Below, one piece after another: positions 1 to 64,000 of a stretch of DNA of 64,000 bases. The stretch is taken from contig CAYZYX010000002.1 of assembly GCA_964482715.1 (NCBI GenBank), positions 10,816 to 74,815 of the forward strand, written 5' to 3'. Position 1 is the first letter of the stretch. Every line of letters begins with the position of its first letter. The translations under genes were made by a program, and so were the position numbers. Below the pieces are notes generated by a model. That model was not told where the DNA came from, searched no databases, and saw nothing but the letters and a program-made list of their open reading frames with translations. This stretch comes from an uncultured Clostridia bacterium. GTDB lineage: Bacteria > Aerophobota > Aerophobia > Aerophobales > B3-G15.

Positions 1-383
1 TTTTTTGGTTGAATCCCGATAATAAAGATTTCACCTATCTGGTTTTTTTTAAAATACTCGAGAAGAAGTGAAAGAGAAAGAGTATGAGTGGAAAACCCTG
101 GCGGAGGATTAGCCTCCCTGAGTAGCTTTATCTCCCCAGGATTTCCACCAAAATCAACAGCATCTACAAGAAAAACTTTTGAGGGTTTTACTTTTACTAT
201 GGGCTCAAGATAATTTTCTGGAAGCTGTTCCCCATTAAAAAGATAGATACCTCTCTTCCGGTCAAATTTTTTCTTTTTGAGTTCCCTGATGAATCTGCAT
301 CCTACTCCATCATCTCCTCTTAGAGGATTACCAATCCCCAGAAAAACTATTTTTTCATTTTCTGATAGGAGGCTTTTTATCAT
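1..383 (-). CDS. hycI: [NiFe]-hydrogenase maturation endopeptidase (HycI/HyaD family), C-terminal part lost at the window edge
   Basis: Manual reverse-complement translation from the ATG at 383..381: MIKSLLSENEKIVFLGIGNPLRGDDGVGCRFIREL...GNPGEIKLLREANPPPGFSTH. This carries the GxGNxxxGDDGxG and S-T-H signatures of hydrogenase C-terminal processing proteases. It is not in the ORF track because it runs off the window. Confidence 0.7.
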   Translation of the reverse strand, partial: MIKSLLSENEKIVFLGIGNPLRGDDGVGCRFIRELKKKKFDRKRGIYLFNGEQLPENYLEPIVKVKPSKVFLVDAVDFGGNPGEIKLLREANPPPGFSTHTLSLSLLLEYFKKNQIGEIFIIGIQPK

Positions 384-428
384 TTGAAGAGAGGATTTAC
401 AGGTAAAATTGTTATAGATAGAAATGTA

Positions 429-1040
429 TTAACCCCATTCTTCCTTCAGAGTAAGCTGTTTTCTACATCGAGGACAGAGGATTCTCAAATTATCAGCTCT
501 TTCCAGAGGAAAAGTTTTATCCCTGGGTCTTTTTTCCCTGATAAGTTCCATCTGGGCAAGAGAGGAAATAAATAGATTGGGATTAGAAAACATGAAAGAC
601 CCTAATCTCTCTCTAACCCAGGCCAGGTGTTTACGTGTGGTAATTGGCTCACCGCAATATTCACAGAAGATAAGTTCATCTTCAATCTGGGTTTGAGCCT
701 GACTTCGGGAAAGAACAGCTAAATCGTATTTAGTGGTAAGTTTTATCCCCTTTTCTGTAAGACAATTTGCCTGACATTGACCGCAAAAGATACAGCGATC
801 ATAGTGCAATATTAACCTTCTTTTTCCACCAGGAGGAGGCTCTTCAATTTTTTCAATTGCCCCCGGGGGACAAACATTGGCACATGCTCCACAGACAACA
901 CACTCCTTTTCGTCAAATTCTGCCTTTCCCCTGTATGTCGGAGGAGCTGGCGAAGGAACTTTGGGAAATTTAGTTGTATAAGGCGGATTTATCAGTGAAG
1001 TTATTGCTTCTTTTAATTCTCTGAGCTTTGGATATTTCAT
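429..1040 (-). CDS. 2x[4Fe-4S] ferredoxin subunit of the membrane-bound hydrogenase (NuoI/HycF/MbhN-like) with an extra C-terminal Cys4 extension
   Basis: Two CxxCxxCxxxC(P) motifs (CVVCGACANVCP and CIFCGQCQANC), plus a C-terminal CEYCGEP...CPRC pair. It is the last gene of the hydrogenase/Mrp operon. Confidence 0.7.
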   Translation of the reverse strand: MKYPKLRELKEAITSLINPPYTTKFPKVPSPAPPTYRGKAEFDEKECVVCGACANVCPPGAIEKIEEPPPGGKRRLILHYDRCIFCGQCQANCLTEKGIKLTTKYDLAVLSRSQAQTQIEDELIFCEYCGEPITTRKHLAWVRERLGSFMFSNPNLFISSLAQMELIREKRPRDKTFPLERADNLRILCPRCRKQLTLKEEWG

Positions 1041-1051
1041 GGTATTTCTCC

Positions 1052-1426
1052 TTAAACCTTTCCCTTTTCCTCTTCATACCTATCTATCACACTTTTTTCC
1101 CAGAGTTTAATCCTGCTCTTGTGAGCGGCATGGGCAATCGCATGAGCAGCTGTGGGAGAACTGAGAATAATAAATAAGATTACCAGCAAACTCTTTACCA
1201 AAAATCCCGCAGCCAGGAAAGTTCCTAAAAGTATAAAGCAAGTTCCCAGAGTTACACATTTTGTAGCTGCCTGAAGTCTATTGTAGACATCAGGTAATCT
1301 CACAAGCCCGATACATCCCAGAAGATCAAATATAACCCCTATAAATATCAGCACCTTCCCGGCAATTACAACTGCTTCATTCATCGAATCTTTTTCCCTC
1401 CAGATATTTGGCAAGGGTAAGGGCAC
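1052..1426 (-). CDS. mrpG: Mrp/Mnh antiporter subunit G-like membrane protein
   Basis: 124 aa with 3 transmembrane helices and the RLPDVYNRLQAATK motif typical of MnhG/PhaG. Overlaps the upstream mrpF. Confidence 0.7.
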   Translation of the reverse strand: MPLPLPNIWREKDSMNEAVVIAGKVLIFIGVIFDLLGCIGLVRLPDVYNRLQAATKCVTLGTCFILLGTFLAAGFLVKSLLVILFIILSSPTAAHAIAHAAHKSRIKLWEKSVIDRYEEEKGKV

Positions 1427-1646
1427 CTAAGAACCCAAGAAGAGCCCAGGCTATTGCAATATCCATAAAATAAGTTCTCGGTGTATAAATGACAAAAAGG
1501 GCACAAAATCCTACTATCAGGATTCCCAGAATATCCACAGCTACAATTCTATCTGCCGCAGTTGGCCCTCTTAACACTCTATAAAGACATAAAAAACAAC
1601 TTGCGATTAAAGGTGCAGCAAATATGGCCGGAATTCCCAGGATCAT
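1377..1646 (-). CDS. mrpF: Mrp/Mnh antiporter subunit F-like membrane protein
   Basis: 89 aa, hydrophobic, with the RGPTAADRIVAVDILG motif characteristic of MrpF. Confidence 0.65.
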   Translation of the reverse strand: MILGIPAIFAAPLIASCFLCLYRVLRGPTAADRIVAVDILGILIVGFCALFVIYTPRTYFMDIAIAWALLGFLGALTLAKYLEGKRFDE

Positions 1647-2131
1647 CCAAAGACCTCCTTAAGAATGGGTTCAAATCTTCTTACAATTTTTTTAGTTGCC
1701 TCTTCCACATCTATTGCTTTAACATTTATCCAGTGCACGTACAGGTATCCATCGTCAGTAAGTTCCACTGTAAGAGTGCCAGGGGTAAGAGTAATGGAAT
1801 TGGCCAGAGCCACCCTGCCCGTAGGAGTGGACAGAGTAGTTTTTACCTTAACAATTCCTGGTTCTATAGGAAGTTTGGGATGAAGCACTCTATAGGCGAC
1901 ATCCAGATTTGCCAGAATACAATAATATAGAAACATGGGTATATAAAGGAGAAGATAAAGCACTCTCTTTATCTGGAAAAAATTCTCTGGATGCTGGACA
2001 AAAAGATCAGCAAACCAGAAAGCAATCCAGATTGAAAGCACAAGTCCTATCAAAACTGAAGGGAAGTATAAAGTCCAGGTTAAAATTAACCAGATGGCAA
2101 AACAAACGATAAAAAGGACAATTTTCTTCAT
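1643..2131 (-). CDS. mrpE: Mrp/Mnh antiporter subunit E-like protein
   Basis: 162 aa with N-terminal transmembrane helices followed by a soluble domain. Sits in the E position of an Mrp-like gene series. Confidence 0.55.
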   Translation of the reverse strand: MKKIVLFIVCFAIWLILTWTLYFPSVLIGLVLSIWIAFWFADLFVQHPENFFQIKRVLYLLLYIPMFLYYCILANLDVAYRVLHPKLPIEPGIVKVKTTLSTPTGRVALANSITLTPGTLTVELTDDGYLYVHWINVKAIDVEEATKKIVRRFEPILKEVFG

Positions 2132-2132
2132 T

Positions 2133-3614
2133 TTATCCTCCCAGAATCAAGGCACTGTATTTGGTCCCCTCTTGAAGAACAGTAACTGCAGGTTCAAAAA
2201 CAGCCTTCATGAGAGGATAAAAAAGAATTCCGGTTCCGATACAAATGATAGCCAATACAATCATGGATATGCACATGGGTGTTGGTACTTCTTTTATCTG
2301 CGCCCACTTTTCTTTAAGAGTGCCAAAAAAGGCATATCTTTGAACCCTGAGATAATAGGCAAGAGTTAAAACTGATACCAGAATAGTCAGCACAGTTAAA
2401 ACAAAGTGCCCGGCCTGAACCAATCCAATAATTATAAAAAGTTTACTCCAGAATCCATTAAAGGGAGGAATACCAGAGATAGACAGTGAGCCAATGGTGG
2501 ATGTGGTACCCGTAACGGGCATAACTTTACTCAGCCCCCCCATTTCCTTTAGTTTTCTTGTGCCTGTTGAGTATTCAACGGCTCCTGAGTTAAGAAATAA
2601 AAGTGCTTTAAAAGATGCATGGTTAAAAAGATGAAAAAGCGCCCCCAAAAGTCCCCAATAATTTCCACATCCCAGTCCAATCATTATGTATCCAATTTGA
2701 GAAATAGACGAGTAGGCAAGAAGCCTTTTAAAATCGGACTGACGAATAGCTAAAAGTCCGCCTCCAATCATGGAGATAACACCTAAAATCATTAAAGTCC
2801 AGGATAACTGAAGGGTCATTCCAAAGACATTAAAGAAAACACGAGTTATGGTATAAACGCCCAGGGCTTTAATCAAAACACCTGAAAGCATTGCTGAAAT
2901 AGGAGCCGGGGCGCTGGGATGTGCATCAGGTAGCCAGGCATGAAAAGGAATAATGGCCGCTTTAAGTCCAAACCCTGCCAGAAACAGGACAAGTGAAAAA
3001 GAGAGGAGTAAATTCTTTTTTCCCTGTATGATACTGCCAATATCAGCCATATTTAAGCTTCCCGTAAGTCCGTAGAGAAGTCCAACTGAGAAGAGAATGA
3101 GGATAGAAGCAACCGAGCCCATAACCATGTACTTGAAAGAGGCTTCCAGTTCTTCTGCTTCCACTCCAAAGGCAACCAAAGCATAAGAGGCAATAGAGGC
3201 AATCTCTAAAAATACGAATAGATTAAAAAAATCTCCAGTAAGAACTACACCATTCATACCGGCCAGCATCAACATGAAAAGGCTATAAAATCTGTGTTTG
3301 GCGGTAAATCTTTTCATGTAGCTTACCGAATACAGGGTGGCAAAGAAAGCTATGGTATTTACTACGATAAGCATTAAAATAGATAACCCATCAAGGACAA
3401 GATTTATTCCCTTTGGAGGTAACCACTTACCCATAATATAAACCAGAACCTGATTATCTTTAATCAAGGCCAGTAAAACAAGGGATAAAACTGTCAAACA
3501 GAATGTGGCTCCGTTAGCCACCAGGTCACAGGCAATCTCCTTTGCCTTACCCATTAAAGCAAGCACAAAAGCAACCCCCAAGGGAATGGCTATGAATAGA
3601 GGAATTATGTTCAT
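2133..3614 (-). CDS. mrpD: Antiporter-like subunit (MrpD/NuoN/HyfB family), proton/sodium-pumping membrane subunit
   Basis: 493 aa polytopic protein with FHAWLPDAHPSAPAPISAMLSG, the conserved complex-I antiporter motif. Confidence 0.8.
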   Translation of the reverse strand: MNIIPLFIAIPLGVAFVLALMGKAKEIACDLVANGATFCLTVLSLVLLALIKDNQVLVYIMGKWLPPKGINLVLDGLSILMLIVVNTIAFFATLYSVSYMKRFTAKHRFYSLFMLMLAGMNGVVLTGDFFNLFVFLEIASIASYALVAFGVEAEELEASFKYMVMGSVASILILFSVGLLYGLTGSLNMADIGSIIQGKKNLLLSFSLVLFLAGFGLKAAIIPFHAWLPDAHPSAPAPISAMLSGVLIKALGVYTITRVFFNVFGMTLQLSWTLMILGVISMIGGGLLAIRQSDFKRLLAYSSISQIGYIMIGLGCGNYWGLLGALFHLFNHASFKALLFLNSGAVEYSTGTRKLKEMGGLSKVMPVTGTTSTIGSLSISGIPPFNGFWSKLFIIIGLVQAGHFVLTVLTILVSVLTLAYYLRVQRYAFFGTLKEKWAQIKEVPTPMCISMIVLAIICIGTGILFYPLMKAVFEPAVTVLQEGTKYSALILGG

Positions 3615-3629
3615 CTTGTCCCCCTGTGA

Positions 3630-3965
3630 TTATCCCTTTAGTCTTCTTATTTCAGTAACATCAAAGGTATGGTACTTTTCATAGATTCGTATACACATGG
3701 CCACAATAAAAGCAAGTGTAGCAATGCTGATTACAATAGCTGTTAAAACCATAGCCTGGGGCAATGGATCAACAAAATTTGCCTTTCTGGCTCCTTCAAC
3801 CACTATAGGAGCAACCCCGGCTTTCCGGTACCCCAGAAGAACCAGGAAGAAGTTAACCGCATACTCCATAATAACGATACCCATTACTATTTTCAAGAGA
3901 TTTTTTTTGGTAATTACACAGTAAAGTCCGATTAGAAAAATAACAAAGGATAGGAAAAAGACCAT
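3630..3965 (-). CDS. mrpC: MrpC/NuoK-like small membrane subunit
   Basis: 111 aa with 3 transmembrane helices, placed between the MrpB-like and MrpD-like genes. Confidence 0.65.
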   Translation of the reverse strand: MVFFLSFVIFLIGLYCVITKKNLLKIVMGIVIMEYAVNFFLVLLGYRKAGVAPIVVEGARKANFVDPLPQAMVLTAIVISIATLAFIVAMCIRIYEKYHTFDVTEIRRLKG

Positions 3966-3967
3966 TT

Positions 3968-4432
3968 TTACCTTCCTCCTTTCCCTGTAGTGATTCTAAA
4001 CATAATAAGAGTCACAAATACTGCAAAGATTCCTCCGCTAACCTTCAGTCCTATGCCTATGTTAGCAAGAGGGATAAACCCTGCCGAAAGAATCCTCAAA
4101 GGTTCGCCCTTGGGGAGAAAATTAAAGAAAAACCATCCTCCCGCTGCTATTCCAATGAGAGCGAGGGAGAGAAAAATAAGAGCTCCAATACTTTCCAGAG
4201 TCGAAGCTGTGGAAAGTTTTAGCTTCTGAGAAGCCATTTCTCTACCGAAAGCCAGAATAAGAAGAATAAAAGCTGAAGCCACGATAACCCCACCTGGAAA
4301 TCCTCCTCCAGGAGTAAGATGCCCGTGCAAGACCATGTATATTCCAAATAAAACAATTGGGGGAGAAACAAACTTGGCTACAATTTTAACTATATTGGTC
4401 ATACCTTTTTCTTTTTGTTTTAAGGGACTCAT
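3968..4432 (-). CDS. mrpB: MrpB-like (MnhB domain) membrane subunit
   Basis: 154 aa, hydrophobic, glycine-rich, in the MrpB position. The boundary with the upstream gene is an ATGA overlap. Confidence 0.55.
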   Translation of the reverse strand: MSPLKQKEKGMTNIVKIVAKFVSPPIVLFGIYMVLHGHLTPGGGFPGGVIVASAFILLILAFGREMASQKLKLSTASTLESIGALIFLSLALIGIAAGGWFFFNFLPKGEPLRILSAGFIPLANIGIGLKVSGGIFAVFVTLIMFRITTGKGGR

Positions 4433-4953
4433 CTATGCTTCCTCCCGATTTCTCTCAGGACTACGATAGCTCCAAGAATAGAGGTAAAAAGAACTGTTGC
4501 CTCTCCTAAGGTGTCATAAGCCCTGAAATCAAGAAGAACAGAGGTCACCAGATTTGCTGACCCTGTTTGTTCCAGCCCTTTTTCAATATATTCTTTTGCA
4601 ACTTTCATTACCGGTGAACCAAACTCAGGGAGTAGACTTAAAGCTCTAAAAGCAAAAGCAGCAAAAACGACGATAAAAATAATCACCGAAACCAGTGCAA
4701 AAACCTCTCTTCTTCCTTTTATCTCAGAAAGGTCTTTTTCAATACCTGTGGCTCTAATTAGAATTACTAAAGCGATAACTTCCACCACAATCTGGGTAAT
4801 GGCGCAATCAGGAGCTTGAAGATAAAGAAATGCTACGCAGAGGGCAAGTCCCACAACAGCGAGAGATATAACTGCCGACAGGAGATATCTTGTTTGAACA
4901 GCTACTATGGAACCTACAATCATCAAAATTGCCAGAGCGTAAATTTCCCACAT
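4429..4953 (-). CDS. MnhB-domain membrane protein (MbhD/MbhE-like, MrpA C-terminal-domain-like)
   Basis: 174 aa polytopic protein directly downstream of the MrpA-like gene. Mbh complexes carry equivalent small subunits. Confidence 0.45.
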   Translation of the reverse strand: MWEIYALAILMIVGSIVAVQTRYLLSAVISLAVVGLALCVAFLYLQAPDCAITQIVVEVIALVILIRATGIEKDLSEIKGRREVFALVSVIIFIVVFAAFAFRALSLLPEFGSPVMKVAKEYIEKGLEQTGSANLVTSVLLDFRAYDTLGEATVLFTSILGAIVVLREIGRKHR

Positions 4954-4969
4954 TTTTTATCCTCCAGGT

Positions 4970-6892
4970 TTACACCAGAAAAACCAGAAGTAAGATAACA
5001 AGACCTAAAAGAGACCAGGCAAGATAGGTATGAAGAACACCACTGTGTGCAAGAGAAGCTCCTTTACCAGCAAGTAAGACCACCCAGGATAAACCTCTCC
5101 ACACATACTCCACTAATCTATCAAGACCCAGGAGAAAGTAAGCAACCCAACGAGCAAATTTAAGCACCCCTTGATAAATGTCAAGACTTCCTTTTTCAAT
5201 AGCTTGGTAAAAACCCCTTAAACCGTAAAAATTCTTAATCGTATCGTAAAAATCAGCTCCTGATACCTTCATCTCCAGAGTAAACTTTTCTCCACCTATG
5301 TAACTTTCTGATTCTCTTAAACGTTTAGTCCTTCCAGCAAGGTAGATTATTATCCCCACAATTATTCCGATAATTATAAGTAAAGTAGCAACTCCCGGCT
5401 GCCACCACCCTATCCAGGCCTGAGGAGAAGAAACTTCAGGCACAGCTGAAGCAATGAAAAGTTTTATAGGGAATTGGTAAGCAAAAATCCCAAAAGCCAC
5501 ACATAAACCTGCCAGGATTAGAACAGGAATAGTCATACCCATTCCAGGCTCTTTTATTTTCATTTCCAGTGATTTTTGCTGAACTTCTTCGCTTTCCACT
5601 CCAAGAAAAATTCCATGAATTAACTTCATAAAACTTGCCAAAGTTAAGGCAGACCCAAACATAGCCGCCACCAGCCATATAATCCAGCTTCCTCCACCGG
5701 TTATCTTTCCTACTTCCACAACACCCTGGTAAATCATCCATTTAGAGAAAAAGCCGTTAAAAGGTGGAACACCAGAAATTGAAAGGGAAGCTATCAAAAC
5801 TCCTATAAAGGTAAGAGGCATAAACTTTGCCAGTCCCCCTAACCGGTCAATATCAGTAGTTTTTAAGTTATGTTCCACAGATCCTCCTCCAAGGAACAGG
5901 CAGGATTTATATATGGCATTATTCACCATATGGAATATACCCCCAGCAATTCCTACAGGAATTGCTGTCCCTATTCCCAGGACCATATAACCAACCTGGG
6001 ATATTGCATGGTAGGAAAGTAGTTTTTTTAGATCATGCTGAACTAAAGCCATAAATACTGCTGCTACGATAGTAACAGAGCCAATAAACATAAGAAGGAG
6101 AGAAAGAGGACCATTTGGTATTAATTTAAAGAAATCAAGGCATATTCTGGCCAAAAGATAAATTCCTAATAATTTATCCAGCGAAGCCGGCAAGAAGGCC
6201 ATGATTGGGGTTGGAACCTTCTCAGCAGCATCGGGTATCCATCCATGAAACGGCATCGCTCCCGCTTTTGCAATGGCTCCCATCATAAGCAGGACAAAAG
6301 CTGCTACAGCCAGTCCTGAGTTTATGGGAAGAGGTTGAAATCCACTCATATTAAGCGTCCCACTTAATTTGTAAAGGAAGAAAATACCAAGAATCAACGC
6401 AAAATCAGCAGAGCCAATTATAAAGAGGCCCTTGGTAGCAACTTTTGATGAACCCAGAGACAACATGCAATACAGAAGGATACCCAGCATACCCCAGAAA
6501 AGCAAAAATATAAGGAAGTTCGCTGCCAGAACCGCCCCAATGGCACAGGATGTGGTTAAGAGAAGGTAAAAATAATACTCCCTGGTCCGTCTTAAGCTGG
6601 ACATAAATTTTACAGAGAAAAGAGAGATAAGTAAGGAAAAAAGAGAGATAAAGAGAAGGATAAAAGAGGAAAATCGGTAACTCTGGAGACTAAAGTTTAT
6701 TCCCGGAAAGCTCAGCCAGGAATGATTAAAAGAAAGTTCACCGCAGCCAAAGATGAGGATGGACAAGATAAGAACCACCAGGCTTACCCCTACACTGATG
6801 ACTTCTTTAATCCTTTTTGTCGGAATTAAAAGACAGATGATCCCACCTATTAAAGGCAGTATAATTGGATAGAGAATTAAAGAAGAATTCAT
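4970..6892 (-). CDS. mrpA: MrpA/NuoL-like antiporter subunit (long family member)
   Basis: 640 aa, more than 16 predicted transmembrane helices, with the motif FHGWIPDAAEKVPTPIMAFLPASLDK matching the NuoL/MrpA core. Confidence 0.8.
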   Translation of the reverse strand: MNSSLILYPIILPLIGGIICLLIPTKRIKEVISVGVSLVVLILSILIFGCGELSFNHSWLSFPGINFSLQSYRFSSFILLFISLFSLLISLFSVKFMSSLRRTREYYFYLLLTTSCAIGAVLAANFLIFLLFWGMLGILLYCMLSLGSSKVATKGLFIIGSADFALILGIFFLYKLSGTLNMSGFQPLPINSGLAVAAFVLLMMGAIAKAGAMPFHGWIPDAAEKVPTPIMAFLPASLDKLLGIYLLARICLDFFKLIPNGPLSLLLMFIGSVTIVAAVFMALVQHDLKKLLSYHAISQVGYMVLGIGTAIPVGIAGGIFHMVNNAIYKSCLFLGGGSVEHNLKTTDIDRLGGLAKFMPLTFIGVLIASLSISGVPPFNGFFSKWMIYQGVVEVGKITGGGSWIIWLVAAMFGSALTLASFMKLIHGIFLGVESEEVQQKSLEMKIKEPGMGMTIPVLILAGLCVAFGIFAYQFPIKLFIASAVPEVSSPQAWIGWWQPGVATLLIIIGIIVGIIIYLAGRTKRLRESESYIGGEKFTLEMKVSGADFYDTIKNFYGLRGFYQAIEKGSLDIYQGVLKFARWVAYFLLGLDRLVEYVWRGLSWVVLLAGKGASLAHSGVLHTYLAWSLLGLVILLLVFLV

Positions 6893-6904
6893 AGTTCCTC
6901 CTCT

Positions 6905-8320
6905 TTATTTAAACATTTGAGCTACAGCTTGTGCTGGAAGTCCTAAAACCTGGCCTATAAAAATACCAATAGCAAGAGATATTATTCCAAGGAAAACTAC
7001 ACACCCCACAAGCAGTCTCCCTGGCTTAGTCTGTGAAGTTTTTACTTCTTTCCCCATGAATATCCCATTGAAGAGACGAAAAAGATAAAGTAAGGTGAAA
7101 ACAGCTGCTACTATAGCTAAAGTGGCAACCCAGAAATGACCCTCTTGCACGGTTCCCATTACAACCATGAGTTTGGCATAAAAGCCGCCAAAAGGTGGAA
7201 GACCAGCTATGGAAAAAACAGAAAACAGAAAGCCAATACCAAAAACTGGCGATGTTTTCATCAAACCACCAAGCCTGGTTATATCTCTTGTTCCATATCT
7301 TCTTTCAACCACCCCAGCACCAAGGAAAAGTCCCGCCTTGGCAATGGCATGAACCATGAAATATAAAAGTCCAGCCAGTATTCCTATTTCCTTAAGTAAG
7401 GCAAATCCAAGTAAAATATATCCCACCTGGGAGACAGTAGAGTAAGCAATGATTTTCTTAATATCCTTTTCCAGAAGAGCGGCACCAGCTCCAATGAGAG
7501 AGGAAATAACAGCCAGAGAGAGAATCCAATTCCAGGAAATTCCACCCATCCAGGCAAATATTCTCAAAAACCCCAGAAGACCGACTTCAACCTCCACTCC
7601 CGATAAAATAGCACTCATAGGAGAAGGAGCTACTGGATGGGCATCAGAAAGCCATGTGTGTATAGGGAGAATTGCTGATTTGGCAATAATTCCCAGAAAA
7701 ATCAGGAAAAAGATCACATTTAGGTTATCAGTGGTAAAACCTCTAAGTTGCACAATATCAAGTGTCCCACTTTTTACATAGAGAAGAGTAAATCCCATGA
7801 GCATAAAAGATGAACCTAAAAAGGTCATCAGAAAGGTCTTATCAGCAATCCAGACAATTCTTTCTTCTCTATAAAATCCCACCAGTCTCCAGGTTGCAAG
7901 AGCAGCTATTTCCCAGAAGATATAAAAGAGGATAAGGTTCCTGGAAAAAGAAATTCCCAGAAGTGAGGCTATCATAAGGGAAGTCATAAAGTAATATTCT
8001 CTCTGATTTTCATAATCTTTCATATAAGAGAGAGAATAAACAAGAGCAACAAGTCCTATAAAGGAAAAAATCAAAGCAAATACAAGACTTATTCCATCGG
8101 CAAACAGAGAAAAAGCAAAGTAGTTACCCGGGGTAGAGAGAATATCTACTTGCAAAACTTTTCCATTAAGAATAGATCCGATTAAGAACAGAAGAAAAAG
8201 GAAAGAAGCAGCAATAATACCTACTGACCACCAATCACGAACTTTTTTAGGGAAAACAAGACAAAGAAAAGAACCTATAAGAGGCACGAATATAGCTGCC
8301 ATAAGGAAAAAAGTTAACAT
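6905..8320 (-). CDS. Antiporter-like subunit (MrpD/NuoM/HyfD/HyfF family)
   Basis: 471 aa with the IHTWLSDAHPVAPSPMSAILSG motif. This is the third antiporter-like subunit of the operon. Its boundary with the hydrogenase large subunit is an ATG/TGA overlap. Confidence 0.8.
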   Translation of the reverse strand: MLTFFLMAAIFVPLIGSFLCLVFPKKVRDWWSVGIIAASFLFLLFLIGSILNGKVLQVDILSTPGNYFAFSLFADGISLVFALIFSFIGLVALVYSLSYMKDYENQREYYFMTSLMIASLLGISFSRNLILFYIFWEIAALATWRLVGFYREERIVWIADKTFLMTFLGSSFMLMGFTLLYVKSGTLDIVQLRGFTTDNLNVIFFLIFLGIIAKSAILPIHTWLSDAHPVAPSPMSAILSGVEVEVGLLGFLRIFAWMGGISWNWILSLAVISSLIGAGAALLEKDIKKIIAYSTVSQVGYILLGFALLKEIGILAGLLYFMVHAIAKAGLFLGAGVVERRYGTRDITRLGGLMKTSPVFGIGFLFSVFSIAGLPPFGGFYAKLMVVMGTVQEGHFWVATLAIVAAVFTLLYLFRLFNGIFMGKEVKTSQTKPGRLLVGCVVFLGIISLAIGIFIGQVLGLPAQAVAQMFK

Positions 8321-9537
8321 TTGTATCTGTCCTCCCTTTCAAAATAAGAACCCAGAAGTTTTCTTGTTTTTTCCTGAGAAAGTCTTATAAGATCACTTCC
8401 ATCCATTAGGACTTTACCAGACTTTTTATCGACAACTCTCATCATCCTTTCAGTGCAACAGTAACAAGGATCAATAGAGGCTAAAATCAATGCAGCATCG
8501 GCAACACTTTCACCGGGCACCGTAGCTTTACAGGTTGGAAGATTCACGTAAGTTGGAGCTCTTACCTTAAGCCTTACTGGAGTGTTAGAGCCATCAGAAC
8601 GGACATAGTGGAAAGTTTCTCCTCGTGGAGCTTCATGGTGACCTTTTCCTTCTCCAGGTGGCATCTCCTTAATTTTAACCGCAATATCCCCCTTGACTTT
8701 CTTTAATTTTTCAAGACATTGTCTTATTATCTTCACTGATTCAAGACATTCAAGAAGTCTCACCACAGTTTTAGCAAAAACATCTCCCTCTTTCTGAGTA
8801 ATTACATTCCATTCTACGAGGTCATAGGCTGCGTAAGGATCGTCTTTCCTTACGTCAATGGCCACTCCTGAACCTCGAGCAGTAGGACCCACGGCACAGT
8901 ATTTTATGGCATCCTCTTTAGTAAGGATTCCCACACCTTTAAGACGTGCAGCAAGAACAGGGTCATCAAGGGCGGCTTTGGTGATCATATCTACTTTTCT
9001 CTCTACTTCATCCAGAACTTTTAAGAAGTAAGGTATGTCCTCTTCTTTTATGTCTCTTCTAACACCTCCTGGTTTTAACATGGCATAATGATTTCTATTC
9101 CCAGTAACAAGTTCAAAAAGTTCTAAAACTGGCTCTCGGTATTTCCAAATCCACATCCACAGAGTGTTATAACCAATAAAGTGTCCAGCAAGACCCGCCC
9201 ATAAAAGATGAGAATGAATCCTTTCAAGTTCTCCAACGATACTCCTTATGTATTTTGCTCGCTCAGGTATCTCCACTCCGGCAAGATCTTCCTGAGCGTT
9301 ACAGTTGGCAATTGGATGTGATGTAGAACATATTCCACAGATCCTCTCTACCAGGAAAATAACTTGGTCCCAGGTCATTCGTTCACCAATCTTTTCAATA
9401 GCCCGGTGGTTATATCCAATATGGATGTCAATATCTAAAACCTTTTCCCCTTCGACTTCAAGTTCAAAATACTCCGGTTCTTCCTGTAAAGGATGATAGG
9501 GACCTATTGGAATTATAGTCTTTCGATTTCGACTCAT
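8314..9537 (-). CDS. Group-4 (energy-converting) [NiFe]-hydrogenase large subunit (NuoD/HycE/EchE/MbhL-like)
   Basis: N-terminal Ni-binding motif RICGICSTSH (RxCGxCxxxH) and C-terminal DPCYCCTER (DPCxxCxxR, the HycE type). A roughly 40-aa tail follows that would be removed by a HycI-type protease. 407 aa. Confidence 0.9.
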   Translation of the reverse strand: MSRNRKTIIPIGPYHPLQEEPEYFELEVEGEKVLDIDIHIGYNHRAIEKIGERMTWDQVIFLVERICGICSTSHPIANCNAQEDLAGVEIPERAKYIRSIVGELERIHSHLLWAGLAGHFIGYNTLWMWIWKYREPVLELFELVTGNRNHYAMLKPGGVRRDIKEEDIPYFLKVLDEVERKVDMITKAALDDPVLAARLKGVGILTKEDAIKYCAVGPTARGSGVAIDVRKDDPYAAYDLVEWNVITQKEGDVFAKTVVRLLECLESVKIIRQCLEKLKKVKGDIAVKIKEMPPGEGKGHHEAPRGETFHYVRSDGSNTPVRLKVRAPTYVNLPTCKATVPGESVADAALILASIDPCYCCTERMMRVVDKKSGKVLMDGSDLIRLSQEKTRKLLGSYFEREDRYKC

Positions 9538-10020
9538 TTATTTCTCCTGCTTCGTATTATCGGTAAACTGGGTGTCTCTAAAGTCACATCTTAAAGGATA
9601 CCAATCTTTAGGCCAGCTCTCGGCAGCAAGAAGAGGTCTCGGATCAGGGTGATTTAGAAATCTAACTCCTAAGAGATCTTGAATTTCTCTTTCAATAAAA
9701 ACAGCTCCCGTGATATAAGGAGTAATAGATTCTATCTCACATTTATCCTTGGGGACAAGAGTCTTTACTGTGACTACTTTTCCTCCATGGTGGTCAAAGG
9801 AAAAGTGATAAAGAATCTCAATTCCCCGGGGAGTATCAATTCCGGAAGCGGTGATAAATCTTGCCTTGCCTTTTTCAAAAAGATACCTTGCTACCGCAAC
9901 AATATCACCTTTTTTTATTGTAAAATAATGTCTATTAGCAGTCCTTTCCTCCCAGGAGATTATCTTTTCTTTTAAAGATTCCTTTATCTGAATAATAATA
10001 TCTTTCTCCCTTTTAGTCAT
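9538..10020 (-). CDS. NuoC/HycE-N/MbhK-like hydrogenase subunit (30 kDa complex-I subunit family)
   Basis: 160 aa, positioned between the small and large subunits as in Ech/Mbh/Hyc operons. Confidence 0.75.
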   Translation of the reverse strand: MTKREKDIIIQIKESLKEKIISWEERTANRHYFTIKKGDIVAVARYLFEKGKARFITASGIDTPRGIEILYHFSFDHHGGKVVTVKTLVPKDKCEIESITPYITGAVFIEREIQDLLGVRFLNHPDPRPLLAAESWPKDWYPLRCDFRDTQFTDNTKQEK

Positions 10021-10031
10021 CTGTTTTTCCT

Positions 10032-10472
10032 CTATTTTGAGTTAGAAGGTAATTTACCGTTAAGACTCTGGATAAGTTTTACCACACCATCAATTATTGC
10101 CTCGGGCTTTGGAGGACATCCAGGAATATAGGCACTTACAGGAATAACTTTATCGAAAGGTCCAGCCATATTATACCCTGTTCGAAATATACCTCCACTA
10201 CAAGCACAGCCTCCGACTGCCACTACCAGTTTTGGCTCAGGCATCTGTTCATAAACTCTCTTCACACGAGGTAAACACTTTTTATTGACTATTCCTGTTG
10301 CCAGAATAACATCAGCATGGCGAGCACTTCCAACCAGGACTATCCCGAATCTTTCCACATCAAATCTGGGAGTGAGTAAATCCAGTATTTCAATATCACA
10401 ATTATTGCAGGAACCTGCTGAGAGATGGTAAACCCACAGAGATTTCTTAAGAGAAAACTTGGCTAAACCCAT
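10032..10472 (-). CDS. Group-4 [NiFe]-hydrogenase small subunit (NuoB/HycG/MbhJ-like)
   Basis: CNNCDIE, VGGCACSGG and IPGCPPKPE motifs provide the four cysteines of the proximal [4Fe-4S] cluster in NuoB-type subunits. 146 aa. Confidence 0.85.
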   Translation of the reverse strand: MGLAKFSLKKSLWVYHLSAGSCNNCDIEILDLLTPRFDVERFGIVLVGSARHADVILATGIVNKKCLPRVKRVYEQMPEPKLVVAVGGCACSGGIFRTGYNMAGPFDKVIPVSAYIPGCPPKPEAIIDGVVKLIQSLNGKLPSNSK

Positions 10473-10510
10473 TTTTTTCTCCCTTTAGTTATATAAAAAA
10501 TTTAATAAAA

Positions 10511-11449
10511 TCATATGCCGAGCAGAGCCAGTATAAATCCGATTATTGCCAGAGGAAACATTCTAAGCCAGAAAAACTTAAGGGCCTGGTCTATTCTCAG
10601 ACGAGGATTGGTATTTTTAACAATAATAATCAAAAGTAGAATGACAAAATATTTGATTATTGACCAGAGAGCTTGTATCCCATCAAAACGCATTCCTCCA
10701 GCAAATATTGTAATTAAAAATACCGGGTAAGTGAAAAGCATCATAGCTTTTGTCAGCTTGAATATGCCGAGGGGTGGCCCGGAATACTCAATCAAAGGTC
10801 CAGCCATAATTTCCTGCTCTGCTTCAGGAATATCAAAGGGAACATAGGCAAGTTTTGCCTGGATACACACAAAAGTTACTATTAAAGCAATAAAAGAGGA
10901 GAGGTGATGGGTAAACATCATTCCATTATTTATCTGGTACAGGACAATAGAACCTATTTTTATATCTTTAATAGCAACAATTGGAGTAAAGATAGCTATA
11001 ATGAAGGGAAGTTCGTCAGCAAGCATGAGTTTCATCTCTCTACTTGCACCCAGGGAAGCAAGTGGATTTCCCGAGGCCGATCCTCCCAGTATGATGGCCA
11101 GAGAAGGAAGAACAGAAAGATAGAGAATAACAATTACATCCCCCAAAAATGATGTACCAGGATTAAGATTCATTTGCCAGAGAATAAGTGAAACAAGGGT
11201 AATTCCAACAAGACCCATTATTGGAGCCAATAGAAAACTAATTTTTCTTGCTCCAGCAGGAAGAATGGTTTCTTTTCCCATAAGTTTAAAGAAGTCCACA
11301 AAATTCTGATACCAGGGAGGCCCAACTCTCCACTGGAGACGCGCGGTAAGTTTTCTATCGATCCAGGCAACCAGAAGTCCTCCCACTGCAGTAAAAATAA
11401 AACCCGGGAAAACAATAAAAGAAACCAGAGCAAACAAAATCTCGTTCAT
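10511..11449 (-). CDS. NuoH/HycD/MbhM-like membrane subunit of the energy-converting hydrogenase
   Basis: 312 aa with 8 predicted transmembrane helices, in the NuoH position directly upstream of the NuoB-like gene. Confidence 0.75.
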   Translation of the reverse strand: MNEILFALVSFIVFPGFIFTAVGGLLVAWIDRKLTARLQWRVGPPWYQNFVDFFKLMGKETILPAGARKISFLLAPIMGLVGITLVSLILWQMNLNPGTSFLGDVIVILYLSVLPSLAIILGGSASGNPLASLGASREMKLMLADELPFIIAIFTPIVAIKDIKIGSIVLYQINNGMMFTHHLSSFIALIVTFVCIQAKLAYVPFDIPEAEQEIMAGPLIEYSGPPLGIFKLTKAMMLFTYPVFLITIFAGGMRFDGIQALWSIIKYFVILLLIIIVKNTNPRLRIDQALKFFWLRMFPLAIIGFILALLGI

Positions 11450-11952
11450 CCCTGTTTTTTCTCCTCTTGAGGTAGTTCTCTCTTCCAGGGTGTTACCTTA
11501 ACAAAAACCTCCCCGATTTTAAAGATATTATTTTCTTTATCTTCTACAAATTCCCCATATTTTATTGCCCCATCACCAGTTTGCACACATAGAGGCTGCT
11601 CACCTTCTTTCAATCTTCCCTGACAGAGATCACAGGTAAAAGTTAGAAAAGGGATTATCTCCATGTGAATTGTTCCAAAAGGGCAGGCTACTGCACAGGA
11701 CTTACAAGAGACACACAGACAATTATTTCTCCTGATAATTCCAGTTTCTTCCACTCTTTCCAGAGCTTCGTATCTACAGGCATTTATACAGGGGTGCTCT
11801 TCACACTTTCTACACACTATTTGAAAAGCGAGCCATTCTCTTAGTTGTAAGATCCCGTTATTGTTAAAATGATAAGGATAGCTACACTTAATATTTAATT
11901 TTTTCCAGTTCTGATTTATAAAATCCAGATCGATAAAGAGAGACTTATTCAA
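11446..11952 (-). CDS. Poly-[4Fe-4S] ferredoxin-like electron-transfer protein (HycB/HydN-like)
   Basis: 168 aa with at least 14 cysteines arranged in CxxCxxxxCxxxC, CxCxxCxxCxxxCP and CxxC clusters. It lies between the AsrB/HydG-like gene and the NuoH-like gene. Confidence 0.6.
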   Translation of the reverse strand: MNKSLFIDLDFINQNWKKLNIKCSYPYHFNNNGILQLREWLAFQIVCRKCEEHPCINACRYEALERVEETGIIRRNNCLCVSCKSCAVACPFGTIHMEIIPFLTFTCDLCQGRLKEGEQPLCVQTGDGAIKYGEFVEDKENNIFKIGEVFVKVTPWKRELPQEEKKQG

Positions 11953-11961
11953 CTTTTCCTC

Positions 11962-12795
11962 CTAATCCCAAATTGCTGGAATATCTTTGATTTGTTCGTA
12001 GGTAAAAACTGGTCCATCTCGACAAACCAAAAATCTCCCCAGTTGACAATGTCCACATTTGCCCACTCCACAGGACATATTCTTTTCCATTGAGAGATAT
12101 ATATTGGCAGGTTGATATCCCACATCGAGAAGTTTCAAGGTGGTGAATTTCATCATTATGGGTGGACCACAAACAACAACCGGATTTTCTTGAACATTGC
12201 TTATTTCTTCTTCTATTCCATCAAGAGTGGTAGTTACAAGTCCCACCTTTCCTTTCCATGATTCATCCCCTTTATCAACTGTTATACGAAAACTTACCTT
12301 TCCTCTGTACTTTTCTTGCCACTCATCCAGTATGGCCTTCTTATAAACAATATCCTGAGGTGTTCTTGCACCATAGCATAACACCACCTTCCTGTAACTT
12401 TCGAGGTTATGAGTGAGGGACAAAAAGAGTGATCTTAAAGGGGCAAGACCCACTCCTCCACCCACAATCAAGATTTCTTTGTTTTTCCACTCCGCAATAG
12501 GATATTCATTACCGAATGGCCCCCGAAGTCCAACTACATCGTTTTCCTTTAAGTTATGAAGAGCTGAGGTAATTTTTCCCACTCTCATTATGGTTAGTTC
12601 TATTTTCTCTTTTTCATAGGGAGAAGAGCTGGGAGTAAAGGGACCTTCACCTACCCCGGGAACTGTAAGTTGAACAAATTGACCAGCTTTAAATTCCAAA
12701 TGATTTTCTGGTTTGAGAACAAAAGTCTTTATTTGAGGTGTTTCTTCAATTACCTCAAGGATATTTGCTTTTACTGGTTGATAAGGATTTTTCAT
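11962..12795 (-). CDS. FAD/NAD(P)-binding oxidoreductase with C-terminal [2Fe-2S] (sulfhydrogenase gamma/HydG, AsrB, PyrK family)
   Basis: 277 aa. Has a flavin reductase fold motif (RVGKITSAL ... ILIVGGGVGLAP) and a C-terminal CGVGKCGHCQLG cluster typical of HydG/AsrB. Confidence 0.7.
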   Translation of the reverse strand: MKNPYQPVKANILEVIEETPQIKTFVLKPENHLEFKAGQFVQLTVPGVGEGPFTPSSSPYEKEKIELTIMRVGKITSALHNLKENDVVGLRGPFGNEYPIAEWKNKEILIVGGGVGLAPLRSLFLSLTHNLESYRKVVLCYGARTPQDIVYKKAILDEWQEKYRGKVSFRITVDKGDESWKGKVGLVTTTLDGIEEEISNVQENPVVVCGPPIMMKFTTLKLLDVGYQPANIYLSMEKNMSCGVGKCGHCQLGRFLVCRDGPVFTYEQIKDIPAIWD

Positions 12796-13859
12796 TTTTC
12801 CTGCCCTATCGGGATCTTTTTTTCTATAGCAAGGTCTCTAAATACCTCACGCATGTCTATCTTCCCGATACAAACAGATATACATCTGCCACAACCTGTA
12901 CAGGCATCAAGATTTATATTTTCAGGAAAAAAGTAAAATTTACAGAAAAGTCTGTTAGCAAACCTCTGATGTAGCCAAGGACGAGGATTTGCTCCTCCCG
13001 CCACTCTGGCAAATCCAGTTAGAAGACAGGCATCCCAGAGATAGTACCTCTGGTATTTATCTCCAGTTTTCACATCTGAAAGCAAAAAACATCTGCAAGT
13101 TGGACATATCTGATTACAGCCTCCACAATCAACACACTTTTCGCTGTATTTTAACCATACAGGCGAGTCATAGGTATCTTTTATTAGCTCCCGATAGGGA
13201 GTGTTTACTTTCAAATCTTTGTTAATTCTGTTAACCAGCTTTATTACTTTTTCTCTGTTTCTCTGTTTCTTACTTATAGCTTTTTCTTCCACATCGGTAA
13301 AAAACCCGGGATTTTTCTGAACCACCTCCTCTCCCTTACTTGAACCAACCTCCACTACATATCCTTCTTCCAGAGAGGACAGGTTAAGATCAAATCCTTC
13401 TTGAGGGTAAGGATTTCCTCCCACCAGTGTGCAAAAACAACTATTATCAGGTTCTTTGCAGTCACTACTTATAATTAGTGTATTTTCTCGAGCCTGAATA
13501 TAAAACGGATCTTTGTATTCCCTGCCAAATTCTTCCCCCTGGTAAACGCTATCTGTAATCTTTAAAGCTTTAAGATCACAGGCCTTTACTCCCAGCAGGA
13601 TTCTTTTTTCACTTTTTTTACTTGACTCTGAAGAGGAGACAAAGTATTCGGCAACTTTTCGATAGGCCGGCGTAAAAAAAGACTTTAAAGGATGAACAGC
13701 TCTTTTTGTATCCAGTACTATATTCCTGATATTTTCAGAATTTATCTTCTCGTATAAGAGAAATTCTTCCTTTTTTAAAGGCGCATAGACTTGATATTCC
13801 TGACCGAGTAACTCAACCCACTTAAAGAAATTATCTTTTGAGAGGAAATATTGCTTCAT
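12792..13859 (-). CDS. Iron-sulfur subunit (sulfhydrogenase beta/HydB, AsrA family)
   Basis: 355 aa with CVDCGGCNQICPTCRC and CTGCGRCISVC [4Fe-4S] motifs. Overlaps and precedes the HydG-like gene, as in hydBG/asrAB pairs. Confidence 0.6.
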   Translation of the reverse strand: MKQYFLSKDNFFKWVELLGQEYQVYAPLKKEEFLLYEKINSENIRNIVLDTKRAVHPLKSFFTPAYRKVAEYFVSSSESSKKSEKRILLGVKACDLKALKITDSVYQGEEFGREYKDPFYIQARENTLIISSDCKEPDNSCFCTLVGGNPYPQEGFDLNLSSLEEGYVVEVGSSKGEEVVQKNPGFFTDVEEKAISKKQRNREKVIKLVNRINKDLKVNTPYRELIKDTYDSPVWLKYSEKCVDCGGCNQICPTCRCFLLSDVKTGDKYQRYYLWDACLLTGFARVAGGANPRPWLHQRFANRLFCKFYFFPENINLDACTGCGRCISVCIGKIDMREVFRDLAIEKKIPIGQEK

Positions 13860-13943
13860 TTTCTTCCCTTCTTGTGAAAAATATCACAATTAATTTTAAA
13901 CCACAGAAACATTTTTGTCAAGTTATCAACCAGAACGAATCAA

Positions 13944-13959
13944 TCTGTGATTATTTTCA
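13944..13959. promoter_or_regulatory. CRP/FNR-family type palindrome TGTGA-N6-TCACA in the hydrogenase-operon promoter
   Basis: The + strand reads cTGTGAttatttTCACAa, a perfect inverted repeat. It is centred on the predicted +1 of the minus-strand promoter at 13963..13989. Confidence 0.45.
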
Positions 13960-13962
13960 CAA

Positions 13963-13989
13963 AATTATACCACAAAAAAATTTTATGTC
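13963..13989 (-). promoter_or_regulatory. Sigma-70-type promoter for the hydBG-fd-hydrogenase-mrp operon
   Basis: Minus strand carries TTGACA (13989..13984), a 16-nt spacer, then TGGTATAAT (extended -10, 13968..13963). It lies in the 145-nt gap between the DRTGG gene and the hydB-like gene. Confidence 0.55.
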
Positions 13990-14004
13990 AAAAAGTTCTG
14001 CAAA

Positions 14005-15099
14005 TTATATGCTGCTTATGATTTCCTCTATGGCCAGGTGATCTTCCACCAGTTCCGCTGCCTCTTTTACCTTGTCCTGGTCTATAGCCCGTATCTTGAC
14101 ACGCCGCTCATGCACTTTTTTGGTGGTAGTGTAGGTGTCATCTTCGGACAGGAGGATGGTAAATCTGCCTTCTTTCATGAGCCTTAAGATGCCTTTGTGT
14201 GGCAGGAGACCCCCTGTCAAGATCATCCCGGCTATTTCGTAATCTTCACCCATAACTCTTTCGCCGGCAATAACTGCAAGAATTATGTCTTCTCTGTCTC
14301 CTGGGACTATTATCAAACTGTGAGGAGCAAAGTGAGCCAGAGCATGGTAAGGTTCCATTGCTCCCACCAGAATGTTCACCACTCTTTTTTGTAGAAATTC
14401 CTCTCCATAAAGAATCTTGGCGTCTGTTGCTTCCATAATCTGTTCCATAGTTGGATAGGTGAGACACTCCTGGAAAGGTATTACTCCCAGAAGTTTTATC
14501 CCTTTTCTTTTTAGACCAAGTCCTGTTATACGCTTTATCTTATCGTATTTTTCAGGTAAGACTTTGTTTATTACCACTCCTATGAGCTCTACCTTTTCCT
14601 GGTCAAATAGAGCCTTGTTGATCATGATTTCGTCAATTGGTTTTCCTATTCCTCCTGTGGAGATTAGAAGAACTTTACTTCCCAGAAGTTTTGCCACCGA
14701 GGCATTGGATAGGTCAAACACCGCTCCAACGCCAGCATGACCGGTTCCTTCTATAAGCATTAATTTTTTATTTTTTGAGATACGCTCATAAGAGTCCCTT
14801 ATTATCTTAACGTATTTCTCCAGATTCTCCTCTTGAATGTATTTCTCGGTAAACCCCCTTTCCACAGTGATTGGATTCATATCTTTTAGATTGTCTGTAA
14901 TTCCACAGACATCCCGCATCAAAACTACATCTTCATCAACTTTATATCCTTCCTCCTCCACATAGTGTTGGCCAACCGGTTTCATAAAACCAACTTCAGG
15001 ATATTTCTCTCTTAAGACCTGCAAAAGTCCAAGAGAGATTGTAGATTTACCGTCGTTTTGTCTTGTTGCCGCAACAAACAGTTTTTTTGGATAATTCAT
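14005..15099 (-). CDS. DRTGG-domain protein with N-terminal CobQ/MinD-type nucleotide-binding fold (phosphotransacetylase N-terminal-domain-like)
   Basis: 364 aa. The architecture resembles the Pta N-terminal half (AAA_26 plus DRTGG). It is encoded directly after acsE. Confidence 0.5.
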   Translation of the reverse strand: MNYPKKLFVAATRQNDGKSTISLGLLQVLREKYPEVGFMKPVGQHYVEEEGYKVDEDVVLMRDVCGITDNLKDMNPITVERGFTEKYIQEENLEKYVKIIRDSYERISKNKKLMLIEGTGHAGVGAVFDLSNASVAKLLGSKVLLISTGGIGKPIDEIMINKALFDQEKVELIGVVINKVLPEKYDKIKRITGLGLKRKGIKLLGVIPFQECLTYPTMEQIMEATDAKILYGEEFLQKRVVNILVGAMEPYHALAHFAPHSLIIVPGDREDIILAVIAGERVMGEDYEIAGMILTGGLLPHKGILRLMKEGRFTILLSEDDTYTTTKKVHERRVKIRAIDQDKVKEAAELVEDHLAIEEIISSI

Positions 15100-15890
15100 T
15101 TTTTCTTACTTTCTTTGTAAGCTTTTATAAAGGAATCTGAATATATGTGTTTGCTAAGTATAACTTCAGCAGCAATGGCCGAATTTACCAGTTCCTCATC
15201 AGTAATATCACATATAGCTGCATCAAGTCCTGCACAGATACACATAACCAGGAAAATGCGATTTAAAAGCTTTACTTCCTGAGTCTTTGAGGAAATATTA
15301 CTAAGTCCCACAATTATGTGAGGAGGAGGACTGGAAAGAAGTGTAAATTGCCTTATTGCCTCTATCACATTTGCAGCCTGTTCCTGGAGAAATTTAAGAG
15401 GCATGGTTACAGGGTCAAGAAAAATCCTGTCTTCGGAAAGCCCCTTTTCTATTGCTTCTCCAAATATTGTAGCCCCCAGCTCTACTCTGCGATTAACATC
15501 CTGAGGTGCCCCTTTTTTGTCCATACATACTCCCACCACCGAGGCACCATATTCCACAGCAAGAGGAAGGATCTGATCGAGCTTTTCCTTATCGGCTGTT
15601 GTTGAGTTAATAAGAGCGGGTTTTTTGCAAACTTTAAGTGCTTCTTTTATGAAAGCAGGTTTGTTACTATCAATTGATATAGGTGTAGAGACTACTTCTT
15701 GAACAGTCTCAATCATCCAGATGAAATCCTCCACTTTGTTGGAAGCGGCACCCATATTAACATCAAGGTAATCTGCTCCAGCATCGGTTTGAACTTTGGC
15801 CCAATGTTGAATAATTGATTTATCTTTTTCTCGAATAGCCCTTTGAATATCTTTAAAGCCTCCATTTATTCTTTCTCCAACCAAGATCAT
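15096..15890 (-). CDS. acsE: Methyltetrahydrofolate:corrinoid/iron-sulfur protein methyltransferase (pterin-binding, AcsE)
   Basis: 264 aa pterin-binding (DHPS-like) barrel starting MILVGERINGGFKD. It sits in the acs cluster after acsD. Confidence 0.8.
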   Translation of the reverse strand: MILVGERINGGFKDIQRAIREKDKSIIQHWAKVQTDAGADYLDVNMGAASNKVEDFIWMIETVQEVVSTPISIDSNKPAFIKEALKVCKKPALINSTTADKEKLDQILPLAVEYGASVVGVCMDKKGAPQDVNRRVELGATIFGEAIEKGLSEDRIFLDPVTMPLKFLQEQAANVIEAIRQFTLLSSPPPHIIVGLSNISSKTQEVKLLNRIFLVMCICAGLDAAICDITDEELVNSAIAAEVILSKHIYSDSFIKAYKESKKK

Positions 15891-15905
15891 AGTTTCCCTC
15901 CAAAA

Positions 15906-16901
15906 TTAGCTTTTTCCCATCAATTTATCGATGTATGCTTTGGCTTCTTTAACTGCCATGGGGTGGCGCATAATGAGAATGTCTGCACCAGCCTGAAGGT
16001 AAACTACAGCAGTGGTCAACTCCCAGAGAGGCCCTCTTTTACGATGATCTCCCCATTCTGGAACGTTCTGTTCAGGTGCGATAGCCTCTTTTACTTTCCA
16101 AACTTCTTTTCCTATGTCTCCAAGGATAGGCATTGCCCACATTTTATCTCCTCCTAATCCAGCAATACGTCCTCTTTCCATAATAGAATAAACATATTCG
16201 ATTCCATATCCAAGAGCACCAGTAGTAGGATAAATAACAATATCCTCAGGACTTAACCCAGCATCAGTTGCCAGAATGTTGACCTGTTTGGCTATGTTTA
16301 TATCAACCGGGGATTCAGCAATTACTTTGTGTTTATCAGCCTGACACAAAGCTACAAGAGTTTTATAGTTATCTTCAGTGATGGTTCCCAGCAGACATCT
16401 TTCACCAGCTGCTGCCTGAGAACAGGCAGGGAATATTTCATTGTCTTTATCTTTATTTCCACAGCCCCATATAATAAGGGGAACACCTACTGAATTTAAA
16501 ACTCTTTTCACTGCCTCCTGAGCGTGATTAGCATCTTTGTTTTCTCCATCCGGGTCACAACCCTGTAGCCTTAAACAGATAAGGTCTGCCCCAAATTCTT
16601 CCACACATTTTTTGGCCCATTTTCCGGGATCGTCCCAGACATCAGAGAAATTTTCAGCCAGTGTCTCAGGCCAGTCAGAAGGAGCAATATCCCAAACTTC
16701 CATAGCTATTACCGGGCGATGAGGAATGTCTCCTTCAAAGTAAAGATAGGGAAGAGTAGTGGCTCCTCCAATTGTGATTGTATGAGACCTTGTTCCTCCT
16801 TCTTCTCTGGTAGCTCCAATGGTTACCGTATTAATAGGATTTGGCCATTTTTGTTTAACATCGGGTATCTGCATTTTTTTCCCTCCTTTTAAACCCCTCA
16901 T
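15906..16901 (-). CDS. acsD: Corrinoid iron-sulfur protein small subunit (CODH/ACS delta, AcsD/CdhD)
   Basis: 331 aa TIM-barrel-type protein with no Fe-S cysteine cluster, in the conserved acsC...acsD-acsE order. Confidence 0.8.
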   Translation of the reverse strand: MRGLKGGKKMQIPDVKQKWPNPINTVTIGATREEGGTRSHTITIGGATTLPYLYFEGDIPHRPVIAMEVWDIAPSDWPETLAENFSDVWDDPGKWAKKCVEEFGADLICLRLQGCDPDGENKDANHAQEAVKRVLNSVGVPLIIWGCGNKDKDNEIFPACSQAAAGERCLLGTITEDNYKTLVALCQADKHKVIAESPVDINIAKQVNILATDAGLSPEDIVIYPTTGALGYGIEYVYSIMERGRIAGLGGDKMWAMPILGDIGKEVWKVKEAIAPEQNVPEWGDHRKRGPLWELTTAVVYLQAGADILIMRHPMAVKEAKAYIDKLMGKS

Positions 16902-16945
16902 TTGCAGGAGACCTTCAGAGATTTATGGTTTTTTAACTATTCAAA

Positions 16946-17698
16946 CTACATATAGCCGGCCTTTTTCAGTATCTCTCTTATAGAAGAAAAAGCAGGCGAA
17001 TTTTGTGATAAATCAGTCAAAGATCGCCCATTCCAGGTATACTCTTCTAATTCAGGGTCATATTCTATCTTACCCAGGTAATTTCCAGAACTTTTAGCCA
17101 GCTTTTCCTTTTCTCTTTTAAACCTGTAGTTTCCCACAAGATATATGTTTTTATAACTAATTCCAACTTCAGAGGCGATTTTTTTAAGTCGCTCCATATT
17201 TTTTAAAGCTTTTACCGTAGGATCAATTATGACAAATATATCATCAACCTCAGAAACTATTCTTCTGTTAAGATGCTCCAGTCCCCCAGGTGAGTCAATA
17301 ATAGTGTATCTGTAACTTTCTGCCAGTTTGGGAAGAATACTCCTTAGGATATTGTTGGGCATGCAGTAGCAACCCTGAGTCCATTTTACCCCTATAGAAA
17401 TAAGGTCAAAATCTTCTGATTCATAGAGACAGGAGAAGTTCAGTAAGTATTCTATTTTTTCCGGTAAGCTTAGAGAATTTAATTCTTTGGTATTCTTCTT
17501 TTTTTGAATATCAAAAAGGATCTCCGAGATAGTCTTAATTTTTTCTTTTTCAAGATTTATTCCCAGCATGTCAGCCAGATTTTGATCTGAATCGGCATCA
17601 ATCAATAACGGATGTGAATCAAGACACAAAGCTGCCAGAGCTACAAAAGTAGTTTTACCTGTTCCCCCTCTTCCGGTACAGACAATTTTTCTACTCAT
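16946..17698 (-). CDS. CooC-type P-loop ATPase (second copy, AcsF-like Ni-insertion accessory protein)
   Basis: 250 aa with a deviant Walker A, CTGRGGTGKTT, in the MinD/CooC fold. Confidence 0.75.
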   Translation of the reverse strand: MSRKIVCTGRGGTGKTTFVALAALCLDSHPLLIDADSDQNLADMLGINLEKEKIKTISEILFDIQKKKNTKELNSLSLPEKIEYLLNFSCLYESEDFDLISIGVKWTQGCYCMPNNILRSILPKLAESYRYTIIDSPGGLEHLNRRIVSEVDDIFVIIDPTVKALKNMERLKKIASEVGISYKNIYLVGNYRFKREKEKLAKSSGNYLGKIEYDPELEEYTWNGRSLTDLSQNSPAFSSIREILKKAGYM

Positions 17699-19605
17699 TA
17701 TTTTATTTTCGCTGCCAGTGAGGGAAACTTTGTTATATCTGTGTGGGGTAAAAATTTTGCCGACATAAACTCATCCATATACAAAGGATAGGTGATTAAA
17801 TCAAAGTAGGTTATTCTTCTTGTTATTTCATAAGCCATTTCCAGTGCTTCCCAGGAGAAAAGAGCCATTTTGGCTCCCATAATTGAAGTGTTTCCTACAA
17901 ATTGGATTTTATCTCTATCTATATCAGGAATAAGACCTAAAAGAATAGCGTTTTCCTTATCAAGATAATTGCCAAACCCTCCAGCAATGTAAAGTCTATC
18001 AATATCAGAAAAAGTAAGATTTAAGCTGTTTAAGAGAATGTTGATTCCGGCAAATATTGCCGCTTTAGCTCTTAGAAGATTTTCAAGATCAGGTTGAGTT
18101 ACCACAATATCTTCCCCACGGTCAGTTTGATAAGCAGGGACAAGAAGAAATTCCAGTTCCCCATTTCTTTCCCTTACTCTTCTATCAGTTCCAGGTTGAA
18201 GTCGACCAGATCTGTCAATATATCCGGCCTTAAATAGTTCTGCTACAATGTCTATCAATCCGGATCCACATATACCTCTTGGTTTGACATCACCAATGGT
18301 AGTATACTTTATCTTTCCCTCCTCAGTTATATGAAGTCTCTCTATTGCTCCTTCACCTGCTCGCATTCCGTTTTTAACCCCACTTCCCTCAAAGGCCGGT
18401 CCTGCCGAAGCGGAACAGCAAACCATCCAATCCTTGTTTCCGATAACGATTTCTCCATTTGTTCCTATGTCTATTAACATAACAAGTTCACCGGCCTGGT
18501 AAATTCCTGTGGCCAGAATTCCGGCGGTAATGTCGGCACCTACCCAGGCAGCTATACTGGGCAGGCTATAGAGAAGTCCACGAGGGTTTATTCTTATTCC
18601 AACTTCGGCTGCCCTTATGGGGGGAGGAGCAGTACACACAGGTATGTAAGGCTCTTTTCTGATCTGAGAAGGATCAAGACCCAATAAGAAATGGATCATA
18701 GCTGTGTTACCGGCACAAACCACAGCCATTACATCATGTAGCCGTATATTGTTGCGGGAAATTAAAGTATTGATTAAATTGTTAATGTCCTCCACAATAG
18801 CCTCTCGAAGTCTATCTGTCCCTTTATGTTCGGCATATATTATCCTTCTTGTAACTTCCTCTCCATATACCCTCTGGGAATTATAGGTGGCTTCAGCATC
18901 CATGGTTTCTGAAGTATTTAGATTAACAAGATGAGCGACAACTGTAGAAGTTCCGACATCTACTGCTATGGCAAAATTTTTATCTTTTGTATTCCCCTTT
19001 TCTACCTGAATTACCTCAACTGTTCCTCCTCTAATTCCCAGAGTGGCAGTGACTTTCCAGTTATATTCTCTTAAAATATAAGGGATGGACCTTATTATTT
19101 TGAGTCCGGTTTGCATAATGGGAATTTCCTTTTTTCTTCTTATACCCCGGTAAAGTCGGAGGTGATCGCATACATTATCCTGCAAAGTGGGTGGAGGAAG
19201 TTCAAGATAGAGCTTCTGGATGAGAGGCTCATAGGTAAAATAGACTTTTTCCTTTAAAGGGGCATATAGGGCTCTAAACCTCTGGGCATCCTTATCTATA
19301 AGTATTTTTCCTTCCGCAGTTGATTCAGGAGGAACTTCCACAACCACATCACCAATTACTTCCGTCTGACAGGCAAGGACATATCCTTTTTTTATATCAT
19401 CACGGGAAAGAAGAGTTGTTGGCCTTGTTTTAACTTCACCCTCTCTCACAATCAATCGGCACTTACCACAGATTCCATCACCTCCACAGATGGAGTTGAT
19501 GTACACACCGGCCTTTTCTGCAGCTTCAAGTAACGTTATACCCTTTTCCACTTCAACTGTTTCTTTTTGAGGAAGAAAGGTTACCTTAATTTTTTCTTTT
19601 TTCAT
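17698..19605 (-). CDS. Reductive activator of the corrinoid protein (RACo-type: N-terminal [2Fe-2S] ferredoxin plus ASKHA ATPase)
   Basis: 635 aa. N-terminus carries the plant-type [2Fe-2S] motif CGGDGICGKC. The large C-terminal domain is sugar-kinase/Hsp70-like, with the same architecture as Carboxydothermus RACo. Confidence 0.75.
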   Translation of the reverse strand: MKKEKIKVTFLPQKETVEVEKGITLLEAAEKAGVYINSICGGDGICGKCRLIVREGEVKTRPTTLLSRDDIKKGYVLACQTEVIGDVVVEVPPESTAEGKILIDKDAQRFRALYAPLKEKVYFTYEPLIQKLYLELPPPTLQDNVCDHLRLYRGIRRKKEIPIMQTGLKIIRSIPYILREYNWKVTATLGIRGGTVEVIQVEKGNTKDKNFAIAVDVGTSTVVAHLVNLNTSETMDAEATYNSQRVYGEEVTRRIIYAEHKGTDRLREAIVEDINNLINTLISRNNIRLHDVMAVVCAGNTAMIHFLLGLDPSQIRKEPYIPVCTAPPPIRAAEVGIRINPRGLLYSLPSIAAWVGADITAGILATGIYQAGELVMLIDIGTNGEIVIGNKDWMVCCSASAGPAFEGSGVKNGMRAGEGAIERLHITEEGKIKYTTIGDVKPRGICGSGLIDIVAELFKAGYIDRSGRLQPGTDRRVRERNGELEFLLVPAYQTDRGEDIVVTQPDLENLLRAKAAIFAGINILLNSLNLTFSDIDRLYIAGGFGNYLDKENAILLGLIPDIDRDKIQFVGNTSIMGAKMALFSWEALEMAYEITRRITYFDLITYPLYMDEFMSAKFLPHTDITKFPSLAAKIK

Positions 19606-19618
19606 CTACTTTAGGTTG

Positions 19619-20968
19619 TTATTTATTTTTTACCTTCCACTCATTCTTGAGAAAACTGGGAATTCTGGCTGCTTCCTCGGGACCGACCAGTACTTTCCAG
19701 TTAAATTCTTCCTCCAGTTCCGCTCTAAAAACAGCCACCAAACCGGGAATGATAATAGTATTGTGGTTTACCTTTTCCTTTACCCTTTGCTCTTCAAGTG
19801 TTTTGGCTATCTTCTCAGGCGACCATTTGTCACCAGCATAAGCATTTAAAACTCCCAGTCCCTCCGTCTCCACAACAGAGATATAAGTTGGGACCTTACT
19901 ATTTTCTACTTCCGACTCCACTGTAAAGTAGGTAAGAGAAAAGTTTGTGGTAACAATGACCGGAGAATCAGGTGTTACCGCTCCTATTTCGTAGAGTTTG
20001 GCCTCTACAGCATTGGGAACCTGAGGATCTGTGTAGATGTTCTGTCTAATTGTTAGAAGAGGTAAAAGTTGCCATTTTTCCTTTGCTCTTAAAACCACGA
20101 TATTCGCATATTTACAGACATAAGTTGCAGCCTGAGCAATTTCTTGAAAAGGATTATTTTCATCCGTGAAAGCTATGGTCGGGTAGCCTAAGGGACGAAA
20201 GACTTTCTCTACCGCAAGTCTTCTTAGCCTGGTTAGTTCGGTTAGAGTTTTTCCCACTTTTCTTGTACCTGGATCAAGAACAAGGTCATTTACACCCAGA
20301 TTTTTGATTTTCTGAGTCAGATCAGCAAGCTCTTCCAGACTTTCAGCATAAACTGCAAGAGGACAGTTATAATTCTTAGCCAAGGAGGCAAATTTCTCAA
20401 AATTATCTCTCTTGGCTGCGTAAATAAGTGGTTTTTTATTTCCTACTGTTTTAAGAGCAGCTTCCACAACAGAGGGGTCATCTGAAACAAGAATAAGAGC
20501 AAGTCCCGTTTTCTCGCTAACCAGACCCGCCAGTTTTGCATAATCTTCAGGACCCTTTGAAGTATGTTTTAAAGCTACAAGATTTACTCCTATTTCTTCT
20601 CCAACTCTGGTAAATTTCAAACAAGCAATAGCATTTAGCTCCTGATTCAATTTTTCTTCTTCAAAATTGTCTTCCATTAGAATAGCAATGCCAGCCGGAT
20701 GATGGAATTTTTCTTTATGTCTGAAAAGGACTGTTTCCTGACCTACCTGAATCTTACTGCCATCAGTCCCAATAGTGACAAGCCTCATGGGAGGTGCTGA
20801 GGCCTCTGCAAGTTGCTTTTTGGCCTCTTCACTTACATGAGGACACTGATCAAGAGATACCTTTTTTGCCGCAAGTTGCATTGCAAAAGCCATACAGGTA
20901 GGGAAATTACAATCTCCACAGTTTGTTTTAGGTAAAAGTTTATAAATTTGAAGTCCGGTTAAGCCCAT
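19619..20968 (-). CDS. acsC: Corrinoid iron-sulfur protein large subunit (CODH/ACS gamma, AcsC/CdhE)
   Basis: 449 aa. N-terminal [4Fe-4S] motif CGDCNFPTCMAFAMQLA...CPHV, then TIM-barrel and B12-binding-like domains. Confidence 0.85.
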   Translation of the reverse strand: MGLTGLQIYKLLPKTNCGDCNFPTCMAFAMQLAAKKVSLDQCPHVSEEAKKQLAEASAPPMRLVTIGTDGSKIQVGQETVLFRHKEKFHHPAGIAILMEDNFEEEKLNQELNAIACLKFTRVGEEIGVNLVALKHTSKGPEDYAKLAGLVSEKTGLALILVSDDPSVVEAALKTVGNKKPLIYAAKRDNFEKFASLAKNYNCPLAVYAESLEELADLTQKIKNLGVNDLVLDPGTRKVGKTLTELTRLRRLAVEKVFRPLGYPTIAFTDENNPFQEIAQAATYVCKYANIVVLRAKEKWQLLPLLTIRQNIYTDPQVPNAVEAKLYEIGAVTPDSPVIVTTNFSLTYFTVESEVENSKVPTYISVVETEGLGVLNAYAGDKWSPEKIAKTLEEQRVKEKVNHNTIIIPGLVAVFRAELEEEFNWKVLVGPEEAARIPSFLKNEWKVKNK

Positions 20969-21016
20969 CTACTCCCTCCTTAAAATTAAATCAAGTTTAA
21001 ACAGATCCCCCTCATA

Positions 21017-23233
21017 TTACATCAATGGTGGCATGGAGAGAACTGGATGATTTTTTTTCTGAAGGAATTCCAGAAGTTCCTCGGAGGTAGTTGCCTCTTT
21101 TTCAGTGGCAATTTTCTCTATAAGATCTGGTTCTCCTATTTCTTCACATCTTTTTTGCAGTTTTTCTTTTATTTCCTCTTTGAGTTCACTGGGCATCCAG
21201 ACAACCCTTTTTAAACCCCCGTCAGCTGATATGAATTTTCGGCTTGTAATGTACATTTTACCAATTCCTATAAATCCAGGTGTTTGTACTCCTCCTCCCA
21301 CCTGTCCTGCCATAGTACTGAAAGTCATCCCTATAGGAGTCATTCCGGTGAATTCACGATTCACAATCATAACTCCATTTGCCTCAGGTAAAACGGCTGC
21401 AATACACTCAAAGCACCCACAGGAAGTCATAGGGTCCTCAAGAATAGAATAGGCATTGAATCTTTCCAGATTACCATTAGATTTTACCTTAAGATATTCG
21501 TTAACTCCCTCCCATTGACCTTTAACAGGATCAAGGCATCTTCCCTTTTTTACAGGTTCGTTAGGTCCATGGGGATTAATCTGATAGGATGCTTTACAGT
21601 CAAGCCAGGTATAAGCTCCACATAAGCCCAGTCTTTCTGGAGTCACTATACATACATGATTGGGTGCATAGGATTGACAGAGAATACAGCTATAAAACTC
21701 ATCCACATCTTCATCTGTCATCCCGCCCAATCTTTCATCTCTTTGATGGTAGATCTTTTTTGCTTCTTCAAGAGGCTCCTTTATCTTTTCTTCGTCAGTT
21801 ATTATCTTAACCTGAACCTTGTCCACGATACCGGGAAATTCATCATGCATTTTAGCTACCAGTATTTCTCCAAAATGCTTTAACCTGAAACCTTTATGAT
21901 AGGCTTCTTTACTTATTCTTATCCAGACAATAGCTCTCTGACCCATATGAAATATTCCATTGGCACAGGATAAAAACTCATGGATTCTTCGCTCAAGAAC
22001 AGTCTCAAAATCTTCACTGAAGTTCCGACCGGCAACCTCAACTAAAATTCCTAAATTATAAGCGCCACCTTCTTCCATCTGATCAACATCAGGACCGATT
22101 ATCTCAATTTTGCCATCTTCTACCTCATTCATTGGTTTTCCCCGTAAAAGTTCAAAAGCTATACCGCGTTTTCCTCCAAATTCAACCTGCATCTGCTCTT
22201 TTCTTACTCTCTCACCTTCAAATCCAGCACCGTAAGGAACAGGTATGGGGATCTCTGTTACCTTTATTTCCAGACCTCTAACTTCGATAGCTTTGCCAAC
22301 TATTTTATCCAGAGCAATATTGGAAACAACATGCTCATAGGTACAAATACCAGTGGGTAAAATCTGAGGAATGGCAACGTCAGAAAGGATAGGGAAGCCA
22401 AAATTAATTGCCCCTGCGGCAGTGGCATATTTTTCATCGGTGATAAGTTGTTTATTGCCATTTACTTCTGGGTCAGCTCCCAGAGCAAGAACGAAGGCGT
22501 GGACTCTTTCTTTATTGTAGAGAAGAATTTTCCTTGCCTGCTCAAGATCCCCTGGTTTTATTCCACCAAAAGTCATAGCTGCACGAGCTGCAAAATTTAA
22601 AGCATGAATGGCAGCCGATGTATCTTTGCCATAAGGGACGAGAAAGGTATCCCAGTTCATTTCAATTCCTTCTTGAGCAAGTTGCTCAGCCATACTCCTT
22701 CCACCGGAAGAAGAAGCCATAAATACCAGAATGTTTTTCTCCTGCAGGGCTCTTGCAAGTTCAACTGCCTGTTCATTAGTGGGAAGTGCTCCCACGCAAG
22801 CAGCAAAACCCGGCATTCTTCCGTCTACAAGTTTTATTCCCTGATTTCTCAAAGTGGCATCGTCAGTGAAGCCCAACCATATCCCCTTAGGTTTATCGCC
22901 AGTAAGGTATTTTAAAGCTTCAATTATCTCCTCAGCAATTAAGGTTGCAATTCCTGCATCAAGGGTATCTCCCAGATAAGGAACCCAGAGGCTTTCCGAA
23001 GGAACAGGAGGAAGAAGTTTCTTAGCCCACTCCAGAGCTTTTTTTGCATCAGCTAATGTTTCAACCTTTATGCCGGTAAGAGCCAAAATTAAAGGCAGAT
23101 AATAGGCAGTATTTGGAAATCCTATGGCCTCTTTTTCACCTTTTTCTTCAATTAGTCTGTTTAACTTTTCCTCAGCTTCCTTTACGTACTTATAGGCTCC
23201 CCTTATAGCTGCAGAGGCAATTATTCTGGACAT
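21017..23233 (-). CDS. acsB: Acetyl-CoA synthase catalytic subunit (CODH/ACS alpha, AcsB/CdhC)
   Basis: 738 aa with the A-cluster Cys-Gly-Cys signature (SCGCFECIA) and a conserved N-terminal region. Confidence 0.9.
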   Translation of the reverse strand: MSRIIASAAIRGAYKYVKEAEEKLNRLIEEKGEKEAIGFPNTAYYLPLILALTGIKVETLADAKKALEWAKKLLPPVPSESLWVPYLGDTLDAGIATLIAEEIIEALKYLTGDKPKGIWLGFTDDATLRNQGIKLVDGRMPGFAACVGALPTNEQAVELARALQEKNILVFMASSSGGRSMAEQLAQEGIEMNWDTFLVPYGKDTSAAIHALNFAARAAMTFGGIKPGDLEQARKILLYNKERVHAFVLALGADPEVNGNKQLITDEKYATAAGAINFGFPILSDVAIPQILPTGICTYEHVVSNIALDKIVGKAIEVRGLEIKVTEIPIPVPYGAGFEGERVRKEQMQVEFGGKRGIAFELLRGKPMNEVEDGKIEIIGPDVDQMEEGGAYNLGILVEVAGRNFSEDFETVLERRIHEFLSCANGIFHMGQRAIVWIRISKEAYHKGFRLKHFGEILVAKMHDEFPGIVDKVQVKIITDEEKIKEPLEEAKKIYHQRDERLGGMTDEDVDEFYSCILCQSYAPNHVCIVTPERLGLCGAYTWLDCKASYQINPHGPNEPVKKGRCLDPVKGQWEGVNEYLKVKSNGNLERFNAYSILEDPMTSCGCFECIAAVLPEANGVMIVNREFTGMTPIGMTFSTMAGQVGGGVQTPGFIGIGKMYITSRKFISADGGLKRVVWMPSELKEEIKEKLQKRCEEIGEPDLIEKIATEKEATTSEELLEFLQKKNHPVLSMPPLM

Positions 23234-23244
23234 GCACGACCTCC

Positions 23245-24024
23245 TTAAGTTCTATGCAATGTAGTAGTTTCTTTAGTTACCCTAAGCTTATCCTTTAAAA
23301 TCTCTCTCCTGCAATCAGGACAGAGATTTAAAAATTCCTGTAGTTTTTCTATCTTTTCATTTCTGGCTTTCACATAATCAACCATTGCTTTAGTAAAAAA
23401 ATATCTCCCACATCTTTCACACCTGACTCTTTCCAGTTTGCGTGACCACATATCTATTTTTCTCTTATCTTCAATATCTTCAATCTTTATTGCTCCAGTG
23501 GGACATACTACAGCACAGGCTCCACATCCAATACAGGTATCTGGCTCAATCTCAAATGGTGTGGTAACTTTTCTCTCCAGTCCTCTACTGGCAAATCCAA
23601 TGGCATTTGCTCCTATAACCTCACTACAAACACGCACACAGAGACCACAGAGGATGCATTCTTTATCTTCCTGTGGAAATCTAACTTTATCAAGCCCCAT
23701 CTCTCTGGCTAATTCTTGAATAGCTTTGACATTTGGACAGCGTGCAAGGAGCATTTCAATAATTAACCTTCTTGCCTTTATGACTTTTTCTGAATTTGTT
23801 TTTACTTCAATTCCGTCTTGAACCGGATAAGTGCAGGCAGCGGTTAGTCGAGACCACCCTTTGCGGATAACCTCAACTGTGCAAACTCTACAGGCACCAT
23901 ACGCACTTACGGCCGGGTGATAACAAAGAGTTGGTATTTTAACCCCAATCCTTTTTGCTGCTTCAAGAACTGATAGTCCTTCTTCCACTTCAACCTCTTT
24001 TCCATCTATGACCAGTTTAACCAT
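23245..24024 (-). CDS. HoxU/NuoG-N-terminal-like iron-sulfur protein ([2Fe-2S] plus [4Fe-4S] clusters), with no catalytic domain
   Basis: 259 aa. [2Fe-2S] motif LCYHPAVSAYGACRVCTVEV, followed by the His-ligated cluster region and CIGCGACAVVCP. Confidence 0.75.
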   Translation of the reverse strand: MVKLVIDGKEVEVEEGLSVLEAAKRIGVKIPTLCYHPAVSAYGACRVCTVEVIRKGWSRLTAACTYPVQDGIEVKTNSEKVIKARRLIIEMLLARCPNVKAIQELAREMGLDKVRFPQEDKECILCGLCVRVCSEVIGANAIGFASRGLERKVTTPFEIEPDTCIGCGACAVVCPTGAIKIEDIEDKRKIDMWSRKLERVRCERCGRYFFTKAMVDYVKARNEKIEKLQEFLNLCPDCRREILKDKLRVTKETTTLHRT

Positions 24025-25944
24025 TTATTCCACCTTTATAGCATCAAATTTGCAGGTTTCGTAACATATCCCGCATTTTACACATTTTTCCTGCAATATG
24101 CGATGAGGTTTTCTCCTCTCTCCAACTATGGCTTCCTGAGGACATTCTCTGGCACAGCGGGTACATCCGGTACATTTTTCCTGATCTATTGTATAGGTTA
24201 TAAGGTCACGACAAACTCGAGCTGGACACTTTTTATCTTTAATATGAGCTTCATATTCATCTCTGAAGTAGCGAATAGTAGTTAAAACAGGGTTGGGAGC
24301 AGTTCCTCCTAAAGCACACAGGGAAGTGCTTTTAACAACTTCAGATAATTCTTCAAGCAGCTCTATATCTTCCTCTTTTCCCTCACCCTGGGTTATCCGG
24401 TTAAGAATTTCCAGCATTTGTTTTATACCTTCTCTACAGGAAGTACACTTTCCGCAGGATTCATCTTTAAGAAAAGTGAGAAAATATTTTGCCACATCCA
24501 CCATACAAGTATCCTCATCCATAACGATCATTCCACCTGATCCCATCATAGACCCTACTTTGGTAAGTGCATCAAAATCTACCGGGAGGTCAAGAAAATT
24601 CTCAGGTATGCATCCTCCAGAAGGACCACCTGTTTGAACAGCCTTAAATTTTTTTCCTCCAGGTATTCCACCTCCGATATCAAAGATAATTTCTCTCAAA
24701 GTTATGCCCATAGGGACCTCTGCGAGACCTGTATTGTTGATTTTTCCAACAAGAGAAAAGATCTTTGTTCCTTTACTTCCCTCTGTGCCTATTTTAGAGT
24801 ACCAATCAGCTCCCCGGGCAATGATTACCGGAACATTGGCCCAGGTTTCCACGTTGTTAAGGTTGGTAGGCTTTTCCCAGAGTCCACTTTCTACCGTATG
24901 GATGTGTTTTGCTCGTGGCTCTCCAACTCTTCCTTCCAGAGAGGCCATTAAGGCTGTTGACTCACCGCAAACAAATGCACCCCCCCCTCTATTAACTCTA
25001 ATGGAAAAACTAAACCCTGAACCTAAAATATCCTCACCTAAAAGCCCGTATTCCTCAGCTTGTTTAATAGCAATACTTATATGTTTTACAGCCAGTGGAT
25101 ATTCATTCCTAACGTATATATATCCTTCTCTGGCTCCAATTGCATAAGCTCCAATAATCATACCTTCCAGTATACTATGAGGATCACCTTCGAGAATACT
25201 TCTATCCATATAGGCACCAGGATCTCCTTCATCAGCGTTACAGATAACATATTTTACGTTACCTTTGGCCTGGCGACAGTACAACCATTTTTTACCAGTA
25301 GGAAAGCCTCCTCCACCCCTTCCTCTAAGACCTGATTTGATAATCTCCTCTATAACCTGGTCAGGTTCGTATTGAGAAAGAACTTTGAAGAGAGAGTAAT
25401 AACCTCCTCGTGCTACGTACTCAATCACATTAGTAGGATCAATGAAACCACAATTCCTGCTGGCGATTCTGAATTGTTTGCAGTAGAAAGGTATCTCTTG
25501 AAGAAGAGGGATATCATCTATCACACCTGATAACTCCCCCTGTATATCATATTTCTTTGTCTTACCAAAAATAAGAAGTTCATCTCTATCCAGCCTGGCA
25601 AGAATACTATCTTTCCATATACTTTCCCTGGTCAGGCTTTCTAAAAGTTTAATAACTTTTTCACCGTTCATCTTTTGATAAATAATACGAGGCCATCCAG
25701 GTTTAAATACGTCCACCAGAGGCTCTATTTGACAATAACCTAAACATCCAGTAGGAACTATTTTAATGTCTATTCTGTTTTCTCTAACTTTCGTATTTAG
25801 CGCCTCAAAAACTTCATTAGCTCCTGAAGCCAACCCACAGGTAGCCATCCCAATCATAATTCTTGGTTTATCGGGATAAAGAGATTTTAAACCCTCTTTC
25901 CTTAACTCTTCAAGTTCTTTTAAACTTTTGATTTTTTTACTCAT
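24025..25944 (-). CDS. NAD(P)H-binding flavoprotein (NuoF/HoxF/HndC-like) with N-terminal thioredoxin-like [2Fe-2S] domain and C-terminal 2x[4Fe-4S]
   Basis: 639 aa. GLRGRGGGGFPTGKKW is the FMN/NADH site. C-terminal CTGCTRCARECP and CVKCGICYETC. Confidence 0.85.
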   Translation of the reverse strand: MSKKIKSLKELEELRKEGLKSLYPDKPRIMIGMATCGLASGANEVFEALNTKVRENRIDIKIVPTGCLGYCQIEPLVDVFKPGWPRIIYQKMNGEKVIKLLESLTRESIWKDSILARLDRDELLIFGKTKKYDIQGELSGVIDDIPLLQEIPFYCKQFRIASRNCGFIDPTNVIEYVARGGYYSLFKVLSQYEPDQVIEEIIKSGLRGRGGGGFPTGKKWLYCRQAKGNVKYVICNADEGDPGAYMDRSILEGDPHSILEGMIIGAYAIGAREGYIYVRNEYPLAVKHISIAIKQAEEYGLLGEDILGSGFSFSIRVNRGGGAFVCGESTALMASLEGRVGEPRAKHIHTVESGLWEKPTNLNNVETWANVPVIIARGADWYSKIGTEGSKGTKIFSLVGKINNTGLAEVPMGITLREIIFDIGGGIPGGKKFKAVQTGGPSGGCIPENFLDLPVDFDALTKVGSMMGSGGMIVMDEDTCMVDVAKYFLTFLKDESCGKCTSCREGIKQMLEILNRITQGEGKEEDIELLEELSEVVKSTSLCALGGTAPNPVLTTIRYFRDEYEAHIKDKKCPARVCRDLITYTIDQEKCTGCTRCARECPQEAIVGERRKPHRILQEKCVKCGICYETCKFDAIKVE

Positions 25945-25957
25945 ACGGTTTCTCTTA

Positions 25958-26425
25958 CTATCGCTCTTTGTATTTGTTTAGGATTTTCTCAACCTGAACC
26001 GGGGTTACTCTTGCAAAGTAATTGCCATCAACTACCACAAGAGGTCCCAATGCGCAGGCTCCCAGACAGTTCACTGTTTCTAAAGTAAAATTAAGATCAG
26101 GTGTAGTTTCTCCCGGTTTGATATCTAACTTCCTTTGAATCTCTTCAAGAATTTTCGGTGATCCTCGTACATGGCATGCTGTTCCCATACACACATATAT
26201 GGTATGTTTACCTCGAGGTTTTAAACTGAAAGCTTTATAAAAAGTGGCTACTGCATAAATTTGAGGTAAAGGAACATTTAATTTGTCTTTTACTCTAAGT
26301 AATGCCTCCCGGGGCAAGTAATTATATTCTCGCTGTATATCCTGAAGAATGGGAATAAGCATACTTTTATCTTTATGGTATTTATCAATAACCCTATCGA
26401 CTGTTTCCAAAACTTGTGGACTCAT
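25958..26425 (-). CDS. NuoE/HoxE/HndA-like [2Fe-2S] thioredoxin-fold subunit
   Basis: 155 aa with CMGTACHVRG ... CLGACALGP. Confidence 0.8.
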   Translation of the reverse strand: MSPQVLETVDRVIDKYHKDKSMLIPILQDIQREYNYLPREALLRVKDKLNVPLPQIYAVATFYKAFSLKPRGKHTIYVCMGTACHVRGSPKILEEIQRKLDIKPGETTPDLNFTLETVNCLGACALGPLVVVDGNYFARVTPVQVEKILNKYKER

Positions 26426-26954
26426 TTTCTCTTATCCTTGCAGTTTTTTCTTCACTTTTTATCAAGCTTACCAGGAACCTCTCCTTCTTTTCTTTGGTGA
26501 CTTTTTCTACTTCCATAAATTGAAGTGCTCCGGTAGGACATGCTTCCACACAGGCAGGTTTTAATCCCTTCTCCGTTCTCTCTTTGCAGAGATCACACTT
26601 CACAATAGCTTTCCCATCTCTTCTTATTTTAATGACACCAAAAGGACAAACCAGAATACACCACTTACAACCTATACAGAGTTCGTCATTCAAGCTTACA
26701 GGACTATCAGGAGAAGATTTTTGAAGAGCATGTGTAGGACAAACCGAGACACAGGGAGCATCTTCACAGTGTCTACACTGAAGAGGGATAGTAAAATCTT
26801 CCAGAGTTTCCACCTCAACCCTGTGCTGGGGAAGGGGTGTTTCAGTTAGAGATTTGATTAAATCTTTAGACTGAGAGTGTTCAACGGCACAGGCAAGTTC
26901 ACAACTTCTACACCCAAGACATTTTTCGGCAAAAACAACCAGAATCTTTTTCAT
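26394..26954 (-). CDS. cooF: CooF-like poly-[4Fe-4S] ferredoxin (CODH electron-transfer subunit)
   Basis: 186 aa with four CxxCxxCxxxC(P)-type motifs. Lies directly downstream of cooS. Confidence 0.7.
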   Translation of the reverse strand: MKKILVVFAEKCLGCRSCELACAVEHSQSKDLIKSLTETPLPQHRVEVETLEDFTIPLQCRHCEDAPCVSVCPTHALQKSSPDSPVSLNDELCIGCKWCILVCPFGVIKIRRDGKAIVKCDLCKERTEKGLKPACVEACPTGALQFMEVEKVTKEKKERFLVSLIKSEEKTARIRENESTSFGNSR

Positions 26955-26974
26955 GTCTTACCTCTTTTGGTTTT

Positions 26975-28885
26975 TTACTGGTACATTAAAGGTTTTAACT
27001 TCAAGGCCTCTCTTTTTTTATCAATATGTTTTATCATAAGATGAGCTGCTTTAATGGGATCAGACTCAAAGGCAAATTTTCCACCCACCAGTTCTTCCAG
27101 CTCTTCACAGATAAATCTGGTTAGATTTTTACTTCCCAGAATTGGAAAGGGAAAACCAAGAACAGTGAAAACACCTGAAGCAACAAAGTAAAATCCTATG
27201 GATACGGCTTTTTCGCTCATCCATTCAGGAGCAGCTCCTGCCACTGGTAAGTCACTTATATCTTCTCCCAGGCCTCCCTCGTGAACAACATTTGTTAGAG
27301 CTATCAGAATTCTACTGTTATCCACACAGGAACCTACATGAAGTACCGGAGGAATTCCTACAGCTTCACATACTTCTTGAAGCCCTTTTCCTGCATATTT
27401 GAACACAGATTCTGGCTGTAAGAGCCCTGCCTTAGCATTGGCTATTGCGGAACAACCAGTTACTACAACTAAAACATCATTTTTGATAAGTTCCTTTACC
27501 ATCTCCGTATGTCCATAATCGTGAGTAATCTTGGGATTATTACATCCGACCACTCCAGCAAGTCCTCTAATTCTACCCTGGATGATAGCATCATTTAAAG
27601 GTCTGTAGGTGGCTCTATAGGTTCCTCCCAGAAATCTGTAAATATTCTCGGCACAAAACCCTGCAATAAGGTCTTCATTCTCTTCAGGAATATAGACCTC
27701 ATTATTATTCCGATTGGAAAAGTTTTCTATAGCCATTTTTAAAATATCTTTGGCAATCTGGTAAGCATTTTCCTCCTTGAACTCTACATGTTCTACTCCC
27801 GGAAATTTACATTTTGGAGAAGTAGTGATAAGTTTGGTGTGGAAACCATTGCTGTTAATTACACTACTTAGTGAAGGCATTATACATTGAACATCCACCA
27901 TCATTAAGTCAACAGCCCCTGTTAAAATGGCAAGTTCCTGTTGCAAGAAATTTCCGGCTACAGGGATTCCATGGCGCATCAAGATTTCGTTGGCAGTACA
28001 ACATATTCCTACAAGATTTACCCCTTTGGCTCCTTTTTTTCTGGCAAGTTCAACAATTTCTGGATCTTTAGCAGCGAAGGTAACCACATCTGAAAGAGTA
28101 GGCTCATGTCCATGAACTACTACATTAACCTCTTCTCTGGACAAAGTACCAAGATTCACTTTTCCTCTCAGGGGTTTAGGACTGCTAAATAAAACATCGG
28201 AAAGATCGGTGGCAATCATTGAACCTCCCCAGCCATCGGCAAGAGCACACCTTAAACCATGCATGATAATATTTTTGTAGTCATTATCCACTCCCACATG
28301 GGTACGATGCATCATTTCCACGATTTCTCGATCAACACCTCGAGGCACAATTCCAAGTTCTCTCCAGACTTTTACTCTTTTTTTTGGTGCCCTGAGAGGC
28401 ATTCTTAGCTCACCATGTTGATTTCCAAACTCAGCCAGTATTTTTTCTGCAAGCTCTTTAGCTATTTCATTTGTTGCTCTTCCATCGGTTTTGACCTGGT
28501 ATTCTTTAGCCAGGATTTTCATTTTTTCTTCGTCTTTTATCTTGTAGGCATCGGCCTTACCTTCACTTGCCAATAACAGAGCATGGGTGATGTCTCTTCC
28601 GTGGTCAGAATGTGCTGCTGCACCTCCTGCAATCATCCTTGCCAGATTTCTGGCAGCTATGGTATCAGCACTTGCTCCACATATTCCAACCCGCTCTTCT
28701 TCAGCAAAAGGATCTATTCTACAGGGACCCATATTGCATATACGGCAGCAAAGCCCTAATTTTCCAAAACCACACTGGGGTTGCATGGCTTCACAACGAT
28801 CCCAGACGAGGCTAACATTATTCTCCTCTGCCCTTTCTATTACACGTCTACTTGCTTTATCAACGGTTCTTTTATCTGCCTTCAT
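26975..28885 (-). CDS. cooS: Anaerobic carbon-monoxide dehydrogenase catalytic subunit (CooS/AcsA)
   Basis: 636 aa. N-terminal cysteine array CGFGKLGLCCRICNMGPCRI (the B/D-cluster region) and a conserved hydroxylamine-reductase-like fold. Confidence 0.9.
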   Translation of the reverse strand: MKADKRTVDKASRRVIERAEENNVSLVWDRCEAMQPQCGFGKLGLCCRICNMGPCRIDPFAEEERVGICGASADTIAARNLARMIAGGAAAHSDHGRDITHALLLASEGKADAYKIKDEEKMKILAKEYQVKTDGRATNEIAKELAEKILAEFGNQHGELRMPLRAPKKRVKVWRELGIVPRGVDREIVEMMHRTHVGVDNDYKNIIMHGLRCALADGWGGSMIATDLSDVLFSSPKPLRGKVNLGTLSREEVNVVVHGHEPTLSDVVTFAAKDPEIVELARKKGAKGVNLVGICCTANEILMRHGIPVAGNFLQQELAILTGAVDLMMVDVQCIMPSLSSVINSNGFHTKLITTSPKCKFPGVEHVEFKEENAYQIAKDILKMAIENFSNRNNNEVYIPEENEDLIAGFCAENIYRFLGGTYRATYRPLNDAIIQGRIRGLAGVVGCNNPKITHDYGHTEMVKELIKNDVLVVVTGCSAIANAKAGLLQPESVFKYAGKGLQEVCEAVGIPPVLHVGSCVDNSRILIALTNVVHEGGLGEDISDLPVAGAAPEWMSEKAVSIGFYFVASGVFTVLGFPFPILGSKNLTRFICEELEELVGGKFAFESDPIKAAHLMIKHIDKKREALKLKPLMYQ

Positions 28886-29651
28886 AATGTTTCTCCTTTA
28901 ATTTTTCAGCAATGGCCTCTATTTCCTTTCGGAAATTACTGCTTTTTCCCCAGAAAGAAACACCTTCTATATCTGCCTGAAGTATTGCGTCGTCAAAACT
29001 TAGAAATCCTAAAAAATCAAAATCGGAAAGACTTTTCAAAAGGTAGCTTTTATCTTTTTTGTCTCTTACCTTATTGCCCACAACACTAACATTTTGGATA
29101 TTTAACTGGAAAGAGAGGTTCCTGATTCGAAAGGCTGTTTCTACACTTTTTTTGCCTGGTTCAACAACAACTATCAATTCATCTACTCCCTGTGCTGTTC
29201 CTCTACCAAGATGCTCTATTCCTGCTTCCATGTCAATTATAACAATTTCCTCTCTTTCCAGAAAAAGATGGGTAAGAAGTGCTCTTAAAAAGGCATTTTC
29301 TGGACAGGTACAGCCCATTCCCCCACCTCTTACGGTTCCCATAACAGCAAGTTTTATCCCGTTGTGCTGCACGAAGTATTTGTCGGGAATATCATCCACT
29401 CTGGGATTTAATTTGAAAAAAGAAGATAAATTTCCAGGTTTTGCTCCGGTTCGATCCTCGATTAGTTTTTTCATTTCAATCAGGGGAGTTATACTGGAAG
29501 GCTCAGGAAAAGAAAGGGTGAAGGCAAGGTTTGCATCGGGGTCAGCATCAATAGCAAATACCCGCTTTCCTTTGTCGGCAAAATACTTACATAGACCAGC
29601 AGTAAGAGTAGTTTTGCCTACCCCTCCCTTACCTGTAACTGAAATTTTCAT
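28872..29651 (-). CDS. cooC: CooC, CODH nickel-insertion ATPase
   Basis: 259 aa. Walker A GKGGVGKTT, MinD/ParA fold, CxC motif (GCTC), first gene of the locus. Confidence 0.85.
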   Translation of the reverse strand: MKISVTGKGGVGKTTLTAGLCKYFADKGKRVFAIDADPDANLAFTLSFPEPSSITPLIEMKKLIEDRTGAKPGNLSSFFKLNPRVDDIPDKYFVQHNGIKLAVMGTVRGGGMGCTCPENAFLRALLTHLFLEREEIVIIDMEAGIEHLGRGTAQGVDELIVVVEPGKKSVETAFRIRNLSFQLNIQNVSVVGNKVRDKKDKSYLLKSLSDFDFLGFLSFDDAILQADIEGVSFWGKSSNFRKEIEAIAEKLKEKHYEGR

Positions 29652-29676
29652 TTATCTTGATTCCTACAAGGTGCCT

Positions 29677-29692
29677 TGTGATATATTTAACA
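29677..29692. promoter_or_regulatory. CRP/FNR-family-type near-palindrome TTGTGA-N6-TAACAA, 26 nt upstream of cooC
   Basis: The + strand reads cTTGTGAtatattTAACAAa. It has one mismatch to the hydrogenase-promoter site at 13944..13959 and overlaps the predicted +1 of the cooC promoter. Confidence 0.4.
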
Positions 29693-29701
29693 AATCATCG
29701 T

Positions 29702-29730
29702 AGTATAATAAAAGTAAATCTGACTGTCAA
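29702..29730 (-). promoter_or_regulatory. Sigma-70-type promoter of the cooC-cooS-acs operon
   Basis: Minus strand has TTGACA, a 17-nt spacer and TATACT, about 50 nt upstream of the cooC ATG. Confidence 0.5.
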
Positions 29731-29737
29731 GATAGAG

Positions 29738-29765
29738 TTGACAAAAATTATTATCATGTTATATT
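29738..29765 (+). promoter_or_regulatory. Divergent sigma-70-type promoter for the small-ORF/ferredoxin pair
   Basis: TTGACA, a 16-nt spacer and TATATT on the + strand, back-to-back with the cooC promoter. Confidence 0.45.
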
Positions 29766-29891
29766 ATAAAAAAAATTGTTAAATAGTGAAGAAAATAGAC
29801 TAAATGGCCTTACAGCTTCGATATATAATATTTCTTACTGTAATATTTAAGATTTTGTTTCCAGTAATAGCCTTTACAACTGAAACAGATA

Positions 29892-30068
29892 ATGATGGGA
29901 GGAATCAAATTGATTGAAAGGATAATTAAGCAGTTTAAAAAAGAAAGAGTCAAAAAAGTTGCACCATGTCACTGCTGCGGAGATCTAACTCGTAGTCCTT
30001 TTCAGGAAATCTCTAAAGAAAAATTTTATTCCCGCTGGAGTAGGTCAAATAATAACAATATCAAATGA
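29892..30068 (+). CDS. Small Cys-rich ORF (about 52-58 aa), translationally coupled to the downstream ferredoxin
   Basis: Not in the ORF track because it is under 60 aa. A GGGAGG Shine-Dalgarno lies 7 nt before an in-frame TTG at 29910. The product contains APCHCCGD. Its stop overlaps the ferredoxin ATG (ATGA). Confidence 0.3.
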   Translation: MMGGIKLIERIIKQFKKERVKKVAPCHCCGDLTRSPFQEISKEKFYSRWSRSNNNNIK

Positions 30069-30379
30069 TAAAGATGATACCAAGAGGTGAAATACCTGAG
30101 GTTGATCTCGGCCAATGTATAGGATGTGGAGTTTGTGCCCGAGTTTGCCCTGTAAAGGCAATAAGCATAATTGGAAGTAAGGCATACATTGACCAGCGTA
30201 AATGTATAAGATGTTTTGATTGCGAGAGAAATTGTCCAAGAGGAGCAATCAAGATAAAGACAAAAAAAGTTACCTCCATAAACGAGTTAAAAGATACCTT
30301 TAGAAAACTGGATGAAGAACTCATAAGGGTTTTTGAAAGACTTGACAAACTGAAATGCAAGGAAAAGACAAAGAAATAG
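30065..30379 (+). CDS. 2x[4Fe-4S] ferredoxin with a C-terminal charged helical tail
   Basis: CIGCGVCARVCP and CIRCFDCERNCP motifs. 104 aa. Confidence 0.6.
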   Translation: MIKMIPRGEIPEVDLGQCIGCGVCARVCPVKAISIIGSKAYIDQRKCIRCFDCERNCPRGAIKIKTKKVTSINELKDTFRKLDEELIRVFERLDKLKCKEKTKK

Positions 30380-30454
30380 GGTCTAACCTTAATCTCAAAT
30401 CTTATTTTTTGAGTTGATAAAACTAACGAAAAATTTCCACCGCTTTATTTCTAA

Positions 30455-31252
30455 TTAAACAGAAAGTATCGCATTTAAAATCATAAAAACTGCAGCTATA
30501 AGTGTAGAATAGGCAAAGATATGTTTTAATTTTTGTGGTTTAGTTTTGATAGAAAAATTACCCCCAATTATCCCTCCTAATATAGCTATGATTGCCAGCG
30601 GAATTGCTCTAATGGAGTTAAAATCACCCCTTATAGAGTGTCCTAAAAATCCCATTAGGGCAGTTACAGCCACCATAGCTGAAGAGGTTCCCACAGCAAT
30701 TCGCACAGGTACACCACAAATAAGAACCATCAAAGGAACCTTAAATGACCCTCCAGATATTCCTACCATACCTGCTACAAATCCAGTTGCAGCAGTTACT
30801 GGAATTGCTGACCAGAGGTTGACTTTATACTCATATTCACCGTATTTTCTTAACCAGCACCCAAAGCATTTTTTTTGTTTAATAATACTATTACCTCCAA
30901 CAGGTCGGAGCATTAAAAAACCTGAAAGAACTAATAACCCACCAAAGATAAATTTCAGTAGTGTAGTTCTAAAGAGATGAGCATAGTAGCCCCCTATGAA
31001 AGCCATAATGTCAGTGGGTGGGTCTATAACTAATGCGAGTTTCCAATCTACAGTCCTATGTTTCTGAAAAATTAACATAGATGATATTGAAGTAGCTACC
31101 AGAATAAGTTGGGCATCAGTAGCTGCCTGGTATATTGGAATTCCACTTGCTATTAGTAATGGAACATAGAAATTACCTCCACCTCGCCCTGTCATAGCCA
31201 TAACCACAGCAATAATGAATATACCTGCACCAATAGCGATAATATTAATCAT
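30455..31252 (-). CDS. TauE/SafE-family (DUF81) membrane transporter
   Basis: 265 aa with about 8 transmembrane helices and glycine-rich TM motifs. An atypical cytoplasmic-loop insertion, KQKKCFGCWLRKYGEYEYK, is present. Confidence 0.7.
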   Translation of the reverse strand: MINIIAIGAGIFIIAVVMAMTGRGGGNFYVPLLIASGIPIYQAATDAQLILVATSISSMLIFQKHRTVDWKLALVIDPPTDIMAFIGGYYAHLFRTTLLKFIFGGLLVLSGFLMLRPVGGNSIIKQKKCFGCWLRKYGEYEYKVNLWSAIPVTAATGFVAGMVGISGGSFKVPLMVLICGVPVRIAVGTSSAMVAVTALMGFLGHSIRGDFNSIRAIPLAIIAILGGIIGGNFSIKTKPQKLKHIFAYSTLIAAVFMILNAILSV

Positions 31253-31264
31253 CTTAACAGATTA

Positions 31265-32842
31265 CTAAAAGTACATTTTTTCAGCTACCAGATAAACAAA
31301 GTCCTTTTCTCTCTCGTTGGGCTTAATGTGTTCTACTTTCCTGGCTATAAGTTCGGCATCCTTTCTTTTATCCTTAGATAAAAGCATTTGCCTTGCTCCA
31401 GCTAAAGCTCCATTACCAATTTTGACTATTTTATCCTTTGCGTTTGGCAAAAGACCTATTGTTATAGCATTTTCTGAATTAATAAAATTTCCAAAAGCCC
31501 CAGAAAGATAGATCTTGCCAATATCTTCAAGACCAACTCCGTAATATTTCATAAGGAGATCTTGATCCACTCTTAGACCAGCTTTTGCGGTTATGAGTTG
31601 GTAGATATCCTGTTGAGATATACTTATATCTTTAGTAATAAAAAAATCTTCTTTTAACTTTGCCTTTTTACTCATTATACCATTCTTCAGTAATTCGCTC
31701 AGAAGGTCTATCAAACCAGAACCACATATGCCTATAGGGGGTTTACCGCCAATAGTCTCGTACTTAACCTCGCCATTTAAAATTTTTACATTTTTTATTG
31801 CTCCCTCCACCGCTCCGACACCGCATTTTACAGTAGCTCCTTCATAAGCTCCTCCAGCAGCACAGGAAGCACTCATAATCCTGTATTTATTACCAATAAC
31901 CACCTCTCCATTAGTTCCAATGTCTATGATCATTGATGGGACTTCATTTTTGTATATCCCGGTAGTAATAATATTGGCCAGAGCATCTGCTCCAGCATGA
32001 CCACCGATTAGAGGTGCACCATAAACATTTGCCCCTGGATTTATTATTAAACCCATCTCCTCGGCCCTTCTATTTACAGCCCCGGGTTCTAAAGGCTCAA
32101 AAGGAATTACTCCCAGTGAAGAAACATCAATTCCAAAAAAGATATTGCGCATTGTAGGATTCCCGACCACCACTACTTCATATATACACTGGAGAATATC
32201 TTCTTTCTGACCGGCAAAGTTTTTTAATTCTTGATTTATTCCATCAATTATCACTTTCTGTAATTGCCTCAGCCCATTTTTATTTCTCATTGTGTAATCA
32301 ATGCGTGAGATAACGTCGTCTCCAAACAAACTCTGAGGATTCTTGTCAGCCAGAGTAGCTATTATTTTTCCTGACTGAAGGTCAACGATCTGAGATACCA
32401 GGGTAGTGGTCCCCACATCTATAGCAAGTCCATAAATTTTTCCCCTAAATTTGTCAATTTGTTTATCTTGGTGAAATACTTTACCATTTTTTTCATAAAC
32501 CAGAGGATTTAAGCTTACTCTATCTTTTAGACTTCGAGAAAGAATACTATACTTACCCGGACTTTTAATAAAGACACGAATACTTCCCGATCCACTAATT
32601 TTTGCCTGGCAGGCAAGCCTTTCATCTTCGCTTAAATTAAATTTTTTTTCCGCAACAGTTTTTGGGGATAATAGATATCTCTCACCTTCTATTCTCACTA
32701 TACATCTGCCACAAAGACCCTGCCCTCCACATTCAGACGGTATCTGTACTCCCAGTTTTCTGGCAACCTCCAGAATAGTTCCCTGGTTGAATTCAATTCC
32801 TTCTCTTCCCTTTTTAAACTGCGGAAAAAAAATAATTGCCAT
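31265..32842 (-). CDS. Second RACo-like protein ([2Fe-2S] ferredoxin domain plus ASKHA/DUF4445 ATPase domain)
   Basis: 525 aa. N-terminal ECGGQGLCGRC [2Fe-2S] motif. Same architecture as the gene at 17698..19605, but the two sequences are diverged. Confidence 0.65.
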   Translation of the reverse strand: MAIIFFPQFKKGREGIEFNQGTILEVARKLGVQIPSECGGQGLCGRCIVRIEGERYLLSPKTVAEKKFNLSEDERLACQAKISGSGSIRVFIKSPGKYSILSRSLKDRVSLNPLVYEKNGKVFHQDKQIDKFRGKIYGLAIDVGTTTLVSQIVDLQSGKIIATLADKNPQSLFGDDVISRIDYTMRNKNGLRQLQKVIIDGINQELKNFAGQKEDILQCIYEVVVVGNPTMRNIFFGIDVSSLGVIPFEPLEPGAVNRRAEEMGLIINPGANVYGAPLIGGHAGADALANIITTGIYKNEVPSMIIDIGTNGEVVIGNKYRIMSASCAAGGAYEGATVKCGVGAVEGAIKNVKILNGEVKYETIGGKPPIGICGSGLIDLLSELLKNGIMSKKAKLKEDFFITKDISISQQDIYQLITAKAGLRVDQDLLMKYYGVGLEDIGKIYLSGAFGNFINSENAITIGLLPNAKDKIVKIGNGALAGARQMLLSKDKRKDAELIARKVEHIKPNEREKDFVYLVAEKMYF

Positions 32843-33011
32843 CTTTTTGTCCCTCCTTTGTTGTTAAACATTTCCATTTGATAAATTTTGTACCATTATA
32901 ATGTGCAAATTTTTTGTGTCAATTTTAATAAAAAATATTATTTCCTTTCTATATGCTGCTTAAGTTAATCTGCTAATAACCTAATGGGAGAAAATTTTAT
33001 TTTGCAAAATC

Positions 33012-33040
33012 TTGACATAGATAATTTGCACATATAATAT
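33012..33040 (+). promoter_or_regulatory. Sigma-70-type promoter upstream of ferredoxin copy 1
   Basis: TTGACA at 33012..33017 and TATAAT at 33033..33038, with a 15-nt spacer. An alternative -10, ATAATA, gives a 17-nt spacer. Confidence 0.4.
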
Positions 33041-33073
33041 TAATCTTTAAGAAGCAGATCTTGAGATGCAAAG

Positions 33074-33262
33074 ATTTAAAAAGGAGGTTGTAAATGGCCA
33101 TCACTGAAGTTTGGATCGATGAGGATGCTTGCACAGGCTGTGGACTTTGTGAGGATACCTGTCCCGAGGTCTTTGAGGTAAACGATGTGGCATCGGTTAA
33201 AGAGGATGCAGATTTCAACGAATTTGAAGATGAAATCAAAGAAGCTGCAGAGGAGTGTCCAA
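33074..33262. repeat. Repeat copy A (~189 bp) covering the ferredoxin RBS and its first 168 nt
   Basis: Identical to the reverse complement of 49665..49853, except one synonymous C/T difference that I could find. Confidence 0.8.
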
Positions 33263-33291
33263 ATGAGGCCATACACTTTGAGGAAGAGTGA
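33094..33291 (+). CDS. fdx: Small single-cluster ferredoxin (Pyrococcus/Thermotoga type, CxxCxxC...CP), copy 1
   Basis: 65 aa, acidic: MAITEVWIDEDACTGCGLCEDTCPEVF...EECPNEAI. Preceded by AAGGAGG. Near-identical to the copy at 49636..49833. Confidence 0.8.
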   Translation: MAITEVWIDEDACTGCGLCEDTCPEVFEVNDVASVKEDADFNEFEDEIKEAAEECPNEAIHFEEE

Positions 33292-33324
33292 TGATAAAGA
33301 TTAATAATTTTAAGGCAGGAAAAA

Positions 33325-33582
33325 ATGTCAACCAGGCATTACCCACGAGTTATTTTATTTTCCTCGTCTTCCTGTCCATGGTGTTCACGAGCTAAAAATT
33401 ACCTTCGTCAACACGGTATTAAGGTGAAGGAAATAAGGGTGGATAAAGACCCGGATGCTGCAAGAGATGTAGTAAAAATGACCGGACAGATGAGTGTACC
33501 TGTTCTTCTGATTGGAAGAGCAAAGATAGTTGGATTTGATAAGGATAAGATAGATCGTCTCTTAGGACTGAAAAGAAAATAA
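33325..33582 (+). CDS. Glutaredoxin-like/NrdH-like small thioredoxin-fold protein
   Basis: 85 aa with a CPWC active-site motif near the N-terminus. Confidence 0.65.
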   Translation: MSTRHYPRVILFSSSSCPWCSRAKNYLRQHGIKVKEIRVDKDPDAARDVVKMTGQMSVPVLLIGRAKIVGFDKDKIDRLLGLKRK

Positions 33583-33602
33583 ACTATTACGGAAGCTAAC
33601 GA

Positions 33603-34262
33603 ATGAGACCAAGCTGGGAGGTATTTGATAAACTCTGCCAAAGATACGATGAGTGGTTTGAACATTTCCCGGGTAAAAATATTTTTGAGTTGGAAGTAAA
33701 ATGTGTGAAAGAGTCTTTTAAAGGAGTATCAAAACCATGGCTTGAGGTAGGTATTGGAACAGGTAGGTTTGCCGAGAAAATTGGTATAGATGTTGGGATA
33801 GATCCATCTGAAAAAATGTTAGAAAAAGCTGCTAAAAGAAAGATAGAAGTAATAAAAGCAAGAGCTGAGAACCTTCCTTTTCCTTCGGATTTTTTTGGTG
33901 GAGTAGCTATAATCGTAACTTTATGTTTTTTAGATGATCCTCAAACAACATTAAAGGAATGCCTTCGGGTATTAAAAAATGACGGAAGAGTTATATTGGG
34001 AATAGTCCCCAGAAACAGTAGCTGGGGAAAATTTTACTTGGAAAAAAAGAAGGAGGGACACCCTTTTTATTCGGTGGCCCATTTTTACACTTCTCAAGAG
34101 ACTATACTTTTAGCAGAAAGAGCTGGATTTACACTGGAAAGTGTTTTTTCTACCTTGTTTGAAGAGCCAAAGGAATGTGAAAATATAAAAATTTATTCAC
34201 CTTCGTCCAATCTTATAGAAAATGCGGGATTTGTCTGTATAAGATTCAAAAAAAGTAAATAA
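33603..34262 (+). CDS. Class I SAM-dependent methyltransferase
   Basis: The motif I region LEVGIGTGRFA and the overall length (219 aa) fit Methyltransf_11/25-type enzymes. Confidence 0.65.
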   Translation: MRPSWEVFDKLCQRYDEWFEHFPGKNIFELEVKCVKESFKGVSKPWLEVGIGTGRFAEKIGIDVGIDPSEKMLEKAAKRKIEVIKARAENLPFPSDFFGGVAIIVTLCFLDDPQTTLKECLRVLKNDGRVILGIVPRNSSWGKFYLEKKKEGHPFYSVAHFYTSQETILLAERAGFTLESVFSTLFEEPKECENIKIYSPSSNLIENAGFVCIRFKKSK

Positions 34263-34302
34263 GGGAAAAAACCAGGGGAGAAATGGACTTTGAAAAAATT
34301 TC

Positions 34303-34779
34303 TTACTCAGGAAGACCCTTTATGACTTCCAGCGCATGGGGGATTGCCGGTAAAATTAATTCCAGACTTTCCTCCACTGCTTTTGGACTTCCTGGCAAAT
34401 TAATCACCAGGCTTTTTCCTCTAACACCAGCAATAGCACGAGAAAGTAAGGCATGAGGAGTTTTCTCAAATCCTTTTAATCTCATTATCTCACTAAAACC
34501 GGGTAAAATTTTTTCTATAACTTCCGCCGTAGCTTCGGGTGTAACATCTCTCGGGGAAAGACCTGTTCCCCCTGTAGTTAAAACCAAATCCACCTTTAAT
34601 TTATCTATCATATCCTTTATGTTTTGGGATATAACAGTTTTTTCGTCGGGCACAATCCTGTAGTCTATTACCTGTCCCAATTTTTTCACCATTTTATGAA
34701 TGAGTAGTCCGCTTAGGTCTTCTCTCTCTTTCTTAAATGACCTATCACTTACGGTAATTATGCCTATTTTTATCATCAA
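34303..34779 (-). CDS. mogA: Molybdenum cofactor biosynthesis protein MogA/MoaB family
   Basis: 158 aa with LVLTTGGTGLSPRDVTPEA, the MoCF-biosynthesis-domain signature. Confidence 0.8.
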   Translation of the reverse strand: MMIKIGIITVSDRSFKKEREDLSGLLIHKMVKKLGQVIDYRIVPDEKTVISQNIKDMIDKLKVDLVLTTGGTGLSPRDVTPEATAEVIEKILPGFSEIMRLKGFEKTPHALLSRAIAGVRGKSLVINLPGSPKAVEESLELILPAIPHALEVIKGLPE

Positions 34780-34783
34780 AATC

Positions 34784-35230
34784 TTACTCCTCTATCAACT
34801 CTATTTTGTCTCCTACCTGAATTTTTCCCTCTCTTACCACTTCGGCAAAAATTCCCCTTCGTGGCATGAGACAATCCCCGACCTGTTTATAAATGTTGCA
34901 GTCACTGTGACATTTTTTACCAATCTGAGTTATTCTGATCACAGCCTCCTTTCCTACCTTAAGGAGATCTCCAGGGTTTAAGGAAGAAAGATCTACATCA
35001 ACTGTAAGATTTTCCGCAAAATCTCCCGGTTGCAATTTTTGTAAAGATCGATTTCTCTGTAGAAATTCTTCCACACACCTCCAGCTCAAAAGGCTAACTT
35101 GACGATGCCAGAAACCGGCATGTGCATCTCCTAAGATACCATGGTTTTTTTTAAGGAACGCTTCTTTTACAGGCTTCTTGGACACACCTTTTTCCTTGCT
35201 GATATTTATGGATATTATTTTTCCTTTCAT
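34784..35230 (-). CDS. MOSC-domain protein (Moco sulfurase C-terminal-like)
   Basis: 148 aa, a beta-barrel-type sequence with a conserved Cys (KKCHSDC). Lies inside the Moco operon. Confidence 0.55.
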   Translation of the reverse strand: MKGKIISINISKEKGVSKKPVKEAFLKKNHGILGDAHAGFWHRQVSLLSWRCVEEFLQRNRSLQKLQPGDFAENLTVDVDLSSLNPGDLLKVGKEAVIRITQIGKKCHSDCNIYKQVGDCLMPRRGIFAEVVREGKIQVGDKIELIEE

Positions 35231-35272
35231 TTTGCCTGTCCTTAAATTGATCTTAGAGCTGTGCTATTTCAA

Positions 35273-35722
35273 TTATTGCTCTTCCCTCAAATAATCCCCA
35301 CTTTTTCCTCCTCTTTTTTTAATAAGCCGCACATCAGAAAGATACATCTCTTTATTGGTTGCCTTACACATATCATAAATGGTTAATGCAGCTACCATAA
35401 CTGCGGTTAAAGCTTCCATTTCAACTCCTGTTCTGTCGGTAGCCTTCACCTGGGCTTCAATTTCAATTTTGTTTTCCTTTAACTCAAAATTTACCTTGGC
35501 TCCTGTAATCTTTACGGGATGACAGAGAGGGATAATATACGGGGTTTTCTTTACGGCCAGAATTGCTGCTATTTGAGCGCAGCTTAACACATCGCCTTTG
35601 GGGAGTTTTCCCTCTTTTATAAGCTTCAAGGTTTCAGGGGATAAAATGACCTCACCTTTAGCTACCGCTTCCCTGAAGGTGGTGGGTTTTCCAGTGATCT
35701 CAATCATACTTATTTTATTCAA
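35273..35722 (-). CDS. moaC: Cyclic pyranopterin monophosphate synthase accessory protein MoaC
   Basis: 149 aa. The segments TDRTGVEMEALTAVMVAALTIYDMCKA are conserved MoaC blocks. Confidence 0.85.
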   Translation of the reverse strand: MNKISMIEITGKPTTFREAVAKGEVILSPETLKLIKEGKLPKGDVLSCAQIAAILAVKKTPYIIPLCHPVKITGAKVNFELKENKIEIEAQVKATDRTGVEMEALTAVMVAALTIYDMCKATNKEMYLSDVRLIKKRGGKSGDYLREEQ

Positions 35723-35723
35723 C

Positions 35724-36692
35724 TTAACCTCCTATTTGAAACATAAATTTACCTGTTTTATGAAATTTTTCCATTATGGATATATTTCCCGTCCTTTTTT
35801 CTTTCTTAAAACCAAGTGCCAGATCAAAAATTTTTTTGAGGTCAGCTTCATCGCAATTTTTATCACGAAGTACATTTTTAAGATCCAGTTCATAACTGGA
35901 AAGTAAACATGGTCTTAACTTTCCATCAAAAGTAAGGCGTAAACGGTTACATCTTTCACAAAATGAATGACTGATAAAGCTTATAAATCCGATAGGATTC
36001 CCCGATTCCTTAAGCTGGTAGTAAGTGGCTGGCCCATTACCGATAAAGGAAGTTGGTTCGAGTTTACCCCATTTTTTCTCTATCGTGCTCTTTACGTGAC
36101 TGTTGGGGATGTACCATCTTGTCCCACCTATACCATTTATAGGCATATGCTCTATAAAACGGATGACCAAAGAATTTTTTTGGGCAAACTCAACAAAATC
36201 AAGTATTTCATCATCATTTATTCCCTTGAGGATCACCACGTTTATCTTAATGGGGGTTAAGTTTGCTCTTCTGGCGGCTTCTATACCTCTTAAAACCTGT
36301 GGAAGACTATCACGTCCGGTTATCCGGGCAAATTTTCTTCTTTTTAGACTGCTCAGACTAACATTTACACGAGAGATACCTGACTCTTTAAGTTTCAAAG
36401 CCAGACTTTCCAGCTTCGTTCCATTGGTGGTAATACTTACCTCTCTTATACTTTTTATCCGAACAATCATCCTTGCTAATGTAGGTAGATCTTTTCTAAG
36501 CAAAGGTTCACCACCGGTCAATCTTACCTTTGTTATCCCCGAAAATCCTGCCAGGTTTACCAGCTTTTTTATTTCCTCAAAACTTAAAAGTTCGCTTTTA
36601 TCCCGAATTTTTACTCCCTTCCTGGGACGACAGTAAATACAGTTAAAATTACACATGTCAGTTAGCGAAATTCTGAGATAATCTACATTCAA
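35724..36692 (-). CDS. moaA: GTP 3',8-cyclase MoaA (radical SAM)
   Basis: CNFNCIYCRP radical-SAM CxxxCxxC motif at the N-terminus and the C-terminal second-cluster cysteines CERCNRLRLTFDGKLRPC. 322 aa. Confidence 0.9.
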   Translation of the reverse strand: MNVDYLRISLTDMCNFNCIYCRPRKGVKIRDKSELLSFEEIKKLVNLAGFSGITKVRLTGGEPLLRKDLPTLARMIVRIKSIREVSITTNGTKLESLALKLKESGISRVNVSLSSLKRRKFARITGRDSLPQVLRGIEAARRANLTPIKINVVILKGINDDEILDFVEFAQKNSLVIRFIEHMPINGIGGTRWYIPNSHVKSTIEKKWGKLEPTSFIGNGPATYYQLKESGNPIGFISFISHSFCERCNRLRLTFDGKLRPCLLSSYELDLKNVLRDKNCDEADLKKIFDLALGFKKEKRTGNISIMEKFHKTGKFMFQIGG

Positions 36693-37900
36693 CCTAAAAC
36701 CTCCACCACAACTTCATCTCCGGCCCTCAACTTTTTCACATTTTCAGCCATCACAACTATGCCATTAGCCCATAGCATGGATTTTAATACTCCAGATTTC
36801 TGTGAGGGTGCGGGAATAGCCCAGTATTTTCCATCCTCTTCAACCAGCCTCACCCTTATAAAATTTTTTCTCCCGGAACTGTTTTTAACTTCTTCTTTCA
36901 AAATGGCCTTTATTTTGAACTTTTTCTTATACTCCTTGTGCCCCAGCATCTTAAAAATAGCTGGCTTTACCAGATTTTCAAAGTTCATCATGGAAGAGAC
37001 CGGATATCCGGGAAGTCCAAACACAAGTTTATTTCCTTTAATTCCAAAGAGGGTGGGTTTACCAGGCTTTGTGGCCACTTTCCAGAAAAGTATTTTCACT
37101 CCTGCCTCTTCCAGGACCTGTTTAACCAGGTCATATTTTCCTTCAGATACACCCCCGGATAAGAGTAAAATATCGCATGAAGAAACTGCCTTCTGTACCA
37201 CAGATAAAAGTTCTTCCGGGTCATCCCTGACAATACCTATCCTTTGAGGTTCACCTCCACTTGCTCTCACCTGAGAAAAAAGAGCAAAACTATTGCTATC
37301 ATAAATTTTACCTATCTCCAGCTTTTCACCCGGTTCTAAAACTTCATCACCTGTGGAGATGATAGCCACTCTGGGTTTTTGGGTTACCCTAACCTCTCTT
37401 CTGCCCAGAGCAGCAAGCATTCCCACTTCCTGAGGTCTTATCAGAGTTCCCCGAGAAAGAACTTTTTCTCCTTTTTTCACATCCTCACCAGCAAAACTCA
37501 CATTTTCTCCTTCTCTTATACACTTGAATATTTTTACCTTCTCCCCTTCACTATCCGTATCTTCCATCATCACTACTGCATCAGCCCCCTCGGGCATAGG
37601 CGCTCCCGTCATGATTCTAATTGCTTGACCGGGACGAACTTTAGATTCGATTCCACCTCCTGCGGCAAGCTCACCTGCAACCTTTAAAATTACAGGTTTA
37701 GTTTTTGAGGCGGAAATTGTATCTCGTGCCATTATCGCATATCCATCCATAGCTGCCCGATGAAAAGCTGGAATATCAAATTCACCCCAAATGTCCTCCG
37801 CTAAAACTCTTCCCGGGGAGGAAAGTAAATCAACTTTCTCATCAGGTAAAGTTAAAGCTTGCCGAAGAACAATTTCCAGGGCCTCTTCTAAAGGGATCAT
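36689..37900 (-). CDS. moeA: Molybdopterin molybdenumtransferase MoeA
   Basis: 403 aa with MoeA N-terminal, MoCF-biosynthesis and C-terminal domains (DIPAFHRAAMDGYA ... GGVSEG). Confidence 0.85.
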   Translation of the reverse strand: MIPLEEALEIVLRQALTLPDEKVDLLSSPGRVLAEDIWGEFDIPAFHRAAMDGYAIMARDTISASKTKPVILKVAGELAAGGGIESKVRPGQAIRIMTGAPMPEGADAVVMMEDTDSEGEKVKIFKCIREGENVSFAGEDVKKGEKVLSRGTLIRPQEVGMLAALGRREVRVTQKPRVAIISTGDEVLEPGEKLEIGKIYDSNSFALFSQVRASGGEPQRIGIVRDDPEELLSVVQKAVSSCDILLLSGGVSEGKYDLVKQVLEEAGVKILFWKVATKPGKPTLFGIKGNKLVFGLPGYPVSSMMNFENLVKPAIFKMLGHKEYKKKFKIKAILKEEVKNSSGRKNFIRVRLVEEDGKYWAIPAPSQKSGVLKSMLWANGIVVMAENVKKLRAGDEVVVEVLG

Positions 37901-38059
37901 ATTTTCCTCCTGATAAGAGATGATGAGTTTTTGGATTCCTTTTTGACTGTTTCAGGTGATTTTTCATGAAGGGTAAGCAGGTTAAGACTAATAAATAAGA
38001 TTATAGATACACAAATTAAAGGCAGGTTCCAGAGATTTGTTTTTTTTATTTTTTTCATT

Positions 38060-38100
38060 CTAAAGAAAAAGGCCAATATCGTTTGGAGAAGATATTGGCC
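38060..38100 (-). terminator. Rho-independent terminator downstream of the MarR gene
   Basis: Perfect 10-bp stem GGCCAATATC / GATATTGGCC with a 10-nt loop, followed on the minus strand by TTTTTCTTT. Confidence 0.55.
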
Positions 38101-38264
38101 TTATCGCAAAAAAGATTTCTTCTTTCCAAACGCGGGAGGCACAACCATTTCTGGTTGTACCCTACCGGCTATCTTCCATAGGCAAAGCCCTTAGGAGAGA
38201 TAGCTCGAAGAAATCAATCCAGCCACGTCAACTAAAAGCAACTATTTCAAGTATACTAAAAAAT

Positions 38265-38762
38265 TTAATGAGGGCAAGTCTCAACGGAAAACCTACTCTG
38301 ATTTTGTTTGCCAAAGATAGCCTGGAAAAGTTTTTCCATTAACTTGATAAGGTTACTCCTTTCCTCAACAGTTAGATTCTTCAATGAATTTTCCAGTATT
38401 TGTGTTCTCTCCTTTTCCAGAGTTTTAACAACCTCTTTCCCTTTTTGGGTGAGGCAAACTCTAACTACTCGCCGATCTTGTAGATCTGGTTTTCTAAGAA
38501 TAAGACCCTTTTCCACAAGCCGATCTGTTATTCTGGTTAAGGTGCTAAGATCCAGAGAGAGAACCTGACCAATATCTGACATGCAGGGGTGAGGATTTTC
38601 ATAGTAAATGTAACCGATAACTGTAACCTCAGGATGAGTAAGTGAAACAGACATTATTTTCTTTTTGCTTTCCCCGATGCACAACCTGGCTATGGCTGCA
38701 ATAAAATACATAAGTTTTACACTGGAGTCGTTTAAATCTTTGTCTGATTTATCTTTTTCCAT
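38265..38762 (-). CDS. MarR-family transcriptional regulator
   Basis: 165 aa with a winged-helix region: LSLDLSTLTRITDRLVEKGLILRKPDLQDRRVVRVCLTQKG. Confidence 0.8.
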   Translation of the reverse strand: MEKDKSDKDLNDSSVKLMYFIAAIARLCIGESKKKIMSVSLTHPEVTVIGYIYYENPHPCMSDIGQVLSLDLSTLTRITDRLVEKGLILRKPDLQDRRVVRVCLTQKGKEVVKTLEKERTQILENSLKNLTVEERSNLIKLMEKLFQAIFGKQNQSRFSVETCPH

Positions 38763-38777
38763 TTTGCTTTAAAAAAT

Positions 38778-40028
38778 TCAAAAACTTTGCTTTATCTCCA
38801 GGTAGAGAAAATCTTTATCATCCATCATACCAAATTGAGTATTTGACTTTCCCTCAAATACCATACCCCCAAAATCAAGATTAAACCCACCTCCAAGCTC
38901 ATAACTGACCTGTGAAGACAAAAGGTACTCTTGCATGGTCAAATTGTAGCTGGAAAGAATTTCAAGTTTTAGTTTCTCATGCCAGATATTATGGGTAAGA
39001 TTCACCACAAGAGAATTTTGCCATTCTTTTTGTTCACCGTAAAAAACCGAAAATTCCCTGGCCAAACTCTCTAATCCAGGATATTCATTTGGTGACTTGA
39101 AGTGGAAAACCTTTTTACCCACAAGCTGAAAAATTACATTCAGATTTTCTATCACAGGATAGCCCACTTCCAGAATATATCTTAAGTTAGGATTTTTAAT
39201 GGATAACGAGTCCCCGTTTTCATCCCGGGTTTGAAAATAGGCAACTTCACCTCTCAGATCAAGTTCTTCAAAGGTTGTAGCAAAATCAGCTCCATATATT
39301 TGAAGCCGATGGTGAACAGGGATCAAATTGATGATAGGGATTTGAGACAGATCAAACTCATAATCAGGAAAACTGTCCCAGGTATAAAGGTAGCTTAAGG
39401 AAAAATCAATTCTGCTCCCCATTCTATCAATTTTAATTCCCCAACTGCTGTTTTTAATTTGAGAGGTAGGCAACCTCGGATTTTTCAAATTTATGAAAGA
39501 GGGAAAAGAAAAATCAGGTAATTTGCTGGGGGTAAATTCCGGAATCCAAATTCCCTGAAAAATAAGAGCAGAGTCTTTAAAATAATTAACCTTTAAAGCA
39601 TTAATACTTATTCTCTGTTCTTCAAAGTCCGGTTTTATTCGAGAGTAGTCAACGGGATTGATGTTGTTGGTGGGAGTTTCTGTTCCATCAGCTCTTCCCC
39701 AGAATATGTACTGCTTTCCCAGGCGAATGTCTGTGGTAAGAGTATATAGGTCAAGGTAAGCTTCGTCAATTGCAAGATCGCCCTTTGACTCACCACCCAG
39801 ATCATTTCCGTAAAACTTAAAAGAGAAAAACCCTTTACCCACACTGTAAAGCGGAAAGTCAGATTCTAAGTTCGTCTCCAGATCAAATCTTTCCTTATCG
39901 TTTTCCGGAGAGGCGGTAAAATAATAAAAAGGTATCTTCCAGTATCCTTTGACCATAGCTGTACAGGGAATAGTGAAAATAAGGAAAATCAAGCAAGTGC
40001 CTGTGGCAAGGTATTTTCTTAATTCCAA
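38778..40028 (-). CDS. Outer-membrane beta-barrel protein (DUF1302-like) of an RND/MMPL export system
   Basis: 416 aa, signal peptide, alternating amphipathic beta-strand pattern, C-terminal ...EIKQSF ending in an aromatic residue. Third gene after the MMPL transporter. Confidence 0.45.
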   Translation of the reverse strand: MELRKYLATGTCLIFLIFTIPCTAMVKGYWKIPFYYFTASPENDKERFDLETNLESDFPLYSVGKGFFSFKFYGNDLGGESKGDLAIDEAYLDLYTLTTDIRLGKQYIFWGRADGTETPTNNINPVDYSRIKPDFEEQRISINALKVNYFKDSALIFQGIWIPEFTPSKLPDFSFPSFINLKNPRLPTSQIKNSSWGIKIDRMGSRIDFSLSYLYTWDSFPDYEFDLSQIPIINLIPVHHRLQIYGADFATTFEELDLRGEVAYFQTRDENGDSLSIKNPNLRYILEVGYPVIENLNVIFQLVGKKVFHFKSPNEYPGLESLAREFSVFYGEQKEWQNSLVVNLTHNIWHEKLKLEILSSYNLTMQEYLLSSQVSYELGGGFNLDFGGMVFEGKSNTQFGMMDDKDFLYLEIKQSF

Positions 40029-40030
40029 CT

Positions 40031-40861
40031 CTATCCTCCTCTCATCAGATATCTTGGGGTAAAGTAAAGATCTGGAATTTCTACATCCACCTTCATTTTT
40101 CTAAATATGAGTTCAGTTGAGTGGCCCGTTTGCACATTTTTCATGGTCATTTTATGGGCAATCCAGTACTTTTCCGCCAGGAGCTTGTATTCTTCCAGAG
40201 TCAGGACTTTCAGTAAATTACCCGTCTCATCGTAAAATTCTACTTTTCTAACTATAAAGTTCTCAGAATCGATCCAGGAAATCTTTTTAGAATACCCTGT
40301 CTCTTGCAGAACCTCTTCATCAGCAGGTGTAGCCTCAACTACATAGCATTTCCTTTCTTCGTATTCTTCCTCCCTCAACAGCCTGTACTTCCACTCATCA
40401 ATGTTTATTGCTTCCATATCCTTGTAGGTAAAATCAGAGCCCATAAAACTTCCCTTTTTGCCTCTGGCGGCAATTCGGCGAACTTTGTGTAATACTGGAA
40501 GATAAAGATATTGAAGGTCTGAACCCTTTTCCTGTTCCAGAGTGAGAAAACTGGTTCCGGCAACATCAGCAGGTTCAAGAAACTTCACATATCGTTTTTC
40601 CAGTCCGTTTTCGGTTTTGGAGTAAGATTGGAGTATTCTTTCTCTTACTCCACCTGTTTTGGAGATGAGTCTCATAATGAGCTTTCCCTCACTACCTTTT
40701 GGTACGGGTTGAGAGTCCATCCTTTCCATGATTTCCCTGCCAGTAAGGGCAAAACTTGTTCCGGAAAAAAGGCTTATAAGGATACCCGCCATGGCTAAGA
40801 TTAGCAGAACCTGCGTGACTTTTTTAAATTTAAATTTTTTCATCTTTTGCCTCCTGCTCAA
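40031..40861 (-). CDS. Outer-membrane lipoprotein-sorting (LolA-like, DUF1329-type) periplasmic protein
   Basis: 276 aa, with an N-terminal signal/anchor, encoded between the MMPL transporter and the OM barrel. This is a common RND-exporter accessory arrangement. Confidence 0.5.
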   Translation of the reverse strand: MSRRQKMKKFKFKKVTQVLLILAMAGILISLFSGTSFALTGREIMERMDSQPVPKGSEGKLIMRLISKTGGVRERILQSYSKTENGLEKRYVKFLEPADVAGTSFLTLEQEKGSDLQYLYLPVLHKVRRIAARGKKGSFMGSDFTYKDMEAINIDEWKYRLLREEEYEERKCYVVEATPADEEVLQETGYSKKISWIDSENFIVRKVEFYDETGNLLKVLTLEEYKLLAEKYWIAHKMTMKNVQTGHSTELIFRKMKVDVEIPDLYFTPRYLMRGG

Positions 40862-43161
40862 ATATCTTTAAATATTCTTGATCGGGTTAAGATAATGAGT
40901 CCGGGTAATACTGTCAAGGCTCCCGTTGCACTTATGAGCATAACCAGGCTCATGAGTTCTCCCATAAAATGATACCACTTTATACTTGAAAAAAGGAGAA
41001 CCAAAAAACCGGCTGCTACGGCGACAGCATTATAGAAGATAGCCTTTCCGGTAGTCCTTGTTGTGGCTATTAGTGCAGAAACACCTGGATTTTCAAGGCT
41101 TTCCGTTCTCAGTCGGGATATGAAATGAACTGCATAGTCTATACCTATTCCAACTGCAATAGCCGAAATAGCTACTGTTCCAATATTTAAAGGAATTTTA
41201 AACCACCCCATGACTCCAAAGTTAATTAAGATAGCAATACATATGGGAACAAGAGAAAAGAGGCCTGCTTTTATGGATCTGAAGATGCTGGCCGCTATGA
41301 TAAAAACAAGTACCAACGATAAGATAATACTTCTTATGAAAGTATTTACCAGCAGTTGATTTATTACGATAAAAAGAGAACCTGCTCCTGTCACATTTAC
41401 TTCTACCCCCGGGGGGAAATTTTTCTCCACGTAGGAATTAACAGCTCGAACCACTTTTTTTATCTCAGCGCTATGTCCACTTTTTAAAAAAACCATCATA
41501 TTAGCAGTCTGGAACTGGTTATCTACATAACTTTCAAAGTCCGTAGGATCACCGGAAAAGGAGTAAAGGAGGAGATACTGAGCTACCTCTTCACGAGTAT
41601 CAGGGATTCTGTAAAATTCCTCTCTATCTTCATGTAAAGCTTTATTTATTGACTTAATGAAATCATTTATGGAGCTTGTCCCTCCTACCTGGGGTAAATT
41701 TTTCAAGTGTTCTTCCAAGCCTTCCATAGCTTTCAGGATTAAAGGTTCCTTAATCTCTTCGGGATTGGGAGTTTTAACAATTACCTGAAGAGGAGTAGTC
41801 CCCACAAAATAGTGATTTAAAACATCCTCAGCAATCCGGTAAGGATTATTAGAAGGGAAAAACAAAAGTGGATTTGATTCTGTACTCGTGAGGGGGATTC
41901 CAGCTATAAAAAAGGCACAGATTATTCCAGCCACAATAAGAACAGTGATTTTTTTTCTGTAAACAAATTGGCCAAGCCTGGCAAGAATCAGGGAAAGGTA
42001 TTCCATTTTACCAGGGTTGCTTTTTTTTGAATACCTGGGGCCAGATTCAGGCAAAAGAAGAAGACAGGCAGGGATAAATATTAGGGAAAAACATAGAGCG
42101 GAAGCAATACCAAATCCAGTAAGAAGACCAAAAGTTCGAAGCCCCTCCATTTGTGATACAGCAAGAGAGATAAATCCAGCTATTGTTGTTAGACCAGCGA
42201 TTAAAACGGCATTTCCGACCCTGGTTAATGTTGCCTCTATACGGGAGTTTCTATCCTTCAAGTAGGAAACTTCATAGTATCGAGTTAATAAGTGAATTCC
42301 GTAAGCAGTTCCAACAGCCATAAGCAAAATGGGAAGAATAAAGGTTACTATAGAAAGAGGAATTTTTAACAGGCTCATTATTCCAATTGCCCACACAGTA
42401 CTTATTACGACAGTGCTAAGGGGAAGAATGACCCCCACTCCAGTTCTGAAGCTAAAGTATAAAATGATTACTATAACTCCGAGAATGATAGGAATCAAGT
42501 AGGAGAGGTCTTTTATCATCAAACCGCCCATGGCAGAATCAACAATTATTTTTCCTCCCACGTAGATTTTTTCGGGCCCCTCGTAACTTTTTGAAATTTC
42601 CTCCAGTTTTCTTGCCAGCATGGATTTGTCAGCCCCTTTTTTCACGGAGACCATTATGGCAGCAGCTTGATTATCACGGGAGACCACTCCCTCATACATT
42701 TTATTATCTTTAATTTTTCTCTTGAACTTTTCCATTTCTGTGTCAGTTTGGGGAATTTCGTCTCCCAGGATAGGAGAAATCTCAATCCCCCATTCTGTTC
42801 CCTTAATGTAGTCCACTTCTGTAGGAGAGATAACTTCATCAACTCCAGGGAGTTTTTCTATCTCTTTCGAGATAAGTCGAATTTTTCTTAGAGTTCCCGG
42901 ATTAAATATTTCTTGATTCTCTGGGACAACCACACCTATAAAAGCATATTCTCCTCTGGTCCCAAAAATTTCTTCAACCCTGTCAAGGTACTTTTTTGCG
43001 GGTATCTGAGGAATTTGTTTGGTAATATCTGTTTCCATTTCCAGATACCTGAACTGGAGTGCAAAAAATATAGTCAGGATGGTAATGATAATCACAATTG
43101 AGCGAGGATGTTTGATGATAAAACGAGATAACTTTTGCATAGCTTTATTTCTTTTTATCAA
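40858..43161 (-). CDS. RND-superfamily MMPL-type exporter (HpnN/putative lipid exporter family)
   Basis: 767 aa with two 6-TM bundles, each followed by a periplasmic domain. A sterol-sensing-domain-like TM block is present. Confidence 0.75.
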   Translation of the reverse strand: MIKRNKAMQKLSRFIIKHPRSIVIIITILTIFFALQFRYLEMETDITKQIPQIPAKKYLDRVEEIFGTRGEYAFIGVVVPENQEIFNPGTLRKIRLISKEIEKLPGVDEVISPTEVDYIKGTEWGIEISPILGDEIPQTDTEMEKFKRKIKDNKMYEGVVSRDNQAAAIMVSVKKGADKSMLARKLEEISKSYEGPEKIYVGGKIIVDSAMGGLMIKDLSYLIPIILGVIVIILYFSFRTGVGVILPLSTVVISTVWAIGIMSLLKIPLSIVTFILPILLMAVGTAYGIHLLTRYYEVSYLKDRNSRIEATLTRVGNAVLIAGLTTIAGFISLAVSQMEGLRTFGLLTGFGIASALCFSLIFIPACLLLLPESGPRYSKKSNPGKMEYLSLILARLGQFVYRKKITVLIVAGIICAFFIAGIPLTSTESNPLLFFPSNNPYRIAEDVLNHYFVGTTPLQVIVKTPNPEEIKEPLILKAMEGLEEHLKNLPQVGGTSSINDFIKSINKALHEDREEFYRIPDTREEVAQYLLLYSFSGDPTDFESYVDNQFQTANMMVFLKSGHSAEIKKVVRAVNSYVEKNFPPGVEVNVTGAGSLFIVINQLLVNTFIRSIILSLVLVFIIAASIFRSIKAGLFSLVPICIAILINFGVMGWFKIPLNIGTVAISAIAVGIGIDYAVHFISRLRTESLENPGVSALIATTRTTGKAIFYNAVAVAAGFLVLLFSSIKWYHFMGELMSLVMLISATGALTVLPGLIILTRSRIFKDI

Positions 43162-43253
43162 ATTTTGTATTTTACAAATAGTTTAGAAAAAAAATTACAT
43201 CTGACAATCTCACCTCTTCTATCTTTTCTAAAATCCACACAGGACAGGCGAAA

Positions 43254-44420
43254 TTACAGAGTATTTTCTTCCATCTGAGAGCGTAAAGCATCAAGAAGCT
43301 GTAGGTATCCCTGTAAGTCTTTTTCCTCAGCCGAAGCTCTTAACTTTTCCAGAGCCCTTTCCTGAATCTGTCTAATTCGTTCCCTGCTTACACCATACTT
43401 TTTCCCGATTTCTCTCAAAGAATAAGTCCTTTTATCTTCAAGGCCAAATCTCAATTTCAAAATATCAAGTTCACGTTCATCTTTAATTACCTTTACCAGA
43501 AGCTCCCTTACCTCCTTTTTTAACATCTCGAGTGTCAACTCATAAACAGGAGAAGGAATAGCAGTATCGGCAACGAAGTCAATAACTGATGTATCACCCT
43601 CTTCTCCCACCGGGCTGTCAAAAGAAACCGAATCCTGACTCAACCTCAAAATCTGTTTTGTTCTTTCTATTGAAACATCAAGACTTCCCGCAATTTCTTC
43701 AGGGGTAGGTTCTCTTTGATATTCTTGTTCTAATTTGCGAGAAGCGTAGGTTAATTTTTTTAATAGATGTGCAATGTGAACCGGAAGACGTATGGTTCTT
43801 GCCTGATCGGTTATAGCGCGAGCTAATGCCTGTTTGATCCACCAGCTGGCGTACGTGCTAAAACGGTTACCTATATCGGGATCAAACTTATCAACAGCGT
43901 GTGAGAGTCCTATATTGCCTTCCTGAATCAAGTCCGGGAGAGAGACTCCTCTATTAGCATATTTCTTGGCAAAGTTTACCACCAATCTGAGGTTTGCTTT
44001 CATCATTTCCCTTTTGTACTGTTCGTATATGTCTTTCACTCTAAACACTCGATTAATGAGATTCTCCATATCCTGTTCCATATCCTTCTCTATAGATCTA
44101 CAAATTTCGAGAATAGCTTCTTTGTTTTTAGAGAGAAAATCTATGAGTTCTCTGATTCGGTCCATATTATCTTTGAGAGTGGATATATCTTCTTTCCGGT
44201 AGCCTTTATCTGTAAAGAAATTCAAAAGTTCGTCTTTTTTGCTTACCTTTTTCAGTATATCCTCCAAAAGTTGAAATAGCTGCTCTCTTCTTTTCTTTAT
44301 TTTTCGAGTAAGTTCTACTTCCTGTTCTTTGGAAAGTAAAGGAGTCTTACCTATTTCTTGAAAATAACTGTCCAGGAGAAAATTGTTATGATCCCTGTCT
44401 TTTGTTCCTATTTCGTTCAC
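43254..44420 (-). CDS. RNA polymerase sigma-70 family factor (group 1/2, RpoD/RpoS-like)
   Basis: Region 1.2 ([18 protein letters not shown]), region 2 ([13 protein letters not shown] ... [10 protein letters not shown]) and region 4.2 ([20 protein letters not shown]). 388 aa. Apparent GTG start. Confidence 0.85.
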
Positions 44421-44739
44421 TTTATTACCCCACTTTTTGTATTTTTAATCCTTCCATCCAAAAGATTTTTGTAATAAAATCTCTGGAAGGAAGGGATCAG
44501 GCGGGAAATCTTCGTAAAATATATTATAGTCAAATTTTCCCCTTCGTCAACCCCCCGCACCAAGTTGTCAATTAAATTTTAAAGTTTAAATCACTATAAA
44601 ATAAGTGAAATTTTAAAATCTAATTGACACTCAATATGTCTAAACTTGACACCAATTTTTTCTCGTTATAGGTTAATAGAAGATCTGAGGTTCAAAAATA
44701 ATAAGTAGTGTTTTTGATCAATTAGAAAGAGGTTGGAAG

Positions 44740-45480
44740 ATGCGTTTCAAGAACAAGGTGGTTCTGATAACCGGGGCGGCTCAAGGAATAGGGAAAGCTA
44801 CCGCTCTTGCTTTTGCTAAAGAAGGAGCAAATCTGGTTCTGGTAGACGTGAGAGAGCTTTCGGGCGTCAAGCAAACCGTTGAAAGAGAAAAAAGAAAGGT
44901 TCTTGCCTTGCAGGTTGATGTTTCTACTTCAGGCATGGTGGAAGAAATGGTTAAAGCCACGGTAGATGAGTTTGGCAGACTTGACATTCTGGTTAATAAT
45001 GCCGGAGTTGTCTCTCGAGGTATAATTGAAAAGATAACCGATGAGGAACTGGATAGAGTTTTGGACATTAATTTCAAAGGAGTTTTTTATTGTTGTAGGG
45101 CAGTTATCCCAATTATGAAAAAACAACACTATGGCAAGATAGTAAATGTGTCCTCAATTACTGCAAAGAGAGGTGACAATACAACGGCTCCCTGTTACGG
45201 AGCATCCAAAGGGGCAATTTTAACGCTAACCAGATCACTGGCCAGACAACTTGGACCGTTTGGTATTAATGTTAATGCAGTCGCTCCACACGCTATTGAC
45301 ACTCCTATGATGGAATACTGGGATGAAACAAAAAGAAAAGCTGTTATTGAGTCTTTACCCGTTCGTAGAATGGGAAAGCCAGAGGATGTGGCCTTTGCAA
45401 TACTTTTTTTGTGTTCAGATGAAGCCAGCTTTATTACTGGTGAGACTCTTAATATTAATGGGGGATACTTGATGGATTAA
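44740..45480 (+). CDS. Short-chain dehydrogenase/reductase (FabG-like)
   Basis: TGAAQGIGKA Rossmann motif and catalytic YGASKGA (YxxxK). 246 aa. Confidence 0.85.
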   Translation: MRFKNKVVLITGAAQGIGKATALAFAKEGANLVLVDVRELSGVKQTVEREKRKVLALQVDVSTSGMVEEMVKATVDEFGRLDILVNNAGVVSRGIIEKITDEELDRVLDINFKGVFYCCRAVIPIMKKQHYGKIVNVSSITAKRGDNTTAPCYGASKGAILTLTRSLARQLGPFGINVNAVAPHAIDTPMMEYWDETKRKAVIESLPVRRMGKPEDVAFAILFLCSDEASFITGETLNINGGYLMD

Positions 45481-45496
45481 TGGGAAAAATGTTCAA

Positions 45497-46237
45497 TTAA
45501 CCTTTCCAGAAAAATAGTCTCAGGTTTGTGTTAGTTTGAACAGAGCTCGAACCTTCCTCTTTTTCCTCTTTTTCCTTTTCCTCTGGAGCAAGGGGTCTTT
45601 TTTTAACCTTTAATCCTCCTTTACTCAGGAGTTCATCTGCAAGTCCGAATTCTATTGCTTCCTGAGCGGTAAACCATACTTCTGATTGGAGCATCTTTCT
45701 TATTTCTTCCTTTGTTTTCCCCGTATTTTCGGCCAGTAAGGAGTACATTTTATCTTCTATTTTGGACAGAGCCCCACTTAACTGACGAAAATCTTCAAAA
45801 CTCGAACTCCAGTTATCCAGGATTATAGTTGGTTGGTGGAGCATGACCATGGTGTAGTCTCCGATGAACCTCTCATCTCCACTGCTTAATATAAGAGCAG
45901 CTCCTGAGATAGCTTCCCCCAGGGCAACAGTTACTACCGAACGGCGCATGTTTTTTATCACGTCACATATGGCCATCACTGACATAAGTGATCCCCCGGG
46001 AGAAGAGATTCTTATTCCCACAGGAGACGTTTCAGGTTCCGAGTCAAGGTTCATTAAAGCAGTTATAGTTTCATCGGCCTTAGCTTCGTCTATTTCACCT
46101 GAAATACTGATCCAGTTATCTCTGTCAATTTCAGGCATATCTGCCCAACCTGAAGTTCGGATAAAAAGTAAAAAAATGAAAAAAACAACAATCCCAATTT
46201 TATTCATTTTTGGTCTTTGCTCCTTTTTATTAATCAA
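45497..46237 (-). CDS. Secreted ClpP-family serine protease-like protein
   Basis: Signal peptide, ClpP-fold blocks (GGSLMSVMAICD ... GEAISGAA ... MLHQP) and a Lys/Glu-rich C-terminal tail. 246 aa. Confidence 0.6.
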   Translation of the reverse strand: MINKKEQRPKMNKIGIVVFFIFLLFIRTSGWADMPEIDRDNWISISGEIDEAKADETITALMNLDSEPETSPVGIRISSPGGSLMSVMAICDVIKNMRRSVVTVALGEAISGAALILSSGDERFIGDYTMVMLHQPTIILDNWSSSFEDFRQLSGALSKIEDKMYSLLAENTGKTKEEIRKMLQSEVWFTAQEAIEFGLADELLSKGGLKVKKRPLAPEEKEKEEKEEGSSSVQTNTNLRLFFWKG

Positions 46238-46260
46238 CTTTTTAAACCAATTCCGTAATA

Positions 46261-46689
46261 TCAGAAGGTTAACATATCTTCGATTATCTCTTCTATATTA
46301 TAAACCATACATTTACTGGGCATCCAGAGGGAGATTCCTCTTAAGGGGGCAAGCACGTCTCTTTCCACATGGACAGAAAATTTTCCTTTGAGTATTTTAG
46401 CGTACTTTTCTCCGGCAAGAGCTTGAGCATAAGCCATGATTTTTCTTCTTCTTGCTGGAGTGACCTTATCTTTTCCCGGCAAAATGACCACAACCACCTC
46501 CTCTAATCGGTAGTCTTGGGGCTCAATTCTCTGGATACGAGCTATACCCACGTATCTTGTCTTCTCTGTACTTGTTCTGCATAGTTTCCCATAGGGAACA
46601 GGGTTGTTTTCGATTTTATCTTCCGACTCGAAACTCACACTGAAAAACTCTTCAATATACCTCATTTTTACTACCCTTTTTGCCTGCAT
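46261..46689 (-). CDS. Hypothetical protein
   Basis: 142-aa ORF with a good coding look. No motif I can assign. Confidence 0.35.
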   Translation of the reverse strand: MQAKRVVKMRYIEEFFSVSFESEDKIENNPVPYGKLCRTSTEKTRYVGIARIQRIEPQDYRLEEVVVVILPGKDKVTPARRRKIMAYAQALAGEKYAKILKGKFSVHVERDVLAPLRGISLWMPSKCMVYNIEEIIEDMLTF

Positions 46690-46829
46690 CTCTTTATTAA
46701 GATTATGTTCAATTTATCTCAACTGTCAAATGAAATTTTCTCTCCCAGATGAAAGTTTTTTGCCTATATTTTGACATAACAGCTATTATCTCTATAATTA
46801 ATTAACAAAAAATTGAAAAGGAGTAAAAG

Positions 46830-47708
46830 GTGAGATTACCTTCCTGGCTTACCAAAAAGATGCCACCTTCTTACATTTTAGAAGAGATGGAAAGTCTCAT
46901 TAAGAGTTTTTCCCTTCATACTGTTTGCGAGGAAGCTCATTGCCCCAATATAGGGGATTGTTTTTCAAAAAAAACTGCTGCTTTTATGATACTGGGTAAC
47001 TTTTGTACCCGGAATTGCCGCTTTTGCGCCGTCAAAAAGGGTAAACCTCTTCCTCCTGACCCTCACGAACCAGAAAATGTAGCAAGAGTCGTTAAAAGAC
47101 TGGAATTAGATTATGTTGTTATAACTTCTCCTACCCGTGATGACCTTCCTGATGGTGGTGCAGAACACTTTGCTAAGGTAATTGAGGCTATCAAGAGGTC
47201 ATGTGAACAAAGGACATTGATAGAGGTTTTAATACCTGATTTTGGTGGTTCATTTGGTGCCTTAAAAAAAGTTTTGGCGGTAAGACCCTTTGTAGTAAAC
47301 CATAACCTGGAAACCGTGCCTCGACTTTATCGCGAGGTGAGACCCCTTGCCCAATATGAAAGGTCGTTGAAAGTTTTAGAGGCTGTCAAAAAATATAGTA
47401 CAGGAATATACACCAAGTCGGGAATAATGGTAGGACTGGGAGAAAGTCAGGAAGAAGTAATTCAGGTTATGGAAGACCTCAGAAATATTAACTGTGATAT
47501 TTTAACCATTGGTCAGTACTTGAGACCTTCTCCCAGTCATCTGGAAGTTAAAGAGTTTATTAAGCCATCAATTTTTAGCCACTATCGCCAGGTAGCCTAT
47601 TCACTGGGTTTTATTTATGTTGCTGCTGGTCCCTTTGTTCGAAGCTCTTACATGGCCAGAGATTGGCTAAAGGCATTGAATAGAAGCAGTTTTAGCCACT
47701 TTCAATAA
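46830..47708 (+). CDS. lipA: Lipoyl synthase LipA (radical SAM)
   Basis: Auxiliary-cluster motif CEEAHCPNIGDC and radical-SAM motif CTRNCRFC. 292 aa. Confidence 0.9.
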   Translation: MRLPSWLTKKMPPSYILEEMESLIKSFSLHTVCEEAHCPNIGDCFSKKTAAFMILGNFCTRNCRFCAVKKGKPLPPDPHEPENVARVVKRLELDYVVITSPTRDDLPDGGAEHFAKVIEAIKRSCEQRTLIEVLIPDFGGSFGALKKVLAVRPFVVNHNLETVPRLYREVRPLAQYERSLKVLEAVKKYSTGIYTKSGIMVGLGESQEEVIQVMEDLRNINCDILTIGQYLRPSPSHLEVKEFIKPSIFSHYRQVAYSLGFIYVAAGPFVRSSYMARDWLKALNRSSFSHFQ

Positions 47709-49620
47709 GCTCTATCACCGTATTGACCAGAGTATCCACATCCAGACCTTCCATTTTGAAAAGATCTTCAGGAACACCAGAACCGGCGTATCTTCTTATT
47801 CCTAATTTGCGAAAATGTGGAGAGAGGCGATTTTCCATGAAGAAGTTAGCCACTATACTTCCAAGTCCCGTCTTAACATTGTGGTCTTCATAGGTTACCA
47901 CGATTCCTGTTTGTGCAGCTTTTTTCAAAGCATCCTCATCCAGATCACTCCAGCAGGATAGATTTAACAGCCTAACCCTGTAGCCTTTTTGTTTTAAAAT
48001 TTCCCAGGCCTGAATAGCCCTGTGGAGCAGGGTCCCAGCGGAAATAATGGTTGCTTGCTCTCCATCTCTTATCAGATCAGCCTTGCCATATACGAATCGG
48101 TAATCTTCTCCAAAAAGAGGTTTGCCATCCTCAGAGAGTATTACAGGTAAATTTGATCTTCCTACTCCTACGAGAAAGTTCCCGGGCTGACACGTGATAT
48201 AGCGTATTACCCTGTCGGTTTGATTGGCATCAGCAGGAATTATGATTTTAAATCCATAAAGATTGTTTATAACTCCTGCATAATCGATACACTGGTGAGT
48301 CTTTCCGTCCTGTCCCACATCTATACCATTATGAGTGCAGACCAATTTTAAGTTGGTTTTATTGAGATCATTCAGTCGATGTTGATTGTAAGTTTCATCT
48401 ACTCCAAAGACACCAAAATCAGAAAAGAAAACCACGACTCCCTGAGTAGAAAGAGCACCAGCTATAGTGGCAGTGGTGTGTTCCTGAATTCCGGCTTCAA
48501 AGAACCATTCGGGGCAATCTTTGGCGAATCCGTCAGTTTTAACCGAACCCAAAAGGTCACAATCGAAAACGGCAATGGGGGTTGAGCCTTCATTTTGTCG
48601 GTTAGCTTTTCCGAGATCCTGTAATGCTTTCCCAAAAGCATTTCTGTTAGCTACCTTCTTGTCACTTTGATAGGTTATAAAGTTACCAGGGACAAGTTTA
48701 ATATCCGGTGAGGGTAGAGGTAGAGGTGGAGGTGGAGACAAAGTTTTCCTTAAAGATAGGTACCTATCAAGATCATCTTCCAAACCGAGTTCTTTAAGTG
48801 CCTCCCTACATTCTTCCACAGAAAGAGCTTTACCGTGGTACTCGTATTTGTTTTCCATAAAGCTTACACCCTTTCCCATAACTGTGTGAGCCAGAATCAC
48901 AACAGGACAGTCTCTGGTTTTAACAGCCTCTCTTAAAGCCTGATAAATTTCCTGGTGATCGTGCCCATTAATTTCCAGAACTTTCCAGCCATCGGCAAGG
49001 TAGTTTTCTTTTATGTTCTGTGGCATAATCTCGTTTAATGGACCTGACAGCTGAAGAAGATTATAATCAATGATCACAGTTAAATCTGTGAGGTTATATT
49101 TTTTTGCAAAACGTCTGGCTTCTCCTACCTGACCCTTGGACTGTTCTCCATCACTCATAACCACAAAAGTGTGAAAGTCTTTCCCCAGTAATCTGGCAGC
49201 AAGCGCAAAGCCACATCCTGCTGACAATCCCTGACCAAGATTTCCGGTACTCCACTCAACTCCAGGAACCTCTCTTTCTATATGACCTTCAAACATACTT
49301 CCTGCCTTACGGAAATTAGCGATAGCCTCGTCCAAATTGAAAAAACCGAGACGTCCCAGAGTGGCATAAACCCCGGGAGAGGTGTGACCATGGCTTACTA
49401 CAATTCTGTCTCGGTCCGGATTATGAGGATCATCTGGCCATACCTTTACGCAACTCCAGAGGGTAAGATAAATATCTATGGAAGACATGGATCCCCCGGG
49501 GTGACCGGAGCCGGCAACTGTGGTCATTTTCAGAATGTCACCCCGTGCTAAATTTGATAACTCTTTTAAACGAACAAGTTTGTCCTCGCCTAACTTTTCT
49601 GTTTCAAATCCCCATCGCAT
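47692..49620 (-). CDS. tkt: Transketolase (full length, fused N- and C-terminal halves)
   Basis: 642 aa. TPP-binding GSGHPGGS, HNPDRDRIVVSHGH and a C-terminal pyrimidine-binding domain. Its 3' end overlaps lipA convergently by 17 nt. Confidence 0.8.
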   Translation of the reverse strand: MRWGFETEKLGEDKLVRLKELSNLARGDILKMTTVAGSGHPGGSMSSIDIYLTLWSCVKVWPDDPHNPDRDRIVVSHGHTSPGVYATLGRLGFFNLDEAIANFRKAGSMFEGHIEREVPGVEWSTGNLGQGLSAGCGFALAARLLGKDFHTFVVMSDGEQSKGQVGEARRFAKKYNLTDLTVIIDYNLLQLSGPLNEIMPQNIKENYLADGWKVLEINGHDHQEIYQALREAVKTRDCPVVILAHTVMGKGVSFMENKYEYHGKALSVEECREALKELGLEDDLDRYLSLRKTLSPPPPLPLPSPDIKLVPGNFITYQSDKKVANRNAFGKALQDLGKANRQNEGSTPIAVFDCDLLGSVKTDGFAKDCPEWFFEAGIQEHTTATIAGALSTQGVVVFFSDFGVFGVDETYNQHRLNDLNKTNLKLVCTHNGIDVGQDGKTHQCIDYAGVINNLYGFKIIIPADANQTDRVIRYITCQPGNFLVGVGRSNLPVILSEDGKPLFGEDYRFVYGKADLIRDGEQATIISAGTLLHRAIQAWEILKQKGYRVRLLNLSCWSDLDEDALKKAAQTGIVVTYEDHNVKTGLGSIVANFFMENRLSPHFRKLGIRRYAGSGVPEDLFKMEGLDVDTLVNTVIELIESG

Positions 49621-49635
49621 TGTACTTATCCCCCT

Positions 49636-49833
49636 CTACTCTTCTTCATACTGGATTGCCTCAGTTGGACACTCCTCTGCAGCTTCTTTAATTTCATCTT
49701 CAAATTCGTTGAAATCTGCATCCTCTTTAACCGATGCCACATCGTTTACCTCAAAGACCTCGGGACAGGTATCCTCACAAAGTCCACAGCCTGTGCAAGC
49801 ATCCTCATCGATCCAAACTTCAGTGATGGCCAT
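49636..49833 (-). CDS. fdx: Small single-cluster ferredoxin, copy 2
   Basis: 65 aa. Identical to copy 1 over the first 56 residues and differing only in the last 9 (…EECPTEAIQYEEE). Confidence 0.8.
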   Translation of the reverse strand: MAITEVWIDEDACTGCGLCEDTCPEVFEVNDVASVKEDADFNEFEDEIKEAAEECPTEAIQYEEE

Positions 49834-49853
49834 TTACAACCTCCTTTTTAAAT
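49665..49853. repeat. Repeat copy B (inverted orientation relative to copy A)
   Basis: Same sequence as 33074..33262 on the opposite strand. The antisense Ser-rich shadow ORFs in the track (32997..33272 and 49520..49891) share a 62-aa identical stretch because of it. Confidence 0.8.
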
Positions 49854-49914
49854 TTTTAAAAAACTTTTTGGCTCATAAAGTAGCAAATTAATTTAAAATG
49901 TCAATTGTGTCAAA

Positions 49915-49942
49915 TTTGACAGAATCTTTTAATCTAATATAA
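49915..49942 (+). promoter_or_regulatory. Sigma-70-type promoter for the B12-radical SAM gene, with its -35 inside a 14-bp perfect palindrome
   Basis: TTGACA (49915..49920), a 16-nt spacer and TATAAT (49937..49942). The palindrome TGTCAAATTTGACA spans 49907..49920. Confidence 0.5.
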
Positions 49943-49989
49943 TTTGCTCTATGCTGTTTTATGAATAAATTATAATCCGGGAGATTAAA

Positions 49990-51381
49990 ATGAGAATAGA
50001 GCTAATTGCTCCGACCTGGAGTGGTAAGGTAGAAGAAAAGAGGGCCAAGAGAGAAAAGGTCTTTAAGATTCCTCCTCTTGGACTGCTGAATGTGGCTGCT
50101 GTGACTCCGTCAGGAGTGGAGGTTACCTTAACTGATGAAAATATTGAACCTGTTAATTTTGATAAAAAAGTTGATCTTGTAGGAATAACCACCATGACTG
50201 CATCAGCACCAAGAGCTTATGAGATTGCTGATAAGTTCAGAAAGAGAGGGATTTCTGTGGTGCTTGGAGGTCCTCACGTTTCTTTTATGTCCGAGGAGGG
50301 ATTGCAACATGCCGATGCAGTTGTAGTAGGAGAGGCAGAGGGAGCCTGGGAAAAATTAGTTGAGGATTTTCTGAGAGGGGGTAAAGCAGCTCTAAAAAAA
50401 ATTTACAAAAATGATGTCCTTCCCGACCTTTCGAAAATCCCCTTCCCCCGCTGGGATATATTAAAAAAGGGAAAATACATAGTTACTAAAGTCCTCCATC
50501 TTACCAGAGGTTGTCCCTATAACTGTTCTTTTTGCTCGGTAACCGAGCTTTTTGGCAGAAAGATTCGTTTTCGTCCTATTGATAAGGTTGTGGAATTTAT
50601 CAAAGCCAATACAGGAAAAAGCCTGAAAGAAAGGTTATTTGTTTTCTTAGATGATAACATTATGGGGAATGTTAAGTATGCTAAAGAACTTTTTAAGGCA
50701 CTTATTCCCTTAAGGGTAATATGGATGAGTCAATCTTCTGTAAATGCCGCTTATGATGAGGAATTACTGGAGCTTGCCTCAAAAAGTGGATGTAAGGCAC
50801 TATTTATTGGACTGGAGACGGTATCTGAGGAAGCTTTAAAAGAAGTAGGGAAATCACAGAACAAAGCAAAATTTTATCGAGAGGCAATAAAAAGATTCCA
50901 CAGGTTTGGAATATTCGTTCATGGAGCCTTTATCTTTGGAATGGATAGTCACGACAAAAGCATCTTTAAAAGAACTGTTGATTTTGTATTAAAAGCCAGA
51001 CTTGATGGTGTGCAGTATTCCATTCTTACTCCTCTTCCCGGTACAAGGCTCCATAAGGAGATGGAAGAGCAGGGAAGGATTATTGATAGAGATTGGTCCA
51101 ATTATGATTGTGGACATGTAGTATTCAAGCCCAAGAAAATGACTCCAGCAGAGCTTGATTCAGGAATGGCCTGGGCCTACTTCAAATCTCTTACCCTGTC
51201 TTCAATTTTCCGTCGTCTTCTGGGAATATTCTCAGGCGGGCGATGGAAGTTTACCTTACCTCTTCTTATTTTTAATCTTTATTATAGAAAAACCTGTTCT
51301 CGAATGAAACAGAGAATATCCAATCCTGATGTTCCAGCTGAAGATAACGTTCCACAGGGGAGTTTTGTTTTCGAGCGATAA
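49990..51381 (+). CDS. B12-binding-domain radical SAM protein (class B)
   Basis: N-terminal cobalamin-binding domain, radical-SAM motif CPYNCSFC, C-terminal hydrophobic tail. 463 aa. Confidence 0.75.
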   Translation: MRIELIAPTWSGKVEEKRAKREKVFKIPPLGLLNVAAVTPSGVEVTLTDENIEPVNFDKKVDLVGITTMTASAPRAYEIADKFRKRGISVVLGGPHVSFMSEEGLQHADAVVVGEAEGAWEKLVEDFLRGGKAALKKIYKNDVLPDLSKIPFPRWDILKKGKYIVTKVLHLTRGCPYNCSFCSVTELFGRKIRFRPIDKVVEFIKANTGKSLKERLFVFLDDNIMGNVKYAKELFKALIPLRVIWMSQSSVNAAYDEELLELASKSGCKALFIGLETVSEEALKEVGKSQNKAKFYREAIKRFHRFGIFVHGAFIFGMDSHDKSIFKRTVDFVLKARLDGVQYSILTPLPGTRLHKEMEEQGRIIDRDWSNYDCGHVVFKPKKMTPAELDSGMAWAYFKSLTLSSIFRRLLGIFSGGRWKFTLPLLIFNLYYRKTCSRMKQRISNPDVPAEDNVPQGSFVFER

Positions 51382-51401
51382 AACAGATGAAATTCTTAGT
51401 G

Positions 51402-52526
51402 TTATTTTCCCGGTAAAGAGATAAGGGGTTTATATCCGTACCATTCGGCAGCGGTAATTATGTTTCTATTATTAGTTTGAGCATATTGATAGATGTCTTT
51501 TACTCTCTCCTGGTAAAGGCTGTCTCTTAAAAGATGATGATCGTAAATAAAAAAGGAGGGTGATATATTTTTTAAAATGAATAAGGCATTTTCAACGGCT
51601 CGCTGAAGGTTTATCTTATTTACCATGTACCCCAGAAGGTATGTAGCCGGACCATCTAAAATGAGTATCTGTGGATTTTCCTTGGCTATCCAGACCGCAT
51701 AATCTTCAATACTTGGCCCCTGAAGATCTGATGTGTAAATCAATTTTACCCCATCTCTCTCCAGGACAATTGCCGTGACCCATCCAACTCTGTCATATTC
51801 AACTCCGTGGAATAACGCAGATGTAAATCTCACTCTGGTGGAACCTGCCTGGAAAATCTTATCTTCAGCAAATTGGATACCTTCTTGCTCTAATTTTTTC
51901 TCATTTACCCAGGGTCCGCTTTCCCATATTTTAAAAAGTCCCTTGAGCCATGCTCTACCTTTTTGTAGAAGTTCTCTTTTCCTGTCATTATAGGGACCAT
52001 AATCTTTCCGGGAAGCAAAGGCGAATTTTTCCCAGGGGTCTTCAAATTTTAACCCTGGAGCAGGTACATAAAACCTGGATATCTTGTTTCCCAGAAGCTG
52101 TTCCAGAAAGAGGCGAGCTCTTTTCCATTGAGAATGATTGATCCAGATATTGGGATTTTTTATCCATAACTTTTTTCCTTTATATATATTCCTGGCTTCC
52201 TGGGGAAGGACATGATGGTCATAGTGATAATGGGAAATAAAAACAGCATTTGCCCGTTTAGATGCTTCTTTAATACAGGAAAGAGCAATACTTCTCAAAC
52301 GAGACTTTGTCTCAGAGGGGAGAGGATAACTCGGCTGCATTGCAGCAGCTCCGGGATCAACAAGGATTTTTATTTCCGGAGTTTCTATCAAGAGAGAGCT
52401 TGATTTAGCTCCCAGAGAATCAAACCAGATGAGATATATCTTGAGAGAACCCATGCTAATGGGGCTATACTTCCAATAATCAGCTGGGAGATGTAGAATC
52501 TTTTTTAAAAGGCTTACTCTGTTCAT
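51402..52526 (-). CDS. MBL-fold metallo-hydrolase-like protein
   Basis: HYHYDH (HxHxDH) motif in a 374-aa protein. Confidence 0.45.
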   Translation of the reverse strand: MNRVSLLKKILHLPADYWKYSPISMGSLKIYLIWFDSLGAKSSSLLIETPEIKILVDPGAAAMQPSYPLPSETKSRLRSIALSCIKEASKRANAVFISHYHYDHHVLPQEARNIYKGKKLWIKNPNIWINHSQWKRARLFLEQLLGNKISRFYVPAPGLKFEDPWEKFAFASRKDYGPYNDRKRELLQKGRAWLKGLFKIWESGPWVNEKKLEQEGIQFAEDKIFQAGSTRVRFTSALFHGVEYDRVGWVTAIVLERDGVKLIYTSDLQGPSIEDYAVWIAKENPQILILDGPATYLLGYMVNKINLQRAVENALFILKNISPSFFIYDHHLLRDSLYQERVKDIYQYAQTNNRNIITAAEWYGYKPLISLPGK

Positions 52527-52730
52527 TTTTGTTAATCTCCGGTTCTGAAAAGTGTGACAGACTCAGAGCTAAAATTGAGACAGTTTTGTTCATATTTCAA
52601 GCCCAGAGTATTTGACTTACTGGAAATTAAAAGTATTATAATAGTCTGCTGTTTTCAATACTGTTTCTAAAAAAGAAAAGCATTTGACAATAAAATTAAA
52701 TGGTTTTATTTTATGTAAGGAAGGAGAAGA

Positions 52731-54488
52731 GTGCAAGTGAGCGAAAAACTAATTTGTAAGGTAGATTTACACGTTCATTCTCAATATTCCGAAATTGAAG
52801 GAGGAATTTTAAAAAAGATAACCCATTCCGAATCTTATACTCCACCTCAGGAAGTGTACAAAATAGCCAAAAAAAGAGGAATGAATTTTGTTACCATCAC
52901 CGACCATAACTCCATTCGGGGGGCTTTAGAAATTGCCCATCACGATGATGTCTTCATCAGTGAAGAGGTAACAGTAACATTTCCCGAAGATAAGTGTGAA
53001 ATTCATGTTGTTACTCTTAATATCAATGAGTATCACCATCAGAATATAAGTAAGTTAAGGCATAATATTTACGATTTAGTGGATTATCTCAATTCAAACC
53101 AGATTGCTCATTTTGTGGCTCATCCTTTCTCTTCAGTCAATGGAAAACTGAGAAAAGAGCACTGGGAAAAAATGCTTCTTCTTTTTGATGTATTTGAAGT
53201 CAGAAACGGGGTTCAGCGAGAAAAAGACAATTTACTTCTGGAAAAAATTCTAAAAGGTCTTACAGCTGAAAAAATTCACCAGTTAATCGATAAGTATAAA
53301 ATCTATCCCTTATCTCAAACTCCATGGAAAAAGTCAATGGTAGGGGGTTCGGATGACCATGGAGGATTATACATAGGAAAAACCTATACTGTGGGAAGGG
53401 GACCAGGCCTTGCGGATTTTCTTGAGTCTATTAGAAGAGGTGAAACTAAAGCTGAAGGAAAGAGTGGGACTTTTCATACCGTGGGACACAGTATTTATGC
53501 CACAGGATACAAATTTTACAAATACAGATTAAAAAAGCGAAAGCTCTTTAAATTTATTGATAAATTCGTGACTGACGAAATAAAAGGAAAAATTCTGGAA
53601 AAGGCATTTTTTAAAAATGGTAGTAAACTATCCTCTATCATGCCAAAAGGATTTTTAATTTCGTTTTTCATAAAAAAGTTTTCCAAAAAAATGCCCTTCC
53701 TTTACACCCTGAGAACCATGGGCAAGATAAACAAAAATCTCCCTCTTTATGCAGCTCTTTCTCCTTATCTTTTCGGGCTTGCTTATCAAAACAAGGATAG
53801 AAACTTAACCTGGGAGGTAAAAAAGTACTATCTGGATCAACCGGACCCTTTAAAAATAGCCATATTTACCGATATTTTGGAAAGAAAAGATAGCCTTCCT
53901 CACCACTTTGAATTTGACCAGACTTTATTTGAAAGAGAGAAAATAAAAATTATCTCCTGTAATAGAAAAATAAAATCGTCAAACGTCGGAATAAAAATTT
54001 TCCGGTCTGTGGCAGATTTTCCGTTTCCTATTTTCCCGGATATTCATCTTTATATACCTCCGTTACTTGAGATTCTATCTTACTGCGAAAAAGAAGATTT
54101 TGCCCTGATTCATGTTCTAACTCCTGGTCCCATGGGACTTGCTGGTATAATGGTATCTAAACTTCTAAAGATACCCCTTATAGGTACCTACTATATTGAT
54201 TTTTCTAAACACATACAGAAATTAATCACCAGTGAAAATTTTAAAAATCTGGTATGGAAGTATCTTGGATGGTACTACAGCCAGATGCACAAAATAATAG
54301 TTACCTCAGAGAAATACCTGCAAGAATTGAAAGAAAAAAACATATCACCAACCAAATTAAAATTTCTTCCCTGTGAGGGAATAGACCAATATATATGCGA
54401 GTCTTCCTCCTACCAGTTTCTAAAAGATTTACTCCATCAGGAAAACTTCTTTAAGTTAAGAGAGATATATAAAGAGATATATGTATGA
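52731..54488 (+). CDS. PHP-domain phosphoesterase fused to a GT-B (GT4-like) N-terminal-domain-like region
   Basis: N-terminus has VDLHVHSQYS ... TITDHN ... GGSDDHG PHP metal-binding blocks. The C-terminal 250 aa resemble a glycosyltransferase-4 N-domain without the catalytic C-domain. 585 aa. Confidence 0.5.
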   Translation: MQVSEKLICKVDLHVHSQYSEIEGGILKKITHSESYTPPQEVYKIAKKRGMNFVTITDHNSIRGALEIAHHDDVFISEEVTVTFPEDKCEIHVVTLNINEYHHQNISKLRHNIYDLVDYLNSNQIAHFVAHPFSSVNGKLRKEHWEKMLLLFDVFEVRNGVQREKDNLLLEKILKGLTAEKIHQLIDKYKIYPLSQTPWKKSMVGGSDDHGGLYIGKTYTVGRGPGLADFLESIRRGETKAEGKSGTFHTVGHSIYATGYKFYKYRLKKRKLFKFIDKFVTDEIKGKILEKAFFKNGSKLSSIMPKGFLISFFIKKFSKKMPFLYTLRTMGKINKNLPLYAALSPYLFGLAYQNKDRNLTWEVKKYYLDQPDPLKIAIFTDILERKDSLPHHFEFDQTLFEREKIKIISCNRKIKSSNVGIKIFRSVADFPFPIFPDIHLYIPPLLEILSYCEKEDFALIHVLTPGPMGLAGIMVSKLLKIPLIGTYYIDFSKHIQKLITSENFKNLVWKYLGWYYSQMHKIIVTSEKYLQELKEKNISPTKLKFLPCEGIDQYICESSSYQFLKDLLHQENFFKLREIYKEIYV

Positions 54489-54505
54489 TTTTTTAATTAT
54501 TGAAA

Positions 54506-55381
54506 TTAGATAAGCTCTGCCTTTTCCAGGATCTGAGGTACGTATTTATCCCATCCCAGTGGCATGATATGTACACCCTGACACATGTTTTTCAGTTCTT
54601 TTATTAGAGAAACCGCTATTTCAACACTTTTCCTGGGACGCTCCTCCTTAGAGGCTTTTGCCATGATGTTTATAAGTTCATCTGGAACAAACACTCCCGC
54701 AACATTAGCATTCATAAAACGGGCCATACCTGCCGATTTAAGGAGAACTATCCCTGCCAGGATAGGGACCTTAAGATGCTCTGTAGCACGGATAAATTGC
54801 TCAAATTTCTTCACATCATACACAGCTTGAGTTTGAAAAAATTCAGCTCCAGCTTCTACTTTATTTTCCATTTTTATTATTTGAGGTTCCAGAGGATCAG
54901 CACCCGGATTGACTACTGCTCCGAGACAGAAATCAGGTGTTCCATCCAGTTTGTTTCCAGCCATATCTTTTCCTTCCATTAAATCCCTGGCCGCTTTTAA
55001 AAGATTTACAGAGTCAAGGTCAAATACAGGTTTTGAGTCAGGGTGATCACCTAATACATTGTGGTCACCAGTGAGGCAGAGAATATTCTCTATCCCGAGA
55101 ACATAAGCGGAAAGAAGGTCAGACTGAAGGGCCAGTCTATTTCTATCTCTACAGGTTATCTGGAATACAGGCTCAAGATCCCTTTCTTTTAATAGACGAC
55201 AGACCGCAAGGGAGCCCAAACGCATCACTGAACTTTGAAGATCGGTAACATTTATGGCGTCCACTTTACCTTTTAGCATTTCTGCTTCTTCTAAAACGGG
55301 CTGTATATTTACCCCTTTAGGGGGACCAATTTCAGAAGTGACAACAAATTTACCTTTAGCAAAAAGCTCGGTAAGTTTCAT
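54506..55381 (-). CDS. metF: Methylenetetrahydrofolate reductase MetF (acetogen type)
   Basis: 291 aa MTHFR TIM barrel (TSEIGPPKG, CLTGDH), with a 4-nt overlap to metV. Confidence 0.85.
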   Translation of the reverse strand: MKLTELFAKGKFVVTSEIGPPKGVNIQPVLEEAEMLKGKVDAINVTDLQSSVMRLGSLAVCRLLKERDLEPVFQITCRDRNRLALQSDLLSAYVLGIENILCLTGDHNVLGDHPDSKPVFDLDSVNLLKAARDLMEGKDMAGNKLDGTPDFCLGAVVNPGADPLEPQIIKMENKVEAGAEFFQTQAVYDVKKFEQFIRATEHLKVPILAGIVLLKSAGMARFMNANVAGVFVPDELINIMAKASKEERPRKSVEIAVSLIKELKNMCQGVHIMPLGWDKYVPQILEKAELI

Positions 55382-56085
55382 TTTTCACCCCCTACCAGCT
55401 CTTCTTGTTCTTCCTCTGTTTCCAGTGCCCAGAAGATGGTTTTTTTCCTTTTTGCAGGAGGCTGCATTAGGTTAAAATTACGAGGAGCATTAATTTTTCG
55501 CAAATTATCAACTTTTCCAATTTCTTTAAGTCTGTTGTATATTAAAACCCAGACACAGTCCTTTTCCGGGTCAACCTCACATTTTCCTTTATCCGACCCC
55601 CCGCAACCACCATTTATTAGATTTTTTGGACAGTTGGCGTAGGGACATATCCCTCCAGTAAGGTATAGTTTGCAATCGCCACATTGAAGACACCTCTCTT
55701 CACCAGTCCAGACTCCGGAGAAGCCTCCCATATAAATCGTGTTATCCGCAGGATAAACTGGCAGGTCAATCATACTTGCCACTGCCTGGACTCCGATTCC
55801 ACAAGAACTTACCAGAATTGCTTCCGATTTTTCCAGAGATAAAAGGTATCTTTTTAATTTTAAACCTATGAGGACTTTGTTGCAGGCAAAATCTACCACA
55901 AAAGATCCAGTTATTTCTTTTCCTGTCTCTTTTAATTTATTCTCCATCTCCTGGAGTCCATTAGTACCCCCGGTCTTACAGGCTTCTGAACAGCCACCAC
56001 AGGCAATAAGAAAGATTTTCTGGTGAGATTTCAGGTAACTTAGTATTTCGTCCCATGGTTTTCTCTCGGAAACTAACATTTTCAT
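55378..56085 (-). CDS. metV: MetV, the Fe-S/zinc-ribbon partner subunit of MetF (MTHFR C-terminal-domain-like protein)
   Basis: 235 aa, Cys-rich (ACGGCSEACKTGG, CLQCGDCKLYLTGGICPYANCPKNLINGGCGG), directly upstream of metF as in Moorella metVF. Confidence 0.75.
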   Translation of the reverse strand: MKMLVSERKPWDEILSYLKSHQKIFLIACGGCSEACKTGGTNGLQEMENKLKETGKEITGSFVVDFACNKVLIGLKLKRYLLSLEKSEAILVSSCGIGVQAVASMIDLPVYPADNTIYMGGFSGVWTGEERCLQCGDCKLYLTGGICPYANCPKNLINGGCGGSDKGKCEVDPEKDCVWVLIYNRLKEIGKVDNLRKINAPRNFNLMQPPAKRKKTIFWALETEEEQEELVGGEK

Positions 56086-56098
56086 CCTCCATCAAAAA

Positions 56099-57658
56099 TT
56101 AACTCACCCTGAACCTGGCCAATTCCTTCTTTTTAGGAGTTATGAGATGAACGGCACAGGCAAGACAGGGGTCAAATGAACGCACACACCTTACTACTTC
56201 AAATGGGTTAGAAGAATCCTTAACTTTTAGTCCCATGAGAGCTTTCTCCAGAGGTCCCGGCTGGTCAGAGTCGTCCCGTGGAGAAATATTCCAGGTTGAA
56301 GGAACTACCAGCTGGTAGCTATCTATCACTTTGTCATTTATTTTTATCCAGTGTCCAAGAGCTCCTCGAGGGGCCTCGGTAATTCCCATTCCTTCTGCCT
56401 GATCAGGTAGAGAATATGGAGTATAAACTGGCTCGTCTACCTTAAGCTGGAGGACCCATTCAGCCATATGGTCTGCCACTATCTTAGCATCAAGCGCCCT
56501 TGCTATGTGCCGTCCAAGAATTGAAAAGAGGAGGTCAATTTTGCCTCCTATCTGAGAAAGAACACTCTCCACTGACCTGGTTACTTTCTCATTTTTTCCG
56601 TAAAAACTAACCACTATCCTAGCCAGGGGGCCTACTTCACTGGGCATGCCCTTGTAGCGTGGAGCTTTTATCCAGGAATACCCGTTTTTCTTTTTTTCAT
56701 CGATTTCTGTTTTTTCTAAAGCGGGATGAAGGCCGGAATATTCCTGAGAGTACCAGCTATACTTAAGCTGTTCATTAATCTGGCTAATATCAAGAGGCTC
56801 ATAAGAAGAGTCTGCCGAAACGAATCCCTGTAAAAATAGCCTTTTTCTCTTTGTCTGATCTATCTCAGCCGAGTCAAGATTAAAAGCTCCATAAGAGAGA
56901 AAATTGTTGTGAGAAGCACCCATGTGCAGGTGATCCTGGTAAAATCTTGCCAAAGCTATTGTGTCAGGAAGATAACAGTTATCTATGAAATCTCTTATCT
57001 CATTTAATCTCCATAAAAAAGAAACTATCTTATCAGAGGTTGGTCTGCTGGTAACTCCTCCTGCAACCATTCCCACGTTGTGGGGCATTTTTCCTCCAAA
57101 GATGGCCGAAATCTCGTGAGCTTTCTTCCTTATTTCCAGGGCCTTCATGTAGTGGGCTGCCAATTTTTCATTTGTCTCTTTGTCCAGTCGGTAGTCTCCT
57201 TCGTAGCGAGGGAGAAAAGGGTAAAGTTCTCCTCTACTTAAAAATTTTTTAAGAGAGAGAAGATCAGGGTTTTCGCCTTCATAATTAGACAAACAAGAAA
57301 AATCAACAAAATCAAGCAAGGAGAGATGGTAAAAATGAAGAATATGAGACTGTAGAAAATTTGCACCTAGAATGAGGTTACGGATAATCCTGGCGTTGTC
57401 AGGTATGGATTTATCCACACCAAAGGCATTATCAAGAGCAAAAACAGAAGCAGTAGCATGTGCAATGGGGCACACTCCACAGACACGCTGGGTTATCTGA
57501 CTTGCATCCCGGGGATCCCTTCCTTTTAATATAATTTCCCAACCTCGAAAAAGAGTCCCGGCAACTCGAGCATCTTTAACCTCTCCTTTTTCAACCATAA
57601 CTTCAACCTTAAGATGGCCTTCTATCCTGGTGACGGGGTCTATGATGATTCTTTCCAT
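56099..57658 (-). CDS. [NiFe]-hydrogenase large subunit (cytoplasmic, uptake type)
   Basis: L1 motif RVCGVCPIAH and L2 motif DPCLACAVH, followed by a 15-aa C-terminal extension (LITPKKKELARFRVS). The extension implies endoproteolytic maturation. 519 aa. Confidence 0.9.
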   Translation of the reverse strand: MERIIIDPVTRIEGHLKVEVMVEKGEVKDARVAGTLFRGWEIILKGRDPRDASQITQRVCGVCPIAHATASVFALDNAFGVDKSIPDNARIIRNLILGANFLQSHILHFYHLSLLDFVDFSCLSNYEGENPDLLSLKKFLSRGELYPFLPRYEGDYRLDKETNEKLAAHYMKALEIRKKAHEISAIFGGKMPHNVGMVAGGVTSRPTSDKIVSFLWRLNEIRDFIDNCYLPDTIALARFYQDHLHMGASHNNFLSYGAFNLDSAEIDQTKRKRLFLQGFVSADSSYEPLDISQINEQLKYSWYSQEYSGLHPALEKTEIDEKKKNGYSWIKAPRYKGMPSEVGPLARIVVSFYGKNEKVTRSVESVLSQIGGKIDLLFSILGRHIARALDAKIVADHMAEWVLQLKVDEPVYTPYSLPDQAEGMGITEAPRGALGHWIKINDKVIDSYQLVVPSTWNISPRDDSDQPGPLEKALMGLKVKDSSNPFEVVRCVRSFDPCLACAVHLITPKKKELARFRVS

Positions 57659-57659
57659 C

Positions 57660-58532
57660 CTAATTCTCCTTTCTGGTTTTAACTTTTAGCTTTTGCCATT
57701 CGGATATCTTACGATAAAATGGCCCGGATATATCTGGAAAAAGTGGTTCTGTGCAGCCAAGACAAGGTGATCCTGCTCCGATAACCCAGTTTACTCCATC
57801 GTTCCAGTGACGAATGGGACAGTCAGAGTAAGTGAAAGGACCTTTACACCCAAGCTCATAAAGACAGCCTTCTTCCCCAAAATTTCGAGCGAATTTTCCC
57901 TCATCAAAGTATGGTCTTCGAGGACAGTTTTCGTGAATTAGCTGCCCATAGATGAACTTGGGCCGATGTAGCTCATCCAGTTTTTCAGGTGAAGGTAGCC
58001 CATGGAGTATTATATCACTGACAGTTGCCACAAACCAGTCAGGGTGTGGAGGACATCCAGGAACATTGATGTAGGGAGTGGATAAATTTTCTTCTTCAAT
58101 TATTTCTCCGGCAGATTTTGCTCCTGTAGGATTTGGCCTTGCTGCAGGAATCCCTCCAAAAGCTGCGCAGTTACCAATAGCGATAACTGCTGTAGCATTT
58201 TTAGCCAGATCTTTAAATTGTGAGTAAACTGTGATGGGTTTTTCGTTTTCCTCTCCAACGGTAGCAAATATGCCTCCCCTGGCGGTAGGAATTGCCCCTT
58301 CTATCACCAGCAGATAACCGGACTCTCTTTTTTTATCCAGCATTACTTCTATGGCTAAATCGCCACTTGCTGCCATTAAGGTGGGATGAAAAAGAAGGCT
58401 GATGTGTTGACCGGGTACTATTTCATCCAGTAGGAGATTTCTAATCGTAGGACTTGCACAGTTCATAAGAGAAACCGAACAACCGGTGCACCCTGCTCCT
58501 TGAATCCAGATAACAGGTTGTTCTTTTATCAT
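57660..58532 (-). CDS. [NiFe]-hydrogenase small subunit without Tat signal peptide (three-cluster type)
   Basis: Starts MIKEQPVIWIQGAGCTGCS (the proximal cluster) with no twin-arginine leader. Also has GNCAAFGG, PGCPP, and medial/distal cluster ligands (HENCP ... CLYELGC ... CP ... CLGCTEP). 290 aa. Confidence 0.85.
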   Translation of the reverse strand: MIKEQPVIWIQGAGCTGCSVSLMNCASPTIRNLLLDEIVPGQHISLLFHPTLMAASGDLAIEVMLDKKRESGYLLVIEGAIPTARGGIFATVGEENEKPITVYSQFKDLAKNATAVIAIGNCAAFGGIPAARPNPTGAKSAGEIIEEENLSTPYINVPGCPPHPDWFVATVSDIILHGLPSPEKLDELHRPKFIYGQLIHENCPRRPYFDEGKFARNFGEEGCLYELGCKGPFTYSDCPIRHWNDGVNWVIGAGSPCLGCTEPLFPDISGPFYRKISEWQKLKVKTRKEN

Positions 58533-58572
58533 TAATCACCTCCATATCCTGATGCAAAGTATTTAGACAAAA

Positions 58573-58602
58573 AATATACCAAAACCTTTGATGTATGTCA
58601 AA
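58573..58602 (-). promoter_or_regulatory. Sigma-70-type promoter of the hydS-hydL-metV-metF operon
   Basis: Minus strand carries TTGACA, an 18-nt spacer and TATATT, about 45 nt upstream of the hydS start. Confidence 0.4.
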
Positions 58603-58837
58603 TTTACTCAGGTACAGGTAAAAAGTGTTCCAATGTCAGTACTTCTTTCTTGAACAAAATGATATTTACAAGAAAAGGAGAATTTGAGAGAACTTTTAAG
58701 AATAGGAGGTAAAAAGGCAGGTTCCCTTCCCTGGTGACATCGAGAAAAAAGTTTCTATGTATGAGTCTGTGGATATATAAAGTACCTGAAAAAAATTACG
58801 TTAAAGATTGATAAATTAAATTTTTCTTTTTATCCCA

Positions 58838-59572
58838 TCATCGTAAGGATAAAGGCACCTCCAAGCCGTGTGATTCCATAAGTGATTTATTACTTAGAAC
58901 CCCTCTTGGGTCCCCATTGGTTACTATTTTACCCTCATCCAGAAGAATCACTCTTGAGCAAATTTCAACAATTAATTCCAGATCATGACCGGCAATTATC
59001 TTGGTTATACTCAGATTTTTGAGAAACTCGATTAATTCTCTTCTTCCTCTGGGGTCCAGGCTGATGGTGGGTTCATCCAGAATTAAAATTTCCGGTTCCA
59101 TTGACAAAACAGTAGCTATGGAAATTTTTTTCTTTTCCCCAAGGCTCAAATGATGAGAGCATCTATCTTCATAACCTTCCATTCCAACCTGCTCTAATGC
59201 TTTTTTTACCTTTTCTTTTACCTTTTCTTTGGGATAACCAAAGTTGCTTGGACCAAAACCTACATCATCAAACACGGTAGGCATAAATAACTGGTCATCT
59301 GGCTCCTGAAAAACTATGGCTACTTTCTGTCTTATTTTTACCAGGTTTTCATCCTTGACTTCCATTCCCAGAACTTCAACTGACCCCTTTGTACCCCTGA
59401 GGATCCCGTTTAAGTGAAGAAGAAGAGTGGACTTACCGGCACCATTAGGCCCTATCAAGCCAACACACTCATCCCTATGGATATCCAGGTTTATCCCTTT
59501 AAGGGCTTTTGTCCCGTCAGGATAAATGTATTCAAGCTCTCTAATTTTTATAGCCTTTTTCATTTTATCCAC
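58838..59572 (-). CDS. nikO: ECF/ABC transporter ATP-binding protein (CbiO/NikO)
   Basis: Walker A GPNGAGKST, ABC signature LSLGEKKK, Walker B ILILDEPT. 244 aa. Confidence 0.85.
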   Translation of the reverse strand: MDKMKKAIKIRELEYIYPDGTKALKGINLDIHRDECVGLIGPNGAGKSTLLLHLNGILRGTKGSVEVLGMEVKDENLVKIRQKVAIVFQEPDDQLFMPTVFDDVGFGPSNFGYPKEKVKEKVKKALEQVGMEGYEDRCSHHLSLGEKKKISIATVLSMEPEILILDEPTISLDPRGRRELIEFLKNLSITKIIAGHDLELIVEICSRVILLDEGKIVTNGDPRGVLSNKSLMESHGLEVPLSLR

Positions 59573-60321
59573 CAGGGAAAATTCAACATCAGAGCAAAAG
59601 CTATGACCAAAGATGTCTTAATAAGATCCCTCAGATTAAGGGTAAATTCATCCAGGACGTTTAATCTGCCATTATATCCTCGAGAAAACATAGCGTCTCT
59701 TATGCGCTCTGTTCTTTCAAAACTACGAACTAATAACATCCCCGCTATACTCCCGATAGTCTTGAGAGTAGAAAAATCTGTCCTTTTTACCCATCCCCGA
59801 GAATTAGCGGCTATACTTATTCTTTTTTCCTCGTCCATAAAGAGAAAAATATACCGGTAGGTGAACATAAGAAGTTGAACAAGCTTATCTGGAACCTTTA
59901 TTTTTTCAAGAGCCTTTAGACTCAAATTAAATTTAGTTGTTCCCATCATAGGAAATACAAGTAAGGCCGCACTTACCGCTCTCAAACTTATCAAAAGACC
60001 AAGGTTAACCCCTTCCCGGGATACGCTTAAAAACGCGAGTCGCAATAAAAGGTCACCAGGAACGGTCAGAAAGAGCGTAACAGAAAGGACCAGAGTAAAT
60101 AGTAAAACCCATCTTAGATGAAGGAAAACAAAAGAAAAGGGAATTCTGCAAAGAAAAATCAGAGCAATTGCCAGACAAAGTCCAAGGAGAGCTCTTTGGA
60201 AATCACGGACAAGAGCAACCGAGAAAATCAAGATAGAAATGGAGATTATTTTTACCCTTGGATCCCAGGAATGTATAGGTGATTTAAGATGGGCAAATTT
60301 ATCAATCTCGGGTAGATGCAT
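59560..60321 (-). CDS. nikQ: ECF transporter transmembrane (T) component (CbiQ/NikQ)
   Basis: 253 aa with 5-6 transmembrane helices, overlapping the ATPase gene. Confidence 0.7.
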   Translation of the reverse strand: MHLPEIDKFAHLKSPIHSWDPRVKIISISILIFSVALVRDFQRALLGLCLAIALIFLCRIPFSFVFLHLRWVLLFTLVLSVTLFLTVPGDLLLRLAFLSVSREGVNLGLLISLRAVSAALLVFPMMGTTKFNLSLKALEKIKVPDKLVQLLMFTYRYIFLFMDEEKRISIAANSRGWVKRTDFSTLKTIGSIAGMLLVRSFERTERIRDAMFSRGYNGRLNVLDEFTLNLRDLIKTSLVIAFALMLNFPWWIK

Positions 60322-60324
60322 TAT

Positions 60325-60945
60325 TTAACCTCTCTTTTTGTTTGCAAAATATAGAATGATTCCTGTGATGCCAAAAATGTAGCCAATCCCACCTATAATT
60401 TCTGTAAAGGATATCCGCTTTTGCTGCATCTTAGCAAGTTCTCGCATGATAGGTTTTAATTTTTCGTCAAGAGAGTTATCAATGAGTGTCTTGATTTGAT
60501 CTAAATCAACCTGTGTTGCTTGTGCAGTTTTAAATTCCTCATATCCTGACCTGTTTGAATTGACTGTTAACGGGACATCTGATAACTCGTCTTTTGAAAG
60601 AGTGTATGAAGCTTTATGGCCCATTGTTGCAATAAGGACTATTCTTAAATCATCTTTCTTGGGAAGCTTAAAGTTAAACTGGCCATCTTTATCGGTTTTA
60701 CCCTCCAGTAGTTTATTGTTCTGACTATCGTATACTTCAACAATTCCACCTTTTACCTTTTTTCCATCAGGAAAATAGCTTTCAGTATATACCGTATCAC
60801 CCTCTACATAAGCAAAGATATTTACCTTGTGGGCAAAAACGGGCAGAAATGTTACGGTTAAAAGTAGACTTAAAATAACCAATCCTGTTACCGGCTTACA
60901 TAGGTCAGGAACTTTCCTTTTTAAAGTAAAATTATTTCTTTTCAT
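60325..60945 (-). CDS. NikL-like bitopic component of a Ni/Co ECF transporter (periplasmic beta-sandwich domain plus C-terminal TM helix)
   Basis: 206 aa with an N-terminal TM or signal, a Lys-rich beta-rich middle region and a C-terminal TM helix. Encoded between the nikK-like and nikQ genes. Confidence 0.4.
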   Translation of the reverse strand: MKRNNFTLKRKVPDLCKPVTGLVILSLLLTVTFLPVFAHKVNIFAYVEGDTVYTESYFPDGKKVKGGIVEVYDSQNNKLLEGKTDKDGQFNFKLPKKDDLRIVLIATMGHKASYTLSKDELSDVPLTVNSNRSGYEEFKTAQATQVDLDQIKTLIDNSLDEKLKPIMRELAKMQQKRISFTEIIGGIGYIFGITGIILYFANKKRG

Positions 60946-61024
60946 TGTTTTCTCCCTGAACTAATATCCGGCATATTTTTTCTTTGCTGGCAGGCAGGTT
61001 TAAACCCGCCTGTTCTCTCATTGA

Positions 61025-61819
61025 TTATTCTATATCTCTTGTCCGCACCCAGAAAACAGCACCGATCTCCACAGGCTTTTCTTTTCCATCAGATCCCTTT
61101 ATTGTCCATGAAGCCTGGTTTAAAGCGGCAAATCCCCACCAGCCAGCCTTAGGCATAGCATAAGAAAATACCCCGTTTTTATCAGCTTTGATTACCTGGG
61201 TAATATATGGAGCGGACGGAGGTCTTATCCTGCCATCTTTATTGTAATACTCCACCTCAATTTCGGCATAGGGTACAGGTTTTCCTTTGACCTTTACAAT
61301 CCCCGTGAATAAATTACCTGTCCACAACCCATATGGTCTTGTCAGAGGTACAATCTCGGTCTCCAGACCTATTTCCTCATCCCACTCCTGTTCCAGACCC
61401 AGTGCATTTACACATACTTTAGTGTAATGAATTATAAAGCAATCCTCTGCCGGTTCCCAGTAAGGCCTGGGCTCAACGTAAAAGATGTAGTCACCGGGTC
61501 TTTTTATTTTATATGTAGCCTGCCAATAAGTAAAGTCTTTTTTTTGACCGGGTCCTCTTCCTTTTTTTGCCTTAAGGAGGTTAAGCAAATCTACATTCTT
61601 CCCGCCAAATCTTACCCCAAATTTCACTGGTTTTTCCATTTCCATGTAATGACCTTCCATGGGGTGACAGAACTTTACATCTAAGGTTACGGTTTTACTC
61701 TCCTCCTGAGTGATTATATCATCAGAAGGTATTATCATACCAAAGTGCGCGCAAACTTTTGCCCCTGACCACCAAAAAAAACAAACCATAACTGTTACTA
61801 CTATACTGATTTTTCTCAT
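61025..61819 (-). CDS. NikK-like periplasmic component (DUF4198-type) of a Ni/Co ECF transporter
   Basis: 264 aa with a signal peptide, His-rich N-terminal segment ([10 protein letters not shown] ... [12 protein letters not shown]) and an aromatic-rich beta domain. Directly downstream of nikM. Confidence 0.45.
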
Positions 61820-61866
61820 CTCACCCTCCTATTGAAGTACTCTGGTATGTAATTTCAACCTTGCAG

Positions 61867-62478
61867 TCACCTGCCTCCTTCTTGCCGCAGGACCTCTGGT
61901 TTCACCTTCATCAAAAACGAAACAATAAAACCAGTTACAATTCCCTCAACAATCATTATCGGTATATGGGTTATGACTGCATATTTTGCTACACCTATGA
62001 ATTCACTTCCAGTGGTTATAAGAACTGATGCCAGAATGGCTGATCCAAGTAGAACACCAGAAATACCGGCCAGAATCCCAAAGGTAAAATGATTAGCTTT
62101 AAAGTTAAATTTATCTCTCAGGTTAAACAATCTGTAGGCTAAAAGAGCTGGAACTCCCATTACAATGGCGTTAACCCCGATAGTCGTTATTCCACCGTGC
62201 TGAAATAAAATAGCCTGCAGGACCAAGCCTACAAAAATAGAAACGAAAGCTGCAGGTCCAAGGATAACTCCCACCAGACCATTCAGAATGAGATGTACAC
62301 TGGTGGGGCCAAGAGGAACATGAATTAGAGAGGCAACAAAAAAAGCAGAGGTTATGACTGCCACTCTGGGCATATTATCTGCTTTTATCTTCCTGATGGT
62401 TGCTGCTATAATTGCAAGGGCAGCAGCATAACCTCCAGCACAAACAGGAGCTGACAGAACACCATCCGAAATATGCAT
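61867..62478 (-). CDS. nikM: Ni/Co ECF transporter substrate-specific component (NikM/CbiM)
   Basis: Starts MHISDGVLS, the conserved metal-binding N-terminus of CbiM/NikM, with 6 transmembrane helices. 203 aa. Confidence 0.8.
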   Translation of the reverse strand: MHISDGVLSAPVCAGGYAAALAIIAATIRKIKADNMPRVAVITSAFFVASLIHVPLGPTSVHLILNGLVGVILGPAAFVSIFVGLVLQAILFQHGGITTIGVNAIVMGVPALLAYRLFNLRDKFNFKANHFTFGILAGISGVLLGSAILASVLITTGSEFIGVAKYAVITHIPIMIVEGIVTGFIVSFLMKVKPEVLRQEGGR

Positions 62479-62808
62479 AAAATCTTCTCTCTTGATATTA
62501 TGTTACTTTTTTTTAAAAGGTAACACAAAATCCAAAAATGTCAAGTTTAAAAATTCAATTTTCTCGAGAGTAAAGATTTACCTTATTCAGCCAGAATCGA
62601 TGGATCCAGCCTATGTGAAAAGACGCTATGGAGATAAATTATCTCTGTGGGGAAAGGTAAGCAGTTAAAAAATACGGTAAGTATCCAGTAAAGGCATTTT
62701 AAGAATTTGAGTAAAAATCATAATTTCAGGATCTTTTATTTAATCAGGTTTTTTCTTTTTTAGCTTGGATTTTTTGTTGTTAGTGCTTACCCTTAAATTT
62801 TTGGAAGA

Positions 62809-63240
62809 TTAATTAAATTTGGTTATCTGCACAGTTAAGTTTCTGCTTTTACCTCCATCAAGTTCAATATAAAGAATGGCCTGCCAGGTGCCCAAAAGAA
62901 GTCTTCCATTGCGAATAGGAATGGTTACCGACTGTCCGATAAAGGTATTTAGAATATGAGCATGAGCATTCTCCTCAGATTTTATCCCTTTATATTTTGC
63001 GTTATGTCTGTAGTCTCGCTCCAAAGGAACTAATCTTTTGTAAGTTTCCAATAGATCATCCCAAAGGTCATAGTCAGGCTCATTAACAGTTATAGCTGAT
63101 GTGACGTGTGGATTATAAATTAAAATACTACCCTCGTTTACCTTATTTTTATCCACAATGTATTGAACCTTATCGGTAATATCAACTATTTTAAGATACT
63201 CCTCCGTGCGTATCGGGATCTCATCCCACAAAACTTCCAT
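62809..63240 (-). CDS. YjbQ/UPF0047-family protein (secondary thiamine-phosphate synthase-like)
   Basis: 143 aa with conserved HVTSAITVNE ... HAHILNTFIGQS ... GTWQAI blocks. Confidence 0.65.
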   Translation of the reverse strand: MEVLWDEIPIRTEEYLKIVDITDKVQYIVDKNKVNEGSILIYNPHVTSAITVNEPDYDLWDDLLETYKRLVPLERDYRHNAKYKGIKSEENAHAHILNTFIGQSVTIPIRNGRLLLGTWQAILYIELDGGKSRNLTVQITKFN

Positions 63241-63406
63241 TTTTTCCTCCTCCTCATTTGGATTTTAGAAAATACTAACTCTATATCAATCAATACAACT
63301 TGTTTCTTATTCCTTCTTTAATCTCCCGGTAAATTTGCACTATCCCGCTTCGACAAAATTTCTCTTATCATAATAACTTACAATATTTGTTCGTCAACTT
63401 GAAAAC

Positions 63407-63435
63407 TTGCACATTCTTTAAATTGGTGGTATAAT
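63407..63435 (+). promoter_or_regulatory. Strong sigma-70 promoter with extended -10
   Basis: TTGCAC (63407..63412), a 17-nt spacer and TGGTATAAT (-10 TATAAT at 63430..63435). It points at the tRNA-like segment. Confidence 0.6.
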
Positions 63436-63453
63436 AACGCAGAAGGAGATCTT

Positions 63454-63497
63454 GCCGGAGTGGCGGAACTGATAGACGCGCTGGACTTAAAATCCAA
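63454..63497 (+). pseudogene. 5' fragment of a tRNA-Leu(UAA) gene: acceptor 5' strand, D-arm and anticodon arm only; no variable arm, T-arm or 3' acceptor
   Basis: GCCGGAGTGGCGGAACTGATAGACGCGCTGGACTTAAAATCC matches the canonical bacterial tRNA-Leu 5' half (GCCGxxGTGGCGGAA-TGGTAGACGC ... GGACTTAAAATCC, anticodon TAA). The D-loop lacks the conserved GG and the anticodon stem has a mispair. No GGTTCGA-type T-arm lies in the 500 nt downstream. Confidence 0.4.
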
Positions 63498-63746
63498 ATT
63501 AGCCCTTCTTAAGAAACTACTCCAGGAGCTCAAAAGCAAGATTCAGTAAGCCTTTTCAAGACTTTCATTCCTCACCAATTTGTATCAATTTGCCTCCTTT
63601 TGTACCTCCCATGGACACTATTTGGACACCTGAATTTGTGGATGACAGGGATCCGGATTATGCACCAATGTAGTGGCAGGCTTATTCCAAAGTGTGACAG
63701 GTTTGAAGGATCATTCACCAGGGAAAGGGAACAAGAGCAATTTGAT

Positions 63747-64000
63747 CTACTTCTTCAGCGCAAACAACAGGGAAGGGTGAACATTGGCATCCGGGTTGAA
63801 AATATCTCTCCCAAATAAAAGCTTCATGTCTATTTCCTTCTTTTTAATATTTTCAAGGAATTTTCTGTCATCCCTGTCCAACACCAGAACCTTTTTGTAA
63901 AATTCAATGACATCTTGTTTCACCCGGGAAGCGTCTATGTCCTGGGGAGATGAGACAAAAGGACTTATCTGCTGGATGAAATGTCTCCTGCTGTATCTTG
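63747..64000 (-). CDS. 3' end of an unidentified ORF entering from beyond the window
   Basis: Manual translation gives an open frame (...KKVLVLDRDDRKFLENIKKKEIDMKLLFGRDIFNPDANVHPSLLFALKK*) ending at 63747. It is not in the ORF track because no start codon lies inside the window. Confidence 0.3.
   Translation of the reverse strand, partial: RYSRRHFIQQISPFVSSPQDIDASRVKQDVIEFYKKVLVLDRDDRKFLENIKKKEIDMKLLFGRDIFNPDANVHPSLLFALKK

Follow-up and report, generated by a model that had tools for sequence, protein, structure and literature searches.

A hydrogenase operon with an Mrp-type membrane arm, a HydB/HydG-like flavin module and predicted Rex operators in an uncultured Aerophobetes bacterium

Gene content of the operon

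Eighteen genes form one tightly packed operon on the minus strand of the window (the whole 64,000-nucleotide stretch that was analysed), running from position 13859 to position 1 in an uncultured Aerophobetes bacterium (Table 1). Genes for a HydB-like, a HydG-like and a ferredoxin subunit are followed by nuoHBCD, an extra MrpD, a complete MrpA-G set, a HycF-like NuoI and HycI. The earlier note had read these genes as one operon, and every gene it listed was found at the minus-strand coordinates it gave. Of the first three junctions, hydB/hydG and ferredoxin/nuoH are 4-nt overlaps, and 9 nt separate hydG from the ferredoxin gene; the genes are translationally coupled. No terminator-like sites were found in the hydB/hydG, hydG/ferredoxin or ferredoxin/nuoH junctions. 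The complete hycI (153 aa) could be read from the same contig beyond the window, with hypF after it. The acs locus adjoins the operon, as had been proposed.

Table 1. Genes and predicted control elements of the operon, with window coordinates.
Feature	Coordinates	Strand	Basis or remark
Promoter P1	13964..13991	-	TTGACA, 16 nt, TG-extended TATAAT; 12/12
Rex box 1, TTGTGAAAATAATCACAG	13945..13962	.	Predicted; 12/14; overlaps P1 +1
Promoter P2	13893..13921	-	TTGACA, 17 nt, TAAAAT; 11/12
Rex box 2, TTGTGATATTTTTCACAA	13872..13889	.	Predicted; 13/14; overlaps P2 +1
hydB-like: SHI-beta/ShyB/AsrA-like Fe-S subunit, 355 aa	12792..13859	-	Pfam Fer4_22
hydG-like: SHI-gamma/AsrB/PyrK-type, 277 aa	11962..12795	-	Pfam FAD_binding_6 + NAD_binding_1 + DHODB_Fe-S_bind
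HycB/CooF/FdnH-type ferredoxin subunit, 168 aa	11446..11952	-	Pfam Fer4_11; PDB matches
NuoH/MbhM-like membrane subunit	10511..11449	-	Pfam NADHdh, E=4.6e-68
NuoB-like hydrogenase small subunit	10032..10472	-	Pfam Oxidored_q6; 4 invariant Cys, proximal [4Fe-4S]
NuoC-like subunit	9538..10020	-	Pfam Complex1_30kDa
[NiFe] large subunit, NuoD-like, 407 aa	8314..9537	-	Pfam Complex1_49kDa + NiFeSe_Hases
Antiporter-like subunit 1, MrpD/MbhH-like, 471 aa	6905..8320	-	Pfam Proton_antipo_M
Antiporter-like subunit 2, MrpA N-terminal part, NuoL/HyfB-like, 640 aa	4970..6892	-	Pfam Proton_antipo_M
MbhD+MbhE fusion = MrpA C-terminal part	4429..4953	-	Pfam MbhD+MbhE
MrpB	3968..4432	-	Pfam MnhB
MrpC/NuoK-like subunit	3630..3965	-	Pfam Oxidored_q2
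Antiporter-like subunit 3, MrpD, 493 aa	2133..3614	-	Pfam Proton_antipo_M
MrpE	1643..2131	-	Pfam MNHE
MrpF	1377..1646	-	Pfam MrpF
MrpG	1052..1426	-	Pfam PhaG; public gene call with later start = 110 aa
NuoI/HycF-like two-cluster subunit, 203 aa	429..1040	-	Pfam Fer4; NCBIfam formate hydrogenlyase Fe-S subunit
hycI maturation endopeptidase	1..383	-	Pfam HycI; truncated by window edge

In the large subunit the motifs RICGICSTSH and DPCYCCTER are both present, and a 44-residue tail follows the Arg of the second. The top PDB match of this subunit is P. furiosus MbhL (6cfw_L, 5e-87), with HycE next (1.6e-77). None of the 29 related loci has lost either motif. The claim that this is a real hydrogenase, made from the two Ni-binding CxxC pairs and the cleavable tail, is upheld; an active enzyme would be expected because of these motifs, the tail, hycI and hypF. 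The sulfur-reducing MBS, in contrast, is without the Ni ligands.

The HydB/HydG identity proposed for the two promoter-proximal genes also stands, since the proteins are homologous to the two subunits with which P. furiosus sulfhydrogenase I oxidises NADPH, beta (PDB 9nez_B, E=1e-50) and gamma (9nez_C, E=9e-57). Fifteen Cys of the HydB-like protein are invariant in an alignment of 10 orthologues, and the GGGVGLAP motif and four cluster Cys of the HydG-like protein are kept in 21/21 sequences. Neither protein reaches an NCBIfam equivalog cut-off; the HydB-like scores were 218 bits for ShyB, 198 for HydB and 132 for AsrA, all under their cut-offs. By family, the cofactors of the HydG-like subunit are FAD, NAD(P)H and [2Fe-2S], although its sequence does not tell NADH from NADPH specificity. 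The subunit is of PyrK/NfnA type.

The gene once labelled a polyferredoxin encodes instead a HycB/CooF-type protein, with PDB matches to FdnH, HDCR HycB4 and FHL HycB. Its 12 Cys, invariant in 19/19 sequences, fit three clusters, and we infer that it binds three [4Fe-4S]. The NuoI-like protein matches HycF (7z0s_F, 3e-16) and MbhN (4e-11), and its C-terminal extension has an extra, invariant CxxC...CxxC, the Cys being kept in 13/13 sequences. The two proteins resemble the HycB/HycF pair of FHL, which in E. coli passes electrons from a soluble dehydrogenase to the small subunit.

Three Proton_antipo_M proteins are present in the membrane arm, as reported before; however, three pumps are no defining trait, because the first MrpD is missing from several close relatives, and the third pump varies across the family. 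Subunit 1 keeps the TM5 Glu but has Glu at the TM8 Lys position, and in subunit 2 the TM5 Glu is replaced by Gly, so two of the three are substituted at a canonical charged position. Subunit 2 has a C-terminal extension, as the NuoL and HyfB models align over its full length. One of two genes formerly taken as MrpB-like is indeed MrpB; the other, according to Pfam, is the C-terminal part of MrpA.

Distribution of the gene order and predicted transcriptional control

The whole gene order is repeated in at least six phyla: hydB-hydG-fd-nuoHBCD-mrp-nuoI-hycI occurs in Aerophobetes, Desantisbacteria, Latescibacteria, Endomicrobia, Omnitrophota, Chitinispirillaceae and other MAGs. Both hydB and hydG are present in 20/20 loci with sequence extending upstream of nuoH. 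Over 190 pairs, sequence identity in HydB and in HydG follows that of the large subunit, with r = 0.91 and 0.94, compared with 0.77 between NuoD and NuoH. HydB/HydG are co-inherited with the large subunit, in an association conserved across phyla. An acs cluster adjoins the operon in Aerophobetes (the window and L026) and in two unrelated MAGs (L029 and L030). Public annotations of relatives read "anaerobic sulfite reductase subunit A".

The architecture had been thought undescribed, which proved wrong: it was described in silico in Saganbacteria genomes in 2019 and in Elusimicrobia in 2020, where it was named "Mbh-Mrp-oxidoreductase type", and a 2026 study described a related variant of group 4b that has homologues of SHI-beta/gamma. 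For relatives in Endomicrobium and Omnitrophota, the HydDB class given is group 4g, "presumably ferredoxin-dependent". We found no biochemical study of any member of this hydrogenase kind in the literature. The architecture is real, widespread in uncultured bacteria and already noted by genome surveys; new in this analysis are the tandem promoters with predicted Rex operators and the adjacency of rex and hydB.

Two tandem sigma-70 promoters precede the operon, and a predicted Rex operator (TTGTGAA-N4-TTCACAA) overlaps each. The promoter described earlier (13963..13989) is a perfect sigma-70 promoter (13991-13964) but not the sole one, as P2 has its own palindrome. The palindrome noted at +1 is confirmed and, by its match to the Rex consensus TTGTGAANNNNTTCACAA (as quoted in PMC6391272), is a putative Rex operator. 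Rex boxes also lie upstream of hydB in four other Aerophobetes and three Endomicrobia loci. In six further loci rex itself is directly upstream of hydB, each with a perfect 14/14 box that is the only site of at least 12/14 within its 16-21 kb locus. The NADH sensor Rex apparently turns the operon on and off. Such control is no proof that NADH is a substrate, because Rex also governs ferredoxin-dependent NiFe hydrogenases, e.g., Ech of Caldicellulosiruptor bescii. The Aerophobetes relative L012 has no Rex boxes upstream of the operon but, divergent from hydB, a sensory-type (H2-sensor-like) NiFe hydrogenase, a PAS kinase and a sigma-54 activator, which hints at an uptake role in L012. The acs promoter within the window likewise has a Rex-like box.

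Proposed electron path and competing readings

We hypothesize, at about an even chance, that the operon encodes an NAD(P)H:H+ oxidoreductase that is under Rex control, works reversibly and is coupled to an ion gradient. An Mbh-type group-4 [NiFe]-hydrogenase would be joined to the complete Mrp module in a single membrane complex, with a cytoplasmic electron entry other than a free-ferredoxin site. The strong SHI homology, the HycB/HycF-like pair, the tight coupling of the genes, the recurrent gene order with co-inheritance, the Rex boxes with adjacent rex genes, and the Ni-binding motifs with hycI and hypF speak for this reading. Electrons would pass from NAD(P)H to the FAD and [2Fe-2S] of the HydG-like subunit and on to the Fe-S clusters of its HydB-like partner; the HycB-like ferredoxin with its three clusters, the HycF-like NuoI with its two and the proximal cluster of NuoB would then carry them to the Ni-Fe site. 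Since the NAD(P)H/H2 reaction is near equilibrium, the membrane arm may couple an H+/Na+ gradient to NAD(P)H + H+ <-> NAD(P)+ + H2 in either direction. From textbook E0' values, -320 mV for the NAD(P)+/NAD(P)H couple and -414 mV for the H+/H2 couple, NAD(P)H-driven H2 formation would require about +18 kJ/mol at 1 bar H2, and by our own arithmetic becomes exergonic below about 1e-3 to 1e-4 bar. What the sequences show directly is the gene content, the cofactor motifs, their conservation and co-inheritance, the Rex sites and the rex genes next to hydB. How the complex assembles, which way its electrons flow and along which path, and how it is coupled to ions are what we infer from the genes, and it is by homology that NAD(P)H:H2 coupling and the translocation of ions are proposed. 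Several points count against the NAD(P)H reading: some 18 kJ/mol is insufficient for one ion per antiporter-like subunit, two of these three subunits are substituted at a charged position, the HydB-like and HydG-like proteins miss the NCBIfam cut-offs, neither Rex control nor the HydG-like sequence settles which nucleotide is used, L012 hints at uptake, and the literature class of the relatives is 4g.

That class is also an argument for a ferredoxin-dependent, H2-evolving hydrogenase of the Mbh type, which we consider possible but rather unlikely. The HydB/HydG branch would then be a second exit or entry, either for confurcation of ferredoxin and NAD(P)H onto protons or for an ion-coupled ferredoxin:NAD(P)+ oxidoreductase beside the hydrogenase activity. 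The closest PDB match of the large subunit is itself ferredoxin-dependent, energy from ferredoxin would better match an ion-pumping arm, and in a model of related group-4b clusters the Fe-S network branches, SHI-gamma forming one of its ends, with bifurcation/confurcation proposed for these clusters. However, the operon has neither a third catalytic partner nor a flavin site of known bifurcating type, and no Fdh-like third branch was found in the window by Pfam. The HycF-like NuoI is, moreover, paired with a HycB-like partner, and in FHL the HycB-type partner sits on the electron-entry side.

An H2-uptake enzyme serving the neighbouring Wood-Ljungdahl pathway seems improbable to us; in it, H2 would reduce NAD(P)+ with ion pumping, or the ion gradient would drive electrons on to low-potential acceptors. 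The recurrent acs neighbourhood, the Rex-like box at the acs promoter, the sensory genes of L012 and the predicted acetogens among Elusimicrobia with this hydrogenase type all speak for it. On the other hand, release from Rex repression at high NADH is better suited to an enzyme that uses up NADH than to one that makes it, and the operon occurs with perfect Rex boxes in Endomicrobia, Endomicrobiaceae being described as sugar fermenters. The energy available to uptake, about 18 kJ/mol at 1 bar, is also much smaller at sediment H2.

Action of the HydB/HydG-like pair on polysulfide, S0 or sulfite (AsrABC-like), as a membrane-bound H2:sulfur oxidoreductase or NAD(P)H:sulfur reductase, is very improbable: polysulfide or S0 was reportedly once proposed as a "sulfhydrogenase" substrate, and both the top NCBIfam matches (ShyB/HydB sulfhydrogenase, AsrA/AsrB anaerobic sulfite reductase) and the annotation of relatives point that way, but AsrA/AsrB/ShyB scores are far under cut-offs, the Ni ligands are kept, and no AsrC/sirohaem subunit was found in the operon or any related locus examined. 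It is true that gene order alone cannot prove assembly, and that HydB/HydG-type modules are promiscuous, being known with group-3b hydrogenases and AsrC; nevertheless, the pair stands in each locus right in front of the HycB-like gene and nuoH, start and stop codons overlap, and co-variation with the large subunit is strong, which makes a separate, soluble oxidoreductase of NAD(P)H:ferredoxin type, co-transcribed but unattached, hardly credible.

Probable physiological role

Returning to the NAD(P)H:H+ oxidoreductase, its main physiological role is most likely that of a redox valve venting surplus NAD(P)H as H2, because Rex would repress transcription and a rise in NADH/NAD+ would lift this repression. 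At sediment levels of H2 the complex could conserve energy, whereas at higher H2 the disposal of NAD(P)H would cost ion gradient. When H2 is abundant, the reverse direction may feed NAD(P)H to the adjacent Wood-Ljungdahl genes.

Operon anatomy and the hydrogenase core

In this uncultured Candidatus Aerophobetes bacterium, the hydrogenase operon comprises 18 tightly spaced genes that run on the minus strand between 13859 and the edge of the window, and the gene assignments obtained from Pfam, NCBIfam and PDB comparisons bear out the anatomy that an earlier note had read from the translations. The gene hypF follows hycI (L001 and L002, same contig in public assemblies). Homologues of MrpA–G share the operon with the hydrogenase core, represented by Proton_antipo_M (three copies), MbhD/E, MnhB, Oxidored_q2, MNHE, MrpF and PhaG domains. 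No NuoE/F/G is found within the operon; NuoE/F-like genes are present in the adjoining CODH cluster.

Features of the hydrogenase operon and the acs neighbourhood
Feature	Coordinates	Strand	Remarks
P1 sigma-70 promoter	13991-13964	-	12/12, TG extension
Rex box at P1	13945-13962
P2 sigma-70 promoter, tandem with P1 upstream of hydB	13921-13893	-	11/12
Rex box at P2	13872-13889
Gene 1, HydB-like: Fer4_22 Fe-S protein	12792-13859	-	Pfam
Gene 2, HydG-like: FAD/NAD/[2Fe-2S] flavoprotein	11962-12795	-	Pfam: FAD_binding_6, NAD_binding_1, DHODB_Fe-S_bind
Gene 3: Fer4_11 ferredoxin	11446-11952	-
NuoH-, NuoB-, NuoC-like subunits		-	after the ferredoxin
NuoD-like large subunit	8314-9537	-	after NuoC-like
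First antiporter-like protein, MrpD-like	6905-8320	-	471 aa
MrpA/NuoL-like protein	4970-6892	-	640 aa; end-to-end alignment with NuoL and HyfB models
MbhD+MbhE fusion		-	C-terminal part of MrpA
MrpB, MrpC, second MrpD, MrpE, MrpF, MrpG		-	after the MbhD+MbhE fusion
NuoI/HycF-like protein	429-1040	-	203 aa
HycI	1-383	-	truncated by window edge
acs promoter	29730-29725 (TTGACA), 29707-29702 (TATACT)	-	17-nt spacer
Rex-like box after acs promoter, TTGTTAAATATATCACAA	29693-29676		12/14
CODH	26975-28885	-
CooF-like ferredoxin	26394-26954	-
NuoE-like [2Fe-2S] protein	25958-26425	-
NuoF-like FMN/NADH protein	24025-25944	-	extra 4Fe-4S domains
2Fe-2S/4Fe-4S protein	23245-24024	-
AAA_26 + DRTGG protein	14005-15099	-	final acs-cluster gene
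TauE/SafE-family exporter	30455-31252	-	upstream of acs promoter
Second RACo-like corrinoid activase paralogue	31265-32842	-	upstream of acs promoter
MoaA-like radical SAM and MoeA (molybdenum cofactor biosynthesis)	35724-37900	-	about 6 kb past acs locus

The large subunit, which matches Pfam Complex1_49kDa and NiFeSe_Hases, carries the Ni-binding motifs RICGICSTSH and DPCYCCTER, both identical across all 29 related loci collected, and continues for 44 residues past CCTER in a tail of the cleavable type, for which a HycI-type endopeptidase and a hyp gene are at hand. Its NuoB-like small subunit (four Cys invariant in 23/23 sequences, as for a single proximal [4Fe-4S] cluster) and the NuoC/H/I-like subunits agree with a group-4 enzyme. 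The claim that this is a real hydrogenase therefore stands, and a non-hydrogenase of the Mbx/MBS type is ruled out by the Ni ligands in the NuoD homologue. Among PDB entries, the set against which neighbours were ranked, the best relatives of the large subunit are MbhL of Pyrococcus furiosus (5e-87) and Escherichia coli HycE (1.6e-77). P. furiosus Mbh (PDB 6cfw; group 4d) shares the NuoB/C/D/H/I core, an MrpD-like MbhH, MbhD/E and MrpB/C/E/F/G-like subunits; it differs in having one antiporter-like subunit, in taking electrons from free ferredoxin, and in having no HydB/HydG, no HycB-like and no NuoL/MrpA-like subunit.

The three pumps proposed earlier do correspond to three Proton_antipo_M proteins in the window, but the first MrpD is absent from seven related loci (L015, L016, L019, L023, L027, L028, L030), so that the three-pump arm is a variable feature of the family. 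At the TM5 position where other antiporter-like subunits, MbhH included, carry Glu, the MrpA/NuoL-like protein of the window has Gly; in its first MrpD, Glu takes the place of the TM8 Lys seen in Mycobacterium smegmatis MrpD (7d3u_D). The TM7 and TM12 lysines are retained. At 10001-12547 of L008, a locus of Aerophobetes AUK101, only a 78-aa MrpD fragment stands between the large subunit and NuoI and HycI, and the whole Mrp set is absent; this is a minimal variant occurring in nature, or else an artefact of assembly. In L028 (8050-9064), nuoH and nuoB are separated by genes for a CbiM/NikM-type transporter and a PDGLE-domain protein, which probably serve dedicated nickel uptake.

The HydB/HydG module and its relay

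The first two genes are homologous to HydBG/AsrAB, as had been proposed. The HydB-like protein aligns over its full length with the β subunit of P. furiosus sulfhydrogenase I (PDB 9nez_B, E 1e-50) with all cluster Cys matched, and the HydG-like protein with the γ subunit (9nez_C, E 9e-57), likewise with its cluster Cys and the nucleotide-binding motif GGGVGLAP matched. Among orthologues, the HydB-like protein, which carries the Fer4_22 domain together with N-terminal Cys motifs, keeps 15 invariant Cys, while the GGxGxxP motif and the four C-terminal [2Fe-2S] Cys of the HydG-like protein are kept in 21/21 sequences. All scores fall under the NCBIfam equivalog cut-offs (HydB-like: ShyB 218 against 690, HydB 198 against 750, AsrA 132 against 323; HydG-like: AsrB 236 against 289, HydG 201 against 650), which points to a separate clade related to the known members; judged by sequence, the pair is a clade of its own within the well-known NAD(P)H:Fe-S oxidoreductase family. 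The candidate nucleotide-specificity segment of the HydG-like protein reads YGA(R/K)(T/S)PxD, and NADH-specific NqrF has a similar motif. In sulfhydrogenase I (group 3b) and AsrAB, the partner is a soluble α/δ dimer or AsrC, whereas here it is a membrane-bound group-4 enzyme; neither the group-3b α/δ dimer nor AsrC was found in the operon or the related loci examined.

The third gene, taken for a polyferredoxin at first reading, really encodes a 168-aa protein of the HycB/CooF/FdnH type, whose 12 invariant Cys fit three clusters. The NuoI-like protein, with eight Cys for two [4Fe-4S] clusters, is nearer to HycF of formate hydrogenlyase (FHL) than to MbhN. Its C-terminal extension contains C126, C129, C189 and C192 (CxxC...CxxC), invariant in 13/13 orthologues, which may constitute an additional metal site. 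With HycB-like and HycF-like relay subunits, the electron-entry side resembles FHL with a flavoprotein in place of formate dehydrogenase. E. coli FHL-1/Hyf (PDB 7z0s; group 4a) likewise combines this relay with a HycI-processed large-subunit tail and a soluble dehydrogenase plugged onto it, there the molybdoenzyme FdhF and here the flavoprotein module; the membrane arm is HycC/D or HyfB-F in the former and Mrp-type (MrpA-G) in the window operon. An FHL-type enzyme with a formate dehydrogenase was rejected, the operon being without a molybdopterin-domain gene. The HycB-like protein and the HydB/HydG wire suggest an electron donor other than reduced ferredoxin.

Separate transcription of hydB/hydG, for which a terminator before 11952 would be expected, is contradicted by the junctions: a 4-nt overlap joins hydB to hydG, another of the same length joins the ferredoxin gene to nuoH, a gap of 9 nt separates hydG from the ferredoxin gene, and no terminator-like site occurs at any of the three. 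The single operon claimed beforehand is thus upheld. When the window proteins were mapped by tblastn onto related loci, the order from hydB to hycI was found repeated in Aerophobetes, Desantisbacteria, Chitinispirillaceae, Endomicrobia, Omnitrophota, Latescibacteria, other MAGs and HydB-seeded loci. Both hydB and hydG are present in 20/20 loci with sequence reaching upstream of nuoH, some loci having been found starting from HydB. Over 190 pairs, pairwise identities of HydB and HydG correlate with those of the large subunit at r = 0.91 and 0.94 (NuoD–NuoH, 0.77). The best 120 large-subunit or HydB matches are all MAGs or metagenomes, with no cultured host among them.

The architecture had been called undescribed, but the same cluster is on record in silico. 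Matheus Carnevali et al. (2019) reported an “enigmatic” group-4 hydrogenase of Saganbacteria with Mrp subunits, a molybdopterin protein and cooF-, asrA- and asrB-like genes as “an oxidoreductase module”, with relatives in Omnitrophica and Zixibacteria, and Meheust et al. (2020) described a “Mbh-Mrp-oxidoreductase type” of unknown function in predicted acetogenic Elusimicrobia. These clusters, carried by predicted acetogens or uncultured candidate phyla, share AsrA-, AsrB- and CooF-like proteins, NuoB/C/D/H/I homologues and Mrp subunits with the window operon; that of Saganbacteria adds an Fdh-like molybdopterin subunit, and the Rex link described below is absent from both papers. For group-4b clusters with SHI-β/γ homologues on an energy-converting hydrogenase, bifurcation among H2, NADP(H) and an unknown substrate was proposed from AlphaFold models (Front Microbiol 2026, PMC13582414); they have HyfC/HyfE-like membrane subunits and an Fdh-like third branch, often catalytically dead, whereas the window operon lacks such a branch and carries the complete set of Mrp subunits.

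The Mrp-linked enzymes of Endomicrobium and Omnitrophota/Cloacimonadota have been filed under HydDB group 4g, reported as polyphyletic, and considered “presumably ferredoxin-dependent”. Loci L017-L023, L019 among them, come from the same taxa and may encode the same enzymes; their large subunits are 62-65% identical to that of the window. A review of complex-I-like enzymes makes no mention of an NAD(P)H-linked Mbh, and our literature search found no characterisation of group 4g with Rex and NADH. The idea is not new in outline, the gene cluster having been drawn in three earlier in-silico papers, although the functional proposal of the earlier note was judged reasonable. The present analysis contributes an Aerophobetes member in which the Fdh-like branch is missing, evidence that hydB/hydG have been inherited together with the hydrogenase, the FHL-like relay, the variable third pump and the family-wide Rex link.

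Predicted Rex sites and the acs neighbourhood

Inverted repeats lie at the +1 of both promoters, TTGTGAAAATAATCACAG and TTGTGATATTTTTCACAA. They agree with the Rex operator consensus TTGTGAANNNNTTCACAA (PMC6391272) at 12/14 positions for the P1 box and 13/14 for the P2 box, each box over a +1, so that the palindromic operator noticed earlier is real, duplicated and can be named as a predicted Rex operator. Rex-like sites with at most 3 mismatches are not above chance over the whole window (10 against 6.8 expected), and the Rex case therefore rests on position and conservation. Perfect or near-perfect boxes were found in 14 related loci. Four further Aerophobetes loci have tandem boxes upstream of hydB, and three Endomicrobia loci have boxes of 13-14/14 there. 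In six further loci (L013 and L027-L031), a rex gene, identified by Pfam Put_DNA-bind_N and CoA_binding, stands directly upstream of hydB, and each of these contains one perfect 14/14 box, its sole site of at least 12/14; by an estimate from base composition, about 2e-4 perfect sites are expected per 20 kb. No rex gene was detected in the 64-kb window by tblastn with a B. subtilis Rex query, which was validated by its matches in L013, confirmed by Pfam, and in the Aerophobetes locus L008 (17643-18239). A CRP/FNR reading of the TGTGA-N6-TCACA palindrome was set aside, since the flanks match the Rex consensus and rex adjoins hydB in six relatives.

Rex leaves DNA when NADH/NAD+ increases, so an operon under its control would be switched on by NADH excess. 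Induction of the hydrogenase operon in this way, through the predicted Rex sites, is the most likely mode of regulation. As a caveat, the targets of Rex include hydrogenases that depend on ferredoxin, such as Ech in Caldicellulosiruptor (PMC6391272).

As had been stated, the operon sits at the acs locus. It follows the acs cluster, whose genes are, downstream from the promoter, cooC, CODH, CooF-like, NuoE-like, NuoF-like, 2Fe-2S/4Fe-4S protein, acsB, acsC, RACo, a second cooC, acsD, acsE and the DRTGG protein. This adjacency is repeated in the related locus L026 and, independently, in L029 and L030. The box behind the acs promoter suggests that Wood–Ljungdahl genes and hydrogenase may be under common Rex control. 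The five genes from CODH to the 2Fe-2S/4Fe-4S protein suggest that the CODH is connected to a flavoprotein that binds NAD(P)H and is possibly bifurcating. The AAA_26 and DRTGG protein resembles the N-terminal part of phosphotransacetylase, without the catalytic domain, and has the same position in L026.

L029 and L030 are the only loci with a molybdopterin-domain gene upstream of rex. There, the stretch between acsE and rex-hydB (4664-9210 and 5096-9273, respectively) encodes a molybdopterin oxidoreductase, a second Fer4_22 protein (HydB/FdhB-like), MobA and FdhD, resembling the Fdh-like and AsrA-like arrangement reported for Saganbacteria; the Fdh-like gene, comparable to the Saganbacteria subunit, adjoins rex on its upstream side. 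The MoaA/MoeA genes of the window would fit a molybdo- or tungsto-enzyme encoded outside it in the genome.

In L012 (Aerophobetes Ae_b3b), a set divergent from hydB (298-5558) encodes both subunits of a NiFe hydrogenase (the large one of 507 aa), along with a PAS histidine kinase and a sigma-54 response regulator. By its gene content, this is a HupUV/HoxJA-like set with a predicted H2-sensing role. No Rex box was found in this locus, and its hydB has an in-frame stop close to the start.

Proposed energy coupling and significance

The most economical reading of the operon is a single membrane complex. We hypothesize that NAD(P)H would reduce the flavin of the HydG-like subunit, from which electrons would pass through the HydB-like, HycB-like and HycF-like proteins and NuoB to the Ni-Fe site. 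Respiratory complex I has the same overall plan, with an NADH-type input module, an Fe-S wire, a NuoB/C/D/H/I junction and three antiporter-like subunits, one of which is NuoL-like. Its input is NuoEFG, whereas here it is HydB/HydG; the NuoD homologue has a Ni-Fe site in place of the quinone pocket, and MrpE/F/G are also present.

The potentials (E0' of -320 mV for NAD(P)H and -414 mV for H2) make H2 formation from NAD(P)H cost about +18 kJ/mol at standard conditions, and by our arithmetic the reaction turns exergonic at the very low H2 of sediments. Being uphill in the first case and downhill in the second, it makes sense of a membrane arm that runs either way. At low H2, the arm could harvest the small gain; otherwise, an ion gradient would be spent to vent NADH as H2. 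The venting direction is favoured by Rex control, and the uptake direction is kept alive by the acs adjacency and the H2-sensor variant of L012. The available energy is too small for each antiporter-like subunit to move one ion, and part of the Mrp set would probably exchange Na+ for H+, as proposed for Mbh.

We tentatively propose, as a reading that we consider quite possible while still leaning somewhat against it, that the family is a ferredoxin-independent, ion-gradient-coupled NADH:H+ oxidoreductase under a dedicated Rex, in effect a “complex I that respires protons”, in which a non-NuoEFG NAD(P)H module was recruited onto an Mrp-Mbh scaffold. Forming H2 from NADH is uphill, a problem known to be solved by soluble hydrogenases that confurcate electrons or by way of ferredoxin. 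If the NAD(P)H link is true, a widespread family would fill this gap in anaerobic bioenergetics. The Rex connection offers a simple experimental handle. For candidate phyla of sediments and groundwater, among them Aerophobetes, Omnitrophota, Elusimicrobia, Latescibacteria and Desantisbacteria, models of redox balance, H2 thresholds and energy yields would have to change if a membrane enzyme coupled NADH and H2 to the ion gradient. Such an enzyme would further represent an independent and convergent counterpart of the step from an ancestral hydrogenase to an NADH-driven respiratory complex, which bears on the origin of the NADH module in complex I. Many uncultured fermenters, syntrophs and acetogens would thereby be able to link the NADH pool directly and reversibly with H2 and the membrane potential.

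Follow-up and report, generated by a model that had tools for sequence, protein, structure and literature searches.

Putative Rex operators at the promoters of a CODH/ACS operon and a group-4 [NiFe] hydrogenase operon in an uncultured Aerophobetes-like bacterium

Which regulator reads the palindromes that lie at the promoters of two neighbouring operons in a 64-kb stretch of DNA (hereafter, the window), one for the carbonyl branch of the Wood-Ljungdahl pathway and one for an energy-converting hydrogenase? The original prediction recognized two such palindromes and assigned both to a single redox- or CO-responsive regulator of the CRP/FNR family, such as CooA, HcpR or CprK. Our analysis retains the notion of a shared operator type and of a redox response, but leads to a different family of regulators. 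Namely, three palindromes, rather than two, are very probably operators (ROP boxes) of the redox-sensing repressor Rex, as judged from their sequence and from the genes with which they are associated.

Palindromes and predicted promoters of two neighbouring operons

The genes flanking the palindromes are all encoded on the minus strand, in two strings separated by a gap of 145 nt (Table 1). The cooS gene of the first string encodes the catalytic subunit of CODH (TIGR01702, 687 bits). The hydrogenase genes of the second string encode NuoH-, NuoB-, NuoC- and NuoD-like subunits together with Mrp antiporter subunits and a NuoI-like ferredoxin, and the hydrogenase large subunit keeps both of its Ni-binding CxxC motifs. 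NAD(H)-type modules are present in both operons, as NuoE/NuoF/HoxU-like subunits in the former and as a HydG-like FAD/NAD-binding subunit in the latter. The closest homologues with a named source belong to Candidatus Aerophobetes MAGs, and near-identical contigs occur in several metagenome or sequencing-run samples (JGI, ENA, Logan).

Table 1. Features of the window discussed in the text. Promoters are predictions from a consensus scan; mismatches of the boxes refer to the 18-mer TTGTGAA-N4-TTCACAA.
Feature	Position	Strand	Description	Match
Target operon 2 (string 1)	14005-29651	minus	cooC, cooS, cooF-like, nuoE, nuoF, hoxU-like, acsB, acsC, RACo, second cooC/acsF-type ATPase, acsD, acsE, DRTGG/AAA_26 protein	
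DRTGG/AAA_26 gene	14005-15099		last gene of the acs string	
Target operon 1 (string 2)	429-13859	minus	hydB/asrA-like, hydG/asrB-like (FAD/NAD-binding), 4Fe-4S protein, then Mbh/Mrp-type group-4 [NiFe] hydrogenase	
hydB/asrA-like Fe-S gene	13859-12792		first gene of the hydrogenase operon	
hycI, 5' part	1-383	minus	string continues beyond the window: hypF-hypC-hypD-hypE-rex-rnfD-rnfG	
Predicted promoter P1	-35, 13991-13986; -10 hexamer, 13969-13964	minus	-35 TTGACA, spacer 16 nt, extended -10 TGgTATAAT	12/12 + TG
Predicted promoter P2	-35, 13921-13916; -10, 13898-13893	minus	-35 TTGACA, spacer 17 nt, -10 TAAAAT	11/12
Predicted cooC promoter (PcooC)	-35, 29730-29725; -10, 29707-29702	minus	-35 TTGACA, spacer 17 nt, -10 TATACT	11/12
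RBS	13871-13863	minus	GAAGGGAAG, between box A and the ATG at 13859	
Putative Rex box A	18-mer, 13872-13889; core, 13873-13888		core TGTGAaaaataTCACA; 18-mer, minus strand TTGTGATATTTTTCACAA, plus strand TTGTGAAAAATATCACAA	1 mismatch
Putative Rex box B	18-mer, 13945-13962; core, 13946-13961		core TGTGAttattttCACA; 18-mer, minus strand TTGTGAAAATAATCACAG, plus strand CTGTGATTATTTTCACAA	2 mismatches
Putative Rex box C	18-mer, 29676-29693; core, 29677-29692		core TGTGAtatattTAACA; 18-mer, minus strand TTGTTAAATATATCACAA, plus strand TTGTGATATATTTAACAA	2 mismatches

The three palindromes, referred to as boxes A, B and C, are the top three intergenic matches to the 18-mer Rex consensus in the 64 kb. 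First, box A, whose core is a perfect copy of the palindrome and which was absent from the original prediction, has its downstream end 12 nt before the ATG of the first hydrogenase-operon gene. Second, box B is the palindrome formerly placed at 13944-13959; it does exist, two bases away from that position. Third, box C was correctly located, with its core ending 25 nt before the ATG of cooC (29651), and has one mismatch in its core (TAACA), one of its half-sites being TTGTTAA. The names of the two promoters had been exchanged, as the sites at 13.9 kb precede the hydrogenase operon and the site at 29.7 kb precedes the cooC-cooS-acs operon. TTGTGAA-N4-TTCACAA is the published Rex operator (PMC6391272), given for Rex from Staphylococcus aureus as TTGTGAAW4TTCACAA (PMC2883068), and the TTGTTAA half-site is the Rex variant of Clostridiaceae and Thermoanaerobacterales (PMC12044746).

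Since the intergenic DNA is AT-rich, and 16-mer palindromes with one mismatch are not rare in the window (4 observed against about 2 expected), it could be argued that the boxes are inverted repeats that arose by chance and have no function. However, the exact core TGTGA-N6-TCACA is found twice in 64 kb, against 0.05 expected, and none of 100 shuffled sequences gave two. Likewise, the 18-mer with up to two mismatches is found four times against 0.57 expected, with none of 100 shuffles giving four, and three of these four matches are intergenic in a window whose intergenic share is 8%. Moreover, all three boxes abut -10 hexamers, they are invariant in diverged relatives, and such boxes are strongly enriched upstream of homologous operons, as described in the following sections. 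Statistics, conservation and enrichment thus refute an origin by chance, to which we assign a vanishingly small probability. The fourth 18-mer match (30331-30348, TTTTGAAAGACTTGACAA) was treated as a chance occurrence, because it lies within a small ferredoxin gene and has no GTG/CAC core.

The promoters were located by a consensus scan of the minus strand, with predicted transcription starts near 13957 (P1), 13886 (P2) and 29695 (PcooC), and this independent scan backs the promoter positions that had been proposed before. The distance from the -10 hexamer to the box is 1 nt for P1 and box B, 3 nt for P2 and box A, and 8 nt for PcooC and box C. Because of these short gaps, each box is predicted to cover the start or the first 20 transcribed bases, which is the classic position of a repressor. 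The earlier view that palindromes over, or just past, the predicted +1 occupy a repressor position at both the carbonyl-branch and the energy-converting hydrogenase operons is upheld. The hydrogenase operon is preceded by two tandem promoter-operator units, namely, P1 with box B and P2 with box A. The boxes showed no terminator-like hairpins.

Conservation of the boxes in related lineages

The hydrogenase promoter region was compared with those of L169, L170, L171, L172/L173 and L009, five lineages whose hydB-like proteins are 65-78% identical to that of the window. The acs-DRTGG-hydB synteny is seen in four of them, while in L009 only an upstream ORF of the size of DRTGG was seen, and both promoter-plus-box units are kept in all five, including L169, where an insertion of about 270 nt lies between the two units. 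First, when the P2 units are aligned, the spacers vary but the -35, the -10 and the core GTGATA-TTTTCAC of the box are invariant, with the core of box A invariant in six lineages within the same range of identity. Second, a counterpart of box B, with up to two mismatches, directly follows the same promoter in each of the five lineages, its central bases being variable. Third, in L010, an Aerophobetes MAG that is further removed (51% identity), there is a single promoter, and a perfect TTGTGAAAAATTTCACAA comes after it.

For the cooC promoter, we used L089, L091, L092 and L093, the four nearest orthologous operons for which enough upstream sequence was available; their CooS proteins are 74-77% identical to that of the window, and their orthology was checked. 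In all four, TTGTGAAAATAATTACAA is found upstream of cooC amid diverged DNA, some 60 nt before the strongest predicted -35 and not over +1; in L092 a weak promoter-like match immediately precedes the box. The MAFFT alignment of these upstream regions is unreliable for the sequence of the window, where the box is placed differently relative to the promoter. No box was found upstream of cooC or cooS in the more distant CooS loci (72% identity or less), so that, with boxes confined to the four closest lineages among 80 CooS-related metagenome loci, the conservation of the cooC box is narrow. None of these 80 loci showed a rex gene. We thus regard the cooC site as real, with a less constrained position, and are less confident of it than of boxes A and B. 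The mismatch in its TAACA core and the location of the relatives' box away from +1 also make its mode of action less certain than that of the boxes at the hydrogenase promoters.

The location of the boxes just downstream of the predicted +1 would also suit a function at the level of RNA, in which the palindromes form 5'-proximal hairpins that stabilize the mRNA or modulate its translation. Boxes A and B can indeed fold into hairpins of 6-7 bp, with -5.8 and -5.9 kcal/mol (z = -3.6 and -3.2), and in box A of L170 a symmetric change, T-to-C on one side and A-to-G on the other, preserves the pairing. However, such a symmetric change fits binding by a dimeric protein equally well, and box C has no fold (-0.6 kcal/mol, z = +0.3). 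Moreover, the primary sequence of the boxes is kept across phyla beyond what pairing requires, before different genes that include rex in other loci. In the relatives, the cooC box may not even be transcribed from the strongest predicted promoter, since it lies upstream of it. We consider that a role as RNA has a very slim chance of being correct.

A rex gene on the contig and its linkage to homologous operons

The only recognisable regulators inside the window are a MarR protein and a sigma factor. The Rex protein from Bacillus subtilis, which was checked against PDB 2VT2, served as a tblastn query for all fetched DNA, and neither the window nor the first Aerophobetes loci gave a rex gene. 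A rex gene was reached by walking off the left edge of the window from the last hydrogenase gene, on a contig (L175) that is 99.96% identical to positions 1-11041 of the window. In this contig, rex is located at L175:15787-16440, which corresponds to 4.7-5.4 kb past window position 1 and to some 18.6 kb downstream of box A. The gene order past the window is hycI-hypF-hypC-hypD-hypE, with rex 19 nt after hypE and followed by rnfD and rnfG.

The product of this gene has 217 amino acids, with the Put_DNA-bind_N (PF06971) and CoA_binding (PF02629) domains, and scores 253.7 bits against NCBIfam NF003993, whose equivalog cut-off is 217. It is 39% identical to Rex from B. subtilis, and its best relative of solved structure is Rex from Thermus aquaticus (E = 3e-49). 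With both of these proteins it aligns from end to end, its GxGxxG motif being GIGKLG, and the recognition segment is nearly identical to that of the T. aquaticus protein (QVRKDLaYFG in L175 and QVRKDLsYFG in T. aquaticus). The protein has the architecture expected of Rex, with an N-terminal winged-helix DNA-binding domain together with a Rossmann NAD(H)-binding domain.

The rex gene of L175 has no box of its own. Between the hyp genes and rex we found no box, no promoter better than chance and no convincing terminator. The gene may therefore be transcribed together with the target operon, in which case it would regulate itself. From its position at the far end of the hydrogenase/hyp string, rex may share the control of the target operon, as a case of negative autoregulation.

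To what extent the boxes are associated with this type of operon was examined in 80 loci, drawn from many phyla, that contain hydB-like homologues. Allowing up to two mismatches, 29 boxes fall in the 760 nt that precede the hydB-like gene (a total of 54.6 kb) and 4 in the other 1.09 Mb, so that the density upstream of the hydB-like gene is about 145-fold that found elsewhere in these loci. The 29 boxes sit directly before the hydB-like gene or before a preceding rex, and one of the four boxes of the control region adjoins the rex gene of L082; the exact core occurs once in the 1.09-Mb control. In terms of loci, 27 of the 80 have a box, and in some of the others the upstream sequence is too short for a decision. 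When perfect inverted repeats with 5-nt arms were counted without bias in the 250-nt upstream regions, TTGTG-N8-CACAA (18 loci) and TGTGA-N6-TCACA (16 loci) came out on top. Conservation of the palindrome reaches as far as (T)TTGTGAA...TTCACAA(A), where TGTGA is preceded by T and not by A. In the boxes of these homologous loci, the flanking position that was not used for selection is T in 78% of the half-sites, and the two tabulated central positions are A or T in about 90%.

In agreement with the identity proposed for these boxes, rex lies directly upstream of the hydB-like gene, on the same strand, in 12 of the 80 loci; the sources of these 12 are Planctomycetia, Omnitrophota, Atribacterota, Latescibacterota and others. 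When the 60 upstream neighbours that could be scored were classified by Pfam, the Rex pair PF06971 and PF02629 was the commonest (12/60). Among the 25 most frequent of the 43 neighbour families, rex is the sole transcription-factor gene that recurs beside homologous operons in other phyla.

These observations bear on the CRP/FNR assignment, in which the gene for a regulator of the CooA, HcpR or CprK type would lie in another part of the genome and its product would respond to CO, NO, redox state or a nucleotide. CRP-type sites have the 16-bp core TGTGA-N6-TCACA as well, and CooA is known to control cooS operons in response to CO (PMC7306483). However, the same core is contained in the Rex operator, and the extended arms of the boxes follow Rex; for CooA, the motif cited is TGTC-N8-GACA (PMC7306483), which is absent here. 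The search for a crp/fnr-family gene, which the original prediction called for, gave no Crp/Fnr-type gene in the window or in the 9.6 kb past its left edge, whereas rex is on the same contig. Similarly, neither cNMP_binding nor HTH_Crp appears among the 25 most frequent of the 43 neighbour families of the 60 upstream neighbours, as opposed to 12 of 60 for Rex. A tblastn search of the window and 168 loci, with E. coli CRP as the query, returned one weak match, in L062, where the gene just upstream of the hydB-like gene encodes a protein with weak similarity to the cNMP-binding part of CRP; this could be read in favour of a CRP-type regulator, but the locus itself has no box, and the candidate was rejected as a case of linkage. 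We therefore consider a CRP/FNR-family regulator improbable. The full palindrome, the rex gene on the contig and the results of the search for Crp/Fnr-type genes all argue for Rex instead.

The association also bears on the enzyme that the hydrogenase operon encodes. In L021 the gene order is rex-hydB-hydG-fer4-nuoH-nuoB-nuoC-nuoD(NiFe), from which it follows that the operon type is the same across phyla. The linkage of rex and Rex boxes to an operon that combines HydBG with a group-4 hydrogenase points to an energy-converting hydrogenase coupled to NAD(P)H. It is tempting to speculate, although we would hold this as a tentative proposal with the odds rather against it, that these operons define a family of group-4 [NiFe] hydrogenases present in several phyla, in which an Ech/Mbh-like NuoH/B/C/D core is joined to a HydB/HydG (AsrA/AsrB-like) FAD/NAD(P)-binding module, in many cases with rex as the first gene, as in L021. 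Such enzymes would be NAD(P)H-coupled, ion-translocating and switched by the NADH/NAD+ ratio, and the Aerophobetes version, with Mrp subunits, would lie behind CODH/ACS with rex ending the same string of about 19 kb. If this were true, a self-limiting, NADH-sensing loop would co-regulate CO2 reduction and H2 metabolism.

Proposed control and comparison with known systems

Rex is a dimeric repressor that binds its operator at low NADH/NAD+ and is released by NADH (PMC7306483, PMC13077300). By analogy, at low NADH/NAD+ a Rex dimer would sit on each 18-bp box, over the predicted starts of three sigma-70-type promoters, keeping P1, P2 and PcooC closed and thereby blocking both the cooC-cooS-cooF-nuoEF-hoxU-acs operon and the operon for hydBG and the Mbh/Mrp-type [NiFe] hydrogenase. 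As NADH builds up, Rex would leave the DNA and the two electron-handling systems would be expressed together, so that reducing equivalents would find sinks or routes of exchange. Rex thus probably represses both operons until the NADH/NAD+ ratio rises. Given the Rex-type palindromes, the rex gene on the contig, the linkage of rex to homologous operons and the negative searches for Crp/Fnr-type genes, the signal sensed is most likely this ratio, and not CO or a cyclic nucleotide. Of what had been proposed, the idea of one redox-responsive regulator acting on both operons is upheld, but the assignment to the CRP/FNR family is not.

Because the sites appear to be Rex sites and not CRP/FNR sites, the control predicted here is of an ordinary and well-known redox kind, found in an uncultured Aerophobetes-like bacterium; as textbook Rex biology it should not surprise a specialist. 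Its value lies in replacing a plausible CO-sensing, CRP/FNR assignment with a supported NADH-sensing, Rex one, and in providing, for an uncultured subseafloor phylum, a testable regulatory link between the carbonyl branch of the Wood-Ljungdahl pathway and a hydrogenase of the membrane-bound type. A literature search combining Aerophobetes with redox-sensing returned nothing, and regulation in such uncultured organisms is otherwise guesswork. In addition, the linkage of rex and Rex boxes to the operon for HydBG and a group-4 hydrogenase across candidate phyla helps to predict the electron carrier of the enzyme, namely, NAD(P)H.

Four known systems can be compared with this locus. First, the operators of the CRP/FNR family (CRP, with TGTGA-N6-TCACA, CooA, HcpR and CprK) have in common with the boxes the 5-bp arms and the 6-bp spacing of the core. 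However, the extended arms and flanks are Rex-like here, and no Crp/Fnr gene is linked to the boxes, either at this locus or in the homologous loci. Second, in the Rex/ROP systems of Streptomyces coelicolor, T. aquaticus, B. subtilis and S. aureus, the same 18-bp palindrome lies over core promoters, as predicted here, the cognate protein has the same winged-helix plus Rossmann fold as the L175 protein, and the targets, as would be the case here, are NAD(H)-linked redox enzymes. The differences are the host, an uncultured Aerophobetes-like bacterium, the two tandem promoter-operator units on the hydrogenase operon, and the location of rex at the 3' end of the target string without an operator of its own.

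Third, Rex control has been predicted for the cooCSF Ni-CODH/ECH systems of Parageobacillus and Calderihabitans maritimus (PMC13077300, PMC7306483), with Rex-type boxes that precede the cooC of Ni-CODH/ECH operons by 31-37 bp (PMC13077300), and others before cooS2-ech1 and hyd-3b in C. maritimus (PMC7306483). The likeness resides in a box located a few tens of bp upstream of cooC and in a putative redox-dependent control common to CODH and hydrogenase genes. In contrast, here cooC-cooS heads a CODH/ACS (Wood-Ljungdahl) operon with a NuoEF-HoxU module, the hydrogenase is encoded in a separate downstream operon with two boxes of its own, and there is no CooA-type TGTC-N8-GACA site. Fourth, the predicted Rex regulons of Thermoanaerobacterales and Clostridia (ech-hyp, asrABC, hfs and adhE, with TTGTTAA-N4-TTAACAA), exemplified by the boxes predicted before ech-hyp and asrABC in Thermoanaerobacterium saccharolyticum (PMC5886521), also include energy-converting [NiFe] hydrogenase operons and AsrA/AsrB-type genes among their targets. 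Box C shares the TTGTTAA half-site with these regulons, whereas boxes A and B differ in having the TTGTGAA form, and in the operon described here the AsrA/AsrB-like genes open the hydrogenase operon itself.

A possibly NAD(P)H-linked hydrogenase operon and its putative indels

The hydB-like operon of the window fuses an AsrA/AsrB-like, FAD/NAD-binding HydB/HydG pair with a hydrogenase core composed of NuoH-, NuoB-, NuoC- and NuoD-like subunits, to which Mrp antiporter subunits are added in Aerophobetes. The same gene order was found in four further loci (L021:9356-15443, L012, L014 and L034), named as Planctomycetia, Atribacterota and Latescibacterota or, in the case of L034, belonging to an unclassified MAG. 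This recurrence of HydB/HydG with a group-4 core suggests a family of NAD(P)H-linked, ion-translocating hydrogenases. Within the operon, two in-frame stretches of the window, 4546-4653 (108 nt) and 5286-5336 (51 nt), are missing from the JGI contig L001/L174, which is otherwise 100% identical. These gaps shorten the MbhD/E-like protein from 174 to 138 aa and the antiporter-like subunit from 640 to 623 aa, respectively, and are either a population-level indel polymorphism in membrane subunits or else an assembly difference.

Coordinates of the features discussed in this part.
Feature	Location	Strand	Context
HydB/HydG pair, 4Fe-4S protein and group-4 [NiFe] hydrogenase core	window 429-13859	minus	one operon
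cooF-nuoE-nuoF-hoxU module	window 23245-26954	minus	between cooS and acsB
Predicted strong divergent promoter, TTGACA-16-TATATT with TG	window 29738-29765	plus	
Small 2x[4Fe-4S] ferredoxin gene	window 30065-30379		faced by the divergent promoter
Second [NiFe] hydrogenase, small and large subunits	window 54506-58532	minus	
170-aa protein gene	L062:9482-9994		one Omnitrophota MAG; directly upstream of hydB-like gene
rex, then rnfD and rnfG, then convergent genes	L175:15787-17953		outside the window, 4.7-6.9 kb from its position 1

Loci without Rex boxes and the surroundings of rex

Upstream of the second [NiFe] hydrogenase, which adjoins metV/metF-like genes, no Rex-like box was found even when 4 mismatches were allowed, and therefore control is not common to all hydrogenases here. 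The hydB-like locus of L062 likewise has no Rex box, so its regulation may be different; the 170-aa protein encoded there shows weak similarity to the cNMP-binding domain of CRP. On L175, the contig carrying rex, the regulator gene is adjoined by an odd, partial Rnf set, with only rnfD and rnfG and no further rnf subunits visible in the tabulated interval.

An apparent cassette and variable promoter regions

The NAD(H)-type cooF-nuoE-nuoF-hoxU module is found in L091, L092 and L142, whereas in L090 and L093 it is lacking and cooS is directly followed by acsB; it thus appears to be a cassette gained or lost within the CODH/ACS operon. Box C, the putative Rex operator preceding this operon, also lies upstream of the divergent promoter, whose distance of about 300 nt from the ferredoxin gene implies an mRNA with a long 5' leader.

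The promoter-box units of the hydrogenase operon also vary among relatives. In L170, box A (7275-7295) is symmetrically altered, CGTGA...TCACG replacing TGTGA...TCACA. The operator could thereby be weakened, or its palindrome could be a compensated one; box B remains at one mismatch. L169 keeps both units despite some 270 nt of extra sequence between P1/box B and P2/box A (L169:9680-9950); this insert holds inverted copies of GTTCAACGTTCGAGGTTCGACGTT-like repeats and so is possibly a mobile or repeat element of small size. At the cooC promoter of L093, an additional stretch of about 250 nt (L093:2040-2350) separates promoter from gene, and includes a GC-rich hairpin, GGGTAGCCGCACCC...GGGTGCGCAGGC...GCCTGCGACTACC, that resembles a REP-like element.

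What the first reader, a model, noticed from the sequence alone, without database searches (positions are those of the whole stretch)
23245..26954. HoxEFU-like diaphorase module with no hydrogenase catalytic subunits, wedged between cooS-cooF and acsB
Three consecutive genes encode a NuoE/HoxE-like protein, a NuoF/HoxF-like protein and a 259-aa HoxU/NuoG-N-like protein that lacks any catalytic (HoxYH or HndD H-cluster) partner. The NuoF/HoxF-like protein has an N-terminal thioredoxin-like domain, the FMN/NADH site and two C-terminal [4Fe-4S] motifs. They lie between the CODH gene pair cooS-cooF and the acetyl-CoA synthase genes.

By position, this module is most likely wired to CODH through CooF. 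That would give a CO:NAD(P)+ oxidoreductase, or a flavin-based electron-bifurcating NAD(P)H/ferredoxin link feeding the carbonyl branch. In the Moorella-type acs operon, acsA is followed directly by acsB. The HoxYH-less diaphorase is an insertion specific to this lineage.
Basis: partly seen in the sequence, partly recalled or inferred. Interest (0 to 1): 0.6.

Follow-up and report, generated by a model that had tools for sequence, protein, structure and literature searches.

The report
Bifurcating-type NADH module inside CODH/ACS operon
Three genes between the CO dehydrogenase genes and the acetyl-CoA synthase gene encode the core of an electron-bifurcating enzyme of the BfuABC (HydABC) family, which probably lets this CO2-fixing enzyme exchange electrons with NADH and ferredoxin together; such a CODH-linked enzyme has been predicted in the literature but never purified, and this operon layout recurs in several uncultured phyla.

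Summary
On the minus strand the order is cooC, cooS, cooF, a NuoE-like gene, a 639-aa NuoF-like gene, a 259-aa [2Fe-2S]/2x[4Fe-4S] gene, then acsB-acsC-acsV-acsF-acsD-acsE. The genes are tightly packed. The stated coordinates also take in cooF.

The three proteins are not HoxEFU. They are a BfuABC (HydABC-type) electron-bifurcating core:
- The NuoF-like subunit has the C-terminal 2x[4Fe-4S] domain and the His/Cys site that marks bifurcating members. Its best solved relatives are all bifurcating enzymes.
- The 259-aa subunit matches WorA over its whole length in sequence and predicted fold. WorA is the "plug" subunit of the tungsten aldehyde oxidoreductase WorABCSL (PDB 9MQX). The match includes the zinc finger and the C-terminal docking helix.
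- CooF matches WorS, the polyferredoxin that WorA docks on.

This is the "Codh-Bfu / CodhABCSF" enzyme that Schut 2022 and Feng 2025 predicted from four Firmicutes genomes. It has never been purified.

What appears to be new is the setting. The module sits inside the acs operon, and that layout recurs in Aerophobetes, Omnitrophota, Chloroflexi and Planctomycetota, sometimes with the gene order permuted. In Bathyarchaeia the NuoF-like subunit is fused to the CODH/ACS epsilon subunit. So it is not a lineage-specific insertion.

The mechanism, NADH plus ferredoxin coupled to CO2/CO, is inferred and untested.

The parts
29702..29730 (-). Promoter-like site (TTGACA-17-TATACT, 11 of 12) just upstream of cooC; candidate start of the cooC...acsE transcription unit
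   Evidence: This is a consensus match only; the number of such sites in the region is not above the shuffled controls.
28872..29651 (-). cooC: Ni-insertion ATPase for CODH
   Evidence: CbiA/ParA family. Conserved directly upstream of cooS in related loci.
26975..28885 (-). cooS: Ni-CODH catalytic subunit, and the only cooS in the window
   Evidence: TIGR01702 687 bits against cut-off 478; best PDB matches are 6T7J_B (739 bits) and the CODH of the C. autoethanogenum CODH/ACS, 6YTT_B (679 bits); no second copy in the window.
26394..26954 (-). cooF: polyferredoxin with 16 Cys (four [4Fe-4S] motifs) and a conserved C-terminal helix; a WorS homologue and the proposed wire between CooS and the 259-aa subunit
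   Evidence: matches WorS 9MQX_E over residues 1-162, E 3e-27, and HDCR HycB4 at E 1e-28; the Cys pattern and the C-terminal KEKKxxFLV motif are conserved in 8 CODH/ACS-linked CooFs.
25958..26425 (-). bfuC (NuoE/HydC-like): thioredoxin-like [2Fe-2S] subunit with C79, C84, C120 and C124
   Evidence: PF01257, E 3e-53; best PDB matches are 7T2R_C (NiFe-HydC), 8A6T_C (HydC) and 9MQX_C.
24025..25944 (-). bfuB (NuoF/HydB-like): FMN/NAD(H) subunit of the bifurcating type
   Evidence: best PDB matches are 7T2R_B (765 bits), 9BOV_B, StnB 8OH5_B, NfnB 9N5U_B, and HydB 8A6T_B and 7Q4V_B. These score 608-765 bits, against about 390 bits for complex I Nqo1; invariant in six CODH-linked homologues are C480/H567/C573/C578, the B1 ligands C497/C500/C503/C543, and eight C-terminal Cys.
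25435..25944 (-). bfuB N-terminal thioredoxin-like domain (residues 1-170), with three Cys: C36, C67, C71
   Evidence: The same GxxxCG...GCxGxC pattern is in StnB (8OH5_B), which holds a [2Fe-2S] cluster there (PMC10482914). L005 and L006 have the canonical four Cys.
24028..24195 (-). bfuB C-terminal 2x[4Fe-4S] ferredoxin-like domain (residues 584-639); the proposed ferredoxin site (clusters B3 and B4)
23245..24024 (-). bfuA (WorA-type plug): [2Fe-2S] A1 (C34/C45/C48/C64) and two [4Fe-4S] clusters (C123/126/129/133 and C164/167/170/174); no His-ligated A3 cluster and no catalytic domain
   Evidence: 9MQX_A, E 1e-54, over residues 2-249; these Cys are invariant in 24 homologues. AF2 model with pLDDT 86.5; top fold match 9MQX_A, TM 0.80/0.84.
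23257..23421 (-). bfuA C-terminal zinc finger (C202/C205/C235/C238) and terminal helix (residues 236-256); the adaptor that docks WorS in WorABCSL
   Evidence: PMC12318220. The helix is absent from the Por-linked homologue P0083/L090, as that paper predicts.
21017..23233 (-). acsB: acetyl-CoA synthase with an N-terminal CODH-binding domain (PF18537)
   Evidence: NF040764, 1049 bits.
15096..20968 (-). acsC (19619-20968), RACo/acsV (17698-19605), cooC/acsF (16946-17698), acsD (15906-16901), acsE (15096-15890): the rest of the carbonyl-branch operon
   Evidence: translations. Same order with Pfam labels in L001.

Best explanation
The three genes encode a type-2 BfuABC core, that is, a HydABC-family flavin/iron-sulfur electron-bifurcating module without its own catalytic domain. 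It is plugged onto the Ni-CODH through CooF.

Proposed path of electrons: C-cluster of CooS, then the B and D clusters, then the four [4Fe-4S] clusters of CooF, then A4-A2-A1 of BfuA, then FMN with its neighbouring clusters in BfuB and BfuC. There the electrons are split between NAD+ at the FMN site and ferredoxin at the C-terminal 2x[4Fe-4S] domain of BfuB:

2 CO + 2 H2O + NAD+ + 2 Fd(ox) <-> 2 CO2 + NADH + 2 Fd(red) + 3 H+.

This cooS is the only one in the operon, and it sits next to an acsB that has the CODH-binding domain. The enzyme is therefore most likely the CODH of the CODH/ACS. In the CO2-fixing direction it would then reduce CO2 to enzyme-bound CO with NADH plus reduced ferredoxin together (confurcation), which halves the ferredoxin demand of the carbonyl branch. 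In the acetyl-CoA-cleaving direction it would yield NADH and reduced ferredoxin.

Shown here: the domain and ligand anatomy, homology to structurally solved bifurcating enzymes, and conserved gene linkage. Inferred: complex formation, bifurcation itself, the link to ACS, and the direction of operation.
For: 1. BfuB scores highest against solved bifurcating enzymes (NiFe-HydB, StnB, NfnB, HydB, WorB; 608-765 bits) and much lower against non-bifurcating NuoF or FdsB (about 350-400 bits).
2. BfuB keeps the site that Schut 2022 reports in virtually all BfuB sequences and not in non-bifurcating homologues. These are H567 with C480, C573 and C578, and T518 where NiFe-HydB has C476. It also keeps the C-terminal B3/B4 cysteines.
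3. BfuA matches WorA (9MQX_A) over its full length in sequence (E 1e-54) and in predicted fold (TM 0.80/0.84). It lacks the A3 motif and has the four-Cys zinc finger and the terminal helix. In WorABCSL that helix docks WorS and brings cluster S4 within 10.7 A of A4.
4. CooF matches WorS over its full length, and its C-terminal helix is conserved.
5. Feng 2025 explicitly predicts a CodhABCSF enzyme built this way. Schut 2022 predicts Codh-Bfu.
6. Linkage. cooC-cooS-cooF-bfuC-bfuB-bfuA-acsB is conserved in Aerophobetes (L001-L004), an unnamed metagenome contig (L005), Omnitrophota (L006), Chloroflexi (L007) and, with an inserted stretch of about 2 kb, Planctomycetota (L037). In the Phycisphaerae locus L017 the order is bfuB-bfuA-cooS-acsB. 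In L088 it is cooC-cooF-bfuCBA-cooS-acsB. Adjacency survives rearrangement.
7. In Bathyarchaeia the BfuB homologue is fused to the CODH/ACS epsilon subunit (PF02552), between cdhA and cdhC. At least 27 sequence clusters carry this fusion.
8. The genes are tightly packed, and no minus-strand terminator-like site lies between cooC and acsC.
9. Thermodynamics. The mean of NADH (-280 mV) and ferredoxin (-500 mV) is -390 mV. The CO2/CO couple reaches that value at a CO/CO2 ratio of about 4e-5 (potentials from Table 1 of PMC9304861). That is plausible for channelled CO.
Against: - No Codh-Bfu enzyme has ever been purified, so bifurcation with CO is itself a hypothesis.
- At standard potentials CO (-520 mV) can reduce both ferredoxin and NAD+ without bifurcation. 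The need for it rests on an argument about low CO concentration.
- Complex formation between BfuA, CooF and CooS, and any association with AcsB, was not tested; no multimer modelling was available.
- The BfuB N-terminal domain has three of the four canonical Cys.
- The SLBB domain match is below Pfam's cut-off (20.1 against 27 bits).
- A cooF-bfuCBA cluster exists without a neighbouring cooS (L089), so CooF plus the Bfu core can serve other partners.
- In a crude neighbour-joining tree the BfuB of the one Firmicutes-type cooF-cooS-cooC-bfuCBA locus I recovered (L038, Desulfosporosinus) lies far from these sequences, and the CODH/ACS-linked BfuBs are not monophyletic.
- Only 64 kb of the genome is visible, so other partners cannot be excluded.
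Confidence: 0.62

Rival explanations
1. A simple, non-bifurcating CO:NAD(P)+ oxidoreductase. CooS passes electrons through CooF and the 259-aa protein to a NuoEF-type diaphorase that only reduces NAD(P)+, as HoxEFU does for HoxYH or FdsBG for formate dehydrogenase.
For: CO oxidation is exergonic enough to reduce NAD+ directly (potentials in PMC9304861). CODH-linked NAD(P)H oxidoreductases of another kind (FNOR) are a recognised genomic context of Ni-CODH (PMC6344411). The N-terminal [2Fe-2S] domain of BfuB has a non-canonical three-Cys pattern.
Against: BfuB retains every extra feature that separates bifurcating HydB-type subunits from NuoF, HoxF and FdsB: the C-terminal 2x[4Fe-4S] domain, the His/Cys site and the N-terminal domain. 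All are conserved across phyla. StnB has the same three-Cys pattern and is an experimentally bifurcating enzyme. The HoxE and HoxU models fall below their cut-offs.
Confidence: 0.13
2. The Bfu core belongs to another catalytic partner, and its place in the acs operon reflects co-regulation only. Candidates are the Mbh-type group-4 [NiFe] hydrogenase downstream (an "Mbh-Bfu"), the group-1-like [NiFe] hydrogenase at 56-58.5 kb, or a hydrogenase or formate dehydrogenase elsewhere in the genome.
For: An Mbh-type hydrogenase cluster lies on the same strand 9 kb downstream. Schut 2022 describes Mbh-Bfu clusters. The best PDB match of BfuB is the NiFe-HydB of A. mobile. Only 64 kb of the genome is visible.
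Against: - bfuCBA stays between, or next to, cooF/cooS and acsB in loci with no hydrogenase nearby, such as L006, L007 and L088.
- BfuA lacks cluster A3, through which NiFe-HydA contacts HydS. It also has the C-terminal helix that Mbh-Bfu and Por-Bfu homologues lack.
- The Mbh cluster has its own NAD(P)/FAD module, its own CooF-like protein and a perfect consensus promoter.
- The upstream hydrogenase resembles periplasmic group-1 enzymes (457 bits) and not HydL (122 bits).
Confidence: 0.08
3. CooF and BfuABC form a free-standing redox hub that does not bind CODH stably. It would equilibrate NAD(H), ferredoxin and a polyferredoxin pool, and so supply low-potential electrons to CODH/ACS and other enzymes.
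For: A cooF-bfuCBA cluster occurs without a neighbouring cooS or acsB (L089). BfuA-type plugs combine with several catalytic units: AOR, Por and CODH.
Against: In the bifurcation scheme of Schut 2022 the Bfu core handles three substrates: NAD(H), ferredoxin and a third one. Without a bound third redox partner of defined potential, that scheme has nothing to couple. In the solved homologue, WorS is a fixed subunit that carries the catalytic subunit WorL. The BfuB-CdhB fusion in Bathyarchaeia argues for a stable physical complex with CODH.
Confidence: 0.12

Closest known systems
Codh-Bfu / CodhABCSF, predicted from genomes only (Schut et al. 2022, PMC9304861; Feng et al. 2025, PMC12318220)
   Same: A BfuABC core next to CooS and CooF. 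BfuA is of type 2, lacking A3 and A5, and has the zinc finger and C-terminal helix. CooF is a WorS homologue. The proposed reaction couples CO/CO2 to NAD(H) and ferredoxin.
   Different: The published cases are four Firmicutes sequences (Acetohalobium arabaticum, Clostridium cellulovorans; also Sporomusa silvacetica). In the first two the codh genes lie between bfuB and bfuA, and no ACS link is mentioned. Here the order is cooS-cooF-bfuCBA, embedded in the acs operon directly before acsB, and it occurs in Aerophobetes, Omnitrophota, Chloroflexi and Planctomycetota. In a crude tree the BfuB of the one Firmicutes-type cooF-cooS-cooC-bfuCBA locus I recovered (L038, Desulfosporosinus) lies far away.
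WorABCSL of Acetomicrobium mobile (PDB 9MQX): bifurcating tungsten aldehyde oxidoreductase
   Same: BfuA is equivalent to WorA (41% identity, TM 0.8, same clusters, zinc finger and helix). CooF is equivalent to WorS. BfuB and BfuC are equivalent to WorB and WorC. The logic is the same: a catalytic unit feeds a polyferredoxin that plugs into cluster A4.
   Different: The catalytic subunit is a Ni-CODH dimer, not the tungstopterin protein WorL. Stoichiometry, and whether a nanowire forms, are unknown. CooF has an extra C-terminal tail of about 24 residues.
NiFe-HydABCSL (PDB 7T2R) and FeFe-HydABC (8A6T, 7P5H, 7Q4V): bifurcating hydrogenases
   Same: These are the best sequence matches for BfuB and BfuC. 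They share the FMN site, clusters B1, B3 and B4, the His/Cys site and cluster C1.
   Different: BfuA here has no H-cluster domain, no HydSL partner in the operon and no A3 cluster.
HoxEFU diaphorase of bidirectional [NiFe] hydrogenase
   Same: A three-subunit NuoE/NuoF/NuoG-N-like set with FMN and Fe-S clusters, and a subunit of about 240-260 aa of HoxU size.
   Different: The HoxE and HoxU models score below their cut-offs. The C-terminal 2x[4Fe-4S] and N-terminal domains of BfuB are traits of HydB-type subunits. The solved homologue of the HoxU-type subunit in an NAD+-reducing [NiFe] hydrogenase (5XF9_B) matches at only TM 0.53, against 0.80 for WorA. There is no HoxYH.
Moorella-type CODH/ACS (acsA-acsB) and the C. 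autoethanogenum CODH/ACS (6YTT)
   Same: CooS is close to ACS-bound CODHs. AcsB has the CODH-binding N-terminal domain. The rest of the acs operon is canonical.
   Different: Four genes (cooF and bfuCBA) lie between the CODH and ACS genes. This implies NAD(H) as a co-substrate, not ferredoxin alone.

Membership tests
Bfu (BfuABC/HydABC) family, as defined by Schut et al. 2022 | BfuB carries the FMN-binding Nuo51 domain (IPR011538), the NuoF [4Fe-4S] region (IPR019575) and a 4Fe-4S ferredoxin-type domain (IPR017896) | tested here: met
   PF01512 E 4e-44, PF10589 E 3e-35, Fer4 dicluster at residues 584-639. I used the Pfam counterparts of the InterPro entries.
Bfu (BfuABC/HydABC) family, as defined by Schut et al. 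2022 | BfuB carries the SLBB domain (IPR019554) | tested here: inconclusive
   PF10531 scores 20.1 bits, E 6e-4, below the gathering score of 27. The same weak hit appears in relatives.
Bfu (BfuABC/HydABC) family, as defined by Schut et al. 2022 | The His and Cys of the B2/Zn site are conserved (H525, C438, C531 and C536 in A. mobile NiFe-HydB). They are absent from non-bifurcating homologues. | tested here: met
   alignment to 7T2R_B gives H567, C480, C573 and C578, with T518 at the C476 position, as in about two thirds of BfuB sequences. These residues are invariant in six CODH-linked homologues.
Bfu (BfuABC/HydABC) family, as defined by Schut et al. 2022 | An N-terminal [2Fe-2S] cluster (B5) in BfuB | tested here: inconclusive
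   Only three Cys are present (C36, C67, C71). StnB has the same pattern and binds a [2Fe-2S] cluster there. The fourth ligand was not identified.
Bfu (BfuABC/HydABC) family, as defined by Schut et al. 2022 | BfuC has the NuoE-type thioredoxin-like [2Fe-2S] domain (IPR002023). BfuA has at least a 2Fe-2S ferredoxin-type and a 4Fe-4S ferredoxin-type domain. The three genes are adjacent. | tested here: met
   (PF01257; PF13510/PF00111 plus Fer4). Gene adjacency.
Bfu (BfuABC/HydABC) family, as defined by Schut et al. 2022 | Obligately coupled reduction of NAD+ and ferredoxin by the third substrate | not testable with these tools
   This needs an enzyme assay.
Codh-Bfu / CodhABCSF (predicted type-2 Bfu) | CooS and CooF are encoded with bfuABC, and CooF is a WorS homologue | tested here: met
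   (9MQX_E, E 3e-27, full length).
Codh-Bfu / CodhABCSF (predicted type-2 Bfu) | BfuA lacks A3 and A5 and carries a zinc finger plus a C-terminal alpha-helix adaptor | tested here: met
   (C202/C205/C235/C238 invariant; no HxxxCxxC motif). (helix at residues 236-256). (9MQX_A, TM 0.80/0.84).
Codh-Bfu / CodhABCSF (predicted type-2 Bfu) | Gene order and clade of the published examples: codh genes between bfuB and bfuA, BfuB clade 49, Firmicutes | tested here: not met
   The order here is cooS-cooF-bfuC-bfuB-bfuA. The closest named relatives are Aerophobetes. In the neighbour-joining tree the Firmicutes-type locus L038 is distant (weak, no support values). Clade 49 membership could not be reproduced.
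Codh-Bfu / CodhABCSF (predicted type-2 Bfu) | A physical CooS-CooF-BfuABC complex | not testable with these tools
   Only single-chain prediction was available. The indirect support is synteny and the BfuB-CdhB fusion.
HoxEFU diaphorase of the bidirectional [NiFe] hydrogenase | The NCBIfam equivalogs HoxE (NF005747) and HoxU (NF005745) score above their cut-offs, and a HoxYH partner is present | tested here: not met
   HoxE 159 bits against 224; HoxU 132.9 bits against 333. No HoxYH gene is in the window.
Complex I N-module (NuoEFG) | The NuoF and NuoG equivalogs score above their cut-offs, and the genes lie with nuoA-N | tested here: not met
   NuoF TIGR01959 489.5 bits against 558.65; NuoG TIGR01973 103.6 bits against 470. 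Only one NuoE model just passes (145.7 against 141). The genes sit in the acs operon.
Bifurcating [FeFe] hydrogenase HydABC | HydA has an H-cluster domain | tested here: not met
   NF040763 152.7 bits against 765, matching only residues 2-97. The protein ends at residue 259.

The most novel reading that the evidence does not exclude
The CODH/ACS of several uncultured anaerobic phyla (Aerophobetes, Omnitrophota, Chloroflexi, Planctomycetota and, through a BfuB-CdhB fusion, Bathyarchaeia) may be a supercomplex with a Bfu bifurcating core. In that case the carbonyl branch of the Wood-Ljungdahl pathway would not be purely ferredoxin-dependent. CO2 would be reduced to channelled CO with one NADH and two reduced ferredoxins per two CO, and acetyl-CoA cleavage would give the reverse. 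This would change the ferredoxin and ATP budget of acetogenesis and acetate oxidation in energy-starved sediments.
Probability: 0.35. Interest if true: 0.8.

Novelty: new variant of a known kind. Interest (0 to 1): 0.58.

Why it matters
The energetics of the Wood-Ljungdahl pathway are usually worked out assuming that the CO2-to-CO step consumes reduced ferredoxin only. This step is the most demanding reduction in the pathway. If a bifurcating module is built into CODH/ACS, half of those electrons could come from NADH. That would lower the cost of making low-potential ferredoxin, or in reverse it would conserve part of the energy of CO oxidation as NADH plus ferredoxin.

The layout recurs in phyla that dominate energy-limited subsurface sediments and have no cultured acetogens. 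It could therefore bear on how these organisms live near the thermodynamic limit.

It also gives the so far hypothetical Codh-Bfu class a much larger and more diverse set of candidates for purification. The Bathyarchaeia fusion protein adds an independent argument that Bfu and CODH/ACS are physically coupled.

Tried and rejected
- HoxEFU, complex I N-module and HydABC hydrogenase memberships were tested against the NCBIfam cut-offs and rejected.
- Both [NiFe] hydrogenases in the window were examined as possible partners. One is Mbh-type group 4 (best match 6CFW_L). The other is group-1-like (best match the D. vulgaris [NiFeSe] enzyme). Neither is of the HoxYH or HydSL type.
It returned no Aerophobetes or Omnitrophota locus and many HydA/NuoG-type relatives, so it gives examples and not frequencies.
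- The stretch of about 2 kb between cooF and bfuC in Planctomycetota (L037) is not an extra oxidoreductase. It holds a PAS-domain ORF and an ORF with no Pfam match.
- My first choice of reading frame for the L037 cooF was wrong, so that row of alignment A3 should be ignored.
- Literature searches for an explicit description of bfu or nuoEFG-like genes between cooS and acsB found only a COG-level remark: NuoE/F/G-like COGs occur in the Wood-Ljungdahl context group of Ni-CODHs (PMC6344411). The 2026 CODH context paper does not mention them. The papers on Chloroflexi, Actinobacteria, Elusimicrobia and Thermanaeromonas that shared the search terms were not relevant.
- The neighbour-joining tree of BfuB has no support values and is used only as a hint.
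- No multimer prediction was possible with the tools.

Full report
**What is in the sequence**

All relevant genes lie on the minus strand. In the direction of transcription the order is:
- a RACo-like gene (31265-32842)
- a TauE-family membrane protein (30455-31252)
- cooC (28872-29651)
- cooS (26975-28885)
- a cooF-like polyferredoxin (26394-26954)
- a NuoE-like gene (25958-26425)
- a 639-aa NuoF-like gene (24025-25944)
- a 259-aa gene (23245-24024)
- acsB (21017-23233) and acsC (19619-20968)
- RACo/acsV (17698-19605) and cooC/acsF (16946-17698)
- acsD (15906-16901) and acsE (15096-15890)
- a DRTGG/AAA_26 protein (14005-15099)

Neighbouring genes from cooC to acsB are separated by -32 to +20 nt. 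The family assignments are unambiguous. CooS scores 687 bits on TIGR01702 (cut-off 478) and AcsB 1049 bits on NF040764. The NuoE-like protein matches PF01257 at E 3e-53. The NuoF-like protein matches PF01512 and PF10589 and has a C-terminal Fer4 dicluster. The 259-aa protein matches PF13510 and has two [4Fe-4S] motifs.

A tblastn of these proteins against the window finds no second cooS or bfuA/B/C. The only weaker second matches are the cooC/acsF paralogue and the CooF-like gene of the Mbh cluster.

**What the three proteins are**

They are not HoxEFU. The HoxE and HoxU equivalog models score 159 and 133 bits against cut-offs of 224 and 333. The NuoF and NuoG models are also below cut-off.

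Against solved structures, the NuoF-like protein scores 608-765 bits on the B subunits of enzymes that are, or that I take to be, electron-bifurcating. These are NiFe-HydB 7T2R_B, 9BOV_B, StnB 8OH5_B, NfnB 9N5U_B, HydB 8A6T_B, 7Q4V_B and 7P5H_B, and WorB 9MQX_B. It scores only about 350-400 bits on complex I NuoF/Nqo1 or on FdsB.

The alignment to 7T2R_B places H567, C480, C573 and C578 at the B2/Zn-site positions (H525, C438, C531, C536). T518 sits at the C476 position. According to Schut et al. 2022 this combination occurs in virtually all BfuB sequences and not in non-bifurcating homologues. These residues, the B1 ligands and the eight C-terminal Cys are invariant in six CODH-linked homologues from different phyla.

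The NuoE-like protein is closest to NiFe-HydC and HydC.

The 259-aa protein matches WorA over its whole length (residues 2-249, E 1e-54). WorA is the 247-aa A subunit of the bifurcating tungsten aldehyde oxidoreductase WorABCSL (9MQX_A). An alignment of 24 homologues shows 16 invariant Cys: four for [2Fe-2S] cluster A1, two sets of four for [4Fe-4S] clusters, and C202/C205/C235/C238. The His-ligated cluster motif of HydA and NuoG (cluster A3) is missing.

An AlphaFold2 model (mean pLDDT 86.5) ends in a helix at residues 236-256. Its best fold match in the PDB is 9MQX_A, with TM 0.80/0.84 over 247 columns. The T. kivui HydA N-terminal region gives 0.59, and the HoxU-type subunit of a solved NAD+-reducing [NiFe] hydrogenase (5XF9_B) gives 0.53.

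In WorABCSL the four C-terminal Cys bind zinc. The terminal helix docks the polyferredoxin WorS, so that WorS cluster S4 lies 10.7 A from A4, and electrons run S4-A4-A2-A1 into the BC core (PMC12318220).

The CooF encoded here matches WorS (9MQX_E) over its full length (E 3e-27), and also the filament-forming HycB4 of HDCR. It has 16 Cys in four [4Fe-4S] motifs. Its C-terminal "KEKKxxFLV" helix is conserved in eight CODH/ACS-linked CooFs.

**Relation to the literature**

Schut et al. 2022 (PMC9304861) defined the Bfu family. They listed a hypothetical "Codh-Bfu" from four Firmicutes sequences, with the codh genes lying between bfuB and bfuA. Feng et al. 2025 (PMC12318220) predicted a "CodhABCSF" in which CooF takes the place of WorS. 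They noted that the enzyme has never been purified.

Inoue et al. 2019 (PMC6344411) recorded NuoE/F/G-like COGs in the Wood-Ljungdahl context group of Ni-CODHs, without interpreting them.

I found no paper in the searchable library that describes bfuCBA between cooS-cooF and acsB, or a bifurcating CODH/ACS.

**Is it lineage-specific? No.**

The closest named relatives of the 259-aa protein are from Candidatus Aerophobetes (74% and 58% identity). The layout recurs as follows:

| Locus | Source | Gene order |
|---|---|---|
| L001-L004 | two Aerophobetes lineages | cooC-cooS-cooF-bfuC-bfuB-bfuA-acsB(-acsC) |
| L005 | unnamed metagenome contig | same |
| L006 | Omnitrophota MAG | same, directly after fhs-fchA-folD-metF |
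| L007 | Chloroflexi MAG | same |
| L037 | Planctomycetota MAG | same, with about 2 kb inserted |
| L017 | Phycisphaerae | bfuB-bfuA-cooS-acsB-acsC |
| L088 | metagenome contig | cooC-cooF-bfuC-bfuB-bfuA-cooS-acsB-acsC |

Adjacency that survives gene-order permutation is good evidence of functional coupling.

The same plug-type BfuA also occurs with other partners. These are AOR plus WorS (L091 and several loci from the genome scan), pyruvate oxidoreductase (L090, whose BfuA lacks the terminal helix, as Feng et al. state for Por-Bfu), and cooF alone (L089).

In the one Firmicutes-type locus I recovered (L038, Desulfosporosinus: cooF-cooS-cooC-bfuCBA, no acs genes), BfuB falls with the Wor-linked sequences in a crude neighbour-joining tree. 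That is far from the CODH/ACS-linked ones, which form about four groups interleaved with Por-linked sequences. The tree has no support values, so this is only a hint.

**An independent line: a gene fusion**

In a Bathyarchaeia MAG (L022) the cluster reads as follows:
- cdhA
- BfuA fused to an FrhB-like domain
- BfuC
- an 814-aa protein that joins a complete BfuB to the CODH/ACS epsilon subunit (PF02552)
- cdhC, cdhD and cdhE

At least 27 sequence clusters (65-100% identity, about 813-825 aa) carry this fusion. Those that carry a source name are named Bathyarchaeota. A fusion of this kind argues that Bfu cores physically join CODH/ACS.

**Other candidate partners in the window**

Downstream on the same strand lies an Mbh-type group-4 [NiFe] hydrogenase cluster (1-13859). 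Its large subunit is at 8314-9537 (best PDB match 6CFW_L). It has its own AsrA/AsrB-like NAD(P)/FAD module, its own CooF-like protein, and a perfect sigma-70 consensus just upstream at 13991-13964.

At 56099-58532 lies a group-1-like [NiFe] hydrogenase. It scores 457 bits on the D. vulgaris [NiFeSe] large subunit but only 122 bits on the HydL of the NiFe-Bfu enzyme. It is followed by metV-metF.

Neither is a HoxYH or HydSL type. BfuA lacks cluster A3, through which NiFe-HydA contacts its hydrogenase. bfuCBA also stays with cooS and acsB in loci that have no hydrogenase nearby. I therefore rate a hydrogenase partner as unlikely, though the rest of the genome is unseen.

**Most likely mechanism**

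Shown here: the cofactor-binding anatomy, homology to solved bifurcating enzymes, and conserved linkage.

Inferred: CooS2 passes electrons through CooF to A4-A2-A1 of BfuA and on to the FMN/Fe-S core of BfuB and BfuC. That core couples them to NAD(H) and to ferredoxin at the C-terminal domain of BfuB.

This cooS is the operon's only CODH gene, and it sits beside an acsB that has the CODH-binding N-terminal domain (PF18537). It also resembles ACS-bound CODHs (6YTT_B, 679 bits). The enzyme is therefore probably the CODH of the CODH/ACS.

Take the potentials tabulated by Schut et al.: NADH about -280 mV, ferredoxin about -500 mV, and CO2/CO at -520 mV. The mean donor potential of -390 mV then matches the CO2/CO couple at a CO/CO2 ratio of about 4e-5. 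That is plausible for CO that is channelled straight to the A-cluster. On this reading, confurcation would let the carbonyl branch draw half its electrons from NADH. In the reverse direction, acetyl-CoA cleavage or oxidation of trace CO would yield NADH plus reduced ferredoxin. This is the same low-concentration argument that Schut et al. make for Codh-, Por- and Wor-Bfu.

**Weak points**

- No Codh-Bfu enzyme has been characterised.
- Complex formation, and any contact with AcsB, were not modelled.
- The N-terminal [2Fe-2S] domain of BfuB has three canonical Cys. StnB, a proven bifurcating enzyme with a cluster in that domain, shows the same pattern.
- The SLBB domain hit is sub-threshold.
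- The promoter and terminator scans are consensus matches whose counts are not above the shuffled controls.

**Verdict**

The module belongs to a kind that has already been predicted (Codh-Bfu / CodhABCSF). The acs-operon-embedded form, its spread across at least four bacterial phyla, and the archaeal BfuB-CdhB fusion appear to be undescribed. I therefore rate it a new variant of a known kind, of moderate to good interest.

Noticed in passing
L022:9367-11811 (Bathyarchaeia MAG CAYGJP010000013.1); homologues P0121-P0146 and P0148: An 814-aa protein fuses a complete NuoF/BfuB-type subunit to the CODH/ACS epsilon subunit (CdhB, PF02552). It lies between cdhA and cdhC, next to a BfuA::FrhB-like fusion and a BfuC. 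At least 27 sequence clusters carry this fusion; those that carry a source name are named Bathyarchaeota.
   Followed up: partly
L003:9764-13690 (Aerophobetes Ae_b3a) and L005:8821-12660: In these relatives AcsB is about 1300 aa and contains an intein with a LAGLIDADG homing endonuclease (PF14890, PF14528). The window's AcsB (738 aa) has none.
   Followed up: no
window 54506-62478, minus strand: A CbiM/CbiQ/ABC-type Ni/Co transporter comes first. It is followed by a group-1-like [NiFe] hydrogenase small subunit (57660-58532) and large subunit (56099-57658), and then directly by metV (55378-56085) and metF (54506-55381). A hydrogenase pair placed immediately before methylene-THF reductase genes, with no hdr or mvhD genes between them, is an unusual arrangement.
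   Followed up: partly
window 1-13859, minus strand: An Mbh-type group-4 [NiFe] hydrogenase cluster. It comprises NuoH/B/C/D-like subunits, three antiporter-like subunits and MbhD/E. It is preceded by an AsrA-like Fe-S protein, an AsrB-like FAD/NAD(P) protein and a second CooF-like protein. A perfect sigma-70 consensus lies at 13991-13964. The cluster directly follows the acs operon.
   Followed up: partly
window 25435-25944 (BfuB residues 1-170); also L001, L003, L007 versus L005, L006: [quoted passage not shown] One is a longer three-Cys form (GxxxCG...GCxGxC, as in StnB). The other is the canonical four-Cys form. The fourth ligand of the three-Cys form is unidentified.
   Followed up: partly
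L089:5083-8759 and L091:8001-11159: The plug-type BfuA also occurs in a stand-alone cooF-bfuC-bfuB-bfuA cluster with no catalytic gene nearby (L089). It also occurs next to WorS and AOR with no bfuB or bfuC nearby (L091). This suggests that the plug and the polyferredoxin are exchanged as separate modules.
   Followed up: no
L037:3987-5989; also L025 and L035 (Planctomycetota): In Planctomycetota about 2 kb lies between cooF and bfuC. In L037 this stretch holds a PAS-domain ORF and a 398-aa ORF with no Pfam match.
   Followed up: partly
window 34303-37900, minus strand: A run of ORFs that look, from their translations alone, like molybdopterin-cofactor biosynthesis genes (MoaA-, MoaC-, MoaB/Mog- and MoeA-like) lies upstream of the acs region. 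None was scanned against a family library. If the reading is right, it would fit a Mo/W enzyme such as formate dehydrogenase encoded elsewhere in the genome.
   Followed up: no
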